Of a stretch of 58,973 bases of DNA, positions 1 to 58,973 are shown one piece after another. Position 1 is the first letter of the stretch; each line of letters starts with the position of its first letter. The notes beneath the pieces are model-generated. The model was not told the DNA's origin. It saw nothing but the letters and a program-made list of their open reading frames with translations, and searched no databases. The position numbers and the translations under genes were made by a program. Origin of the DNA: Acidobacteriota bacterium (GTDB taxonomy: Bacteria; Acidobacteriota; Thermoanaerobaculia; Multivoradales; Multivoraceae). The stretch spans positions 1-58,973 of the forward strand of contig JAGWAG010000003.1 in NCBI GenBank assembly GCA_021296535.1. Direction: 5' to 3'.

Positions 1-1
1 C

Positions 2-400
2 CCACTGACCGAGGTCGGCGCGCACTCCCGCGGCACGATCTTCCTGGACGCAAACGATCTCCACACCCCGGAACTGGAACGGGCGATCAACGCGATCTGC
101 GCCGCCTACGACGGCTTCGACTTCGGCCGCTTCGACATCCGCGCGCCGAGCGCCGAGGCACTCCAGCGCGGCGAGGGAATCCGGGTGCTCGAAGTCAACG
201 GTGTGACGTCCGAGGCCACCCACATGTACGACCCCCGCTACGGCTTCTTCGCCGCCCACGCGATCCTGCGGCGGCAGTGGCAAATGGCCTTCGCCCTAGC
301 GAACGAACGCATCCGCGCCGGCGCCCGGCCCGCGAGCGTAGGCGAGGTCATCCGCGCCACAAGGGCCGAAAAACGAGCCAGGAACGAAGGGCTACACTGA
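2..400 (+). CDS. ATP-grasp domain protein, C-terminal fragment (5' end outside window)
   Basis: The frame is open from the window edge to the stop at 398-400. The translation ...GTIFLDANDLHTPELERAINAICAAYDGFDFGRFDIRAPS...IRVLEVNGVTSEATHMYDP... resembles the C-terminal lobe of ATP-grasp carboxylate-amine ligases. Confidence 0.5.
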   Translation, partial: PLTEVGAHSRGTIFLDANDLHTPELERAINAICAAYDGFDFGRFDIRAPSAEALQRGEGIRVLEVNGVTSEATHMYDPRYGFFAAHAILRRQWQMAFALANERIRAGARPASVGEVIRATRAEKRARNEGLH

Positions 401-867
401 CCCGAATCAGGTCCTGCGCGCTTCGACTTTTTCCATGACCGAAGACACCGTCTGTCGATACCCTCTTGTACGGCAGTCTGAAGCGCCTCGGAGTCGCCCC
501 GCTTCGGCTTCTCCAACGCATCGAGCCGCGCTTCGATCGCGCTCAGTCGCTCGATCACCGCGTCCAGGTCCGCTTTGGCGGGGACGCCGAGCTCCTCGAG
601 CCGGCGCTCCAAGTGTTCGTCGATTCCCGTCCGCGCCTTCGACTTGGTCTGCTCGATCCCCTTCTCGGCCGCGGAACGCACCTGCTGGACCTTCACTTCC
701 GCCTTGTCCCGCCAGCCGCTCAGGGACTCCCGGCCCCGGCTCTCGACCTTCTCGCCGCGCGCGACCAGCCGGTCGAAGACCTTGGATCCGGCGTCGACCG
801 CCTCGCCCGCCACGCCTGCGCCGGCAAGCGCCACCTTGTGGGCCGCTCCGACGGCGGAATCGACCAC
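238..867 (-). CDS. phasin-like (PHA granule-associated) protein
   Basis: GTG start at 867. The N-terminal 120 aa (GSKVFDRLVARGEKVE...RLEELGVPAKADLDAVIERLSAIEARLDALEK) look like the PF05597-type phasin coiled coil. The 3' 163 nt overlap the convergent ATP-grasp gene, so the true C-terminus is doubtful. Confidence 0.5.
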   Translation of the reverse strand: MVDSAVGAAHKVALAGAGVAGEAVDAGSKVFDRLVARGEKVESRGRESLSGWRDKAEVKVQQVRSAAEKGIEQTKSKARTGIDEHLERRLEELGVPAKADLDAVIERLSAIEARLDALEKPKRGDSEALQTAVQEGIDRRCLRSWKKSKRAGPDSGQCSPSFLARFSALVARMTSPTLAGRAPARMRSFARAKAICHCRRRIAWAAKKP

Positions 868-976
868 CGACCGCGCCTTTCTGCCGCGGATGCTGCTGTC
901 ATCTCGTTTCTCCCCTCTAAGTCTGTTGGGGCTTCCGACACAGCGGACCGCGATTCCTCCAGGAACTTTGGGCCCG

Positions 977-1756
977 CTAGGAACTGTGAGCTTCGGCGAG
1001 TCGCCGCTTCACCGTTTCAAGGGGGTTGCGGTAGTCCACCGTGCCGAGCCCCTTGTTGGTCAGCCTGTAGCCGATCAACTCCTGCAGCTTCTCCGGCATC
1101 TCCACGACGACGTCCCACGGCACGCCGACGTACTGGTTCTCGCGCTGCTTGAGCCACGCCAGGTTGAAGTTGAAGTTGATCGAGCGCCGATAGCCGCTGT
1201 CCGTCGAGTTCCCTCCGCCACGATGCCAGACGGCGCCGTCCCAAAGGAACAGGGCCCCGGCCGGCATCTCCACCGTCAACGTGGGCACGTCCGGATCGAC
1301 CGGATCGGCCGAACGATGGCTGCCCGGAACGATCTCCGTTGCCCCGTTCTCGGCCGTGAACGGATCGAGCGCGATCAGCGTGTTGGCGATCAGCGGAAAG
1401 TGCGGGCGCGCAAGCGGGTAGTGGCCGTCGTCCTGGTGCATCCGCTGGCGACGGTCTCCTGGCCCGGGCCGCATCGCGGCGACGCCGGAGACCTGGTAGT
1501 CCGGGCCGAGTACCGCCTCCACGAGCCCCAGCAGATCATCGTCCATGAGTAATTCGTCGACGGCCCGCGTCTTGGCCAGCAGGTTGTGCGTGTGGATCGT
1601 CTGCTGGCCGTAGTCGTCCGTCATGCGGCTGCCGATCTCTTCGAAGACGGGGGCGAGGCCCCGCCGCAGCGCCTCCAGCCTCTCCTCCCCGAGGAAGTCG
1701 GGCACCACCGTGTAGCCGTTTTCGCGGACCTGCCGTGCTGATCTCTCGATGTCCAT
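977..1756 (-). CDS. phytanoyl-CoA dioxygenase (PhyH) family Fe(II)/2-oxoglutarate oxygenase
   Basis: 259-aa ORF with ATG at 1756. It has the HxD motif (RMHQDDG), a distal His (VWHRGG) and NGATEIVPGSH, all typical of the PhyH family. Confidence 0.8.
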   Translation of the reverse strand: MDIERSARQVRENGYTVVPDFLGEERLEALRRGLAPVFEEIGSRMTDDYGQQTIHTHNLLAKTRAVDELLMDDDLLGLVEAVLGPDYQVSGVAAMRPGPGDRRQRMHQDDGHYPLARPHFPLIANTLIALDPFTAENGATEIVPGSHRSADPVDPDVPTLTVEMPAGALFLWDGAVWHRGGGNSTDSGYRRSINFNFNLAWLKQRENQYVGVPWDVVVEMPEKLQELIGYRLTNKGLGTVDYRNPLETVKRRLAEAHSS

Positions 1757-1824
1757 AACTTCCCGTGAACAGTGATCGGATTGACGTGTCGCGGCAGCGT
1801 AACAAAGCAGGTAGCCTTCGCTCC

Positions 1825-2711
1825 ATGAGAAGAGATACGGCGTATCGCCGACCGATGTTCCGTGCCGTCCTGGCGACGCTGATCGCGCTCGTCGCCTTCA
1901 CCGGCGTCTACGCGCAAAGTGACGCCTCTACCGAGTCCTTCACGGCGAGCGACGGCGCCGTCATCCACTACCTGGTCGAAGGGCGCGGCGACCCCGTTGT
2001 GCTGCTCCACGGCATCACCGGCACGGCCGCCTCGAACTGGGGCGCCGCCGGCATCATCGACCGGCTGGCCGAGGAGTTCCAGGTAATCGCCGTCGACCAG
2101 CGCGGCCACGGCAAGAGCGACAAGCCGCACGACCCGGCCAGCTACGGCGAGCGGATGGCGCTGGATGTCGTCGACCTGCTCGATCACCTGAGGCTGCAGC
2201 AGGCGAACGTCGTCGGCTACTCGATGGGCGGCTTCATCACGATGAAGCTCATCGCCCTCGCGCCCGATCGGCTGATGTCGGCAGTCGTCGGCGGCGCCGG
2301 CTGGTCCAGCCCCGACCTGCGCGACGCCGCCATGTTCGACGCCCTGGCCAGGGTGGAGGTCCCCTGGTCGAGTTCCTGTGGCCCGGAGAGGAACCGCCGA
2401 CCCCGGAGCAGGTTCAGGCGATCGGTCTGGCGATGGTCGCCTCGAGCGACCAGGCGGCCCTGGCAGCCGTCGTCCGCGGCATGCCCGCCCTCGACGTGAA
2501 CGCCGAGCTCCTCCGCATCAACAAGGTGCCGACCCTCAACATCATCGGCAGCAACGATCCCCTGAAGCCGAACGCTGACGCGCTCGTCTCTGTCATGCAG
2601 GAGCACCGCCTCCACGTGATCGAAGGCGCGAACCACATGAACACCCTGAACTCCCCCGAGTTCTACGACACGATCCGCGCCTTCTTCATCGAACTCTGCA
2701 ACTGCGCCTGA
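1825..2711 (+). pseudogene. secreted alpha/beta-fold hydrolase, interrupted by a 1-nt frameshift as assembled
   Basis: ORF 1765..2499 (frame 1) and ORF 2433..2711 (frame 3) together make one hydrolase. Motifs are a signal peptide (MFRAVLATLIALVAFTGVYAQ), the oxyanion HG (LLHGITG), the nucleophile elbow GYSMGG and a C-terminal GANHM. Frame 3 already reads GGGPLVEFLWPGEEPPTPEQ from about 2343. The junction lies at the G-run 2351-2353. Confidence 0.7.
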
Positions 2712-2732
2712 CGGCGCAGGCAAGTTCGTCGG

Positions 2733-3902
2733 TTACGCCGACAACTGCGTTTCGACCAGCGTGGTCCAGTACCGCATGCCGACGGGCAGGATGTCGTCGT
2801 TGAAGTCGTAGCGCGGGGTGTGGAGGCCGGCGCTGTCGCCGTTGCCGAGGAACATGAAGGCGCCGGGGCGCTCCTGGAGCATGAAGGAGAAGTCCTCGGA
2901 GCCCATGACCGGGGCCATGTCGGTGGTCACTTCGCGACCCACTTCCCGGGCGGCGTTGGCAGCCTTCTCCGTCTGTTCGGCGTGGTTCACGGTGGCCGGG
3001 TAGTACGGCCGGTACTCCAGTTCGAAGCCGGCGCCGTGGGCGCTGCAGATGCCGCGGCCGATTTGGCGCATGCGCCGCTCGACGAGGTTCTGCACTTCGG
3101 GCCGGAAGCTGCGCACGCAGCCGCCGTGAACGACGCGGCTGGGGATCACGTTGTCCGCGTGACCGCCGTGGACACGGGCATGGAGCGGATCGACGTTGCG
3201 GGCGACGACCGTCTGCAGAGCGAGGACGATCTCGGCCCCGATCGGTATCGGGTCCACCGTGCCGTGCGGGAACGCGGCGTGGCCGCCGGCGCTCGTCACC
3301 GCGAATTCGAAGACGTCGATCGCGGCCATCAGCGGACCGGCGCGGAGGCCGAAGTTGCCCACCGACATGCCCGGATAGTTGTGGACGCCGTAGACCTCGT
3401 CGGCCGGGAACTGCTCGAACAGCCCCTCCTCGATCATCACCCGGGCGCCGCCGTCCTTCTCCTCGGCGGGCTGGAAGAAGAAGTAGACCGTGCCGTCGAA
3501 GGAACGGCTCCCGGAGAGGTACTTCGCAGCGCCGAGCAGCATCGCCGTGTGGCCGTCGTGGCCGCAGGCGTGCATCTTGCCAGGGTTCCGCGAGCGATGC
3601 TCGAACTCGTTCTCCTCGTGAATCGGCAGCGCGTCCATGTCCGCCCGCAGCGCGATGCTCCGCTCGGACGAACCGGACCTGAGCACGCCGACGACGCCGG
3701 TGCCGGCAAGGCCGCGGTGGACCTCGATGCCGTCGAAGGACTCGAGCAGCGCCGCCACCTTGCCGCTGGTCACTTCCTCCTCGAACGCGAGCTCGGGGTG
3801 GCGGTGGAAGTCCCGGCGCCAGGACCTCATCTGTTCATGCAGCGGATCCACGAGTCTGGATGGTAGCGGAAGGTACACTCCGCTGCCGTGCCGGAGCTTC
3901 AC
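2733..3902 (-). CDS. M20 family amidohydrolase (N-acyl-amino acid / hippurate hydrolase type)
   Basis: 389-aa ORF containing [14 protein letters not shown], the metal ligands HACGHDGH, the QPAEE motif and HTPRYDF. The start is uncertain: GTG at 3902, or internal GTG codons 9 or 19. Confidence 0.85.
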
Positions 3903-3939
3903 CAGCTTCGAAGCCCCGACGCCGGGCGCCGGTGACGAA

Positions 3940-6526
<2,587 letters not shown>

Positions 6527-6532
6527 AGTCTG

Positions 6533-6650
6533 CGCCGCAGGAACTTAGGTGCGCCAGCGTCCCCGCCGGCTTCTGGCACTGGGTGCGCCTGCGTCCCCGC
6601 CGGCTTCTGAGGAGACGCGCCGTGAAGCGGCGACCATCCTGCGGCGGCCA
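6533..6650. repeat. REP-like GC hairpin repeat cluster (locus 1)
   Basis: Two tandem copies of GGTGCGCC(A/T)GCGTCCCCGCCGGCTTCTG (hairpin GCCnGCG-TCCC-CGCCGGC) are followed by the hairpin CGCCG-TGAAG-CGGCG and ACCATCCTGCGGCGGCC. The cluster sits in the leuS-rpmE spacer. Confidence 0.75.
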
Positions 6651-6734
6651 TCGGGGAATTCGGTTATCATCGCCCGCCCTCGGAGGCCACTTCACACATC
6701 CTGCCCTCCTGAGCCCAACCCGAGCGAGATCATC

Positions 6735-6977
6735 ATGAAGAGCGATATCCACCCAGAGCTGCACCCGGTCGTGTTCATCGACCCCTCGGCCAACGCCGAG
6801 TTCATCTCCCAGTCGACGATGACGAGCGACAAGACCCGGGACATCGACGGCGTCGAGCACTACGAGATTCGTCTTGAGATCTCGTCCGCGTCCCATCCCT
6901 TCTACACGGGACGCCAGCACTTCGTCGACAGCGCCGGCCAGATCGAGAAGTTCCAGCGCAGGTACGGGCGCAAGTAG
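6735..6977 (+). CDS. rpmE: 50S ribosomal protein L31, type B (no CxxC zinc ribbon)
   Basis: 80 aa: [14 protein letters not shown]...HPFYTGRQ...IEKFQRRYG. The ATG at 6735 was verified in the sequence. Confidence 0.9.
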
Positions 6978-6989
6978 CGTCCGCCTTGT

Positions 6990-7273
6990 ATGGAACTTGG
7001 CGTTTGCGTCGCAGGAACTGGGTGCGCCGGCGTCCTCGCCGGCTTCTGACAAGAACGCGCCGCGAAGCGGCGACCATCCTGCGGCGCCAAGCCGCCCGTG
7101 CGGAGCCGGCCTGGCGGCCGGCGCGTCTCTCTGGCCGCCTTCGGCGGCAGCCGGCGGGGACGCCGGCGCACCCAGTGGGCGGCCAGTTCCCTGCGAGTCG
7201 GCGCAGCGGAAGGCCGCTGTCCCTACTTGCATGGAGCCGGCCGCAGGCGCACCCAGTCCGCGGCGAGTTCCTA
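6990..7273. repeat. REP-like GC hairpin repeat cluster (locus 2, forward and inverted copies)
   Basis: Forward unit: CAGGAACTGGGTGCGCCGGCGTCCTCGCCGGCTTCTGACAAGAACGCGCCGCGAAGCGGCGACCATCCTGCGGCGCC at 7011-7088. Inverted copies: ...GCCGGCGGGGACGCCGGCGCACCCAGTGGGCGGCCAGTTCC at 7150-7190 and GGCGCACCCAGTCCGCGGCGAGTTCC at 7246-7271. The cluster abuts the feoB stop codon. Confidence 0.75.
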
Positions 7274-9595
7274 ACTCAGCGCTCGCCACACCTGGGCGAC
7301 GGCGAAGCAGAGCACGAACCCGAGGGCCACGGGCAACAGGGCCGAGACCGCGGTCCAGCGGACGCTGCGGGTCTCCTTCCAGATCGTGTACAGCGTGGTC
7401 GAGCACGGGTTGTGGACGAGGGAGAAGAGCATCAGGCAGACGGCGGTGAGCAGCGTGAAGCCGCCGGCCTCGAGGACGCCCGCGGTGGCGGCCTGGGAGT
7501 CGAGTTCGAACATGACGCCGGCGCCGGCGCCAACCCCGGGCACGCCGGCAACGAGCACGGTCAGCATGAGGATCGTCGGGATCACGATCTCGTTCGCCGG
7601 GATCGCGATGATGTAGGCGACGAGGATGATCCCGGTCAGGCCGAGAGCAAAGCCGAAGGGGTCGAGGGCGCCGATCAGGCTCTCGGCCAGCGACGCCTCG
7701 CCCGTGCGGATGTTGCTGAGCAGCCAGATGACCGCCCCGGCCGGCGCCGCGAAGATCACCGCGCGCCAGAGCACGATCAGCGTCCGGTCGATGATCGAGG
7801 TGTAGATCGTCTGCAGCACCCGAGGCGGGCGGTACGGCGGCAGCTCGAGCGAGAAGGCGGACGCCTCGCCGCGCAGCACGGTCCTTGACAGGAACCAGGA
7901 CACGGCGAACGTCAGCAGGACGCCCAGCACGGCGATCCCGACGACCGACAGGGCCGAGACCGCCCCCGCGATGTGCGCCGGCACCAGCCCCCCGATGAAG
8001 ATCGACGCAACGAGAATCTGGGTCGGCCAGCGGCCGTTGCAGAGCGAGAAGTTGTTCGTGATGATCGCGATCAGGCGCTCGCGCGGACTGTCGATGATCC
8101 GTGTCGAGACGATCGCCGCCGCGTTGCAGCCCCAGCCCATCGCCATCGTCAGCGACTGCTTGCCGTGGGCGCCGACGCGGTGGAACATGCGGTCGAGGTT
8201 GAACGCCACCCGCGGCAGGTAGCCGAAGTCCTCGAGCAGGGTGAACAGCGGGAAGAAGATCGCCATCGGCGGCAGCATCACCGCGACGACCCAGGCGGTC
8301 GCCAGGTACACGCCGTCGATCAGGAGCCCGTCGAGCCACCAGACCAGACCGAAGGCCGAGGCCACGTCCTTCAAGAGCGGATGCACGGTGTCGATCAGGA
8401 GCGACGCGAGCATCGACGACGGCACGTTGGCGCCCGCGATCGTCAGCCAGAACACGACCGTCAGCATGAGCAGCATGAGCGGGAAGCCGAACACCCGGCT
8501 CGTCACCAGGCGGTCGAGCCTGGCGTCGAGGTCGAAACGCCGGCGCTCGTCGTCCCGGGTGACGGCGCGGTCGGCGATCCGGGCGGCCTCCGCATAGACC
8601 GCCTCGGTCAGCGCCTGGTGGAAGTTTCGGCCCACGCCCCATCGCAACTGGCCGGACAGTTCAAGCACCGCGGCGCGCGCCGCGGGTTCGGCGGCAATGG
8701 AGGGCTCCGCCAGCTCGGCTGCGGCCGCCCGGGTCGCCTCCGGTTCGGCGACCGCGGGAGCGCCGGCCTCGTCGCCGGCGGGCGGCGCCGCCTCACCGAC
8801 GTCCTCCCGCACGCCGAGATCGACCAGTTCGGCCAGCGAACCGTTCTCCACCGCGGCGGCAAGCGTGCGGTCGCCATCGAGCAACCGGAGAGCAACCCAC
8901 TGCGGATTCGGCAGCGCAGGGAACGCGTCCTCGATCGCGCCCGACAAGCGGCGGGTCGCCTCGCTCAGCACCGGCGAGCGCCCGCCCACGCGTCGCGGGC
9001 GGCAACGATAGGAACCCGTCGCGACCTCCGCGACGACCCGGTTCAGCTCCTCCAGTCCCTCGCCGGAGCGAGCCGCCGTCGCCACGACCGGCACGCCCAG
9101 GTCACGGGCCAGACGCCGGACGTCGACGCTCAATCCCTTGCGGCGCGCCTCGTCCATCAGGTTGAGACAGACGACGGCACGATCCGTGATCTCCAGCACC
9201 TGGAGGGCCAGGTTCAGGTTCCGCTCCAGCCGGGTCGCGTCGACGACGATCACGGTCACGTCCGGACGCCCGAAGAGGATGAAGTCGCGGGCCGTCTCCT
9301 CGTCGAGACTTGACGAGAGCAGGGAGTAGGTCCCCGGCAGGTCGACCAGCTTGTAGCGGTCGCCGCCGTACTCGAAACCGCCCTCGGCGCGGGTCACCGT
9401 CTTGCCGGGCCAGTTGCCCGTGTGCTGGCGCAGGCCCGTGAGCGCGTTGAACACCGTGCTCTTGCCCGTGTTCGGGTTGCCGGCCAGGGCGACGACGTAG
9501 TCCCAGTTGCTCATGTCGACGCCGAGCCGGACCAGGTTGCCGAGGTGATGCGCCGGGCAGTTGGCGCAGTCCTGTGCGAGTGCGGGCTGGGTCAT
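7271..9595 (-). CDS. feoB: ferrous iron transport protein B
   Basis: 774 aa. It has the G-domain motifs [16 protein letters not shown] and CLNLMDEA, followed by a polytopic membrane domain. The ATG at 9595 overlaps the upstream stop (ATGA). Confidence 0.9.
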
Positions 9596-10641
9596 GCTGA
9601 AGCCGCCTGCCGGTGTGACTGCTGAACCTGGATCTGGTCCGCCTGCGACCGTCGAAGCGCGATCACGGCGCCTCGCACCCGGTAGGCCACCGGGTCACCC
9701 GAAGGGCTTGCCATCTTCGCCTCCACCAGGGTTCCCGGGAGCAGCCCGAGGTCGAGCAGCCGGCGGCGCTCCAACCCGCGGCAGAAGCGGGAGAAGCCGA
9801 CGACCAGCGCCTGCTCGCCGACCGCCACGTCCGACAGCGAACCGGTGGCCAACGCCGCTGCCGAGGTCCCGCCGGATGCCTCCTCCGCGGCCGGCACGGC
9901 GAAGATGTTCGCCGCGATGACCGGCGCCAGCACGACCTCGTCCAGATCGGCCTCGAAGCGGATGCGCTCGGGCGCCACGGAAGTGACGCGCAACTTCATG
10001 CCGGGATGAACGCCCTCGGCGACCAACTGCGCGTAGATCGCGGCGGGCTCGTCCTCGACGTGGACCACCTCGACCTCGTCGCCGGCCGCGAAGTCCGTCA
10101 ACGTCCGGCCGGCTCGCGGCGGCAGGTCGCCTTCCTCGGTCGGGATCGGGTCGCCGTGCGGGTCGAACGGCGGATGGCCAAGCCGAACCGACAGTTCCTT
10201 GGCCTGCTCGGCGGACGTCCGGTGCTCCCGGCGCTCCGCCTCCGGGTGCCAGCGCTCCGGCTGCAGACCCGTCTCGTCCGCGAGGTAGCGCTCCCACAAC
10301 CGGTGGATGCGGATCACGCGCAGCGCCTCGCTGCGTCCTTCGCCGGTCAGCCGGAAACCGCCTTCCGCCGACACGATGAGCCCCAGCCTCTCCATGCGGG
10401 CGAGGAGTTCGGTGCTGCGCCGGCCCCCAAGCCGCAACACGCCGACCAGACTCTGGTGGGTCGCCTGACGCCCCTGGTACTCGCAGTCGAAGAGGTGCTT
10501 GAGCGCGTCCTCGGTCCGCGTCCGGTGGAGGACGCGCCAGCCGGAGCGCCAGCGCCACAGCCAGCCACGGTCCGGCCATGCCACGAGGGCGGCCAGGGCG
10601 ATGACCGCGGCTAGAACAACCAGTGCAAGAAGGGGGCTCAT
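9592..10641 (-). CDS. membrane-anchored DtxR/MntR-family metalloregulator fused to an extra FeoA domain
   Basis: 349 aa. An N-terminal hydrophobic helix ([22 protein letters not shown]) precedes a wHTH and a DtxR dimerisation/metal-site region (IHRLWERYL...[10 protein letters not shown]). Two SH3-like FeoA segments follow ([13 protein letters not shown]... and [32 protein letters not shown]...). Confidence 0.8.
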
Positions 10642-10667
10642 CGTCTTCGGCGTGCGTTTTAGAGCGA

Positions 10668-10687
10668 TGATTCGTTTCTGCGAATCA
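10668..10687. promoter_or_regulatory. candidate operator palindrome TGATTCG-N6-CGAATCA upstream of the DtxR-feoB operon
   Basis: A perfect 7-bp inverted repeat with a 6-bp spacer lies in the AT-richer divergent promoter region. It is 27 nt upstream of the regulator start codon. Confidence 0.35.
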
Positions 10688-10851
10688 GAGTTTTAGTCTA
10701 CACTAAGTCTCGTCGCGCAGGGCAACGGCTCCCGGGCCAGGCCCGGGTGGGCACATCGCGGCGCGAAGCGGCTACTTCAGCGCGCAAGTGTTGGAAGAGT
10801 TGGAATCGGCCCGAACGCCGGAGCGTTCCCTGACGATAGAGTGATTCAGCA

Positions 10852-12120
10852 ATGACGAGCTTCGGACAAGCGACCTGGAGCGTGCTCGCCGAGCTCGCAC
10901 CGTGGCTGCTGGTCGGCGCTCTGCTCGCCGCGCTGCTGCACGTCCTGCTCCCCCGCAACCTGATCCGCCGGCAGCTCAGCGGCTACGCCGGTGCGATCAA
11001 GGCGGTTGCCCTGGGCGTACCGCTGCCGCTCTGCTCCTGCGGCGTGATCCCGGCCGGCATCGGCCTCAAGCGCACCGGCGCCAGCAACGGCTCGGCGATG
11101 GGCTTCCTGATCAGTACGCCGCAGACGGGCGTCGACTCGATTCTGGTCAGCGCGACCTTCCTCGGCTGGCCCTTTGCCCTGTTCAAGGTCGCGGCCGCCG
11201 CGGTGACCGGCGTGGCCGGCGGCTGGTGGATCGAGGGGATGAAGGACGACGGCGCGCCTGTCGAGGAAGAAGCTCCGCTTGAGGACGCCGGCGGCGAGCC
11301 GGGCGCCGGACATCGGTTCGGCGGCACGGTCCTTCCGAAGATCTCCGAAATGGTCGACCACGGCGCGGAACTCCTGCAGAGCATCTGGCGCTGGGTCGCG
11401 GTCGGCATCCTCGTGTCCGCAGCGATCGAGGTCCTGCTGCCGCAACAGGCGTGGCTCGACCTGGCCGCGCTGGGGACCTTCGGCGCGGCGGCGGCGGCGC
11501 TGGTCATCTCCCTGCCGCTCTACGTCTGCGCGACGGCCTCGGTACCGATCGCGGCCGCCCTGGTCGCCAATGGACTGCCACTGGGCGCCGCCCTCGTCTT
11601 CCTGATGGCCGGGCCCGCGACCAACGTCGCCACCGTGGGGGCCGTCTACCGCGGCTTCGGCCGCAAGGTCACGGCGGTCTACCTGACGACCGTCATCGTC
11701 GGCAGCCTCGGCTTCGCCGTGCTGTTCGAGACCCTGATCGGCGGCGGCGCGCTGCAGGTCGGGCCCGCGCACGAACACGGCGTCGCCTGGTGGGCCGCGA
11801 CGTCGGCGATCGCGCTCGTGCTGATGTTCGGCTGGTTCGCCGTGCAGGAGTTCCGGCGCTGGCGGCGCAACGCGAAAGCGGACCGGTGGTCGGCCGGCCA
11901 GGTGGCGGACGGCGAACCCGGCGGCAGGGCAGTTGAGATCGCGGTGACCGGCATGACCTGCGGAAACTGCGCGGATACGGTCGAGTCCGCCCTGCTCGCA
12001 GCGCCGGGGGTGAACGCCGCGCGTGTCGATCTGGCTGGCGGCACCGCGACGATATGGGGCGTGGCGGCCGCCGCGACGGTCCGCGAGGCCGTCCAGGACG
12101 CGGGCTTCGGAACCCCCTGA
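10852..12120 (+). CDS. DUF318/SO_0444-type metal permease fused to a C-terminal heavy-metal-associated (HMA) domain
   Basis: 422 aa. A polytopic protein with paired Cys motifs (PLPLCSCGVIP and LPLYVCATASVP) and a C-terminal VEIAVTGMTCGNCADTVESAL ferredoxin-like HMA domain. Confidence 0.8.
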   Translation: MTSFGQATWSVLAELAPWLLVGALLAALLHVLLPRNLIRRQLSGYAGAIKAVALGVPLPLCSCGVIPAGIGLKRTGASNGSAMGFLISTPQTGVDSILVSATFLGWPFALFKVAAAAVTGVAGGWWIEGMKDDGAPVEEEAPLEDAGGEPGAGHRFGGTVLPKISEMVDHGAELLQSIWRWVAVGILVSAAIEVLLPQQAWLDLAALGTFGAAAAALVISLPLYVCATASVPIAAALVANGLPLGAALVFLMAGPATNVATVGAVYRGFGRKVTAVYLTTVIVGSLGFAVLFETLIGGGALQVGPAHEHGVAWWAATSAIALVLMFGWFAVQEFRRWRRNAKADRWSAGQVADGEPGGRAVEIAVTGMTCGNCADTVESALLAAPGVNAARVDLAGGTATIWGVAAAATVREAVQDAGFGTP

Positions 12121-12194
12121 GCCATCCGGCGCGTCCAGAGCACACCGCCCGTTTGCACGCGACGCCCTCCCGGACATAACCTTCGCGCGCGAAC

Positions 12195-13322
12195 ATGAAA
12201 GCCGGAGTCGTACGCGAGAGGAGCCCGGGAGAGCGTCGGGTCGCGCTCGTACCCGAAAGCGTCACCCGAATTCACGCCAAGGGCGTTGACTTTCTTGTCG
12301 AAGCGGGCGCCGGTGCCGACGCCGGCTTCGACGACGACGCGTACCGCGAAGCCGGCGCCGAAATCGCAGCGACGGCCGGCGAGGTCCTGGCCTCCGCCGA
12401 TCTCGTCGTCCGCGTCCAGGCGCCCGAATCGAACGAGATCGAGGCCTCGAAGGCCGGCGCTTCGGTGATCGGCCTGCTCTTCCCCCTGACCGCCGGCCCG
12501 ATGGTGCGGCAATTGCGGGACGCGAAGCTCACCGCCATCGCGCTCGACCGGATTCCCCGCGTCACGCTCGCGCAGTCGATGGACGTCCTGAGTTCCCAGA
12601 GCACCGTCGCCGGCTACCGGGCCGCCGTGCTCGCCGCCTACCGCCTGCCTCAGTTCTTTCCGCTGCTGATGACGGCCGCGGGCCGTATCAATCCGGCTCG
12701 CGTTCTGGTCCTCGGCGCCGGCGTGGCCGGACTGCAGGCGATCGCCACCGCCCACCGGCTGGGCGCCGTGGTCGAGGCCTACGACGTCCGCGCCGTGGTG
12801 AAGGAACAGGTCGAGAGCCTGGGCGCCACTTTCGTCGAGGTTCCGGCGATCGAGGACGCCGAAACCGAGGGCGGCTACGCCCGCGAGGTCTCCGAGGAGA
12901 GCCAGCGGCGAGCGAACGAGGTGATTGCCGAGCGTCTGCGCTCGACCGACGCCTGCATCACGACGGCGCTGATTCCCGGACGCCCCGCGCCGCGCCTGAT
13001 CACGGCCGAGATGGTCGAGGGGATGCCCCACGGTTCCCTCGTCGTCGACCTGGCGGCCGAACAGGGCGGCAACTGCGAGCTGACGAAGCCCGGCGAGGAA
13101 GTCACCGTGAACGGCGTCACCGTGCTCGGCCCGCTCAATCTGGCCAGCGATCTGGCGGCCGACGCCAGCCGCATGTTCTCGCGCAACGCCGAGAAGCTCG
13201 TGCTCTATCTGCTGAACGACGGCGAGCTGAGCTACGACTTCGACAACGAGATCGTCAAGGGTTGCGTCGTCACGCACGACGGCGAGATCGTCGACACACA
13301 GGTCGCTGAAGCCCTGGCCTGA
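12195..13322 (+). CDS. pntAA: NAD(P) transhydrogenase subunit alpha part 1
   Basis: 375 aa with the AlaDH/PNT fold and a Rossmann motif (VLVLGAGVAGLQA). Gene order is pntAA-pntAB-pntB. Confidence 0.9.
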   Translation: MKAGVVRERSPGERRVALVPESVTRIHAKGVDFLVEAGAGADAGFDDDAYREAGAEIAATAGEVLASADLVVRVQAPESNEIEASKAGASVIGLLFPLTAGPMVRQLRDAKLTAIALDRIPRVTLAQSMDVLSSQSTVAGYRAAVLAAYRLPQFFPLLMTAAGRINPARVLVLGAGVAGLQAIATAHRLGAVVEAYDVRAVVKEQVESLGATFVEVPAIEDAETEGGYAREVSEESQRRANEVIAERLRSTDACITTALIPGRPAPRLITAEMVEGMPHGSLVVDLAAEQGGNCELTKPGEEVTVNGVTVLGPLNLASDLAADASRMFSRNAEKLVLYLLNDGELSYDFDNEIVKGCVVTHDGEIVDTQVAEALA

Positions 13323-13366
13323 CGCAACGTCAAGGCCCGAACCCCGCGCAAGGAGGAGCAACCGAA

Positions 13367-13677
13367 ATGCTCGAGATCTTCCTTGGGCTGTACATCTTCA
13401 TGCTCGCGGCCTTCGTCGGCTACGGCGTGATCAAGGGTGTACCGGCCCTGCTCCACACTCCGCTGATGGCGTTCACGAACGCGATCTCCGGCATCTCCCT
13501 GGTCGGCTCCCTGGTCGCGGCCGGCGCTCACTACAACGACGTGAGCACCGTGCTCGGCGCGATCGCCGTGCTCTGCGCGACGATCAACGTCGTCGGCGGC
13601 TTCTGGATCACGGACCGCATGCTGCGGATGTTCAAGAAGCAGGACCCGAAGGCTGACGCGGCGGGAGATGCCGCATC

Positions 13678-13681
<4 letters not shown>
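13367..13681 (+). CDS. pntAB: NAD(P) transhydrogenase subunit alpha part 2 (membrane)
   Basis: A 104-aa hydrophobic protein (TPLMAFTNAISGISLVG...INVVGGFWITDRML). AAGGAGG lies upstream of the ATG at 13367. Confidence 0.9.
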
Positions 13682-15081
<1,400 letters not shown>

Positions 15082-15108
15082 GGGCCACCTGCAAAGCCTC
15101 GGCCTGAA

Positions 15109-15518
15109 TCAGCCAAGCCGGGAGTCCAGCCGGAACGGCCGTAACCTGCCCGGCTTCACTCGGTCGAAGTCCCGATGAAGCGGGTTGATCACGATGTTGC
15201 GCTCCAGCGGGTTGACGACACTGGGAACGGCGACCGCCAGGTGGCGATCCAGGGCGGCTGCGCCGAGCCGCTGACCTCCAGGTGAGCGATCGAACCGTCC
15301 GGGACGGTCAGATCGACAATCCGATAGGCCGGATGGTCCACTCCAAACGGCAAGCCGACCAGAATCTCCAACAGGGCGAGGGATGACGTTTCGCAGCAGT
15401 AGACGGCTCGCATTCCGGCCGGACTCCACCTGCCGCCCCGGCGCGAGGCGCCTTCGCCGCTGAGGATCGTGGCCACGTCCGGCGCCCACTGCGTCCGGGC
15501 GAGTCGCCAGACCTTCAC
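15109..15518 (-). pseudogene. RES-domain toxin, frameshifted or internally deleted as assembled
   Basis: The N-terminal part (GTG at 15518) reads MKVWRLART...GASRRGGRWSPAGMRAVYCCETSSLALLEILV. The C-terminal part (RLGAAALDRHLAVAVPSVVNPLERNIVINPLHRDFDRV...FRLDSRLG, ending at 15109) is in another frame. The junction is near 15265-15285. The usual LPxxW segment appears to be missing. Confidence 0.7.
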
Positions 15519-15525
15519 GCGACGC

Positions 15526-15924
15526 TCACAGGGGAATGCCGTGGGCGAGCCGGTGGAGGACCGTCAGAACCTCCTCCGCACCGACCTCCGTGTCGGAATG
15601 CTCCAGGGGCGTTTCGCCGGCCAACGCGGGATTGCGGTGCTTGAGCCACCGGACCGCGCTCTCGTGGTTGTAGTCGAAGAACTCGAGCGCAGCGTTGTAG
15701 ACCCGCGCCAGCCGCGCCGCACGGTCGCTTTCGTGCCGGGTGAGCCGGCCCTGCTTCAGCCGGCGGAGCATGGTCTGGCGTGGAATGCCGACGACTGCAA
15801 CGAGTTCCAGGTCGGAAACCTGAAGCAGCCGCTTGAGCTCGGAGAGGATGCTGGCGGATGCCCCGCCCCGGATCTCCTCGAGATCGGGGATGCCCAACGG
15901 TTGTGCTTGCTCGTGCTCAGCCAT
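15526..15924 (-). CDS. Xre-type antitoxin of a RES-Xre pair (DUF2384 / MbcA-ParS family)
   Basis: 132 aa from the ATG at 15924. It has an HTH (LVAVVGIPRQTMLRRLKQGRL) and a C-terminal ALEFFDYNHESAVRWLKHRNPALAGETPLE motif. It lies immediately upstream of the RES gene, 8 nt away. Confidence 0.75.
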   Translation of the reverse strand: MAEHEQAQPLGIPDLEEIRGGASASILSELKRLLQVSDLELVAVVGIPRQTMLRRLKQGRLTRHESDRAARLARVYNAALEFFDYNHESAVRWLKHRNPALAGETPLEHSDTEVGAEEVLTVLHRLAHGIPL

Positions 15925-16048
15925 TGAATATGCGACCCTGCGATTCCGTACCATTTGGCGCAGACAACAGTACCACATGGCCAAATTGGTCGATGGCCAT
16001 TCCGCATCACTCGTCATGCCGGCCGGAGGCCGGCCTGCCGATCTGCCC

Positions 16049-17131
16049 CTACTCGCCCAGGCAGATGCCAAGGTCGCGGGCGGTGGCGACGACGTCGGCT
16101 TCCAGGGGGACGCTCTTCATCCGGCTGACCGCGCGTTCGAGCGGCACTGCCCGCACGGTGGGCGGGTCGAGGGCGACCATCACGCCAAACTTCCCTTCTT
16201 CGATCTGGCGGACGGCCGCGGCGCCGAAGCGCAGGGCGATCAAGCGGTCGTAGGGGATCGGCTGGCCGCCGCGCTGGAGATGGCCGAGGGTGACGGTGCG
16301 GGTCTCCTTGCCGGTGCGTTCGTGAATCTCGGCCGCCACCCGTTCGGCGACACCGCCGAGGCGCTCGACCGGACCGCCTCCGACGCCCTTCGACCAGGTG
16401 AAGTCGCCGCCGACCGGTCGCGCTCCCTCGGCCGCGACGACGACCGCGAAGTGTCGTCCCCGCCGCTCACGCGCCATGAGGTGATCGCAGACTTCGTCCA
16501 TGTCGTACGGGATCTCGGGGATCAGGATGACCTGGGCCGTCGCCGCGACGCCCGCAAAGAGGGCGATCCAGCCCGCGTAGCGGCCCATCAGCTCGACGAC
16601 GAAGATGCGGTCGTGCGCCTCGGCAGTCGAGTGCAGCCGCTCGATGGCCGCTGTCGCCACGTCGACCGCGGTGTGGAAGCCAAAGGTCACGTTGGTGCCG
16701 GCAAGGTCGTTGTCGATCGTCTTCGGCACGCCGACGACCGGTACGCCGAGTTTGTGCAGCTTGAGGGCAAGCCGCATGGAACCATCGCCGCCGACCGCGA
16801 CGAGCGCGTCCAGGCCGAGCCGATGGAAACCTGCGATCGCTTCCTCCGTGAGGTCCTCCACGACGACCGAGCCGTCCTCCTGCTCGACCCGGCGCTCGAA
16901 GGGGTTCGCGCCGCTGCGCGTGCCCAGGATCGTGCCGCCGAGATGGGTCGTGCCGCGCACCGCGTCGCGGTCGAGGACGCGGACCTGGCTTGGGTCGAAG
17001 AAGGCGCCGTAGCCGCGCAGCAGGCCGAAGACCTCCCAGCCACGGCGAATGGAGGCCAGGGTGACGGCCCGGATCACCGCGTTGAGCCCGGGCGCGTCGC
17101 CGCCACCGGTGCTGATACCGATTCGCTTCAT
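16049..17131 (-). CDS. pfkA: 6-phosphofructokinase
   Basis: 360 aa with GGGDAPGLNAVIR, GGDGS, GVPKTIDNDL, MGRYAGWIA and LGHLQRGG. Confidence 0.85.
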   Translation of the reverse strand: MKRIGISTGGGDAPGLNAVIRAVTLASIRRGWEVFGLLRGYGAFFDPSQVRVLDRDAVRGTTHLGGTILGTRSGANPFERRVEQEDGSVVVEDLTEEAIAGFHRLGLDALVAVGGDGSMRLALKLHKLGVPVVGVPKTIDNDLAGTNVTFGFHTAVDVATAAIERLHSTAEAHDRIFVVELMGRYAGWIALFAGVAATAQVILIPEIPYDMDEVCDHLMARERRGRHFAVVVAAEGARPVGGDFTWSKGVGGGPVERLGGVAERVAAEIHERTGKETRTVTLGHLQRGGQPIPYDRLIALRFGAAAVRQIEEGKFGVMVALDPPTVRAVPLERAVSRMKSVPLEADVVATARDLGICLGE

Positions 17132-17237
17132 CGAACTGTGGAGATTCGCACAGTGACGCGGCTAGCGTCTACTGCCTGGCCGCACTTCCCGGCCCACGCC
17201 GACCGGCACCCGGGGGGCGACGCAGTTGGTCTCAGCT

Positions 17238-18257
17238 TCAGTCCGGGTTCTCGAGGCGGTGGTACATCCGCTGGACCTCCACGTCGGAGGGATTGCGAAA
17301 ACCGGTGTCCGACATGTCGATCGTCTCGATCGCCTCCTCGACGGAGACCCCGGCCGCGTGCTTCGCCGCGGTTCGCTCCCACAGAGCCCGGTAGTAGTCC
17401 TGCGACTTCTCGATCGGACTCAGGTCGGTCATCGGCGGCCCATGCCCGGGAACAACGATGTCGAAGTCGAGCGCTTTCAGGTTCTCAAGCGTCTGGGGCC
17501 AGTCGTCGACATAGCCGTCGCCGAGGAAGGACGGTCCACCGAACAGGATGTCGCCGGTGAAGACGAGCTTGTCCTGCGGGAAGTAGACGACGACGTCCCC
17601 GCCGGTGTGGGCGCGGCCCAGGAAGATGACCTGGATCTCGCGGCCGCCCCGGAACAGGGTCATCTTCTCGTTCATCGTCACGTCGGGCGGCAGCGGGACG
17701 ATCTCGTCGAAGTCCGCGGCATGGGCGGCGAACATCGCGCGGTAGGCCTCGAGCCCTTCGCGCTCCTCGTCGTCTTCGGCCGCCTCGATCTCGCCCGCGA
17801 GCCGCTCCAGCGTCGCCGCGTTCCCGGCCAGCCCACGCAGGTAGGTCGGCTCCTCGTGAGCGCCGGTCGCCATCTTCATCCGCGTGTAATCGTGGCCGAT
17901 GATCGGAATGTCGGCGAACTCCTGGTTGCCGTGGGCGTGATCCCAGTGGTAGTGGGAGTTGATCAAGGCCGTGACGGGCTTGTCCGTGATCGCCGGAATC
18001 GAAGCGATCAGGTCCCGCGCCTTGGACGGCGTCACGTGGGAATCCACGATGACCACGTCCTCGTCATTGACGATGACGAGCGCGTTGCTGTTGAACACCT
18101 GCGCCGTGGTCTGGGTCAGCCAGATGCCGTTGCGGACCTCCATGAAGCGGTGGGTGTCCGTCGTCGTGGTCCATTCCTGCGCCCACAACGAACCCGCCGC
18201 GAACACCGAGGCCGCGACGAGCGCGGGTCGAATCGTCAGTCGAAGAGCGTGTTTCAT
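17238..18257 (-). CDS. secreted MBL-fold metallo-hydrolase
   Basis: The ATG at 18257 follows GGGAGG. It has a signal peptide (MKHALRLTIRPALVAASVFAAGSLWAQ) and the HxHxDH motif (NSHYHWDHAHG). The part of the 447-aa ORF upstream of 18257 was rejected. Confidence 0.8.
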   Translation of the reverse strand: MKHALRLTIRPALVAASVFAAGSLWAQEWTTTTDTHRFMEVRNGIWLTQTTAQVFNSNALVIVNDEDVVIVDSHVTPSKARDLIASIPAITDKPVTALINSHYHWDHAHGNQEFADIPIIGHDYTRMKMATGAHEEPTYLRGLAGNAATLERLAGEIEAAEDDEEREGLEAYRAMFAAHAADFDEIVPLPPDVTMNEKMTLFRGGREIQVIFLGRAHTGGDVVVYFPQDKLVFTGDILFGGPSFLGDGYVDDWPQTLENLKALDFDIVVPGHGPPMTDLSPIEKSQDYYRALWERTAAKHAAGVSVEEAIETIDMSDTGFRNPSDVEVQRMYHRLENPD

Positions 18258-18315
18258 GGAGCCTCCCTCTCGTGGTCCGCCAGTTTCCGGCGACGGTCTA
18301 CAATACGCCAACCTG

Positions 18316-19893
18316 ATGGAGTTCTCCGTCCTCCGGCTGCTCGCCGCAGCCAGACCGGCTCTTGCCCTGATCTGCGTCGCCGCCCTGGCCGCGACGGCCC
18401 AGGCGCGCGCGGAGGAAGGCGACGCTGCATCCGCGGCCGCCAAGCCGCCCCCTCCGCCGGGCCGCTGGGAGACCAGCCACTCGATCGAGGTCGGCGGTGA
18501 GACGGTCGAGTACGACGCCGTCGTCACCGGAATCCAGCTCGACAACGACGACGGCGCTCCGGCCGCACATCTCTGGTACACGGCGTACTTCCGGACGAAC
18601 GGCGCGGCATCGCAGGAACGCCCACTGGTGTTCTCCTACAACGGAGGCCCCGGCTCCGCGTCCTTCTGGCTGCACATGGGGATCATGGGGCCGCGGCGGG
18701 TCGTTACGCCCGACGTCGGCCCGCAGGGAGCGCCGCCCTACCCGCTCGAGGACAACGCCTGGACCCTCCTCGACATCGCCGACATCGTGATGGTCGATCC
18801 CGTAGGCACCGGCTTCAGCCGCACGCTGGGCGAGACTCCGGGCTCCGACTACTGGGGCATCGACGAGGACGCGAAGTCGCTTGCCCAGTTCATCCGTCGG
18901 TTCCTCAGCGCACACGACCGCTGGAACTCGCCCCGCTACCTGCTCGGCGAGAGCTACGGCACGACCCGCTCGGCGGTGCTCGCCGGCCACCTGCAGCGCG
19001 CGAACATCGACCTGAACGGCATCGTCCTGGTCTCCTCGGTCCTGCAGTTCAACACGATCCAGTTCGCACCCGGCGACGACCTTGCCTACATCGTCAACCT
19101 GCCGTCCTACACCGTCGCCGCCCGCTACCTGGACGCGCTGCCGGAGGGCACCCCGGCGGATCTCGGGACCCTGATGGCCGAAGTCGAGGAATGGGCGCTC
19201 ACCGAGTACGCCACCGCGCTGCTCCGCGGCAGCACGCTCGACGCGGACACCCGCGTCCGGGTGATCGACCGCCTGCACCGCTACACCGGGCTCTCGCGCG
19301 ACTTTCTCGACAAGTCGGACCTGCGGGTGACGGCTCCGGCCTTCGAGGCCGAGCTGCTGCGCAACGAGGGGAAGATCGTCGGCCGCCTGGACGCCCGCTT
19401 CACCGGCCCGGCGGGAGACACGCTGGGGGCCCGGCCTTCGCACGATCCGCAGTCCACGGCGATCAGCTCGGCCTACACGTCCGCGTTCAACAGCTACCTG
19501 CGGGGCGAGCTCGGCTACGACGGCGACCGCGAGTACGTCCCGAGCGGCGCCGTCCGCGACTGGAACTGGGGGCGGGTGAGCGCGGGCCGCTTCTCGCGCG
19601 GCGACGGCACACCGAACGTCGCCCCTGACCTGGCCGCCGCAATGCGCCGGAATCCGGAGCTCGAAGTGCTCCTGATCAACGGCCTGTACGACCTGGCGAC
19701 GCCCTACTTCGCCGCTGTCTGGACGCTGGACCACATGGGCCTGCCGCCGGAACTCAGGGCCAACATCCAGCGCGAGGACTTCGCCGCAGGGCACATGATG
19801 TACGTGGATCAGTCCCTGCTGCCGCAGTGGAAGGAAACGCTCGACGCCTTCATCCTGCGCACGTCGGGCAGCGCCGCGCGAGATCCCGAGTAG
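18316..19893 (+). CDS. peptidase S10 (serine carboxypeptidase) family protein, secreted
   Basis: The ATG at 18316 opens a signal peptide (MEFSVLRLLAAARPALALICVAALAATAQA). Family motifs are FSYNGGPGSAS and the catalytic Ser motif LLGESYGT. Confidence 0.8.
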   Translation: MEFSVLRLLAAARPALALICVAALAATAQARAEEGDAASAAAKPPPPPGRWETSHSIEVGGETVEYDAVVTGIQLDNDDGAPAAHLWYTAYFRTNGAASQERPLVFSYNGGPGSASFWLHMGIMGPRRVVTPDVGPQGAPPYPLEDNAWTLLDIADIVMVDPVGTGFSRTLGETPGSDYWGIDEDAKSLAQFIRRFLSAHDRWNSPRYLLGESYGTTRSAVLAGHLQRANIDLNGIVLVSSVLQFNTIQFAPGDDLAYIVNLPSYTVAARYLDALPEGTPADLGTLMAEVEEWALTEYATALLRGSTLDADTRVRVIDRLHRYTGLSRDFLDKSDLRVTAPAFEAELLRNEGKIVGRLDARFTGPAGDTLGARPSHDPQSTAISSAYTSAFNSYLRGELGYDGDREYVPSGAVRDWNWGRVSAGRFSRGDGTPNVAPDLAAAMRRNPELEVLLINGLYDLATPYFAAVWTLDHMGLPPELRANIQREDFAAGHMMYVDQSLLPQWKETLDAFILRTSGSAARDPE

Positions 19894-20157
19894 CACTTGC
19901 CTCGCGCCCCGAACCCCCTTAGCCGGCCCGGTGCCTGGGTCCATCCCGTCGCCGTCCGGGAATAAACGGAACTGATACAGTGTTACAAGTTCGTAGAGCA
20001 CGGAGCCACTAGCCACTACGCCATCGCCATGAAACAAGCAGCCCGTGGTAGAAGTCCGCGTCGCACCGAGAGCGGTCAGGCGCCCGTCCAGCAAGGCGCG
20101 ACGAGGGAGCATATCGGGCCATCTTCGACCGAGGAGCAACACAGCTGGGCGGGATGC

Positions 20158-22026
20158 ATGGCCGCTCGAATGCAGCGCGACTTCTGCCACGGGCTGCGGC
20201 ACCTCGGGACCGTCCTGGCCTTTCTGTGCGCCGCCGCCCTCGTACTGCCGGCAGCGGGCGGGTCCGAAGAGCCGGGCGCAGCGAGCGAAACAGCGCCCCT
20301 GGCGCTCACGCCGGCCGAGTACAACAACACGGTCGCCGACCTGCTCGGCTTCCCCCGAGACGGCGAACTGTGGCCGAAGCGACCGCCCGTTGCCGACCGG
20401 ATCAGCCCGCGGCGCGCCGCCAGCAAGGGCGTGTTCTCGCCGCCGCCACCACCCGACCCCTGGCCGTGGCATTTTCCGGCCGAGCCAGGCTCCGATGGCT
20501 TCGAGGGCATCGCACAAGGCCAGAATCCGTCCTCCTACCAGGTCGAGGAACTGCACCTCGCCGGGATGCACTTCGGGTCCTTCGCCCTGCTGTCGCCGAC
20601 CTTCTTCGACTGCTCAGGATGGTCCGACCTCCCGTCCGCGGAGCGTGAGGCCTGCGCCGCAACGAGCATCCTCCGGTTCGCCGAGCGCGCCTGGCGCCGG
20701 CCCTTGCGCGACGGCGAGCGCGACCGGATCGAGGCGTTCTGGCGGGTGCAGCACGAATCCGAACCGATCGACGAGGCGGTGGCCCTCACCGTCGCCGGCA
20801 TCCTGCAGGCCCCGGCGTTCCACTTCAAGCTCGAGCCGGGCGCGAACGACGCCACAAAGCTGGATCGGTGGCAACTCGCCACGCGGCTCTCCTACTTCCT
20901 CTGGGACTCGATGCCGGACGACGAGTTGTTCCGGGCGGCCCGCACCGGCGAACTCGACACCCCGGAAGGCCTCGAACGCCAGGCTGAGCGCATGCTCGAC
21001 GACGCGAAGGCACGGCCGGCCGTCGTCCACTTCCACCATCAATGGCTCGGCACCGAACAGGTCCTTCTGATCGCTCCGGCGCGCCGTGCTTTCGGCCCCC
21101 GGTTCGGCCTCTCCACCCAGGTGCACAACGCCCGCGACGACGACACGAAGTGGCCGGCGATCATCGGGCCCATCCGCCATTCGATGAAGCTCGAGACCGA
21201 GCTGTTCGTCGAAGAGGCGATCTTCGACCGCGCGGGAACCTTCACCGAGCTGATGACCGGCAACCACGGCTACATGTCGCGCAGCACCAGGCCGATCTAC
21301 GGTGTGACGACCACCCCGGACAAAGGGCGGGCCGCCGTGACCCGGAAGATCGAGTACGTTACCGCCTCGATCGGACGCAGGAAGCCGCTCACCCTCAAGC
21401 CGGTGAAGCTCGATCCCACGCAGCGAGCCGGCGTGCTGACCCTGCCGTCGGTGCTGGCGATCGGCGCGTACGCCGTGCAGCCCGGCCCGATCCCCCGGGG
21501 CGTGCGCATCCTGGAGCGCATCGCCTGCATGGACCTGGGCGAGCCGGTCGAAGGGGTCGAGAGCGCCCTGCCGCCCGACGCGCTGGGCGTCGAGAGCACG
21601 AACCGCGAACGGACCGCCGCCGCGACCAAACCCGGCGAATGCAACACATGCCATCGCCGGATCAACCCGGCCGGCTTCGCCTTCGAGCACTACGACGCGA
21701 TGGGAGCCTGGCGCGCCGAGGACAACGGCCAGCCGGTCGACGCCAGCGGCTCGCTCCGACTCCCCGGCGCCGAAGTGCTCACCTTCGCCGAGGGAGTCGA
21801 GTTCGCGCACGAACTGGCCGCGAGCCGCCGGGTCCGGGACTGCTACGCACTACACTGGACGCGCTACGCACTCGGAAGCCACCTTGAGCGGAACGCGCCC
21901 GGCCTCGAACCGATTCAGCAGCGCTTCCGCGAGAACGACTCGGTCAAGGCACTCCTCGTTTCCATCGCGACCAGCGACCTCTTCCGCACACGCGCAACCG
22001 AACCAGGCTCCGGAGTCGACGGATGA
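20158..22026 (+). CDS. DUF1587/DUF1592/DUF1588-family protein (Planctomycete-type PSD-like)
   Basis: Motifs present are LTPAEYNNTVADLLG, LATRLSYFLWDSMPDDELF and CNTCHRRINPAGFAFEHYDAMGAWR. The start is uncertain (20029, 20158 or 20170). The hydrophobic segment LGTVLAFLCAAALVLPAAG favours 20158 or 20170. Confidence 0.75.
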   Translation: MAARMQRDFCHGLRHLGTVLAFLCAAALVLPAAGGSEEPGAASETAPLALTPAEYNNTVADLLGFPRDGELWPKRPPVADRISPRRAASKGVFSPPPPPDPWPWHFPAEPGSDGFEGIAQGQNPSSYQVEELHLAGMHFGSFALLSPTFFDCSGWSDLPSAEREACAATSILRFAERAWRRPLRDGERDRIEAFWRVQHESEPIDEAVALTVAGILQAPAFHFKLEPGANDATKLDRWQLATRLSYFLWDSMPDDELFRAARTGELDTPEGLERQAERMLDDAKARPAVVHFHHQWLGTEQVLLIAPARRAFGPRFGLSTQVHNARDDDTKWPAIIGPIRHSMKLETELFVEEAIFDRAGTFTELMTGNHGYMSRSTRPIYGVTTTPDKGRAAVTRKIEYVTASIGRRKPLTLKPVKLDPTQRAGVLTLPSVLAIGAYAVQPGPIPRGVRILERIACMDLGEPVEGVESALPPDALGVESTNRERTAAATKPGECNTCHRRINPAGFAFEHYDAMGAWRAEDNGQPVDASGSLRLPGAEVLTFAEGVEFAHELAASRRVRDCYALHWTRYALGSHLERNAPGLEPIQQRFRENDSVKALLVSIATSDLFRTRATEPGSGVDG

Positions 22027-23426
22027 TCTCAAGACGCCAACTGTTGCAACTCGGAGGGCTCACGGCACTCGGCGCCGGCTGGCCGGGCGGCGCCCTGCGG
22101 GCCCTGGCCCAGAGCCCCGCTCAAGTCCGGCGCCTGATCCTGATCAGCCACTGCCACGGCTGGCCCTACGCCACCTGGAAGATGCGCCCCGACGGCGTCT
22201 CCGAGAGCGAACCCTGGTCGGTCGACCTGGAGCAACTGCCGGAGAGCGCCTTCAGCAGACCGCTGGCCCCGCTCCACGAGCACCGTCGCCGCATCCTCGC
22301 CCTGGACGGCCTGTCCCTGGCCACCGCGGAACTCGACGCCGGCGGCAACCGGCACGATCGCGGCTGGGTCCACGCCTGGACCGGCGACAACGCGGACTTC
22401 GCCGGCCGCGACACCCGCTCCACGTCGGCCTCCCTGGACCAGATGGTCGCGGCCCACGTGGCCCGGGCCGACCGGCTGCCGTCGCTGGAGGTCTCGGTCG
22501 ACGCCGCGCTCGAAGCCGGCCGGCCGATCAGCTACAACATCGGCGGCATGCGGCTGCCGGCCGAGAACACGCCGCTGCGGGCCTGGAACCGGGTCTTCGG
22601 GCCGGCATCCTCGGGCGACACGGTCGGCGCCTACCGGCGCAGCACGCTGGATTTCGCGTACGAGGAATACCGGGCGGTCGCCTCGCGCTTCGACGCGAAC
22701 GATCGCGCCCGGCTCGAGTCCCACTTCGGCCTCGTCGACCGGCTCGGCCACCGGCTCGAAGGCCTGGCGACACTCTCCTGCGAAGCCCCGGCCCGGCCCG
22801 CCAGCTCGTTCGACCGCTACGACCTGCAGTTCGACGCCTTCGTCGACATCATCGCGGCCGCCTTCAGTTGCGACATCACACGGGTCGTCTCCTTTTCCCT
22901 GGGCGAGATGCCGACGGCGGAGTTCGGCGCCGACCACGTCAGCGACAAGGTGCACAAGGGCATCGCCCACTACATCCACGAGGATGTCCGCAAGCACGAC
23001 GCGATGACGAACTACGTGGAGCACCACGGCCAGCAGGTCGCCCGTCTCGTCAGCACCCTCGAGTCGATCCCGGATGCGGGCGGCGGCTCCCTGATGGACA
23101 ACACGCTGATCGTCTGGGGCTCGGAACTCGGCGATGGCTGGCACGGCTACCGCAACTACTGCCCCGTCCTCATTGGCGGCTCCTGGGCCTTCGACACCGG
23201 CCGCTACATGTACTGGCCCCACGAGACACCGGCCCAGATGCGCGTCCCGGCACAGCTCGCCCCCGGCGGCCTCACGAAGTTCGCCGGCGTCCCCCACCAG
23301 CACCTCCTCGTCAGCATCGCCCAGGCCATGGGCCTCGACACCAACCACGTCGGCCTCCGCCACGCCTACGGCCAGCGCGGCGACTACATCGAACTCGTCG
23401 GTCCGCTCGCCGGCCTCAGGGCGTAG
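22023..23426 (+). CDS. DUF1552 domain-containing protein with Tat-like signal
   Basis: The ATG overlaps the upstream stop (ATGA). It has a twin-arginine-like N-terminus (MISRRQLLQLGGLTALGAG) and MDNTLIVWGSELGDGWHGY. The DUF1592-DUF1552 pairing is classic. Confidence 0.85.
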   Translation: MISRRQLLQLGGLTALGAGWPGGALRALAQSPAQVRRLILISHCHGWPYATWKMRPDGVSESEPWSVDLEQLPESAFSRPLAPLHEHRRRILALDGLSLATAELDAGGNRHDRGWVHAWTGDNADFAGRDTRSTSASLDQMVAAHVARADRLPSLEVSVDAALEAGRPISYNIGGMRLPAENTPLRAWNRVFGPASSGDTVGAYRRSTLDFAYEEYRAVASRFDANDRARLESHFGLVDRLGHRLEGLATLSCEAPARPASSFDRYDLQFDAFVDIIAAAFSCDITRVVSFSLGEMPTAEFGADHVSDKVHKGIAHYIHEDVRKHDAMTNYVEHHGQQVARLVSTLESIPDAGGGSLMDNTLIVWGSELGDGWHGYRNYCPVLIGGSWAFDTGRYMYWPHETPAQMRVPAQLAPGGLTKFAGVPHQHLLVSIAQAMGLDTNHVGLRHAYGQRGDYIELVGPLAGLRA

Positions 23427-23455
23427 GCCCTCCCGGGCCGACCCTGCCGCGGCCG

Positions 23456-25561
23456 CTAGTCGGGCAGGGCGAAGGCGAGCAGTTCGGCCTTGCGGGGTGG
23501 CAGACGCCGAGGCCGGGGGGGCGCGTCGGCTATGGCCGTCTTTGCGATGGAGGGGCCGGGGCCCGGCCGCTCGCCGCCGGCGGCGATGAGAATGTACTGG
23601 CGGCCTTCGTGCATGTAGGTCATCGGACCGCCGTGGAGGCTGCGGTCGACCTCGAGCTGGGCCAGGAGTTCGCCGGTCGCCTTGTCGAACGCGACGAGGT
23701 AGCTGCCGTCGGCCGAGCGGTCACCCGCCGCCATCCGACCGCCCGCGGACGGGCGATCGGACTGGTTCGCGTCTCGCTCGTTCCCTCGCGAGCCGGGTTC
23801 ATCGACGATCGGTTCGATCGAGACGACGAGGGTTTTCGTCACCAGGACGCCGCCCTCGGTGACGATGCCGTCCTGAGGCGGCGTGCCGAGCCGGTCGAGG
23901 TTCAAGTGCTTGATCGCGGGGTGGTCGCGGGGTCCCTCTCCGAGCGGCACCTGCCACAGCATCTCGCCGCGGTTCATGTCGAAGGCCGTGATCCGCCGGT
24001 AGGGCGGCTTGAGCAGGGGCAGGCCCTGGACCTTCGGCGTGGGCCGGCGGTTGATCGAGTAGCGCCAGTCGGACCGCGCCGGGTCGGGCGCCGAGAGCGA
24101 GATGGCGCCCGGCCGCGTCAGCGAGGGCACGTAGAGGATGTTCGTCTCCGGATCGAAGGAGGCGCCGGTCCAGTTCGCGCCGCCGCCGGGCCCCGGGTTC
24201 TGGACGTAAGCGCGCTTACCGTCCTCGCCGTGGACGATCGGCGGCGTGAAGACCGGGCCGATCACGTAGTCGCGGATCACCTTGAATGCCTCGGCCCGCA
24301 GCTCCGGCGTGAAGTCGATCAGGTCGTCGTAGTCGATGCCGAGCGTCTCGAACGGCGGCGGCCGCGTCGTGAACGGCTGGGTGCGCGAGAGCTTCTCGCC
24401 GGGAATGCGCGAGTGGTAGTTGACCGGCGCCTCGACGATCGGCCAGACGTGTTCCCCAGTCGCCCGGTCGAACACGTAGGTCATCGCAACCTTCGAGACG
24501 ACCGCAACCGCCTTGATCTCCTTGCCGTCGACCGTGATGTCGATCAGGTTCGGGGCCGACGCCAGGTCATAGTCCCAGACACCGTGGTGGATCGTCTGAA
24601 AGTGCCAGACGACCTCGCCGCTCTGGGCATCGAGGCAGACGATCGACTCGGCGTAGACGTTGTCGCCGTGCCTGTCGCCGCCGTAGTAGTCGTTGGTCGG
24701 CGTACCGAACGGCAGGTAGACGTAGCCGAGCTCCTGGTCGGCGCTCATCATCGACCACACGTTCGTGTTGCCCATCTTCCGCCAGGACTCGTTCTCCCAG
24801 GTCTCGATGTAGGGCTCGCCCTCCCGCGGCACGGCGTGGAACGTCCACTTCAGCTTTCCCGTGCGGATGTCGAAACCTCGCACGTCACCGGGCGGGTTGT
24901 TGTTGCGCAGCGGAAAGTCGAAGATCGTCCCGCCGATCACGATCGTGTCCGCCACGACGGTCACGGGCGCCGTCCAGTTCATGTTCCGGTTCGCACGCCC
25001 CGGCAGGAGGCCCTGCATCAGGTCGACGACGCCCTCCTCGCCGAACTCGGGGTCCGGCCTGCCGGTCTTCGTGTCGATGGACACCAGCCGCCCGCCGCGG
25101 GTCGCGATCAGGACACGCTCCGCCTCGCCGTCGGTCCAGGACTCGATGCCGCGGATCTGGACCAGCGAACCGCGCTGATCGATCTCCCAGTCCCTGGGAT
25201 CGTGCCGCCAAAGCTCTTCCCCTGTTGCCGGATCGAGCGCCGCGACCTGGCCCAGGTTGGTCGCGATGTAGACGACGCCGTCGATCATCAGGGGCATGCT
25301 CCGGTACGACCCGGGCGTTTTGTCAGTCACGTCCTTCAGCAGGACGTCGGCCGACTCCCACCGCCAGGCGACCTCGAGTTGGTCGAAGTTGTCCCGGTCG
25401 ATCTGGTCCAGGGGCGAGTACCGGGTCGAGCCGCTGTCGGCGCCGAAGTGCCGCCACTCGCCGCCTTCCGCGCCGTGCTGCGCCGCCGCCGGCCCGACGG
25501 TCGCGAGCATGACAAGCAGGACACAGAAACCCGGAACGATCCTCAGATCGAGACTCGACAT
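23456..25561 (-). CDS. PQQ-dependent dehydrogenase (quinoprotein beta-propeller), secreted
   Basis: 701 aa with a signal peptide. Quinoprotein-type segments include EWRHFGADSGSTRYSPLDQI, PLMIDGVVYIAT, NVWSMMSADQELGYVYLPFGTP and GGANWTGASFDPETNILYVP. Confidence 0.75.
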   Translation of the reverse strand: MSSLDLRIVPGFCVLLVMLATVGPAAAQHGAEGGEWRHFGADSGSTRYSPLDQIDRDNFDQLEVAWRWESADVLLKDVTDKTPGSYRSMPLMIDGVVYIATNLGQVAALDPATGEELWRHDPRDWEIDQRGSLVQIRGIESWTDGEAERVLIATRGGRLVSIDTKTGRPDPEFGEEGVVDLMQGLLPGRANRNMNWTAPVTVVADTIVIGGTIFDFPLRNNNPPGDVRGFDIRTGKLKWTFHAVPREGEPYIETWENESWRKMGNTNVWSMMSADQELGYVYLPFGTPTNDYYGGDRHGDNVYAESIVCLDAQSGEVVWHFQTIHHGVWDYDLASAPNLIDITVDGKEIKAVAVVSKVAMTYVFDRATGEHVWPIVEAPVNYHSRIPGEKLSRTQPFTTRPPPFETLGIDYDDLIDFTPELRAEAFKVIRDYVIGPVFTPPIVHGEDGKRAYVQNPGPGGGANWTGASFDPETNILYVPSLTRPGAISLSAPDPARSDWRYSINRRPTPKVQGLPLLKPPYRRITAFDMNRGEMLWQVPLGEGPRDHPAIKHLNLDRLGTPPQDGIVTEGGVLVTKTLVVSIEPIVDEPGSRGNERDANQSDRPSAGGRMAAGDRSADGSYLVAFDKATGELLAQLEVDRSLHGGPMTYMHEGRQYILIAAGGERPGPGPSIAKTAIADAPPRPRRLPPRKAELLAFALPD

Positions 25562-25614
25562 CGGCTAGACCCCTCAGGTTGGATCGGCGCATCTTACTGC
25601 GCTGTCGACGCTGC

Positions 25615-28290
<2,676 letters not shown>

Positions 28291-28510
28291 CGCTCCAAGA
28301 ATACGGCCACGAGGCACAGACATTGCGCTGCACCAATACGGCGGCAGCAGCCAAGCGCATGAGCGGTGAGGGAACAGGCAGCGAACTGAGCATCCCCGAC
28401 ATGGTGGCGATCCGCGGGGGGTCGTGCTCGGCAGGTTGCGCGAGTTCCGCTGAGCGCCGACCGCTCCGAGCGCGAAGACTCGTCGCGCCTTGACTCCGAT
28501 TGTCGGCCCC

Positions 28511-28795
28511 TCAGAGGCGATCCGGCCACCGGCGTCTCGCATGGAAGACGCGGAGAATCTCGACACACCCCGCCCGGACCCGGTAGGGGATCACGTAAGG
28601 CGTCCGCGAAACGACCAGCTCCCGCGTACCTGGAACCCGCCCGGGGCGGCCGCTGGCAGGATGATCCGAAAGCCGGTCGACGGCGTTGAAGATGGCGGAA
28701 GCCACTCGACGCGCCGCCTCGGGATCGTCGTTCGCAATGTACGCCCGCGTATCTTCGAGGTCGGCGATGGCGCTGCGAAACCAGACGATCTTCAA
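28511..28795 (-). CDS. parE: ParE/RelE-family type II toxin
   Basis: 94 aa: MKIVWFRSAIADLEDTRAYIANDDPEAARRV...GRPGRVPGTRELVVSRTPYVIPYRV...EILRVFHARR. The TTG start overlaps the antitoxin stop (TTGA). Confidence 0.8.
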   Translation of the reverse strand: MKIVWFRSAIADLEDTRAYIANDDPEAARRVASAIFNAVDRLSDHPASGRPGRVPGTRELVVSRTPYVIPYRVRAGCVEILRVFHARRRWPDRL

Positions 28796-29046
28796 CGAGG
28801 CGGTTCTCCCTCGCTGTCGCTACCCCAGGACTTGAGCCACGAAGTCACTCTGCGATGCGCCACGAACGCCGAAGCCGGCGCCCGGTCCGACTCTTCGAGA
28901 GTCTGCATGATCTCATCCACCTGCCATTCGTTCATGTCCAGGTAGTCGCTCAACGCCTTGGCAGCGAGAAAGGCCTTGGACCGCTCGGTCGAACTCGCCA
29001 GGCGGTCGAGCCGCCGGTGAGTCTCGTCGTCGAGCCGAAGCGTCAT
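28792..29046 (-). CDS. CopG/ribbon-helix-helix antitoxin (ParD-like)
   Basis: 84 aa from the ATG at 29046. MTLRLDDETHRRLDRLASSTERSKAFLAAKALSDYLD is an RHH fold signature. It lies upstream of and overlaps the ParE gene. Confidence 0.7.
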   Translation of the reverse strand: MTLRLDDETHRRLDRLASSTERSKAFLAAKALSDYLDMNEWQVDEIMQTLEESDRAPASAFVAHRRVTSWLKSWGSDSEGEPPR

Positions 29047-29191
29047 CGTAGGCAAAGACGGCCTCCTTGCAATCGGTTGCGTTCGCCTGCATTCAGTGTA
29101 CAGCAACGACCGCCTGCTCTGTCACCAAGGCTCGAGTCATGCCCGGATAGAATGCCCCGTGTGGGCGGGAGCCTCCCGCCCAGGGGACGCC

Positions 29192-30715
29192 ATGGATTTC
29201 AGTCAAGCGACTCCCGTAGCCAGCAGGATTGGCTGGCAGTCCCCCGCGCCGGTCCCCGACGGTTACCGCTTCAACCACTTCCTCGAGGCCAGTCGTGGAC
29301 GCCTGCGAGCGCACGGGCTCGACCTTGCAGCCTTCTTCGAGATCAGCCCGTCTCCCGGCCGAGGCCTTCCGGCGGAGGCGATGCCCAGCCCACTGGAAAT
29401 CGCCTTCCTGCCGAACATCCGCGCCCAGGTCGCAGCGATGGTGCGCTGCTTCCGCCGCGCCATCGACGACGTCGGCTACCCCGCCCCCTTTCACTTCGCC
29501 TTCGCCTCGAAGGCGAACACCGCCGAGGAAGTCGTCCGTTCGACGCTGGCCGCCGGCGCCCACCACGAGATGTCATCGGATGTCGACGTGGAGATCGCCC
29601 GTCGCATGATCCGGACCGGTCTGCTGCCACCGGACAGGATGGTGCTGGCGAACGGCTTCAAGGGTCCGGGCAGCGCCTACGCGCGAAACCTCGTGGCGCT
29701 CCGGGCAGAACATCCCCGCGTGATCCCCATTCTCGAGGACGCCGCTGAACTGGAAGCCTTCACCGGCAGCGGCGTGGACTTCGAGTTCGGCATCCGGTTC
29801 AGGCGACCGAGGGAAGAGCAAGGCGTCGCCGACAGGGATTCGCGCTTCGGCGTCAACGAAGCCGAGGTGCGGCGTCTCGCCGCGCGCATCGATGAGACCC
29901 CCGGCTCGCGCTTCGTCCTCCTGCACGCGATGTTCGGGTCTGCCAGCAGCGACGAGGAGGCTTTCGTGGACGCTCTCGAGCCGGGTCTCGACCTCTACGC
30001 CAGGTTGGGCCAGAGCCACCCCCACCTCCGCTTCTTCGACTTCGGAGGCGGCGTGCCCGGCAGAACCACGCTCGACCGCAGTTTCGACTACGACCGCTTC
30101 GCCCGCCTCCTGCTTCACCGGGTGCTCGCGCTCTGCGCCGCCCACGGCACTAAGCCGCCGGCCCTGATCGGCGAGTTCGGCCGCTACACGGTGTCCGAAC
30201 ACGCGGCGCACCTGTTCCGGATCATCACGGTCAAGGAGAACGGCTCCGAACTCCCCTGGTACCTGGTCAACGGCTCGATCATGACCTCCTTCCCCGACAC
30301 CTGGGCCCTCGGCGAGCACTTCATCTGCCTGCCGCTCAACCACCTCGACCGTCCCTTCCGCCGCGTGCGCCTGGGCGGCATTACCTGCGACCGGGACGAC
30401 GTGTACCCGCCCCGCGGCAGTTCGCTTCCACTCTTCCTGCCCGACCTGGACGCGTCGGACCTGGGCGAGACGCCGCTCTACCTGGGGTTCTTCTCGGTCG
30501 GCGCCTACCAGGAGATGCTCGGCGGCGTGCGCGGCAGCAAGCACTGCGTTCTGCCCGAGGCGACCGAGATCCTGATCGACGACGACGGAGAAGGCGGTTT
30601 CCGGTGCGACATCCTTCCCGGGCATACGACCGAGGACGTGCTCCACAACCTGGGGTACGGGCGGACTGCACGTGTCGGTGCGGCACGGACTACGGCCCCG
30701 GTGCCGATGGGCTGA
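29192..30715 (+). CDS. SpeA-like PLP-dependent (arginine) decarboxylase, short form
   Basis: 507 aa from the ATG at 29192. Motifs match biosynthetic arginine decarboxylase by eye: FASKAN (PLP Lys), ANGFK, SRFGV, FFDFGGGVPG, EFGRYTVSEHA, GGITCDRDDVY and SVGAYQEMLG. Substrate has not been proven. Confidence 0.65.
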   Translation: MDFSQATPVASRIGWQSPAPVPDGYRFNHFLEASRGRLRAHGLDLAAFFEISPSPGRGLPAEAMPSPLEIAFLPNIRAQVAAMVRCFRRAIDDVGYPAPFHFAFASKANTAEEVVRSTLAAGAHHEMSSDVDVEIARRMIRTGLLPPDRMVLANGFKGPGSAYARNLVALRAEHPRVIPILEDAAELEAFTGSGVDFEFGIRFRRPREEQGVADRDSRFGVNEAEVRRLAARIDETPGSRFVLLHAMFGSASSDEEAFVDALEPGLDLYARLGQSHPHLRFFDFGGGVPGRTTLDRSFDYDRFARLLLHRVLALCAAHGTKPPALIGEFGRYTVSEHAAHLFRIITVKENGSELPWYLVNGSIMTSFPDTWALGEHFICLPLNHLDRPFRRVRLGGITCDRDDVYPPRGSSLPLFLPDLDASDLGETPLYLGFFSVGAYQEMLGGVRGSKHCVLPEATEILIDDDGEGGFRCDILPGHTTEDVLHNLGYGRTARVGAARTTAPVPMG

Positions 30716-30717
30716 GC

Positions 30718-32484
30718 GTGTCCGTGTTCCGAAGTCACCAGTCGCGTGCCGCAGTCAACCACCTCGTGGTGGTGATGCTCGGCCTCCTTGCTTCCTTCCA
30801 GGTCGCCGCTGACGACTCTTCTCCCGTCTTCGTCGACCGCGCCGTCGAACTTGGAGTCGACTTCACCCACTTCAACGGCATGACGGGACATCTCTACTTC
30901 GCTGAACACATGGGCACAGGCGCAGCGCTATCGGACTTCGATGGCGACGGCGACCTGGACCTCTATCTCGGCCAGGGACATCTCCTGGCGCCGCCGGACG
31001 ATGCAGCCCCGGGAGCCGGCGGTCCGGCGCTTCGCGACCGACTGTTCCGCAACGACCTGAACACCGGCGAACTTCGGTTCACCGACATCACCGGCGAAAG
31101 CGGACTCGACGCCAGGGGCTACGCGATGGGCGTCGCTGTCGGCGACATCGACAATGACGGCGACCCCGACCTCTACATCCTGAACCTGGCCGCCAACGAA
31201 CTCTGGCGCAACGACTCCGAGCCCGGTGCGCCCCGCTTCACCAACATCACGGACGGCAGCAACACGGCCGACCCCCGCTGGAGCGCCGCCGCGAGCTTCT
31301 TCGACTTCGACGCCGACGGCCTTCTGGACCTGTTCGTCGGCAACTACGTCGAGTTTCGGGTCGCCATCCACAAGCAGTGTGCATCGGCCGAAGGGGTGTT
31401 GGACTACTGCGGCCCGAAGGCATACCAGGCGGAGGCGAACCGAGTGCTGAGGAACCTGGGCGACGGCGTGTTCGAGGACTGGACCAGCCGCCTGGGCCTG
31501 AGCGACCTGAAGCGGCCGACTCTCGGCGTTGTCGCTTCCGACTTCGACGGCGACGGCTTCACCGACGTCTACGTCGCCAACGACCAGCACGCGAACGCGC
31601 TGCTGCTCAACCAGGCCGGAGCGGGCTTCATCGACGACGCGGCGATGGCGGGCGCCGCCGTCGACGCCTCGGGGCAGCCCCAGGCGAGCATGGGCGTCCT
31701 GGCCGAGGACTTCAACGGCGACGGACTGGTCGACCTGTTCATGACCCACCTCCATCGCGAGACGAACACGCTGTACGTGAACCTCGGCGACGGCCTCTGG
31801 GACGACGCGACCCGCTCCAGCGGGCTGGGCAGACCCAGTTTCGCCTACACGGGTTTCGGCACCGCCGCGTTGGACTACGACCGCGACGGCGAACTCGACA
31901 TCGTGGTCGCCAACGGCGCCGTCAAGCGAATCGACGAGCAGTACCGGGCCGCCGAGCCGCTGCCGCTCCGCCAGAGGAACCAACTGTTTCGCGGCATCGG
32001 CCGGGGCCGCTTCGCCGAGGCGCCCGATTTCGAGGAACCCGCTGTTGCCGAAGTGAGCCGAGCGCTCGCGGCAGGCGACCTCGACAACGACGGCGACCGC
32101 GACCTCGTGATCGCCAACAACAACGGGCCGGTACGAATCCTGCTCAACCGGAATCGGCCGGAAGCCGACGGGTGGGCTGGCGTTGACCTGAGACTCCCCG
32201 GCGCGGACGACGCGGTTCCGGGGCGACGTGCGCTGGGTGCCTGGGTTGGCGCACTGCGCACCGGCGGCGCTGACCGCTTCTGGCGCCGATTCCACACTGA
32301 CGGCTCCTACGCAGCGGCCAACGACCCGCGCGTCGTCGTGCCGACAGCGAGCGAGCCGCCCACCGTCGTCGTGGTCTGGCCGAACGGCGCGCTTGAGGCA
32401 TTCCAGCTTCCTGGCCAGGGCCGCTACTTCACCCTGGTGCGCGGCCGCGGCGCGCCGGCGCCGAAGCCGGACCCGGTTCCTTGA
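30718..32484 (+). CDS. CRTAC1 / ASPIC-UnbV family FG-GAP repeat protein 1, secreted
   Basis: The GTG at 30718 lies 2 nt after the speA-like stop; alternatives are 30724 and 30775. It has a signal-like N-terminus (SVFRSHQSRAAVNHLVVVMLGLLASFQVAA), seven DxDxDG loops (DFDGDGDLDLY, DIDNDGDPDLY, DFDADGLLDLF, DFDGDGFTDVY, DFNGDGLVDLF, DYDRDGELDIV, DLDNDGDRDLV) and a UnbV-like C-terminus. Confidence 0.8.
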   Translation: MSVFRSHQSRAAVNHLVVVMLGLLASFQVAADDSSPVFVDRAVELGVDFTHFNGMTGHLYFAEHMGTGAALSDFDGDGDLDLYLGQGHLLAPPDDAAPGAGGPALRDRLFRNDLNTGELRFTDITGESGLDARGYAMGVAVGDIDNDGDPDLYILNLAANELWRNDSEPGAPRFTNITDGSNTADPRWSAAASFFDFDADGLLDLFVGNYVEFRVAIHKQCASAEGVLDYCGPKAYQAEANRVLRNLGDGVFEDWTSRLGLSDLKRPTLGVVASDFDGDGFTDVYVANDQHANALLLNQAGAGFIDDAAMAGAAVDASGQPQASMGVLAEDFNGDGLVDLFMTHLHRETNTLYVNLGDGLWDDATRSSGLGRPSFAYTGFGTAALDYDRDGELDIVVANGAVKRIDEQYRAAEPLPLRQRNQLFRGIGRGRFAEAPDFEEPAVAEVSRALAAGDLDNDGDRDLVIANNNGPVRILLNRNRPEADGWAGVDLRLPGADDAVPGRRALGAWVGALRTGGADRFWRRFHTDGSYAAANDPRVVVPTASEPPTVVVVWPNGALEAFQLPGQGRYFTLVRGRGAPAPKPDPVP

Positions 32485-32540
32485 AACGCGTGGCTGCAAG
32501 CGGCAATGGAGGAGGAGGCCCGTTGCCTGCCGGTCGACCC

Positions 32541-34505
32541 ATGCGGACCGCAAGCCGGCGGTCGCCCTCGATTGCCCTGCTTCTTGTCCTGGTGGTCGCT
32601 CCGGTCCACGCGCAGGTCGCTCTGGAGCCGGTCGAACCGCCACGGATGGACCACTACGAGACGGCTCCCCAGGAGCAGATGGCCGCCGCGCAGGCCGCAC
32701 TTGATCGCGCTCTCGACGAACCCGAGACCGAGTCTGGCCGCCTCGCCGGACTGTTCGGGCGGCTGGGCCAGCTCTACCTCCTCTACGACTTCATGTCGCC
32801 TGCGGAGGCCGCGCTGCGAAACGCCCACACGCTGGCGCCGAACGACCCTCGTTGGGCGTACTACCTCGCGATCCACTACCGGTACGAAGGCGAGCTGGAA
32901 GAGGCCCTGACGGCTCTCGACCGGGTTGTGGCCCTCACGCCTGACAACCTCGCCGCACTGACTCACCGGGCCGACATCCGCCTCGAACTCGGGCTGCTCG
33001 CCGAGGCCGAGGCCGACTACCGCCGGCTCCTGGAAAGCAACCCGGCGTACTCGGCAGCCCAGCTCGGACTCGGGCGGATCGCGTTCGAGCACGGCGCCTT
33101 CGAGGCGGCCGTCGAACGCTTCCATGCCGCCCTTGCCGGTCAACCGGCCGGGTCGGTCGTTCACCACCATCTCGGGCTCGCACTGCGGCGCCTCGGCCGC
33201 CGTGAGGAAGCCGCAGCCCAGCTCGAACAGAACGAACACCTGAGCGTCGTCTTCCCCGACCCCCTCTTCACGGCCCTGCAGAGATTGAACGTCAGCCGCG
33301 AAGCGCACATCAAGCGGGGCACGGCGGCCATGCGACAGGGCAATCCCCAAGCCGCCCTGATCGCCTTCCTCGAAGCCCTGGCCGCCCTTCCCGATGATCC
33401 GCTGACCATCTTCAACGTCGGCATGGCGTTGATCGAGCTCGGTGAAAAGGAAGAGGCCGAAGCACGCCTGAGGGAGTCGATCGCGATCAACGACAACTAC
33501 CGCGACCCCCAGTACAACCTCGCGCTGATCCTGGCCGAGCGCGGCGATCTCGAAGGCGCGGAGCGCCACTTCCGGCGGGCGGCCGAGATCGACTCCGAAG
33601 ACGTCGAGGCGCGCGTCCGGCACGCCGATGTCCTCACTCGCCTCAAACGGCCCGGCGACGCCATCGCACTCCTGGAGGAGGTACTGGCGGCCGACCCGGC
33701 TCTCCCGCTCGCTCAACTGGCGCTGGGCGCGGCGCATCAGGCGACCGGCGCGGTCGAGCCCGCGCGCGCCGCTCTCGGCAAGGTCCTCGACGCCGCACCC
33801 GGAGCAGCCGGCGAACGGGCCGAAGCTCACTATCGGCTGGCGGTGCTCTCCGAGGTCACGTCGCCGCCCGGATCGAGTGCCGGAAAGGCTGCGAAGGAAG
33901 ACCGCTCCCTTCGCGACGACAGCCGCGAAGCCGTCGCGCATCTCCGCCAGGCGATCGACCTCGATCCCGATCTGGCCGAGGCGCATGCCTTCCTGGGAAG
34001 GTTGCTGGCGAGGCGAGAGCAGTACGCCGAAGCAGCCGGCCACTTCGGCCGGGCGCTCGTCCGCGATCCGGCCAACGCCGCCTGGCACCGCGACCGGGCG
34101 ATGGCTCTCATCCTGGGCAAGCGCTACGCCGCGGCCCGCGGCGGCCTGGCCAGCGCACGGCGCACGCTGACCGGCGGCGGAAGCCCTTCCGCCGAGGCAG
34201 TAGACCACCTGGACACGCTGCTCGCACGGTTGCTGGCGGCAAGCCCGGATCCGAACGTCCGCAACGGCCCCGAGGCGCTGGCGATCGCGCAGCGCCTGAT
34301 GACGGAGAGACCGTCGATCCAGCACGCCGAGACGGTCGCCATGGCACTCGCCGAGATCGGCGACTTCGAGCAGGCCGCGGCCCTGCAGCAGCAGGTGCTC
34401 GACGAGGTGGAGCGCCGGAGTGGCGCCCCGACGGCGGGTCAGAGACAACGACTGCTCGCCTACCTGAACGACGAACCGGCCCGCGAACCGTGGTTCTCGC
34501 CCTGA
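32541..34505 (+). CDS. large secreted tetratricopeptide-repeat protein 1
   Basis: The ATG at 32541 gives the signal peptide MRTASRRSPSIALLLVLVVAPVHAQ. An alternative TTG at 32481 overlaps the upstream stop. The protein carries many TPR-like A/L/E-rich 34-aa repeats. Confidence 0.8.
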   Translation: MRTASRRSPSIALLLVLVVAPVHAQVALEPVEPPRMDHYETAPQEQMAAAQAALDRALDEPETESGRLAGLFGRLGQLYLLYDFMSPAEAALRNAHTLAPNDPRWAYYLAIHYRYEGELEEALTALDRVVALTPDNLAALTHRADIRLELGLLAEAEADYRRLLESNPAYSAAQLGLGRIAFEHGAFEAAVERFHAALAGQPAGSVVHHHLGLALRRLGRREEAAAQLEQNEHLSVVFPDPLFTALQRLNVSREAHIKRGTAAMRQGNPQAALIAFLEALAALPDDPLTIFNVGMALIELGEKEEAEARLRESIAINDNYRDPQYNLALILAERGDLEGAERHFRRAAEIDSEDVEARVRHADVLTRLKRPGDAIALLEEVLAADPALPLAQLALGAAHQATGAVEPARAALGKVLDAAPGAAGERAEAHYRLAVLSEVTSPPGSSAGKAAKEDRSLRDDSREAVAHLRQAIDLDPDLAEAHAFLGRLLARREQYAEAAGHFGRALVRDPANAAWHRDRAMALILGKRYAAARGGLASARRTLTGGGSPSAEAVDHLDTLLARLLAASPDPNVRNGPEALAIAQRLMTERPSIQHAETVAMALAEIGDFEQAAALQQQVLDEVERRSGAPTAGQRQRLLAYLNDEPAREPWFSP

Positions 34506-36184
34506 TCCCGGCCCTCGCGGCGGCGTTCGCGGCCGTAGCAACCGACGAGGCCGCTGGCGGCATCCGGTTCGTCGACACGGCGGCAGCCTGGAACATCGAC
34601 TTCCGGCACCGCCACGGCGGACAGGGCGAGTACTACATGATCGAGACGGTGGGCAGCGGCGTGGTTGCCTTCGACTACGACGGAGACGGCGACGACGACC
34701 TGCTGTTCGTGGACAGCGGCGAGCCGGCTCCCCACGGCGGCAAGCCGGGTCGAACGACCCTGCTGCGGAACGACGTCGGCCGGAACGGCCCCCGCTTCGT
34801 CGACGCCACGGAAGCCTCGGGAATCCTCCTGGACAGCTACGGCATGGGCGCAATCACGGGCGACGTGGACGGCGACGGCGACCCGGACGTGTACCTGACC
34901 GCCTTCGGGCCGAATCGGCTGTGGCTCAACCGGGGGGACGGTGCCTTCAGCCCCGCGCCGGGGGACGGCGGCGGGGCCGATCCGTCGTGGAGCGCCTCCG
35001 CGGCGTTCGGCGATGTCGATCTGGACGGCGACCTGGACCTCTACGTGACCAACTACGTCGACTTCAGCTACGACAACAACATCGTCTGCGGACAGCCGCG
35101 CTCGTACTGCCACCCCGACGCCTACAACAGTCTGCCCGACACGTTCTACCGCAACGTGCATCGCCCCGGAGAACCAGCCGTATTCGTTGACGCCACGGCC
35201 GAACTCGGCCTGGGTGACGCCCGCGGCGCGGGCCTGGGCGTCGTCATCACAGACCTGGACCATGACCGCAGGCCTGACATCTACGTGGCGAACGACATGG
35301 ATCCGAACTTCCACTTCCTCAACCGCCGGACGGACGCGGGGCCCCGCTTCGAGGACGATGCCCTGCTTGCGGGCACCGCACTCTCTGATCGTGGCGAGGC
35401 GGAAGCGGGCATGGGCATAGCGGTCGGCGACGTGGACGGCAACGGCTTCGAAGATCTGATCGTCACCCACCTCGACCGGCAGACGAACGCCCTCTACTCG
35501 AACCGCGGCGACGGGCTCTTCCTGGAACGCCGCTTCGTCGCCGGCATCGCCGAGCCCTCCATGCCCTGGGTGGGATTCGGTGCCGACCTGGCCGACTTCG
35601 ACCTCGACGGCGACCCGGACCTTGCCGTCGCGAACGGCCACGTGATCCACAACATCTCGCAACAGGAGGGTTTCGGCGACGAAATCTACAAGCAGCCCAA
35701 CCAACTGCTGGAGAACCTCGGCGGAAGGTTCGACGAGGTGGAAGAGAGCGGCGTCTCGGCCGTTCGGGTGAGCCGCGGTCTGGCGACGGCCGACTTCGAC
35801 CTCGACGGCGATCCGGACCTGGTCGTCTCGAACTGCAACGACCAGGCCGAGGCCTACCGCAACGAGAGCGGTCGCCGTGGCCAGACGCTCCAGATCGATC
35901 TGCTCGACACCGAGGCGCCGAACCGGCGCGCGATCGGCGCCGTGATCGAGCTGCACTCGGCCACTGGACTTCAACGCCGCGAGCTGCGGGCCGGATCCTC
36001 CTATCTGTCGCAGAACTCGCTGACTCAGACCTTCGGCGTCCCGGTCCCCGCAGCGTCCGAAGACGCAGGCGGCAGCGACGAACCGCCCTCTGGCACCCTC
36101 GAGATCCGGATTCACTGGCCCGGGCAGGGCGGCCTGCGGCTTCCCGGACTGCCGCCGGGACATCGGGTCCTGGTCGTGCGATGA
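34490..36184 (+). CDS. CRTAC1 / ASPIC-UnbV family FG-GAP repeat protein 2
   Basis: 564 aa. The GTG at 34490 overlaps the TPR gene by 16 nt. It has FDYDGDGDDDLLFVD, DVDGDGDPDVYLT, DVDLDGDLDLYVTNY and a C-terminal GAVIELH...RAGSSYLSQNS (UnbV_ASPIC). Confidence 0.8.
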   Translation: MVLALIPALAAAFAAVATDEAAGGIRFVDTAAAWNIDFRHRHGGQGEYYMIETVGSGVVAFDYDGDGDDDLLFVDSGEPAPHGGKPGRTTLLRNDVGRNGPRFVDATEASGILLDSYGMGAITGDVDGDGDPDVYLTAFGPNRLWLNRGDGAFSPAPGDGGGADPSWSASAAFGDVDLDGDLDLYVTNYVDFSYDNNIVCGQPRSYCHPDAYNSLPDTFYRNVHRPGEPAVFVDATAELGLGDARGAGLGVVITDLDHDRRPDIYVANDMDPNFHFLNRRTDAGPRFEDDALLAGTALSDRGEAEAGMGIAVGDVDGNGFEDLIVTHLDRQTNALYSNRGDGLFLERRFVAGIAEPSMPWVGFGADLADFDLDGDPDLAVANGHVIHNISQQEGFGDEIYKQPNQLLENLGGRFDEVEESGVSAVRVSRGLATADFDLDGDPDLVVSNCNDQAEAYRNESGRRGQTLQIDLLDTEAPNRRAIGAVIELHSATGLQRRELRAGSSYLSQNSLTQTFGVPVPAASEDAGGSDEPPSGTLEIRIHWPGQGGLRLPGLPPGHRVLVVR

Positions 36185-37884
36185 AGACGCCGGACGACAG
36201 CAGGCCGACGATCCGGTCGGCCAGTCTGGCGGCTGCCGGCCTGCTCGCCATCGCGCCGCTGGCGAGCCCCGCTACCGCCGGAGAGCCGGCCTTTCGCGAG
36301 GCCCGCGCCGCGTGGGGTCTCGAGTTCCACCACAACGCGGGACTTTCAGGCCGGAAGTACATGGTGGAAACGATGGGCGGCGGGGTCGTGCTCTTCGACT
36401 ACGACGGGGACGGCGACGACGACGCCTTCTTCGTCGACGGCGGCGTACTCCCGGGCTACGAGGGTCCCCCGCCCCGTTCCCGGCTGTTGCGGAATGACGC
36501 CGGGCCGGGCGGCCCCCGCTTCGTCGATGTCACCGACAAGTCGAACATCGACTTCGGCGGCTACGGTGTGGGAGGCGTAGCCGGCGATGTGGACAACGAC
36601 GGCGATCCGGACCTCTACGTCACGGCTTTCGGCAGCAACGAGCTCTACCTGAACCATGGCGACGGCAGCTTCCGGGCGGCCGGAGCGGAGCGCGGCGTCG
36701 ATGATCCGCGCTGGAGCGCTTCGGCCGCTTTCGGCGACCTCGACCTGGACGGCGACCTCGACCTGTACGTAACGAACTACACGGACTTCTCCATCACGAA
36801 CCACAAGTTCTGCGGCCTCGGCGGCTCGGGCGGCAACGGGGACAGCCCCAGTGCCGAGCCTCAGCGCGGCTACTGCCACCCGGACATGTACAACGGCGTG
36901 CCCGACCGCCTCTACCGGAACGACGGCCACGGCTTCTTCATCGATGCCACCGCCGAGAGCGGCCTCGACGGCCCTGCCGAAGCCGGCCTCGGCGTCGTGA
37001 TCGGCGATCTCGACGGCGACCGCTGGCCCGATCTCTACGTCGCCAACGACAAGGACCCGAACCTGCTCTTCCGCAGTCTGGGAAACGGACGGTTCGAGGA
37101 CGAGTCACTGCTCTCAGGCGCCGCCTACGACCGTAGCGGCTCCGCCGAGGCTGGAATGGGGGTCGAACTGGCAGATCTCGACGGCGACGGCCTACAGGAT
37201 CTGGTCGTCACGAACTTCGCGCTTGAGACGAACGCCTTCTACCGCAGCGCGGGCGACGGCGTCTTCCTGGACAGGCGATTCCCGTCCGGCCTGGCTCCAC
37301 CTTCTCTCCAGCGGCTCGCTTTCGGTGTGAACGCTCTGGACGCCGACCTCGACGGCGACCTCGACCTGTTCGTGGCCAACGGACACATTCAACCTGAGGC
37401 GAAGAGGATCGGCGAGGTTGGAACCTACGAACAACCGAACCAACTGTTCGAGAACCTGGGCGGCGGCCGTTTCAGGGAGCGTCCCGACGCCGGCCTGGAC
37501 ACGGTACGCACAAGTCGGGGCTCCGCAGTCGCCGACCTCGATCTCGACGGCGACCTGGACATCGTCGTCGTGAACTCGAACCAACCCTCCGAGGCGTACG
37601 AGAATCGGGCGGAGAGCGGCTGGTTCGCGCTCGGATTCTCGCAGGGAGGCACCGAAAGCGCGGGCGCCGTTGGCGCCGCTGTCGTCCTGACCGCGGACGG
37701 CCGGACTCAGTTCCGGGAGACGCGGGCCGGATCCTCCTACCTTTCGCAGAGCACGCTCACCGCCTTCTTCGGCGTCGGCGAAGCAGGCCGTATCGAGCGC
37801 GTGACGATCCGCCATCCCCTCCAGGGGCAGCCACTGGTCCTGCGCGACCTGCCCGTGGACCGGCGGGTTCGCCTGCGGCGATAG
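36181..37884 (+). CDS. CRTAC1 / ASPIC-UnbV family FG-GAP repeat protein 3
   Basis: 567 aa. The ATG overlaps the upstream stop (ATGA). It has the same repeat architecture as protein 2 (FDYDGDGDDDAFFVD, DVDNDGDPDLYVT, DLDLDGDLDLYVTNY ... RAGSSYLSQST). Confidence 0.8.
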   Translation: MKTPDDSRPTIRSASLAAAGLLAIAPLASPATAGEPAFREARAAWGLEFHHNAGLSGRKYMVETMGGGVVLFDYDGDGDDDAFFVDGGVLPGYEGPPPRSRLLRNDAGPGGPRFVDVTDKSNIDFGGYGVGGVAGDVDNDGDPDLYVTAFGSNELYLNHGDGSFRAAGAERGVDDPRWSASAAFGDLDLDGDLDLYVTNYTDFSITNHKFCGLGGSGGNGDSPSAEPQRGYCHPDMYNGVPDRLYRNDGHGFFIDATAESGLDGPAEAGLGVVIGDLDGDRWPDLYVANDKDPNLLFRSLGNGRFEDESLLSGAAYDRSGSAEAGMGVELADLDGDGLQDLVVTNFALETNAFYRSAGDGVFLDRRFPSGLAPPSLQRLAFGVNALDADLDGDLDLFVANGHIQPEAKRIGEVGTYEQPNQLFENLGGGRFRERPDAGLDTVRTSRGSAVADLDLDGDLDIVVVNSNQPSEAYENRAESGWFALGFSQGGTESAGAVGAAVVLTADGRTQFRETRAGSSYLSQSTLTAFFGVGEAGRIERVTIRHPLQGQPLVLRDLPVDRRVRLRR

Positions 37885-37893
37885 CATCGCGCC

Positions 37894-40164
37894 ATGAGCC
37901 AGTCGTGCCTCAGGCGCCACCCCCTCCGCCGCTCGCCCGCGCTGGCCGCGCTGGCCGCGCTGGCCGCGCTGACCGTCGGCGCGCTCCTGGCCGGCGCGCC
38001 GACGCCCATCAGTTCGCAGGACGTACCGGCCGAGGTCACGGGCGCCCTCGCTCTCGCAGCCGCCGGCGACTTGAGCGGCGCCATCGCCACCATCGAAGAA
38101 CTCTGTGCAGCCGGGGACGCCCCCGACGCCGCCTACGCCGCGCTGGGTGCCCTTTACGTCGAGGCGGGCGATCCTGAGCGAGCGATGGAGGCTCTCCGGC
38201 CGCTCATCGACCGCGAGCGCGCCGACGCCGGCGTCCTCTACAACGCAGGCCGGGCCGCCGAAGCGTTGGGCCGGCCGGAGGAGGCGGCGAACCACTACCG
38301 GAGATCGCTCTCGATCCAGCCGCGTTCGCCGGCGTTGCGTTCGCTCGGCATGATGCTGGGCCGGCACGGCTATGCGGCCGAAGCGTATGCCTTCCTCCAG
38401 CCTTGGACGAATGCGAACCCGAACGATCTGGATGCCCGCGTAGCCGCCGTGGCGGGCGCCATCGCGCTTGAACGCGCGCCCGAAGCCGAGGCCCTGCTCG
38501 AAGGCCTGCCCGGAGACGATCCGGGCGTGAAGATGCTGCGAGCCCAGCTTCTGCTCCAGCAAGCCGATCCATGGGGCGCGATCAACGAACTTCAGGCGGT
38601 CGCCGCCGAACCGCCACCGGACCTCGAAGGCGGCATTCGCCGCACGCTTGCCCGCGCCTATCTCGTGGTGGGCGAAGCTGAAGGCGCCCTGGAGCAGATG
38701 GAACCGATCAAGGACGCCGGTCCATCGGACGCCGTGCTTCTGGCCAGCGCCTACTTCCAGGCCGGCCGGATGGAGCAAGCGATCGCCGCGCTGGCGCCGT
38801 ACGCGGAGCCCCTGCTGACCAGCCCGCCCCCCGAAGCGCCGCCTCCGGTAGCCCGCGACATCGTGCTGGAGTACGGCCGCTACCTCCACTCTTCCGGAGA
38901 TGCGGCGCGTGCAGTTCCCTTCCTGCGCCTGGCAAGCGAGCTGGACCCGGAGAAGCCCGACGCGTTCCAGGCGCTCGGCCAGGCCCTGGCCGCGAGCGGC
39001 GAACGCGATCTGGCGACGGAGGCGCTGGAGCGCTTCCAGGCGCTCTCGAAGGACGCCGATGACGAGGTGGCGTCCGTCGGCCAGAGACGGCGGGACATTG
39101 CCGACCCGACGGGCCGCGAAGTGCGCGAGGCGCTGGAACTCGCAGCAACCGGCGAAGTCGACGCCGCGCTCGAGATCCTCGCCCGCGAAGCGCAGCTCGC
39201 CTCGACCGACCCACGGCCCGCCTATGCCGCCTCTTCCATTCTGCTCGACGCCGGCCGCAACGAGGAAGCGCTTGCCGCCGCCGATCAGGCCCTCGCCACC
39301 GCGCCTGGGCGAGCCGACAGTCTGTATCAGCGCGGCGCCGTCCTGATGTCGCTCGATCGTCTGGCCGACGCCGAGGACATGTTCCGTCGAGCCTTGAGGG
39401 ACCAACCCGACCATCCGGCGGTGCTCTCCGACCTTGCGGTTCTTCTGATGACCACCAAGCGCGACGAGGAAGCCATCGAGCACCTAGAAGAGCTACTCCA
39501 GATGCGGCCCGACGATCCGCTCGCCCGCAGCCATCTCGAACGGCTCCGCGGCGCTCCGAGCGAGGGGAACGACCCTGCCTGGGCGCGGACCGGCCGCGAC
39601 GAGATGGGCGCCCGCAACTTCCAGGCAGCGGAAGATCCCCTGCGGCGCGCCGTTACCCTTGACCCCGCCGACGCGTCCCTGCGCCTCGACCTCGCATCCA
39701 CGCTCTGGGAGAACAACAAGCCGGCGGAGGCCGAAGTGCAAGCCCGCGAAGCGGTGGCTCTCCTACCCTCGTCCGTCGAGGCGCATCGGCTGCTCGGCGG
39801 CCTGCTGTTGTGGCGCGGCGCTCACCTCGAGGCTGCCGGAACGCTGGAGCGAGCGGTAACGCTGGCGACACCGGACGCCGCCCTGCTTGTCGAACTCGGC
39901 CGCGCCTGGAACGGCGCTGCCGACGAGGCGGCGGCCGCTGAAGAACCGGGCCGGCTGGCGCGGGCCGAAGCTGCTTTCCGCCAGGCGGTCGCCGTCGCGC
40001 CCGAGCACAGTGAAGCGGCCTACGGCCTGGCCCAGGTGCTGCGCCGCCTGGGGCGGAGCGAGGAGGCTGTAGCCGCGATGGAGCGCTACGAAGAGCTCTA
40101 CCGCAGCGATCAGGAAACGGTTCGCAAGGACGGAGTGGCCGCTGCCGAGTCCCCGGACGGCTGA
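37894..40164 (+). CDS. large secreted tetratricopeptide-repeat protein 2
   Basis: 756 aa. The ATG lies 9 nt after the previous stop. A signal-like N-terminus (PALAALAALAALTVGALLAGA) is followed by TPR repeats throughout. Confidence 0.8.
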   Translation: MSQSCLRRHPLRRSPALAALAALAALTVGALLAGAPTPISSQDVPAEVTGALALAAAGDLSGAIATIEELCAAGDAPDAAYAALGALYVEAGDPERAMEALRPLIDRERADAGVLYNAGRAAEALGRPEEAANHYRRSLSIQPRSPALRSLGMMLGRHGYAAEAYAFLQPWTNANPNDLDARVAAVAGAIALERAPEAEALLEGLPGDDPGVKMLRAQLLLQQADPWGAINELQAVAAEPPPDLEGGIRRTLARAYLVVGEAEGALEQMEPIKDAGPSDAVLLASAYFQAGRMEQAIAALAPYAEPLLTSPPPEAPPPVARDIVLEYGRYLHSSGDAARAVPFLRLASELDPEKPDAFQALGQALAASGERDLATEALERFQALSKDADDEVASVGQRRRDIADPTGREVREALELAATGEVDAALEILAREAQLASTDPRPAYAASSILLDAGRNEEALAAADQALATAPGRADSLYQRGAVLMSLDRLADAEDMFRRALRDQPDHPAVLSDLAVLLMTTKRDEEAIEHLEELLQMRPDDPLARSHLERLRGAPSEGNDPAWARTGRDEMGARNFQAAEDPLRRAVTLDPADASLRLDLASTLWENNKPAEAEVQAREAVALLPSSVEAHRLLGGLLLWRGAHLEAAGTLERAVTLATPDAALLVELGRAWNGAADEAAAAEEPGRLARAEAAFRQAVAVAPEHSEAAYGLAQVLRRLGRSEEAVAAMERYEELYRSDQETVRKDGVAAAESPDG
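37941..37975 (+). repeat. 9-bp tandem repeat (GCTGGCCGC x3 plus one imperfect copy) encoding (LAA)n in a signal peptide
   Basis: Read directly from the sequence: gctggccgc gctggccgc gctggccgc gctgaccg. Confidence 0.8.
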
Positions 40165-40176
40165 CCACCTGAGCCG

Positions 40177-42264
40177 CTACAGCCCCCGCAACAGCGATCT
40201 CGCCACCGTGAGATCGGCCGTGTGGCGCCCGCCGAGAGCCGGCGCGGACGCCTGGCGCACGAACCGCTCCAGTGCCGGCCTGGCGATCTCCCGCCGGCCC
40301 GCCCGCGCCGCCACGCTCGCGAGGTTGAACAGCACATCGAGGTCGCCCGGATCGAGCTCGACCGATCGCTGCCAGGCGGAGATCGCCTCGTCGGCCCGGC
40401 GCTGGTTGAACAGCGCGATCCCCAGGTAGTTCCAGGCCAGCGGCAACGCCGGGTTGAGAGCCAGTGCCTCGCGCGCCTCCCGTTCGCACAGCGGCCAGTC
40501 CCCCGCATGCAGGGCTGCCAGGGCCAGGTTCTGCCGCGCCCGTGGGTTCCTCTCGTCGAGTTCGAGAGACCGCAGCAGGATGTCCCTGGCACGGGCGGTG
40601 TCCCCCGACTCGGCAAGCACCAAACCGAGGACGTTCAGCGAGTCCGGATCGCTTGATGTGGCGTGACGCTCCATCAACCGTACCGCGTCCCTCGCCCGCC
40701 CGGTCTGGGCTAGGGTCAGGGCCAACTGTCGCTCTAGCGACGGGGACGCCAGTCCCCGCCGCTCCGCGTCGATCATCAGGCGCAGCGCCTCCTCTACCCT
40801 CCCCTGGTCGAGCAGGACCTGGGCGAGGTTGGAGTACCCGAGTCCCATCCGCGGCCGGCGCTGTATCGTGCGCCGGGCGAGATCCTCGGCCTGCTCAAGG
40901 CGGCCGTCCTGGTAGGCCTCCACGTAGGTTTGGAGCATGCGGTCGAGGTCGACCAGGCTTTTGGGATCGTCCTCTTCGCCGTAGATCCGCGGCAGGTCAA
41001 GTCCGCCGGAAGCGCTGAGATAGCCCAAACTCTGGAGCGCCCGCCGCTCCTCCTCGCTCACCGTGCCCGCTGCCGGCGGCCACTCCGACTCCTCCGGCAG
41101 CAGCGCCGCGAGTTCGGCAGCGGCCCCCGCCTCCGTGGCGTGGAGGTTGCGCACTTCGCCGGGGTCGGCGCCAAGGTCGTAGAGTTCGGGCCGCGGCAGC
41201 GCAATGTACTTCAGGAGGCGCGACCCGTTCTCGCCGCCAGCCCCCGTCCTCTGCCGGGAGACGACGCCGCGAAGAGGCGCCCAACCGCGTTGAAGGTTGG
41301 AACCCAAAGCCTCGAAGTAGGTCGCATCGGGCGTGTCCGGCGCCACGCTCGCGACCGGCGCCCTCCAAAGACTGCGACCGGCCATACCGGGAATCGACGA
41401 TGCGTCGATTCCCGCCGCCTCCAGCATCGTCGGCAGCACGTCGATATGGCGAACGGGCGCACCTATCCGGGCGGGGGTCAGATCCTCGGCCCACAGAACG
41501 AGCGGCACGCCGAGCGTGGCCTCGTACGCGAAGAGGCCGTGCGTCGCCTCACCGTGATCCCCCAGACCCTCGCCGTGATCCGAAGTGACGACCACCAGCG
41601 CGTCCGAGCGCCCCTCGAGGAGGATCGCCTCCTGGAGCAAGCGGCCGACGTACGCGTCGGCCGCCGCGACTTCGCCCAGGTAGGGATTCCCGGCGAACCG
41701 GGTTGAGAACGGCTCCGGCGGCTCGTAGGGCACATGGGGCTCGTACAGATGGACCCAGAGAAACCTGGGCTCGCCCGCGTGCCGCCGCCACCAGGAAGTG
41801 GCGGCCGCCACCACCTCTTCGCCGCTTCGCTCGGCCACGGCGAACCCCCTCGTCGAGCCCTCCGGGTAGGAATCGTCGTAGATCTCGAAGCCTCGATCAA
41901 GCCCGTAGCGGGCGTCGAGCGGAAACGCGGCGACGAAGGCGGCGGTCCGAAAGCCCGCGGCCGCGAACGCCTCCGCGGCCGTCGGGACGGACTCCGGCAG
42001 CACGAATCCGGCGTTGTCCCGTACGCCGTGCTCGTACGGCAACCGGCCCGTTAGCAGGTTCGCATGGGACGGCAGCGTCATCACGCTGTGCGCATGGGCA
42101 CGCTCGAAGACCCAACCTCTCGCCGCGAGACCGTCCAGGTGGGGCGTCTCCGCGTTCGGGTGACCCGCGAAACCGACCGCGTCCGCGCGCAGGGTGTCGA
42201 TCGTCACCAGGACGACATCGCGTGCGAAGCCAGGCGCAGGCGCCTCGGGCCAGGGAGTAGCCAC
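40177..42264 (-). CDS. sulfatase-like (alkaline-phosphatase superfamily) enzyme fused to C-terminal TPR domain, paralogue 1
   Basis: 695 aa from the GTG at 42264. Motifs are VTIDTLRAD, MTLPSHANLLTG (Thr at the nucleophile position), HLYEPHVPYEPP and TSDHGEGLGDHGE, followed by about 250 aa of TPR. A lipoprotein signal is encoded in frame just upstream without a canonical start (see findings). Confidence 0.8.
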   Translation of the reverse strand: MATPWPEAPAPGFARDVVLVTIDTLRADAVGFAGHPNAETPHLDGLAARGWVFERAHAHSVMTLPSHANLLTGRLPYEHGVRDNAGFVLPESVPTAAEAFAAAGFRTAAFVAAFPLDARYGLDRGFEIYDDSYPEGSTRGFAVAERSGEEVVAAATSWWRRHAGEPRFLWVHLYEPHVPYEPPEPFSTRFAGNPYLGEVAAADAYVGRLLQEAILLEGRSDALVVVTSDHGEGLGDHGEATHGLFAYEATLGVPLVLWAEDLTPARIGAPVRHIDVLPTMLEAAGIDASSIPGMAGRSLWRAPVASVAPDTPDATYFEALGSNLQRGWAPLRGVVSRQRTGAGGENGSRLLKYIALPRPELYDLGADPGEVRNLHATEAGAAAELAALLPEESEWPPAAGTVSEEERRALQSLGYLSASGGLDLPRIYGEEDDPKSLVDLDRMLQTYVEAYQDGRLEQAEDLARRTIQRRPRMGLGYSNLAQVLLDQGRVEEALRLMIDAERRGLASPSLERQLALTLAQTGRARDAVRLMERHATSSDPDSLNVLGLVLAESGDTARARDILLRSLELDERNPRARQNLALAALHAGDWPLCEREAREALALNPALPLAWNYLGIALFNQRRADEAISAWQRSVELDPGDLDVLFNLASVAARAGRREIARPALERFVRQASAPALGGRHTADLTVARSLLRGL

Positions 42265-42362
42265 CCGGCCGACCGCCGGTTCTTCGCCATCCGGTCCGGG
42301 CCGGCAGGCTGCCAGCGAGAAGGCCGTCAGGAGGAGACCGGCCGCTGCCCGCCAGACCGTCC

Positions 42363-43337
42363 TCAGAGCGATTCCAGGTACTCCGCGAACTGCTTCGCCT
42401 CCTCGGCCTTCTCACCCTCGGGTTCCAGCTCGATCAGCCTCCGAAAGTCGGCCGCCGCGGCCTCGTTCCTCCCCGCCGCCATGTTCGAGAGTCCGCGGAA
42501 GTAGTAGGCTTCCGACCAGTCCGGCGCCGCCTCGACGGCCGCGTCGAGCTTGGCGACGGCGCCCTCGAAGTCGTTCTCGTTGTACAGCGCGACGCCCTCG
42601 CGCACCAGGATCTCCGGATCCGCCCGCTGGTCCTCGGGCATCCGATCGAGGTATGCCTGAGCTTCGTCGCCGCGGCCCAGCGCCGTCAGACGGCGGCTCA
42701 TCAAGCGGAGCGCGTCCACGTTAGACGGCGCGTAGGTCAGGGCCCGTTCAAGACTCGCCAAGGCCTCGTCGTCCCGCTCCAGTTGCACCTGGGCCTGAGC
42801 CACCGCGACCAGCACCGCCGCCTTGGCGCCCTCCGGCAGAGCAGGCAGGGCCTCGGTGAAGACCTGGATCGCCCCTTCGTAGTCCCCCGACGCGAGCAGG
42901 TCGTTGCCCCGCTCCAACTGTTCCCTGGCCGCCTGCGCCGACTCGCCATCGTCCAGCGCGGCCGCCGAACCGTCGGTCGCCGATACGGCGCCCGCCTCCA
43001 GGGTCGTCTTCAGGAACACCCGGTCGGCAGGCGACGCATACTCCTGAACCAGCGCGCTATGCGTCGTGGACACGTAGCCCGCCTTCGACACGAGCACGTC
43101 CCAGTTCCCTCCGCCAAGGCCGGCGCGCGCCCAGCGCCCCTTTCCGTTCGTCGAGACGACCTCCGGCCCCGCCCCGCCGAGAGTGAGTTGAATACTTGCC
43201 CCTTCCACCGGATTACCATCCGCATCCTGAACCGTGCCGCTCAAGCGCCCGCGGCCCGCCCAGGCCTGCGCCGAAGCAGCCGCGGCCAGAAGGGCGCCGG
43301 CAAGCACGGCGCCGATAACGCGGGTTCGATAGTCCAT
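42363..43337 (-). CDS. secreted CarboxypepD_reg-like domain + TPR protein
   Basis: The ATG at 43337 follows GGGGAGGA. It has a signal peptide (MDYRTRVIGAVLAGALLAAAASAQA), an Ig-like segment (LSGTVQDADGNPVEGASIQL...GNWDVLVSKAGY) and then TPR repeats. Confidence 0.75.
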   Translation of the reverse strand: MDYRTRVIGAVLAGALLAAAASAQAWAGRGRLSGTVQDADGNPVEGASIQLTLGGAGPEVVSTNGKGRWARAGLGGGNWDVLVSKAGYVSTTHSALVQEYASPADRVFLKTTLEAGAVSATDGSAAALDDGESAQAAREQLERGNDLLASGDYEGAIQVFTEALPALPEGAKAAVLVAVAQAQVQLERDDEALASLERALTYAPSNVDALRLMSRRLTALGRGDEAQAYLDRMPEDQRADPEILVREGVALYNENDFEGAVAKLDAAVEAAPDWSEAYYFRGLSNMAAGRNEAAAADFRRLIELEPEGEKAEEAKQFAEYLESL

Positions 43338-43460
43338 GAGTCCTCCCCTCATTCTCCGACCGCCGATCTGTCCTGGCATCCTACTACCGGCGTCCGGCCA
43401 CGGAGACGGCCTGGCCGCCGGTGCGGCCATGTCCCTGCGCGCGGGCACGGCGTCTGGCAT

Positions 43461-43503
43461 ACGAACAAAGAGAAAGGGCCGGGGGGTAGCCCCCGGCCCT
43501 TTC
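43461..43503 (-). terminator. intrinsic terminator downstream of the TonB-dependent receptor gene
   Basis: The minus strand reads GGGCCGGGGG-CTAC-CCCCCGGCCC: a perfect 10-bp GC stem (43476-43485 paired with 43490-43499) followed by TTTCTCTTTGTT. It lies about 60 nt after the stop at 43558. Confidence 0.75.
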
Positions 43504-43557
43504 GATCTTTCCCGGTCCGTGACCTGACTCGTCAGGCCCCGAACCTCCAGTCCTGGA

Positions 43558-46455
43558 CTACTTCCAGTTCAGGCGCACGCCCATGCGGTAGATGCGCGGT
43601 GAAATGTTGTCGTCCAGGTTGCCGCCGTTCGTGTACCGCGTGTTCAGCAGGTACGCGAGGCCAGTGCCTTCGTTCGTCATGTTGAACACGTCGATGCCGA
43701 AGGTCATGTTGACCGGACCTTGAAGAGCGATCTCCTTCTCGACCCGGAAGTCGATCGTCTCGATGTCGTCCAGGCGGTACTGGTCGTAGTCTTGGCCCGG
43801 GATCACGTTGAGCGTCAAGCGCCCCGCCCGCGATCCAAAAGGAGCCACCGCCGCGTTGCTCCAGTAGGCAAGCGGATAGCCCTCGCGTCCGGTCAGGTTC
43901 GCCGAGACGTTGAAGCCCCACGGCCGGTCCGGCGCCACCTGGTACATGCCGTTCAGGCTGTAGCTCCAGGTGGATTGCAGGAAGCGCTCACCCTTGCCGG
44001 AGCCGCTCGAACGCGTCAGGAAGAGGTCGCCGTCCTCGCAGCCCGCACGCCCGACGTTCGGGCTCGCGTGGTCGTAGTAGGAGCGCGGAACGCTGCACTC
44101 ACCCTTGCCGTACTGGTAGAAGCCGCGGGCCATCCAGCGGTTCGCCAGCCTCTTCGTGAAGCTGATCGAGTAGCCGAGATAGTCGCGCCCGCGGTCGCCG
44201 TTCGTTACGTAGCTGCCGCCCGTGCTCACGAGGTCCGAATTCGGGACGCCGTAGTACGGAACGCTGACGCTACGGTCGATCCGGGGCAACTCGGTCTCCA
44301 GGTCCCCGACATGTTCGTAATCACTCCGGTTGAGGATCCGCGTGCTGCCGTCCGGCTGCCGGTAGAGCCCGAAGCCGTCGAGCAAGTCGCTGACCTCCCG
44401 CGAAGTCACCGTGAAGGCGACGACGAACTCGGGCAGGAAAGCGTGCTCCACCGCAGCCAGGATCTCCCGGGTGAGCGGAGGATCCAGGCCCGGATCCGTC
44501 TCGTCGACGATCTTCAGCGGTTCGTCGGGGTCGAAGCCGCGTGCAAAGTAAAGCTCCCCCGTGACGGAGTCGAAGTAGGCATACGAGGCGCCGAACGGCG
44601 AGTTCCTCGTCACCCAGCCCGAGCCCATCTGGTCGTAGAACTGCGAGATGCTGGCGCGAACCAGCGTCTTGCGCTGCTCGCCGATCGCGTAGGTGGCGCC
44701 CAGACGCGGCGCGACGCTTCCCCAACTGAAGCCGGCCTCGGACCCCTGGAAGTTCGTCTCCGGGAAGATATCGCGGTACGCCGCGACCGGATGAGCGGGT
44801 CGGTTGTACGGCTCGTTGGCTCCACCCTGGTCGTCGTACCGAAGGCCGAAATTGATCGTCGCCCGGCCGAAGGTCACCGTGTCCTGAGCCCAGATCGCGT
44901 TGTACTCGGAGACGGCGACGCCGGTGTGATCGCGAACGGCCACCGTGGCGCCCCAGTCGCCGTGGAACACGTCCCGCGGCCCCCACTGGAACACGGAGTT
45001 CTGGGTGAACTCGCGGAAGCGTCCGCCGACCTTCAACTCGTGGTTGACCGACGCGCCCGTGGTGAAGAAGTACGACGTGTCGACCTGGTAGGAGTCGAAC
45101 GGGCGGGAACTACTGCCCGTAAGGTAGTTGTCCTGCCAGACGCCGGCCTCCTGGCGCGGGTCGAGCGCATCCGGATGGAGTCCGTTCTCGTCCGCGCGGG
45201 TACCCCGGGCCGCCAAGGCGAAACCGAAGTCGCCGTGGGAGTAGGTGCCGGTAAGGAAGAAGTTCGCCGAGAACACGTGCGTGTCCTCGAGCCGGTACTG
45301 GGCCGAGGGACCGCGCTGGTTCCAGGTCGTCGGCGCCGGCCGGGTCGTGCCCGCGCCGCGTCCGAACTTCAGCTTGTCGCCGTTGTTGAACGAACCGACG
45401 ATCGAGTTGGATGCGTTGATCTGGCCGTTGGCCTTGAGCGCCGTGTTCTCCAGGATCGTGTCGTCGGCCAGACCGGTCGCCGCGTTCTGCTGGATGTCGT
45501 TCTGACCCCAGCTTCCCCAGAAGAACAGGCGGTCCTGGATCGCGGCGCCACCGGCCTCGAAGCCGATGTCCTCGATCTTCCGCACCTGCGCGCCGGCGAG
45601 CTCGGTCTGGAAGTTGTCCGTGTACAGCTCGTCCTGAATGTTCGGCTGCGCCTGCTTCAGCTTGCCGCCGAAGTAGCCGTTGCGCTGCGTGTTGTAGAAC
45701 CGGGCCGAACCGCGGAACTCGTTGCTGCCGCGCTTGGTGACCAGGTTCACCTGGACGCCGGCGCTGTTCTTCGTCACGTCCGTGCCGCCGGTCGTGAACG
45801 ACATCTCGGCGAACTGGTCGAAGTCGTAGTACGTCGGCGAAGCGCCGGTGGCCGCCATGTCGGTAATCGACGTGCCGTCCATCTGGAAGTCGTTCTGGTT
45901 GCCGGCGACGCCCGGGGCGCGGAAGGTGGCCTGCTGGCCCGACTCCGAACCGCCTACGTTCACGCGGTCGACCAGCACGCCCGGCGTCTGCGACAGCAGA
46001 GCCCAGGGATCGCGCGCGGTCGGGATCTTCTCCAGTTCGACCTGGCTGACGTTGGTGCCGGTCGACAGCTTGCGCTCGTCGAGCAGGGGACTTTCCGAGG
46101 TTACGGTGATCGTCTCCTCAAGTGCTGCACTCAGCACGAGAGGCACGCTGGTGTTCCTGCCGACGGAGACGATGACACCGGGGTACTCGAGCGAACCCAG
46201 GCCCTCGAGTTCCGCCGACACGGTGTACGCGCCGGGGTCAAGAGCCAGGAAACGCCACTGGCCCTGGGCGTCGGTGAACTGCTCGCGCGGTGCGCCGATG
46301 CCGCTGACCGTGACCTTGACGCCGGGCAGCACAGCGCCCGACTCGTCCGCCACCGTGCCGTAGAGATTGCCCGTCGGCGACGCTTGGCCGAAGGCAAGGC
46401 CGGCGACGAACAGGCAAAGGATGACGCTGAACGTCGAAACGAGGCGTCTATTCAT
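43558..46455 (-). CDS. TonB-dependent receptor with N-terminal CarboxypepD_reg domain (Oar-like)
   Basis: The ATG at 46455 opens a signal peptide (MNRRLVSTFSVILCLFVAGLAFGQ). It has a CarboxypepD_reg segment (LYGTVADESGAVLPGVKVTVSG...GAYTVSAEL), a plug (ITVTSESPLLD...IPTARDPWALLSQTPGV) and a long beta-barrel ending RMGVRLNWK. Confidence 0.85.
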   Translation of the reverse strand: MNRRLVSTFSVILCLFVAGLAFGQASPTGNLYGTVADESGAVLPGVKVTVSGIGAPREQFTDAQGQWRFLALDPGAYTVSAELEGLGSLEYPGVIVSVGRNTSVPLVLSAALEETITVTSESPLLDERKLSTGTNVSQVELEKIPTARDPWALLSQTPGVLVDRVNVGGSESGQQATFRAPGVAGNQNDFQMDGTSITDMAATGASPTYYDFDQFAEMSFTTGGTDVTKNSAGVQVNLVTKRGSNEFRGSARFYNTQRNGYFGGKLKQAQPNIQDELYTDNFQTELAGAQVRKIEDIGFEAGGAAIQDRLFFWGSWGQNDIQQNAATGLADDTILENTALKANGQINASNSIVGSFNNGDKLKFGRGAGTTRPAPTTWNQRGPSAQYRLEDTHVFSANFFLTGTYSHGDFGFALAARGTRADENGLHPDALDPRQEAGVWQDNYLTGSSSRPFDSYQVDTSYFFTTGASVNHELKVGGRFREFTQNSVFQWGPRDVFHGDWGATVAVRDHTGVAVSEYNAIWAQDTVTFGRATINFGLRYDDQGGANEPYNRPAHPVAAYRDIFPETNFQGSEAGFSWGSVAPRLGATYAIGEQRKTLVRASISQFYDQMGSGWVTRNSPFGASYAYFDSVTGELYFARGFDPDEPLKIVDETDPGLDPPLTREILAAVEHAFLPEFVVAFTVTSREVSDLLDGFGLYRQPDGSTRILNRSDYEHVGDLETELPRIDRSVSVPYYGVPNSDLVSTGGSYVTNGDRGRDYLGYSISFTKRLANRWMARGFYQYGKGECSVPRSYYDHASPNVGRAGCEDGDLFLTRSSGSGKGERFLQSTWSYSLNGMYQVAPDRPWGFNVSANLTGREGYPLAYWSNAAVAPFGSRAGRLTLNVIPGQDYDQYRLDDIETIDFRVEKEIALQGPVNMTFGIDVFNMTNEGTGLAYLLNTRYTNGGNLDDNISPRIYRMGVRLNWK

Positions 46456-47024
46456 GTCGTTCAATACTCCCTCCGAAGTGAGTTTGTGCGACGGGCTAGC
46501 CCGACCTATGCGGCCCGGCAACACCCTCCGCAGCTTGGATCGAGCCTCATCGGCTCACCAACTGTACTGACCAACCCCGCAAAGCGTGTGCCAAAGCGGC
46601 CGGTGGCCCGCCACACCTTGCCGCGAGAAAAAGCCATGGCCACTGCGGGGTTTTGCAACGGCCCCAAGCCGCTCTGCGCCAAATTGGCGCGCCACGACCT
46701 TTCGGCCCATCCAAAAAAGTGCTCCATGTCCATTATCTTGAAGCGGCTCGCCACATGGCCCATCGTGTAGGACTTCTTCCTGCACTCCGAACGCGTCATC
46801 GAACTGCCACCTGGCGGTTCCAGTGTGCGACACACGCTCAGACAACGCCGCTACCGTCGAGGCGTGACTGACGAAAGACCACCAGCCAAACCAGACCATG
46901 ACGGGAACGCCGTGCGGGTCAACCTGTCGAGTGGATTCATCGTACAGTAGATGGGCTTGGTTTGTCTATCGGTGGACGATGGTGCCGCGGCAACCCGACC
47001 GGGCATGCCTCCACCCGATCCTCG

Positions 47025-48152
47025 ATGAAGCGTCCCCACCAGACTCCACGCTCACGAGCCGTAGCCGCCCGCGGCAGCGGAATCCTCCTCGCGCTACCCG
47101 CGCTCGCGGCCTGTGCCGGCTACGTCCCGTTCGACGGCAGGCAGGCGCTGGCGCCCGAGTTCGAGCGGCGACTGGGCCCCGAATGGCAGCAGGAGATCGT
47201 CGTGCCGTTCGCCGTCGACGACGAGCTCCGACTGGCGGTCGACGGTCGGGTCAGTCCGGCCGGCAGCGAAACCAGCCGGCGCAACGCGGTGATGGATTTC
47301 ATCTTCGGCTGGGTGGACCTCGAGTACGCCCTGACGCCAACGCGGACGGCGGCGCAGACGTACACCTCGGCGCGGGGCAACTGCCTCTCCTTCGTCAACC
47401 TGTTCGTGGCGGTCGGACGCGAGCGGCGCTTGAACCCGTTCTTCGTCGAGGTCAGGGACTACCAGCGCTGGAACTACCAGGACGGCGTCGTGGTCAGCCG
47501 GGGCCACATCGTCGCCGGCATGTACGTGGACGGCGAGATGGCCACCTACGACTTCCTCCCCTACCGGCCGAAGTCGTACCGTGATTTCCGCCCGATCACG
47601 GACCTCGCGGCGACCGGCCACTACTACAACAACCTCGGCGCCGAAGCCCTGATGGACGGCGACCTCGACGCCGCCGAGCGCTGGCTCGACATCGCCACCC
47701 GGCTGACGCCCGACTTCGACAAGGCGATCAACAACTACGGCATCGTGCTGCTTCGACGCGACCGGCTCGACGACGCCGTGCGAGCCTACGAGCAGGGGCT
47801 GGAACTCCACCCGGCCAACGTGCCCCTGCTGACCAACCTGGGCCGGAACGACCGCGCCGGCGAACTCCTGGATGTCCTGGAAGGGTTGAACCGCGCGAGC
47901 CCCTTCTTCTACGTCTACCGCGGCGACGCCGCACTTGCCGCCGGCGATTCGGCCACCGCTCTCGACTACATGCGCCGGGCTCTGCGCGCGGACTCGGAGA
48001 TCCCCGAGGTCCACGTCGGGCTGGCGCGGGTCTACCTGGCAACCGGCAGACTGAGCGAGGCGAAGCACCACGTCGAGCGCGCGCTTCGGCTCGACGCCAC
48101 CCACGCAGAGGCTCGAAAGTACGCGGCCCTGATTGAACGCGGGCCGCCGTAA
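47025..48152 (+). CDS. transglutaminase-like cysteine protease domain + TPR lipoprotein
   Basis: The ATG at 47025 opens a lipobox (LLALPALAAC). The candidate Cys-His-Asp triad is ARGNCLSFVNLFVAVGR ... SRGHIVAG ... ATYDF. The C-terminus carries TPR repeats. Confidence 0.7.
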   Translation: MKRPHQTPRSRAVAARGSGILLALPALAACAGYVPFDGRQALAPEFERRLGPEWQQEIVVPFAVDDELRLAVDGRVSPAGSETSRRNAVMDFIFGWVDLEYALTPTRTAAQTYTSARGNCLSFVNLFVAVGRERRLNPFFVEVRDYQRWNYQDGVVVSRGHIVAGMYVDGEMATYDFLPYRPKSYRDFRPITDLAATGHYYNNLGAEALMDGDLDAAERWLDIATRLTPDFDKAINNYGIVLLRRDRLDDAVRAYEQGLELHPANVPLLTNLGRNDRAGELLDVLEGLNRASPFFYVYRGDAALAAGDSATALDYMRRALRADSEIPEVHVGLARVYLATGRLSEAKHHVERALRLDATHAEARKYAALIERGPP

Positions 48153-48218
48153 AGCCCCGAAGCCCTAACGTGCAACGGGAAGAAACTCCGCTCCGAACTG
48201 TTAGCCTTACCGTCACCG

Positions 48219-50444
48219 ATGCCCCGGGACAGGACAGCAAACGTCATGCCGCCCGAATCGTCATCTGAGCCCCAATCGAGTCCGATCGCGGTTCTCGCTC
48301 TCGCCGGTCTGCTCACCACGGCGGCGCCCCACCTCGCTCAAGGGCCCGACGACCTGCGGCAGTTCGACGACCGCGCGTCCGTGTTCGAGGTGCAGGTGCC
48401 GGTCAACGTGGTCACGCGGAGCGGCGAACCGGTCCGCGGCCTGCAACCCGAGGACTTCCAGATCCTCGACGAGGGCGCCGCCCAGGAGATCACGGGCTTC
48501 CGCGTCGTCGACCTGGATCTGATCGCGCCCGACGACCGCCAGGTGATCGAGACCGACTACGGCATCCCGCCGGCGGCGCGACGCCACTTCCTGTTCCTGT
48601 TCGACCTCTCGTTCTCGGCGCCCACCTCGGTCGGCAAGGCCCGCGCCGCCGCCCAGGACTTCGTACTGGAACGGATGCACCCCACCGATCTCGCCGCCGT
48701 CGCCGTGCACACGGTGGAAACCGGGCCGCAACTGCTGATCACGTTCACGCCGGACCGGGCGCAGCTCGCGCGGGCCATCGCCACGCTCGGCAATCCGCGC
48801 CTGCTGAACCTGACGACGAAGGACCCGCTCGGATTCATGATCGACGCGCCCAGCGCGAATCCCGTCGGCTCGCTGGACATCGGCGGCGTCAACGACGACA
48901 TCCGCGCCATGGAGCGCGACATCGACGCCTACCTGCGGGTGATCGGCAACGAGATGGCGAAGTACGAAAAGAGCTACGCCCGCGGGCAGATCTCGAGCTG
49001 GACCGGCGCCTTGCAGGGCATGGCGCGCATCCTCTCCAGCGTCGAGGGCCGGAAGCACGTCGTTCTCTTCTCCGAGGGGTTCGACGGGCGGCTGCTGTTC
49101 GGCCGCCAGCCGGACTTCTTCGACGAGGAGATGCACCGTGAACAGGAGGCCATCGACACCGGACAGTACGGCCGCGTGGACACGGACAACCGCTACGGCA
49201 ACACACAGCTTCTGGGCCACGTGAATCGGATGTTGAACGAGTTCCAGCGGGCGAACACCGTGATCCACACGGTGGACATCTCGGGCCTGCGGGCCGACCT
49301 GCCTGAAGAACACCGCACGCGCGTCGTACACCGGGACGCCCTTCACTACATGGCCAACGAGACCGGCGGGGAACTGCACGAGGACGCGAATGACTTCGGC
49401 GCCGAACTCGGCGACGTGCTCGCGTCGTCGACCGTCACATACCTGCTCAGCTTCGAGCCCACCGAACCGGGCGAACCAGGCGAGCACCATCGGCTCAGGG
49501 TGCGGGCGCGAGCGCCAAGGGGGGCCCAGATCTCCCACCGCATGGGCTACTACACGCCCCGGCCGTTCGGCGACCTGCATCCGCTGGAAAAGCGGCTCCT
49601 GGCTTCGGATCTCATCGCCGCCGCCCAGGAGAGGGACGACCTCAAGATCGACGTGCTGGCCACGGCCTTCCGGGCGGGCGCCCGAGCGGCCTACGTTCCG
49701 GTGATCGTGGAGGTCGGCGGCGGCGGGCTGGTCGAGAACCACGACCAACCCCTGCTGCCCATCGAGATCTACGCGTACGTCACCGACGAAAAGACGCAGA
49801 TGCGCGACTTCTTCAGCCGGGTCGTCACCCTCAACCTGGCCGGCAGGGAAGACGCGTTCGCCAACACCGGCCTGAAGTACTACGGCCACCTGGAACTGGA
49901 TCCGGGCGCCTATCTTGTCCGTGTTCTGGTCCGCAACAGCGTGACCGGAAACACCGGCGTCGAGACGGTCAAGCTGGAGGTTCCGGCGTTCGCAACCGGC
50001 GAGCCGACCCTGCTGCCGCCCTTCTTCGAGCAGGAACCCGGAAGCTGGTTCCTGGTCCGCGAACAGCCCGCCGACCAGTACGCGAAGACGACGGTGTACC
50101 CATTCACGGTAAACGGCGAGCCCTACGTACCGTCCGCAGCACCGCTGGTGCAGACCAATCCGAAGGGGATCAACGCCGAGATCTGCCTGGTCGGCTACAA
50201 CCTCGGGCCGGGCGACCTGACCCTGGAGGCGACGGTTGTGGGACCGAACGGCGAGCTCGTCACGGGCGGCGAGATCAGCCTGCGGGAGCGGACGGTGACC
50301 GGGATCCCGGGGCTCGACAAGCTCGTTGCCAACTTCGACCCAACTGATCTTCCCGCTGGCGACTACACTCTCAGGGTTGCCGTGACCGACCCGGCAACCC
50401 AGGCCCGACCGGCCAACTCCATCCCGCTGAGGGTACTGAACTGA
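48219..50444 (+). CDS. secreted VWA domain protein, paralogue 1 (TIGR03436-like)
   Basis: 741 aa; an alternative ATG is at 48246. Motifs are FEVQVPVNVVTRSGEPVRGLQPEDFQILDEG, an intact MIDAS (FLFDLSFS), HVVLFSEGFDG and a C-terminal Ig-like end (AGDYTLRVAVTD). Confidence 0.8.
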   Translation: MPRDRTANVMPPESSSEPQSSPIAVLALAGLLTTAAPHLAQGPDDLRQFDDRASVFEVQVPVNVVTRSGEPVRGLQPEDFQILDEGAAQEITGFRVVDLDLIAPDDRQVIETDYGIPPAARRHFLFLFDLSFSAPTSVGKARAAAQDFVLERMHPTDLAAVAVHTVETGPQLLITFTPDRAQLARAIATLGNPRLLNLTTKDPLGFMIDAPSANPVGSLDIGGVNDDIRAMERDIDAYLRVIGNEMAKYEKSYARGQISSWTGALQGMARILSSVEGRKHVVLFSEGFDGRLLFGRQPDFFDEEMHREQEAIDTGQYGRVDTDNRYGNTQLLGHVNRMLNEFQRANTVIHTVDISGLRADLPEEHRTRVVHRDALHYMANETGGELHEDANDFGAELGDVLASSTVTYLLSFEPTEPGEPGEHHRLRVRARAPRGAQISHRMGYYTPRPFGDLHPLEKRLLASDLIAAAQERDDLKIDVLATAFRAGARAAYVPVIVEVGGGGLVENHDQPLLPIEIYAYVTDEKTQMRDFFSRVVTLNLAGREDAFANTGLKYYGHLELDPGAYLVRVLVRNSVTGNTGVETVKLEVPAFATGEPTLLPPFFEQEPGSWFLVREQPADQYAKTTVYPFTVNGEPYVPSAAPLVQTNPKGINAEICLVGYNLGPGDLTLEATVVGPNGELVTGGEISLRERTVTGIPGLDKLVANFDPTDLPAGDYTLRVAVTDPATQARPANSIPLRVLN

Positions 50445-50502
50445 CCGGGGCAACGGGACGCGGCGCCATCCAACAAACAACTCTGGATCAGGGAGCCCTG
50501 AA

Positions 50503-52624
50503 ATGAACGATCGCAGGCTCATGAACCGGCCACTTCGCATACCCACTCTTCGTGCCGGCGCTCTTCTCTGTGCGGGAGCGCTGCTGCTGTCGGCGGTTTC
50601 GGCCGACGCCCAGCGAAACCGGCGGCAGAGGCAGGCGCAGTTCACCGACACAACGACGGTCACAGTCGTCGAGGTTCCCGTGCAGGTGATCAGCGGCGGG
50701 AATCCGCTTCGCAACCTCACGAAAGATGACTTCGAGATCCTGGACGGCCGCAGGTCGGTCAAGATCACGGGCTTCGATGTCGTCGACCTGTCGACCGTTG
50801 ACGGCAAGCCCACCGAGAATCCCGTGCCGGTAGCGGCACGGCGACACTTCCTGTTGCTCTTCGACCTCTTCTTCACCACCCCCGACTCCGTTGGCCGGGC
50901 GCAGCAGGCCGCCGCAGACCTCGTTCTGCAGGAACTCCACCCCACCGACCTGGTGGCCCTTGCGCTCTACGACACGCGACCCCGCCTCGTGCTCGGTTTC
51001 ACCTCCGATCGCAGCCAGATCCGCCAGGCGATTCGAAGCCTCGGCAAGATAGAGACCGGAGAGTCCATTCGCGACCCTCTGGGTCTGGTGATCGGCGATC
51101 TCAGCGCGGATCCGCCCGTGAACTCCGACCTGGGAGATGGAGGCGGCCAGGCCAACCTCGACGTCGACTCGCTTCTCTCCCAGACCCAACGGGAACTGAG
51201 GAGCCTCCAGGGCGCCGCGGAACGGGGTCGAGCCTCAAGTCATGTCGCGGCACTGACCAGCGGCATGAGCGAACTCGCCAACTGGATGTACTCGATCGAG
51301 GGGCGCAAGCACGTCGTGTTCCTGTCCGAAGGGTTCGACAACTCGATCCTGGTGGGCCAACAGGCCCTGGGAGACACCCGGGAGCAGCAGCAGATCCTGG
51401 ATCGCCAACTCGCGGTTGCGGACGGCCGAACCGCGGAAGTAGACAACGAAGAGCTGTTCGGCAGCAGTTCCGCCCAGAACTCGATGCATCAGATGCTCGC
51501 CAGGTTCCGCGAAGCGAACTGCACAATCCAGGCAGTTGATGTCAGCGGCCAGGTCCGCAGTGAGAGCCAGAGCAACCGCGCTTCCCTGTCCATGATGGCC
51601 AGTGACACCGGCGGCGAGATGTTCGCCAACTTCGGCGATCTGGGCGACGCGATGTCCGAGATGCTGGAACGTACCAGCGTGACCTATCTGCTCGCCTTCC
51701 AGCCCGAGAACCTCAAGTACGACGGCAAGTTCAACAAGCTGCGAGTGCGCCTGAAGAGCGCACCCCGGGGAACCCAGGTCGTCCACCGCCCCGGCTACTA
51801 CGCACCCAAGCCGTACGCCCAGACGAATCCGTTCGAACGGGCGCTGACGTCGGCACAGCAGGTGATGAGTGGCGTCGAGACCGGCGAAATCGACGCCACC
51901 GTCCTGACCGCCGCCTTTCCCGCCGCCAGCGGCAAGGCCTACGCGCCGGTGCTGATCGAAGCCCATGGCGAAGACCTGATCGGCGGCCTCCAGCAGGGCA
52001 CCGTGCCGCTCCAGGTCTACGCCTACGCGCTGGACGAACACGGGATCGTGCGCGACTTCTTCGTCCGCGCCATGGGCCTCGATCTGGCCCAGGCCGGCGC
52101 CGCGCTGCGCCAGAGCGGGCTCAAGTACTGGGGACACTTCGACCTGGACCCCGGCAGAAACGACGCCACCGGCCACCGCGCCCTGACCACGTCTGAGCTC
52201 GCTGTGCCCGGCGAGACGGCTACGCTGCAGCCACCCCTGTTCCCCGAACAACCGGGCAAGTGGGTGCTGATCCGCGAAGAGGAGTCGGAACAGCGCACGG
52301 ACGTCGCCTTCCCGTTCCTTCGCAGCGGCGAGCCCTTCATCCCGGCGGCGAGGCCCGAGGTGACCGCCGGCGGCGAAACGCCGATCAGCCTCGTGGGCAC
52401 CGGCCTCGGTGCCGGCCCCGTGTCGATTCGAACCCAGGTGTTCCGGCCGGACGGCGAGCACGTGGCCGACGGCGGCGAGATCGGCCGGTCCCGGGTTGTC
52501 GCAGCTCTCCGGGGTGTTCGTGGCCGGCAGCAAGCTCTCAGCCGGCGACTACATTCTCTCGGTCGTCGTGACCGACCCGGAGAACCAGGAGCACGCGTCC
52601 TCGACGACGATCCGGGTGCTGTAG
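50503..52624 (+). pseudogene. secreted VWA domain protein, paralogue 2, 1-nt frameshift near the 3' end as assembled
   Basis: It aligns with paralogue 1 throughout (RRHFLLLFDLFFTTPDSVG..., HVVFLSEGFDN). After GGEIG at about 52483-52488 the homologous C-terminus (PGLSQLSGVFVAGSKLSAGDYILSVVVTDPENQEHASSTTIRVL) continues in frame 2 to the stop at 52624. The frame-1 ORF runs on to 52722 with a non-homologous Arg/Pro tail. Confidence 0.75.
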
Positions 52625-52640
52625 AGAGGCGCCGCGGGAC

Positions 52641-54479
52641 CTACCGGACGTCGACGCCGCCGCGCAGGAACGACTGGCGGCCGCCGATGTCGTCACGCAG
52701 GCCGACGCCGATGTCGTGGTAGCCGGCTTCCATCGTGACTTCCAGGCCGTAGCGCCACAGGCCTCCCTCGGTCTCCCCGATCCGGTCCTCGGGAACAGCG
52801 ATCGTCAGCTCGGTGAGCTGCGGCTCGGTCGCGTGGTCGTTTTCGTCCTTTGCCACCAGCCAGAGCTGGATCCGGCCGTGGTGGGCGCCGTCGCGTGGAA
52901 TCAGCGTGAGTTCCTTCCATGCGACTTCGATCACCACAGGCACGTCGTAGTTGCCGTCCGGCCGCCGCTTCGCCGGCAAACTGTCGACCCGAACGCCTAG
53001 CGGATTCTCCTGCATGTTCAGGTTGAGGGCCGAGAGGGTGCCCTCCTTCATCCGCGACTCGACCGACTTGTCCCGGTAGCCCTTGCGGAAGCGGACGGAA
53101 GCGCCGCGGGGCCTTCCCTTCCAGCGCACGTCGATCGAGTGATAGCGCCCCGAAGCGACCGACGACATGGGCATGTAGCCGAGGGAGTAGTAGTTGCGGA
53201 AGTCGTCCGCGATCTTCAGCAGATCGGGCATCACGCGGTTCGCGTTGATCACCGCGCGACCGCCCGTCTCCTCCGCCATGAGCTGGAGCGGCGCCTGAAG
53301 GTTCGTCAACTGGATCTGGTCGATCAGCGCGGCCTGTCCGGGCGCCCCCGCGACCTGGCCGTCCACCGTGCTCTGGGACAGAACCGTCAGCCCTCGGGCA
53401 TCGATCGTGTAGAAGCTCGTCCGGTTCGCGTTCGCGCCCGCCGCGAGCTGCTGGTAGCGCCTCGACATGTCGTACTCCGACATCTCGATCAGTGACACGG
53501 ACCGCTCGTAGAGCTGCTCGACAAAGTAGAAAACGTCCTCGCCCGCGATCATGGGAATGCCGTCGGCGACGTAGATCACCGCCTTGCGGCCCGGCGCCGC
53601 CGAGAGGTTCTCGACCACCCGCGTCAGGCCGTCGATCGCGAGGTTCGTGTCGTTGCGGACCGAACCGGCGTAGGCCATCAACGCGGTGCGCGCGTAGCTG
53701 GCGCCGCCGCCGACTGTCAGCCCCGCCCGCTCGAACGCAGCGACCCCGGGCCTGTTCTCCATCGACTCTTCGTTGTTCACGTCGTTCACGTTGTTGATCA
53801 GGTCGCGGCGCTCGTTGTTCCGGTGGAGCCGCTGGGCAGAAACCTCTTCCAGCTCGAGCAGTGCCCGGTTCAACTCTTCCCGGTCGTTCGTGAAAGGCAT
53901 CCGCAGGTTGAGGGCCGGGTCGAAACTGGCCAGCATGACCTGGTCTTCGGGCCGCAACTGCTCACGGATGAAGGCGCGGAGCTCGCGCAGGACGCGATTG
54001 CGGTTGAACGGCGTCAGGTTGTAGTTGTCGATGTAGACGGCGACATGAAGCGCCTGCTCCGCCGGCACTTCCGGCGGCGCCCGGCGCAGCCGGTCCGCCT
54101 CCAGCGGATCCTCAGGCGGCGGCGGCAGGAGCGGCTGGGCCTCGACCTCGCCGCCGCGGCGGACGAAGAGTTCGTCGTCCCGGAGTTCCACCGCGTAGAA
54201 GTTGCTGATCGGAACCCGTCGACCGTCGACTTGAAGCTCGAAGTCGTCGGGACCGAGACCGAGGACCGGCTTGCCGTCGGCGCCCGTGACGTACACGTCG
54301 ATGTTCACGACCTCGACGTTGACGACCTCCGTGAAGCCTGGACCCGACGGTGCGGGTCTGGACTCGGGCTGGGCCGCCGCGGGAGGCGTCGGTGTCGCCA
54401 GGAGAACGACGCCTGCCGCAACGAGGGCCAGACCCGGGCTGCCGCACCGGAACAGCGCTGTGTGGTTCGACGACGCCAT
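52641..54479 (-). CDS. secreted VWA domain protein, paralogue 3 (more divergent)
   Basis: 612 aa with a signal-like N-terminus. Motifs are VVNVEVVNIDVYVTGADGKPVLGLGPDDFELQVDG, a VWA core (HVAVYIDNYNL...KAVIYVADGIP...FYTIDARG) and NYYSLGY. Confidence 0.75.
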   Translation of the reverse strand: MASSNHTALFRCGSPGLALVAAGVVLLATPTPPAAAQPESRPAPSGPGFTEVVNVEVVNIDVYVTGADGKPVLGLGPDDFELQVDGRRVPISNFYAVELRDDELFVRRGGEVEAQPLLPPPPEDPLEADRLRRAPPEVPAEQALHVAVYIDNYNLTPFNRNRVLRELRAFIREQLRPEDQVMLASFDPALNLRMPFTNDREELNRALLELEEVSAQRLHRNNERRDLINNVNDVNNEESMENRPGVAAFERAGLTVGGGASYARTALMAYAGSVRNDTNLAIDGLTRVVENLSAAPGRKAVIYVADGIPMIAGEDVFYFVEQLYERSVSLIEMSEYDMSRRYQQLAAGANANRTSFYTIDARGLTVLSQSTVDGQVAGAPGQAALIDQIQLTNLQAPLQLMAEETGGRAVINANRVMPDLLKIADDFRNYYSLGYMPMSSVASGRYHSIDVRWKGRPRGASVRFRKGYRDKSVESRMKEGTLSALNLNMQENPLGVRVDSLPAKRRPDGNYDVPVVIEVAWKELTLIPRDGAHHGRIQLWLVAKDENDHATEPQLTELTIAVPEDRIGETEGGLWRYGLEVTMEAGYHDIGVGLRDDIGGRQSFLRGGVDVR

Positions 54480-54529
54480 GGGGAGAGACTAACCCGACTG
54501 CCGCGAATACGGGCGAGAAAGAAGACGCC

Positions 54530-54590
54530 GGATGCCGGCCAGCGGGCCGGCGCACCCAGTGAGGCGACGCTTCACGAGGCGCCTACCGCG
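54530..54590. repeat. REP-like element, third locus (inverted orientation)
   Basis: GCCGGCCAGCGGGCCGGCGCACCCAGTGAGGCGACGCTTCACGAGGCGCC shares the GGCGCACCCAGT core and the GCCGGC-N6-GCCGGC hairpin with the 6533-7273 repeats. It overlaps the stop of the sulfatase-like gene. Confidence 0.55.
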
Positions 54591-56775
54591 ACCCGGCGAG
54601 CAGCCTGAGTTCCTGCGCCTCCGGCCACCGCCGCAGCGCCTCGCCAAGCACGCCGTCCGCGGAGCGCGGATCGTTCATCGCGCGCAGCGCCCGCACCGCC
54701 TCGGCGTACGCGGCCGGATTCGGGTTCACGGTGACCATCTCCTGGAGGGTGCGGCCGACTTCGGCGCCGCGGTCCATGAGCGCCTGGAGGAAGGCCAGGG
54801 CGGAGTACGCCCCGAGGAGGTCGGGCCGCAACGCGATCGCCTCACGGTAAGCGCTCTCGGACTCGGTCTCGCGCCCCAGCGCCGCGAGCGCGGCGCCGCG
54901 GTAGAGATACAGGTGTCCGAGGACCTCCCGGTCGCGACGCTCACCGAACTCGGCCAGCAACCCGTCGCTCAGCGCCACCGCTTCCTCGAAACGATCCTGC
55001 TTGTTCAGCCAGGCCGCCCTGGTGATCAGCGGTCTCACGAGGACGCCGCGTTCCTCCATCGCCCGCTCCAGGTACTCTCCCGCCGCGTCCAGGTCTCCTT
55101 CCAGCATCGCCGCCTGGGCCAGCACGTCGTTCGCCATGGGCGAGCGATCGACGACCGCCAGGGCGTGTTCCCGCGCCTCGTCGACCCGGCCCTCCAGCAG
55201 CAGCAACTCGGCCACCTTTAGTCCGGCGCTTGCAGCGGAGCCCGCGGACTCCTCGAACGCCTTGCGGTACGCCTGAAGTGCCTCCCTGGGCCGCCGGCGC
55301 CGCTCCAGCACGTCGCCCAGCTGCTGCCACGCCAGGACGAGCTGCGGCTCGGCGGCGAGCACCGCCCGCAACGCCTCCTCGGCCTCAGCCAGGTCGCCGC
55401 CGTCGATCAGCCGCGAGGCCCGACCCAGGTCGGCGACGACGCCGATGCGGCTTTTCGGATCCGCCAGCGACTCGCCGCCGGCACGCGCGCCGCCGGACAG
55501 GTAGCCGAGCGACTCCAGACGTCGCCTGGTCTCGGGATCGTCCTCCGCCGGCGTAGTCAGCGTGCGGTCGATCTCCCGGAGGGCCGCCCGCAGCCGCCGC
55601 GCAGCCGCGCGCTCCTCCTGAATCACGTTCGTCCGCTCGTCCGGATCCTCGGCCAGCCGGTACAGCTCCGGATCGGGCGATTCGATGAAGTGCAGGTCGC
55701 CCTCGACGATCGAGGCGAGATCGCTCCAGCCGAAGTGGATCCGGGGATAGACGCTCTCCGACACGATAGGGCGAAGCGGGCCGCCCGGCGACTCCGGCTC
55801 CAACTCGAGAAGATCAAGCCCCGCCAGTCCATCGGGAGATGGCAGCCCCGCAATCGAGTAGACCGTCGGCGCGACATCGCTGAGCTGGGCACCGGACGCG
55901 ACCCGTTCGCCTCCGCGCTCGCCCCCTGGCAGCTTGACGATCAGGGGTACCTGGATGACTTCGCGGTAGATGAAGATCAGGTGATCCATCTCGCCGTGAT
56001 CCATCAAGCCCTCCCCGTGGTCAGACAGCAAAATCACTACCGTTTCGTCATAGACCCCAAGGTCCTCCAGGCGCCGGATGAGATCAGCTACGACCGCGTC
56101 CGCGGCGGCCACCTCGCCGTCGTACGGGTTGTCGTAGCGGTCGGCGAACGGCGCCGGCGGCTCGTACGGTGCATGCGGTTCGTACAGATGGAGGAACAGG
56201 AAGAACGGCGAATCCGCCACGCCTCCGAGCCAGTCCGACGCCGCGGCCAGAGTCTGGGTCCCCGGGCGTTGAAGCCGCCCCAATTGCCGCCCGGTCTCGA
56301 AGCCGACCTCGTCGTCGTAGACATCGAAGCCCCGGGCGATCCCGGTCCCGGCGCGCAGGACGTAGGAGGAAACGAATCCTCCTGTCGCATAGCCTGCTCG
56401 CCCGAGCTCGGCCGCCAGAGTCGGGATCGCCTCGTCCAACCGGTAACCCGCGTTGTCGCGCACGCCGTGTTCCGGCGGCAGCAGGCCGGTGAACACGCTG
56501 GCGTGAGAGGGCAGGGTGACGTTGACGTGCGAGTAGGCACGCTCGAACAGCACGCCCTCGGCGGCGAGCCGGTCGATGGCCGGCGTTTCGACCCCGTCAT
56601 AGCCGTAGGCCGGCAGCCGGTCCGACCGCAGCGTGTCGACGGAAATCAGGACGATCGGCGGCAGGGCCGCATCGGCGGCCGTCTCCGAACCGCCGGGCGG
56701 CGGTGGACTGCATGCCAGCGCCGACAGTGCCGCGACGGCCGCCAACCGCGACGCCAAAGCGCGGAGAGGATTCAC
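54583..56775 (-). CDS. sulfatase-like (alkaline-phosphatase superfamily) enzyme fused to C-terminal TPR domain, paralogue 2, lipoprotein
   Basis: 730 aa. The GTG at 56775 overlaps the upstream stop (GTGA). It has a lipobox (AALSALAC). Motifs are ISVDTLRSD, VTLPSHASVFTG, HLYEPHAPYEPP and LSDHGEGLMDHGE, followed by TPR repeats. Confidence 0.8.
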   Translation of the reverse strand: MNPLRALASRLAAVAALSALACSPPPPGGSETAADAALPPIVLISVDTLRSDRLPAYGYDGVETPAIDRLAAEGVLFERAYSHVNVTLPSHASVFTGLLPPEHGVRDNAGYRLDEAIPTLAAELGRAGYATGGFVSSYVLRAGTGIARGFDVYDDEVGFETGRQLGRLQRPGTQTLAAASDWLGGVADSPFFLFLHLYEPHAPYEPPAPFADRYDNPYDGEVAAADAVVADLIRRLEDLGVYDETVVILLSDHGEGLMDHGEMDHLIFIYREVIQVPLIVKLPGGERGGERVASGAQLSDVAPTVYSIAGLPSPDGLAGLDLLELEPESPGGPLRPIVSESVYPRIHFGWSDLASIVEGDLHFIESPDPELYRLAEDPDERTNVIQEERAAARRLRAALREIDRTLTTPAEDDPETRRRLESLGYLSGGARAGGESLADPKSRIGVVADLGRASRLIDGGDLAEAEEALRAVLAAEPQLVLAWQQLGDVLERRRRPREALQAYRKAFEESAGSAASAGLKVAELLLLEGRVDEAREHALAVVDRSPMANDVLAQAAMLEGDLDAAGEYLERAMEERGVLVRPLITRAAWLNKQDRFEEAVALSDGLLAEFGERRDREVLGHLYLYRGAALAALGRETESESAYREAIALRPDLLGAYSALAFLQALMDRGAEVGRTLQEMVTVNPNPAAYAEAVRALRAMNDPRSADGVLGEALRRWPEAQELRLLAGSR

Positions 56776-57329
56776 TTCAGTTCAAGGGTCAGCTCGACCG
56801 TCTGCGGCAGACCGGAAACGTCTCCAACCGGCGTCCAAACCTCGACCGTCTCGCCGTCCTCTTCGACGTCGGACACCTCGACCCATCGCGCCTCCCGCAA
56901 CCGAACCAGCACCTCGAGCTTTCCGTCCGCCGGCGCCGGACGGCCGGTTTCCGAGGTCCAGAAGTTGTAGAGCGCCACCTCCTCCGACTGCCCCGCTTCG
57001 ATCACCTGGAGGAAGAGCTGCTTCTCGTACACGGGCAAGGAATGGCCGTTCACTTCGACATCGAAGCCGAAGCTGTACACCGCCCGGTTGCCTGTGTTCT
57101 CGATCGTCGCCGTCAGCTTGCAGAGCGTCTCGGCGCTGGGCGCCGCCGGACTCACTTCGATGCCGGTCAGAACGACATCCTGCTGATCCTCCGCGACGAC
57201 CGCAGTGACGGACAGCAAGAGGAAGACGGACCAGACGCTGACGACCCCTGACGCCGCTGACCGGCGCCGTGACCTGTTTCTTCGACCGGAAGACCCGGTC
57301 CCGGACGCCGCGTTCAGCACGGCATGCAT
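56772..57329 (-). CDS. small secreted hypothetical protein, CARDB/Ig-like beta-sandwich suspected
   Basis: Only the last 186 codons of the 653-codon ORF look real. They begin at the ATG at 57329 with a basic n-region and hydrophobic core (VVSVWSVFLLLSVTAVVA). LCKLTATIENTGNRAVYSFGFDVEVNGHSL...EAGQSEEVALYNFW resembles CARDB-type domains. Confidence 0.55.
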   Translation of the reverse strand: MHAVLNAASGTGSSGRRNRSRRRSAASGVVSVWSVFLLLSVTAVVAEDQQDVVLTGIEVSPAAPSAETLCKLTATIENTGNRAVYSFGFDVEVNGHSLPVYEKQLFLQVIEAGQSEEVALYNFWTSETGRPAPADGKLEVLVRLREARWVEVSDVEEDGETVEVWTPVGDVSGLPQTVELTLELK

Positions 57330-57353
57330 ACTATCGACGGGAGCCCTTCGACC

Positions 57354-58787
57354 ATGGCCCTTCCCTACCTGTTCCGTCTCGTCGCCGCTGTCGCCTTTCT
57401 GGTGCTCGTCGGCTCGACCAACCTGCTGGCTCAACTGAGGGACTCCGACGATCCCCCGGCGGCAACCCCCGTGTACCCCACGCTGGACCCCAAGAGTGCC
57501 GAAAGCGCCGTCTACGACCGTCTGCGGCGGTTGACGTCGGACAAGCAGAAGGCGAGACGCCGGGCCGCAAAGGCGCTCGCAAAGACCGACCCCGCAACCC
57601 TGGTCCCCCTCGTGGACGCCTACTTCTTCATGCCCAACGAGGCCCGGGAGGACGCCCGGCAGCTCCTGGAGGACCTTTCGGGTGAACGAATCGGCGGCCG
57701 CTACCGCGACTGGTTTCTGTATGTCGGCGGCCGTGACGATCTGACGCCGCCGGCCGGCTACGTCGCCTGGAAGGGAGAGGTGTTTTCCCGTATCGACCCG
57801 GTGTACCGGCGTATTCTGGCGCCCGGAACCGCGGTCCGCCTCCGGCTCAGGGAGGTCCAGTGGGGCGGGGTTCCCCTGGACGGGATCCCCGCCATCGACG
57901 ACCCCGACGCCGCCCCCGCGGATACCGCGCGCTTCATGCGGGACACGGACACCGTGTTCGGCGTCCGAGTAGGCGGCGAGCATCGCGCCTACCCGGTCAA
58001 GGTGCTCAGTTGGCATGAACTCCTGAACGACACGCTCGGCGGCCAGCCGATCACGCTCTCGTTCTGCACCCTCTGCGGTTCGGGAATCCTGTACTCCGCG
58101 GTCGACGAAAAGGGCAACCGCCTCGTGTTCGGTACCTCGGGGCTCCTCTACCGTTCGAACAAGCTGATGTTCGACCGCGCCACGCTCAGCCTGTGGAGCA
58201 ACCTGACCGGCGAAGCCGTGGTCGGGACCCACGCCAACCAGGGCTCGCGGCTCACCATGCTGCCGATGACCCTGACCCGCTGGGACACATGGCGGCAGCG
58301 GCATCCCGACACGACCGTCATGATCCCCGATCCGGCCGCCGCGCAGCGAACGGGCTACCGCTACGTGGAGGGCGCGGCCGACCAGGCGCGCACCGGGGTC
58401 GAGTTTCCCGTGTGGCGGCAAAGCAACGCCCTGGAGCGAAACGCCCGGATCTACGCGCTGCGGATAGGCGGCGAAGCGAAGGCGTACCCGCTGGACAAGC
58501 TGCGTGAAGAGGGTCTCGTCAACGACACCCTGGGCGGCGTGCGGATCGTGCTCTCGGTGGACCCGGCCAGCGGCGCCGTCCGCGCCTACGAGCGCGGTCA
58601 GCGCAGGTTCGCAGCGCTTGAGGAGACGCCGCTTCGTCAGCTTCGCGCCGACGACGGGTCGCTCTGGTGGATCGGAGAGGACAGCCTGGCCCCCGACGGC
58701 GGCGGCAGCCCGCTGCCACGAGTCGCCGGCCACGTCGCCTTCTGGTTCGGCTGGTACGCGTTCTACCCGGAGACGACGGTCTACTGA
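57354..58787 (+). CDS. DUF3179 domain-containing protein, secreted or membrane-anchored
   Basis: The ATG at 57354 (alternative 57324) opens MALPYLFRLVAAVAFLVLVGS. Motifs are LDGIPAIDDP, GGEHRAYPVKVLSWHELLNDTLGGQPITLSFCTLCGSG, FGTSGLLYRSNKLMFDRATLSLWS and a C-terminal FWFGWYAFYPET. Confidence 0.8.
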   Translation: MALPYLFRLVAAVAFLVLVGSTNLLAQLRDSDDPPAATPVYPTLDPKSAESAVYDRLRRLTSDKQKARRRAAKALAKTDPATLVPLVDAYFFMPNEAREDARQLLEDLSGERIGGRYRDWFLYVGGRDDLTPPAGYVAWKGEVFSRIDPVYRRILAPGTAVRLRLREVQWGGVPLDGIPAIDDPDAAPADTARFMRDTDTVFGVRVGGEHRAYPVKVLSWHELLNDTLGGQPITLSFCTLCGSGILYSAVDEKGNRLVFGTSGLLYRSNKLMFDRATLSLWSNLTGEAVVGTHANQGSRLTMLPMTLTRWDTWRQRHPDTTVMIPDPAAAQRTGYRYVEGAADQARTGVEFPVWRQSNALERNARIYALRIGGEAKAYPLDKLREEGLVNDTLGGVRIVLSVDPASGAVRAYERGQRRFAALEETPLRQLRADDGSLWWIGEDSLAPDGGGSPLPRVAGHVAFWFGWYAFYPETTVY

Positions 58788-58826
58788 CCACGTCCGCCGG
58801 ATAGAACCGCGCTCGGCCCCCTCCCC

Positions 58827-58973
58827 TCAGCTACTGCAAGCGAACGCCTTGATGTTGCTCGCCGCTGCCGCGGTCTGGTTCAAGGCGTTGTTGTGGGCCC
58901 AAGGCTCGCCGCCATCGGGAGGGACGATCGACAAGTTGTACGCCAGCGTCGTCACGGGCGCCACGAACACCCA
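58827..58973 (-). CDS. 3' end of an unidentified CDS (5' end outside window)
   Basis: The minus-strand frame is open from the window edge: ...VFVAPVTTLAYNLSIVPPDGGEPWAHNNALNQTAAAASNIKAFACSS, with TGA at 58829-58827. I recognise no family. Confidence 0.3.
   Translation of the reverse strand, partial: WVFVAPVTTLAYNLSIVPPDGGEPWAHNNALNQTAAAASNIKAFACSS

Follow-up and report, generated by a model that had tools for sequence, protein, structure and literature searches.

A conserved seven-family envelope gene cluster built around a TonB-dependent outer-membrane transporter in Thermoanaerobaculia

Introduction

The Lap system of adhesin release (LapG/LapA/LapE) combines a periplasmic, transglutaminase-like Cys protease with a surface protein that contains a VWA domain and a barrel in the outer membrane, and in the Fus system the TonB-dependent transporter (TBDT) FusA imports ferredoxin, the imported protein being processed by a dedicated periplasmic protease, FusC. 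Within the alkaline-phosphatase superfamily, phosphoryl transfer is associated with Thr or Ser as the nucleophile, and sulfate esters with formylglycine. Acidobacteriota are abundant members of soil, sediment and sponge communities, and their genomes are rich in Oar-class receptors, in VWA proteins of the TIGR03436 family and in TPR proteins without an assigned role. The Oar-class architecture is defined as a PF13620 extension followed by plug and barrel (PMC6434023), and the only characterised Oar-class TBDT is a protein exporter (PMC6434023).

Our study shows that a stretch of 58,973 nucleotides from an Acidobacteriota bacterium (contig JAGWAG010000003.1), hereafter the window, carries a seven-family envelope gene cluster of Thermoanaerobaculia (Acidobacteriota) that is real, strongly conserved and built around a TonB-dependent outer-membrane transporter. 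The cluster is apparently undescribed so far: it does not appear in the literature searched on TIGR03436, Candidatus Multivorans, the gene combination and Thr-type sulfatase folds, and, as the original prediction had supposed, Pfam, NCBIfam and PADLOC scans returned no described system with its gene set. PADLOC matched no defence-system model and gave only two TPR-level matches (E about 1e-4).

Results and Discussion

The original prediction had seen, between 40177 and 57329, a duplicated pairing of sulfatase-like/TPR fusions with VWA proteins that formed a modular envelope system. Two scans of species-representative genomes show instead two divergent operons (Table 1). Operon A runs from the Oar-class TBDT through a CarboxypepD_reg/TPR protein (CpdTPR) to a Thr-type sulfatase-fold/TPR lipoprotein (sulfTPR, 1-4 copies). 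Operon B starts with a transglutaminase-like/TPR lipoprotein (TG-TPR) and continues with a DUF3179 protein (CxxC), found in many distant loci between TG-TPR and VWA1 or after VWA2, and with 2-6 VWA copies. The idea of a non-random, conserved and exported module thus holds, but its real units are these two operons: sulfTPR1 sits in the transporter operon and only sulfTPR2 adjoins a VWA gene, and the proposed extent missed the DUF3179 member. The transglutaminase-like, CpdTPR, Oar-like and CARDB-like genes that had been named are all present, with a weak PF01841 and a borderline Plug match, and the N-termini of all cluster products read, by sequence pattern, as the signal peptides or lipoboxes expected of them. 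The position of the small CARDB-like gene is kept in about 40 related loci.

Table 1. Features of the cluster in the window.
Feature	Position	Strand	Description
sulfTPR1	40177..42366	-	S1-sulfatase-fold (Thr nucleophile) with C-terminal TPR, lipoprotein; last in transporter operon
CpdTPR	42363..43460	-	Exported; CarboxypepD_reg beta-sandwich then TPR; PF13620 E 7e-11 plus TPR
GC-rich hairpin, 14 bp, then T tract	43472..43503	-	Between transporter and CpdTPR; consensus scan
Oar-class TBDT	43558..46455 (also given 43558-46524)	-	Signal peptide, CarboxypepD_reg extension, plug, putative barrel
Divergent intergenic region	46456..47024		569 bp, 61% GC; presumed shared promoters of both operons
TG-TPR	47025..48152	+	Lipoprotein; transglutaminase-like Cys-His-Asp domain then TPR; ORF opens 46962
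VWA1	48219..50444	+	Secreted TIGR03436 protein; intact DxSxS MIDAS; weak C-terminal Ig-like matches
VWA2	50503..52624	+	TIGR03436 paralog, damaged here; uninterrupted ORF to 52722
VWA3	52641..54479	-	Divergent TIGR03436 paralog; downstream gene of the small gene-sulfTPR2-VWA3 unit; first MIDAS non-canonical
sulfTPR2	54583..56775	-	Second Thr-type sulfatase-fold/TPR lipoprotein; PF00884 E 2e-38
Small CARDB-like exported protein	56772..57329	-	CARDB E 9e-6; upstream of sulfTPR2 in Multivoraceae
DUF3179 protein	57324..58787	+	PF11376 244 bits; invariant C-T-L-C; seventh cluster member

The two sulfTPR proteins are full-length paralogs, as had been claimed (35% identity over 678 aa, E 4e-78). Both match the Pfam Sulfatase family PF00884 (sulfTPR1 E 1e-39, 137 bits; sulfTPR2 133 bits) and TPR families, and each contains every one of the quoted blocks DTLR[AS]D, TLPSHA, EHGVRDNAG, HLYEPH.PYEPP.PF, GEVAAADA and SDHGEGL.DHGE. 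The sulfTPR1 gene proposed at 40177-42264 is real, but its lipoprotein signal peptide and lipobox (LAAC) lie upstream of 42264, where no ATG, GTG or TTG start is found; translation likely begins at a conserved CTG at 42366-42364, which is kept in orthologs (TTG in L117) and overlaps the CpdTPR stop by 4 nt (CTGA). The GTG start of sulfTPR2 likewise shares 4 nt with the small gene's stop (GTGA).

The sulfTPR catalytic domain has the two-subdomain sulfatase fold of the alkaline-phosphatase superfamily. A phmmer search of the PDB reached the S1-sulfatase fold at E 5e-25, and the AF2 model of sulfTPR2 (pLDDT 88.3) had S1 sulfatases and phosphonate monoester hydrolases (PMH) as its top Foldseek matches (E about 1e-20, TM on the target 0.6-0.69). 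Residues T87, H91, D47, D252, H253 and H260 are invariant among 98 homologs, in none of which was the C/S-x-P/A-x-R formylglycine signature found with its Cys/Ser and Arg; the aligned site is T-L-P-S-H, with T-x-P-x-H invariant. The segment matched to G-K-W-H-L-G (GFVSSYVL), an assignment by motif order rather than structural superposition, has no Lys or His. Because the formylglycine motif is replaced by invariant T-x-P-x-H, the domain probably acts as a phospho(di)esterase and not as a sulfatase. A true S1 formylglycine sulfatase was rejected, Thr and His being invariant where C/S and R are expected.

A Thr nucleophile with D-H metal ligands is also what PF00884 transferases have, and an NCBIfam scan gave weak sulfTPR matches to MCR, EptA, CptA, LtaS and YejM, covering the DHGE region. 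The enzymes might transfer or remove phosphoethanolamine- or phosphoglycerol-like groups on lipids, glycans or proteins of the envelope, in the manner of EptA, LtaS and OpgB, with the TPR selecting protein partners in a housekeeping envelope-biogenesis module. TPR lipoproteins often are envelope scaffolds (NlpI, BamD, Tgl), and the cluster occurs as a single copy in a stable position, beside thrS, pheT and other housekeeping genes in distant genomes. However, sulfTPR lacks the membrane-spanning domain through which known transferases gain access to lipid donors; its fold extends to the C-terminal subdomain of S1 sulfatases, its best matches are soluble hydrolases, and a housekeeping enzyme is not usually multiplied to as many as four tandem copies. 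We consider this explanation rather improbable.

All three VWA proteins score above the TIGR03436 cutoff of 81.25 bits (VWA1 161.9, VWA2 155.3, VWA3 186.3), in line with the three paralogs originally proposed, and are secreted members without membrane anchors. VWA1 and VWA2 are 38% identical, and VWA3, on the minus strand, is only about 24% identical to either. VWA2 ends at 52624 as predicted, but this true C-terminus is reached only after a frameshift: alignment with 8 orthologs and DNA comparison revealed an in-frame deletion of 24 nt (8 codons) near 52155 and, near 52482, the loss of about 20 nt with a shift of reading frame, past which the ORF to 52722 is a junk frame. With regard to the binding step proposed below, the DxSxS motif of the metal-ion site is intact in VWA1 (DLSFS at residue 129). 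Judged by this motif, a canonical first MIDAS appears to be missing from VWA2 (DLFFT) and VWA3 (no DxSxS), and this counts against the uptake model given below. The VWA1 orthologs have weak C-terminal Ig-like matches (Y_Y_Y, Wzt_C, Big_13), and the VWA1 family profile found nothing significant in the PDB.

The N-domain gives a weak PF01841 match in 17/17 TG-TPR orthologs (best E 4e-6), under the gathering score (19.4 vs 23 bits). C120, H161 and D176 are invariant, and the AF2 model (pLDDT 87.7) places the Cys at a helix N-terminus with the His and Asp on adjacent strands. Foldseek with the whole model listed only TPR proteins, and the N-domain profile found nothing significant in the PDB. A Pfam scan of TG-TPR and the 17 N-domains returned PF01841 alone and no match to the LapG family (Peptidase_C93). 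The DUF3179 protein belongs to its family by its PF11376 score, with C-T-L-C identical in 9 sequences; DUF3179 members with UxxC/T are listed in PMC9312934.

The transporter is Oar-class by its N-terminal PF13620 (CarboxypepD_reg) extension (54.1 bits vs cutoff 32.3). Its Plug match (PF07715, 23.3 bits) lies just under the cutoff of 23.9, PF00593, the family of the 22-strand barrel, gave no match at E<=0.01, and phmmer against the PDB found nothing significant; a barrel of about 700 aa is predicted from length and context. The CpdTPR 5' end is uncertain, the real start probably lying further downstream. A promoter/terminator scan gave counts at shuffle level except for one strong hairpin, at 43472..43503, possibly an attenuator or terminator by pattern match. 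Rfam matched nothing in the whole window, including the divergent intergenic region, where K-mer footprinting across 71 loci found only short conserved blocks, near 46919-46945, and no recognisable operator. No regulator or riboswitch was found for the cluster, and no ABC/inner-membrane importer or Ton genes in the cluster or window.

Conservation was followed through 50 distant VWA1 orthologs (46-62% identity), each count being limited to loci whose flanks were long enough; a single-protein search with a distant VWA1 homolog had given 6 loci only and was therefore repeated with an alignment. TG-TPR lies directly upstream of VWA1 in 41/47 distant loci, the TBDT is divergent from TG-TPR in 32/34, CpdTPR lies between transporter and sulfTPR in 25/29, and 23/29 have a sulfTPR gene within 10 kb. 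Unsupervised gene clustering of 36 distant loci recovered VWA (36), TBDT (32), TG (31), SULF (26) and CPD (24), whereas the best flanking (housekeeping) family recurs in 7/36 at most. Mean column identity is 57%, so these are not near-identical assemblies. The linkage survives rearrangement, with DUF3179 in three positions and the positions of sulfTPR2 and VWA3 varying. In most relatives the sulfTPR paralogs stand in tandem in one operon behind TBDT and CpdTPR, and the placing of sulfTPR2 beside VWA3 is a rearrangement seen almost only in Multivoraceae.

Could this be a chance neighbourhood of large paralog families? The TIGR03436 VWA, TPR, Oar-like and sulfatase-like families are expanded in Acidobacteria (TIGR03436 description), and a VWA gene is nearby in only 7 of 30 wider sulfTPR loci. 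However, order and orientation are fixed across the distant orthologs while the flanks decay, and the stop/start overlaps tie adjacent genes. By our own calculation the chance of a sulfTPR per locus is about 9% even at 20 copies per genome, and the co-occurrence check proposed at the outset clearly exceeds it (binomial tail 2e-19 for the 23/29, tails overall about 1e-15 or smaller), the loci being related by descent and the counts thus not independent events. The 80 best matches of a control with loci around the window's own enolase came almost all from other phyla, mainly Chloroflexota, at no more than 72% identity; as they gave no acidobacterial background, flanking-gene decay and the binomial bound were used instead. 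We reject chance adjacency, to which we give next to no credence.

A variant of the Bat/MoxR-VWA (aerotolerance-type) system is also very improbable. VWA and TPR envelope proteins do occur together, as in BatA-E, but MoxR AAA+, DUF58 and BatD are missing both from the ORFs scanned across the window, as first noted from the sequence, and from the recurrent families of the 36 related loci, and the VWA proteins lack the membrane anchors of such a system. This candidate was accordingly rejected.

The constant partner across the wider sulfTPR family is the transporter, not the VWA proteins. Of 30 distant loci of this family, 21 have a transporter nearby, sulfTPR being accompanied by one TBDT or two also where VWA is missing, and in 16/30 sulfTPR is multiplied in tandem. 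In sponge-type relatives, secreted reprolysin-like proteases are inserted into the cluster. Transporter pairing and tandem enzyme multiplication form a pattern typical of nutrient loci. These features, with the export signals, are pointers to uptake, and our best guess, at a probability of roughly 0.4, is a transporter-centred capture-and-processing system. VWA proteins would bind a macromolecule, either anionic or protein-linked, as substrate within the envelope or on the surface, the TG-like hydrolase would cleave it, with DUF3179 perhaps keeping its catalytic Cys reduced, and the TBDT would carry the products inward. The TPR-tethered Thr-type enzymes would act as phospho(di)esterases on imported or captured material, and could dock below or next to the barrel via the CarboxypepD_reg/TPR adaptor. 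Against uptake stand the lack of inner-membrane importer, Ton and regulator genes and the export role of the one characterised Oar-class TBDT, and a single-copy, stably placed cluster fits a housekeeping envelope role as well as a nutrient locus.

Export and surface assembly would reverse the direction of transport: the TBDT would move VWA proteins or TPR enzymes out through the outer membrane, as Oar does PopC in Myxococcus, and the TG-like lipoprotein would then release them by LapG-like proteolysis or cross-link them, by transglutaminase chemistry, into a surface adhesin layer. Oar, with the same N-terminal architecture (PF13620 and plug), is required for PopC secretion (PMC6434023). The VWA domain with weak Ig-like matches is typical of adhesins, TG-TPR directly precedes the VWA genes in those 41/47 loci, and the missing inner-membrane importer agrees with export. 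On the other hand, the TBDT pairs with sulfTPR where VWA is missing, the TG domain has a match in PF01841 but none in the LapG family, and no LapD or type I secretion gene is present. PopC is not known to carry a Sec signal peptide, unlike the cluster proteins, whose N-termini read as Sec signals. To our knowledge, nearly all characterised TBDTs are importers, and we regard export as possible but unlikely. Doubtful, too, is a new TBDT-dependent surface-protein assembly machine in which barrel, TPR-scaffolded enzymes and CxxC protein together would carry VWA proteins of the TIGR03436 family out, process them covalently and display them. The covalent processing in such a machine could be transglutaminase-type cross-linking or cleavage, or phospho-group modification.

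Conserved across order-level divergence, the cluster gives the Oar-class, TIGR03436 and TPR families a concrete, testable context, and it contains a branch of the sulfatase fold in which Thr has replaced formylglycine. "Sulfatase" counts in surveys of sponge-symbiont and soil Acidobacteria probably include sulfTPR genes wrongly. If the Oar-type transporter exports here, this would widen the reach of a mechanism known until now from a single Myxococcus protein, and a surface-assembly machine, if true, would provide a first function for TIGR03436, DUF3179 and the Thr-nucleophile S1-sulfatase-fold branch.

Comparison with known systems

The likeness to Lap and Fus is an analogy of mechanism only: the cluster has no LapG-family match, LapD or type I secretion genes, and no M16 protease or FusB-like TonB. 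A Lap system was rejected, TG-TPR and the 17 N-domains having no Peptidase_C93 match. With Bat (BatA-E)/MoxR-VWA operons the cluster shares VWA and TPR envelope proteins, but it lacks MoxR, DUF58 and BatD, its VWA proteins are not membrane-anchored, and it has a TBDT and enzyme-TPR fusions. With Oar-PopC of Myxococcus xanthus (PMC6434023) it shares the TBDT subclass, as judged by architecture; it contains no PopC-like subtilisin or linked Ton genes.

The sulfTPR enzymes resemble S1 formylglycine sulfatases and phosphonate monoester hydrolases in their two-subdomain fold, Asp/His metal ligands and PH.P motif. They differ from S1 sulfatases in the replacement of C/S-x-P-x-R by invariant T-L-P-S-H, in the G-K-W-H-L-G sulfate-binding segment, which, judged by eye, seems absent, and in a TPR fusion of about 280 aa with a lipoprotein signal.

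SusC/SusD polysaccharide utilisation loci belong to Bacteroidota and the cluster to Acidobacteriota; in the cluster, TPR is fused to the enzyme, Thr replaces formylglycine and a TG-like/DUF3179/VWA operon is added. A SusCD locus as such was rejected, since Pfam scans found no SusD-family match in any cluster protein. Like SusC/SusD loci, however, the cluster has a TBDT with a CarboxypepD_reg-like N-terminal extension, next to it an all-helical TPR-like lipoprotein and then exported hydrolases (often sulfatases in SusC/SusD loci), with tandem expansion of the enzymes.

Results

Our analysis showed that seven families of exported proteins are encoded at 40.2-58.8 kb of the window, in a conserved cluster with an Oar-class TonB-dependent outer-membrane transporter at its centre. 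Genes in this sequence (66-71% G+C) were picked by third-position GC and the ORFs then scanned against Pfam and NCBIfam, which gave four transcription units in the cluster (see table). The transporter scores 54 bits with PF13620 and 23.3 bits with Plug, the latter slightly below cutoff. As the original prediction had it, every product begins, by inspection, with a signal peptide or lipobox, the three secreted VWA proteins (VWA1, VWA2 and VWA3) each score above the TIGR03436 cutoff, and the two fusions of a sulfatase-like domain with TPRs (the lipoproteins sulfTPR1 and sulfTPR2) are paralogs (35% identity over 678 aa, E 4e-78) that have all of the quoted motifs in common. Its central idea, that a duplicated sulfatase-VWA pairing is the unit of the system, was not supported in that form: sulfTPR2 adjoins a VWA gene but sulfTPR1 does not, and the window shows one of the arrangements that the cluster takes, with the transporter, rather than the sulfatase/VWA pair, as its centre. 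Locus comparison also added a DUF3179 protein to the gene set.

Features of the window, by position
Feature	Coordinates	Strand	Remark
DtxR-type iron-dependent repressor C-terminal domain fused to FeoA domains	9592-10641	minus	directly upstream of FeoB
DUF1592/DUF1588/DUF1595 protein paired with DUF1552 (HXXSHH) protein	20029-25561		beside PQQ-dependent dehydrogenase
Enolase	25706-27007	plus
Three FG-GAP/ASPIC(UnbV) proteins interleaved with two long TPR proteins	30604-40164	plus	upstream of cluster
Transporter, CarboxypepD_reg/TPR protein (CpdTPR), sulfTPR1	46455 to 40177	minus	unit, in order
CTGA, CpdTPR stop	42363-42366	minus	CTG overlaps stop
Hairpin, 14 bp, GC-rich, with T tract	43472-43503	minus	between transporter and CpdTPR genes
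Transglutaminase-like/TPR lipoprotein (TG-TPR), VWA1, VWA2	47025 to 52624	plus	unit, in order
VWA2, 8 codons (24 nt, in frame) missing	near 52155
VWA2, about 20 nt missing	near 52482		frameshift
Small CARDB-like protein, sulfTPR2, VWA3	57329 to 52641	minus	unit, in order
GTGA, small-gene stop and sulfTPR2 start	56772-56775	minus	GTG start
DUF3179 protein	57324 to 58787	plus	244 bits

The remaining genes of the window are housekeeping genes (LeuRS, FeoAB, transhydrogenase, PFK, enolase). It is most closely related to metagenome-assembled genomes that bear the titles Candidatus Multivorans, Thermoanaerobaculia or "Holophagales/Acidobacteria bacterium", and the cluster genes match Multivorans genomes at 85-90%. 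The best 80 genome matches of the enolase are mainly from Chloroflexota (identity at most 72%), with no Multivorans genome among the matches listed, perhaps because the gene was transferred or because the pattern-based search is limited.

Conservation was assessed in 76 loci around sulfTPR2 homologs and 86 around VWA1 homologs; the search for the latter used an alignment with a distant ortholog as its first sequence. All were annotated with HMMs made from proteins of the window and from related ones. The full layout is kept within Multivoraceae. Among the 50 VWA1 orthologs at 46-62% identity, which are the informative set, and counting only those loci with enough flank, TG-TPR lies directly upstream of VWA1 in 41 of 47, the transporter is divergent from TG-TPR in 32 of 34, and CpdTPR is present in 25 of 29. 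The proposed co-occurrence of sulfTPR with VWA genes was borne out, with a sulfTPR gene within 10 kb of the VWA1 ortholog in 23/29 loci and in the canonical slot behind CpdTPR in 20/29; in several of the misses, a second transporter copy displaces sulfTPR past the 10-kb flank. Even for a 4.5-Mb genome with as many as 20 sulfTPR copies, one would lie this close by chance in about 9% of loci; the corresponding tail of 2e-19 for 23/29 is not a true probability, as the loci share ancestry. When the genes called in 36 distant loci were all clustered without supervision, VWA was recovered in 36, the transporter in 32, TG-TPR in 31, sulfTPR in 26, CpdTPR in 24 and DUF3179 in 8 (more with a dedicated HMM), compared to 7 for the best flanking family, ThrRS; the cluster has therefore been retained while the surrounding gene order decayed. 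DUF3179 may separate TG-TPR from VWA1, follow VWA2 or adjoin sulfTPR2, and the positions of VWA3 and sulfTPR2 also vary. This retention, together with fixed orientation and linkage that survives rearrangements, points to selection on the cluster, and a neighbourhood brought together by chance is scarcely credible.

FG-GAP/ASPIC and TPR families adjoin the cluster in 9/36 of the clustered loci, and also several distant sulfatase-TPR genes; the array upstream of the cluster in the window may be an associated module. Many Multivoraceae relatives have an insertion of about 4.5-7 kb between VWA3 and VWA2 that is absent from the window. In the two loci scanned (L013, 14083-16647; L015, 14046-19223) it holds one or two genes for secreted reprolysin-like (M12B) metalloproteases with an fn3 domain.

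The wider sulfTPR family was sampled at 30 distant loci, each of 8 kb or more, including Aminicenantia, Terriglobia and Methylomirabilota records. A transporter is near sulfTPR in 21 of them (in 17, within 2.5 kb and on the same strand), sulfTPR occurs in multiple copies in 16, and only 7 have a VWA gene close by. Transporter and sulfTPR are therefore the oldest and broadest pairing, which the TG-TPR/DUF3179/VWA operon joined in Thermoanaerobaculia.

By sequence, the closest solved structures to sulfTPR are S1 sulfatases (E 5e-25), and an AlphaFold2 model from 52 sequences (pLDDT 88.3, pTM 0.79) has S1 sulfatases and phosphonate monoester hydrolases as its best Foldseek matches (E ~1e-20). The formylglycine signature C/S-x-P-x-R is replaced by T-L-P-S-H. 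Across 98 homologs (down to about 32% identity) there is no variation at T87, H91, D47, R50, D52, H196, H201, D226, D252, H253, H260 or E262. We conclude that the enzyme is intact, and a formylglycine sulfatase is ruled out by the residues at the signature position. A Thr/Ser nucleophile in this superfamily goes with phosphoryl transfer (NPP, PafA, EptA, LtaS), and by analogy sulfTPR is likeliest a phospho(di)esterase or phosphotransferase. Envelope modification as the role of the cluster is unlikely.

The N-domains of all 17 TG-TPR orthologs give weak Transglut_core matches and have invariant Cys, His and Asp residues; in the model (pLDDT 87.7), a helix begins at the Cys and neighbouring strands carry the His and Asp, a predicted placement like that of papain-like and transglutaminase-like folds. 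The DxSxS metal-site motif is kept in VWA1 and not in VWA2 or VWA3, and VWA1 orthologs show weak Ig-like matches, clearest in the C-terminal part. The C-T-L-C motif of DUF3179 is invariant, and the presence of UxxC/T selenoproteins among family members (PMC9312934) favours a redox-active role for this site.

Compared to eight orthologs, VWA2 in the window has two deletions that disrupt its C-terminal (Ig-like) region, the second of which puts the last ~45 residues in another frame, whose end is at 52624; the deletions could be due to gene decay or assembly error. No canonical start (ATG, GTG, TTG) precedes the sulfTPR1 lipoprotein signal peptide in the sequence. The CTG overlapping the CpdTPR stop is kept in Multivoraceae orthologs (L117, one of them, has TTG), implying a putative non-canonical start. 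Both sulfatase-TPR genes thus share 4 nt with the preceding gene, across its stop codon, which suggests translational coupling. The hairpin may act as an attenuator, keeping the transporter at a higher level; Rfam gave no match in the window.

Discussion

We infer, with a probability of roughly 0.4, that the cluster is a capture-and-processing system feeding the transporter. The VWA proteins would bind a substrate, which the TG-like hydrolase would cleave, DUF3179 perhaps protecting or activating the hydrolase Cys, and the Thr-type esterases would be tethered near the barrel through TPR contacts and the CarboxypepD_reg/TPR adaptor. This proposal is supported by the pairing of sulfTPR and transporter without VWA, the tandem expansion of enzymes and transporters, the stop/start coupling of adjacent genes and the secreted reprolysin-like proteases that sponge-type relatives carry inside the cluster. 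Counting against it, the cluster has no linked inner-membrane importer, regulator or Ton genes, and the sole Oar-class transporter characterised so far works in export (PMC6434023). The alternative that the cluster exports or assembles a VWA surface layer is rather unlikely, and it is doubtful that the cluster represents a categorically new TonB-dependent-transporter route of surface-protein assembly.

As far as we can tell, the cluster is real and undescribed in the literature searched: full-text searches returned nothing that describes this gene set, Thr-type S1-fold enzymes or the biology of TIGR03436, and PADLOC found no defence match for the cluster. Several known systems have a similar logic. 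A variant of Bat/MoxR is very improbable, since the cluster lacks MoxR and DUF58, neither of which, as originally predicted, turned up in the scan of ORFs from across the window. SusCD loci are defined by SusD, Oar-PopC (likened to the cluster by the architecture of Oar) includes PopC, and Lap includes the LapG family, all of which the cluster lacks, and sulfTPR resembles S1 sulfatases but is without their formylglycine motif. We rate the cluster as a transporter-centred envelope locus, a kind already known.
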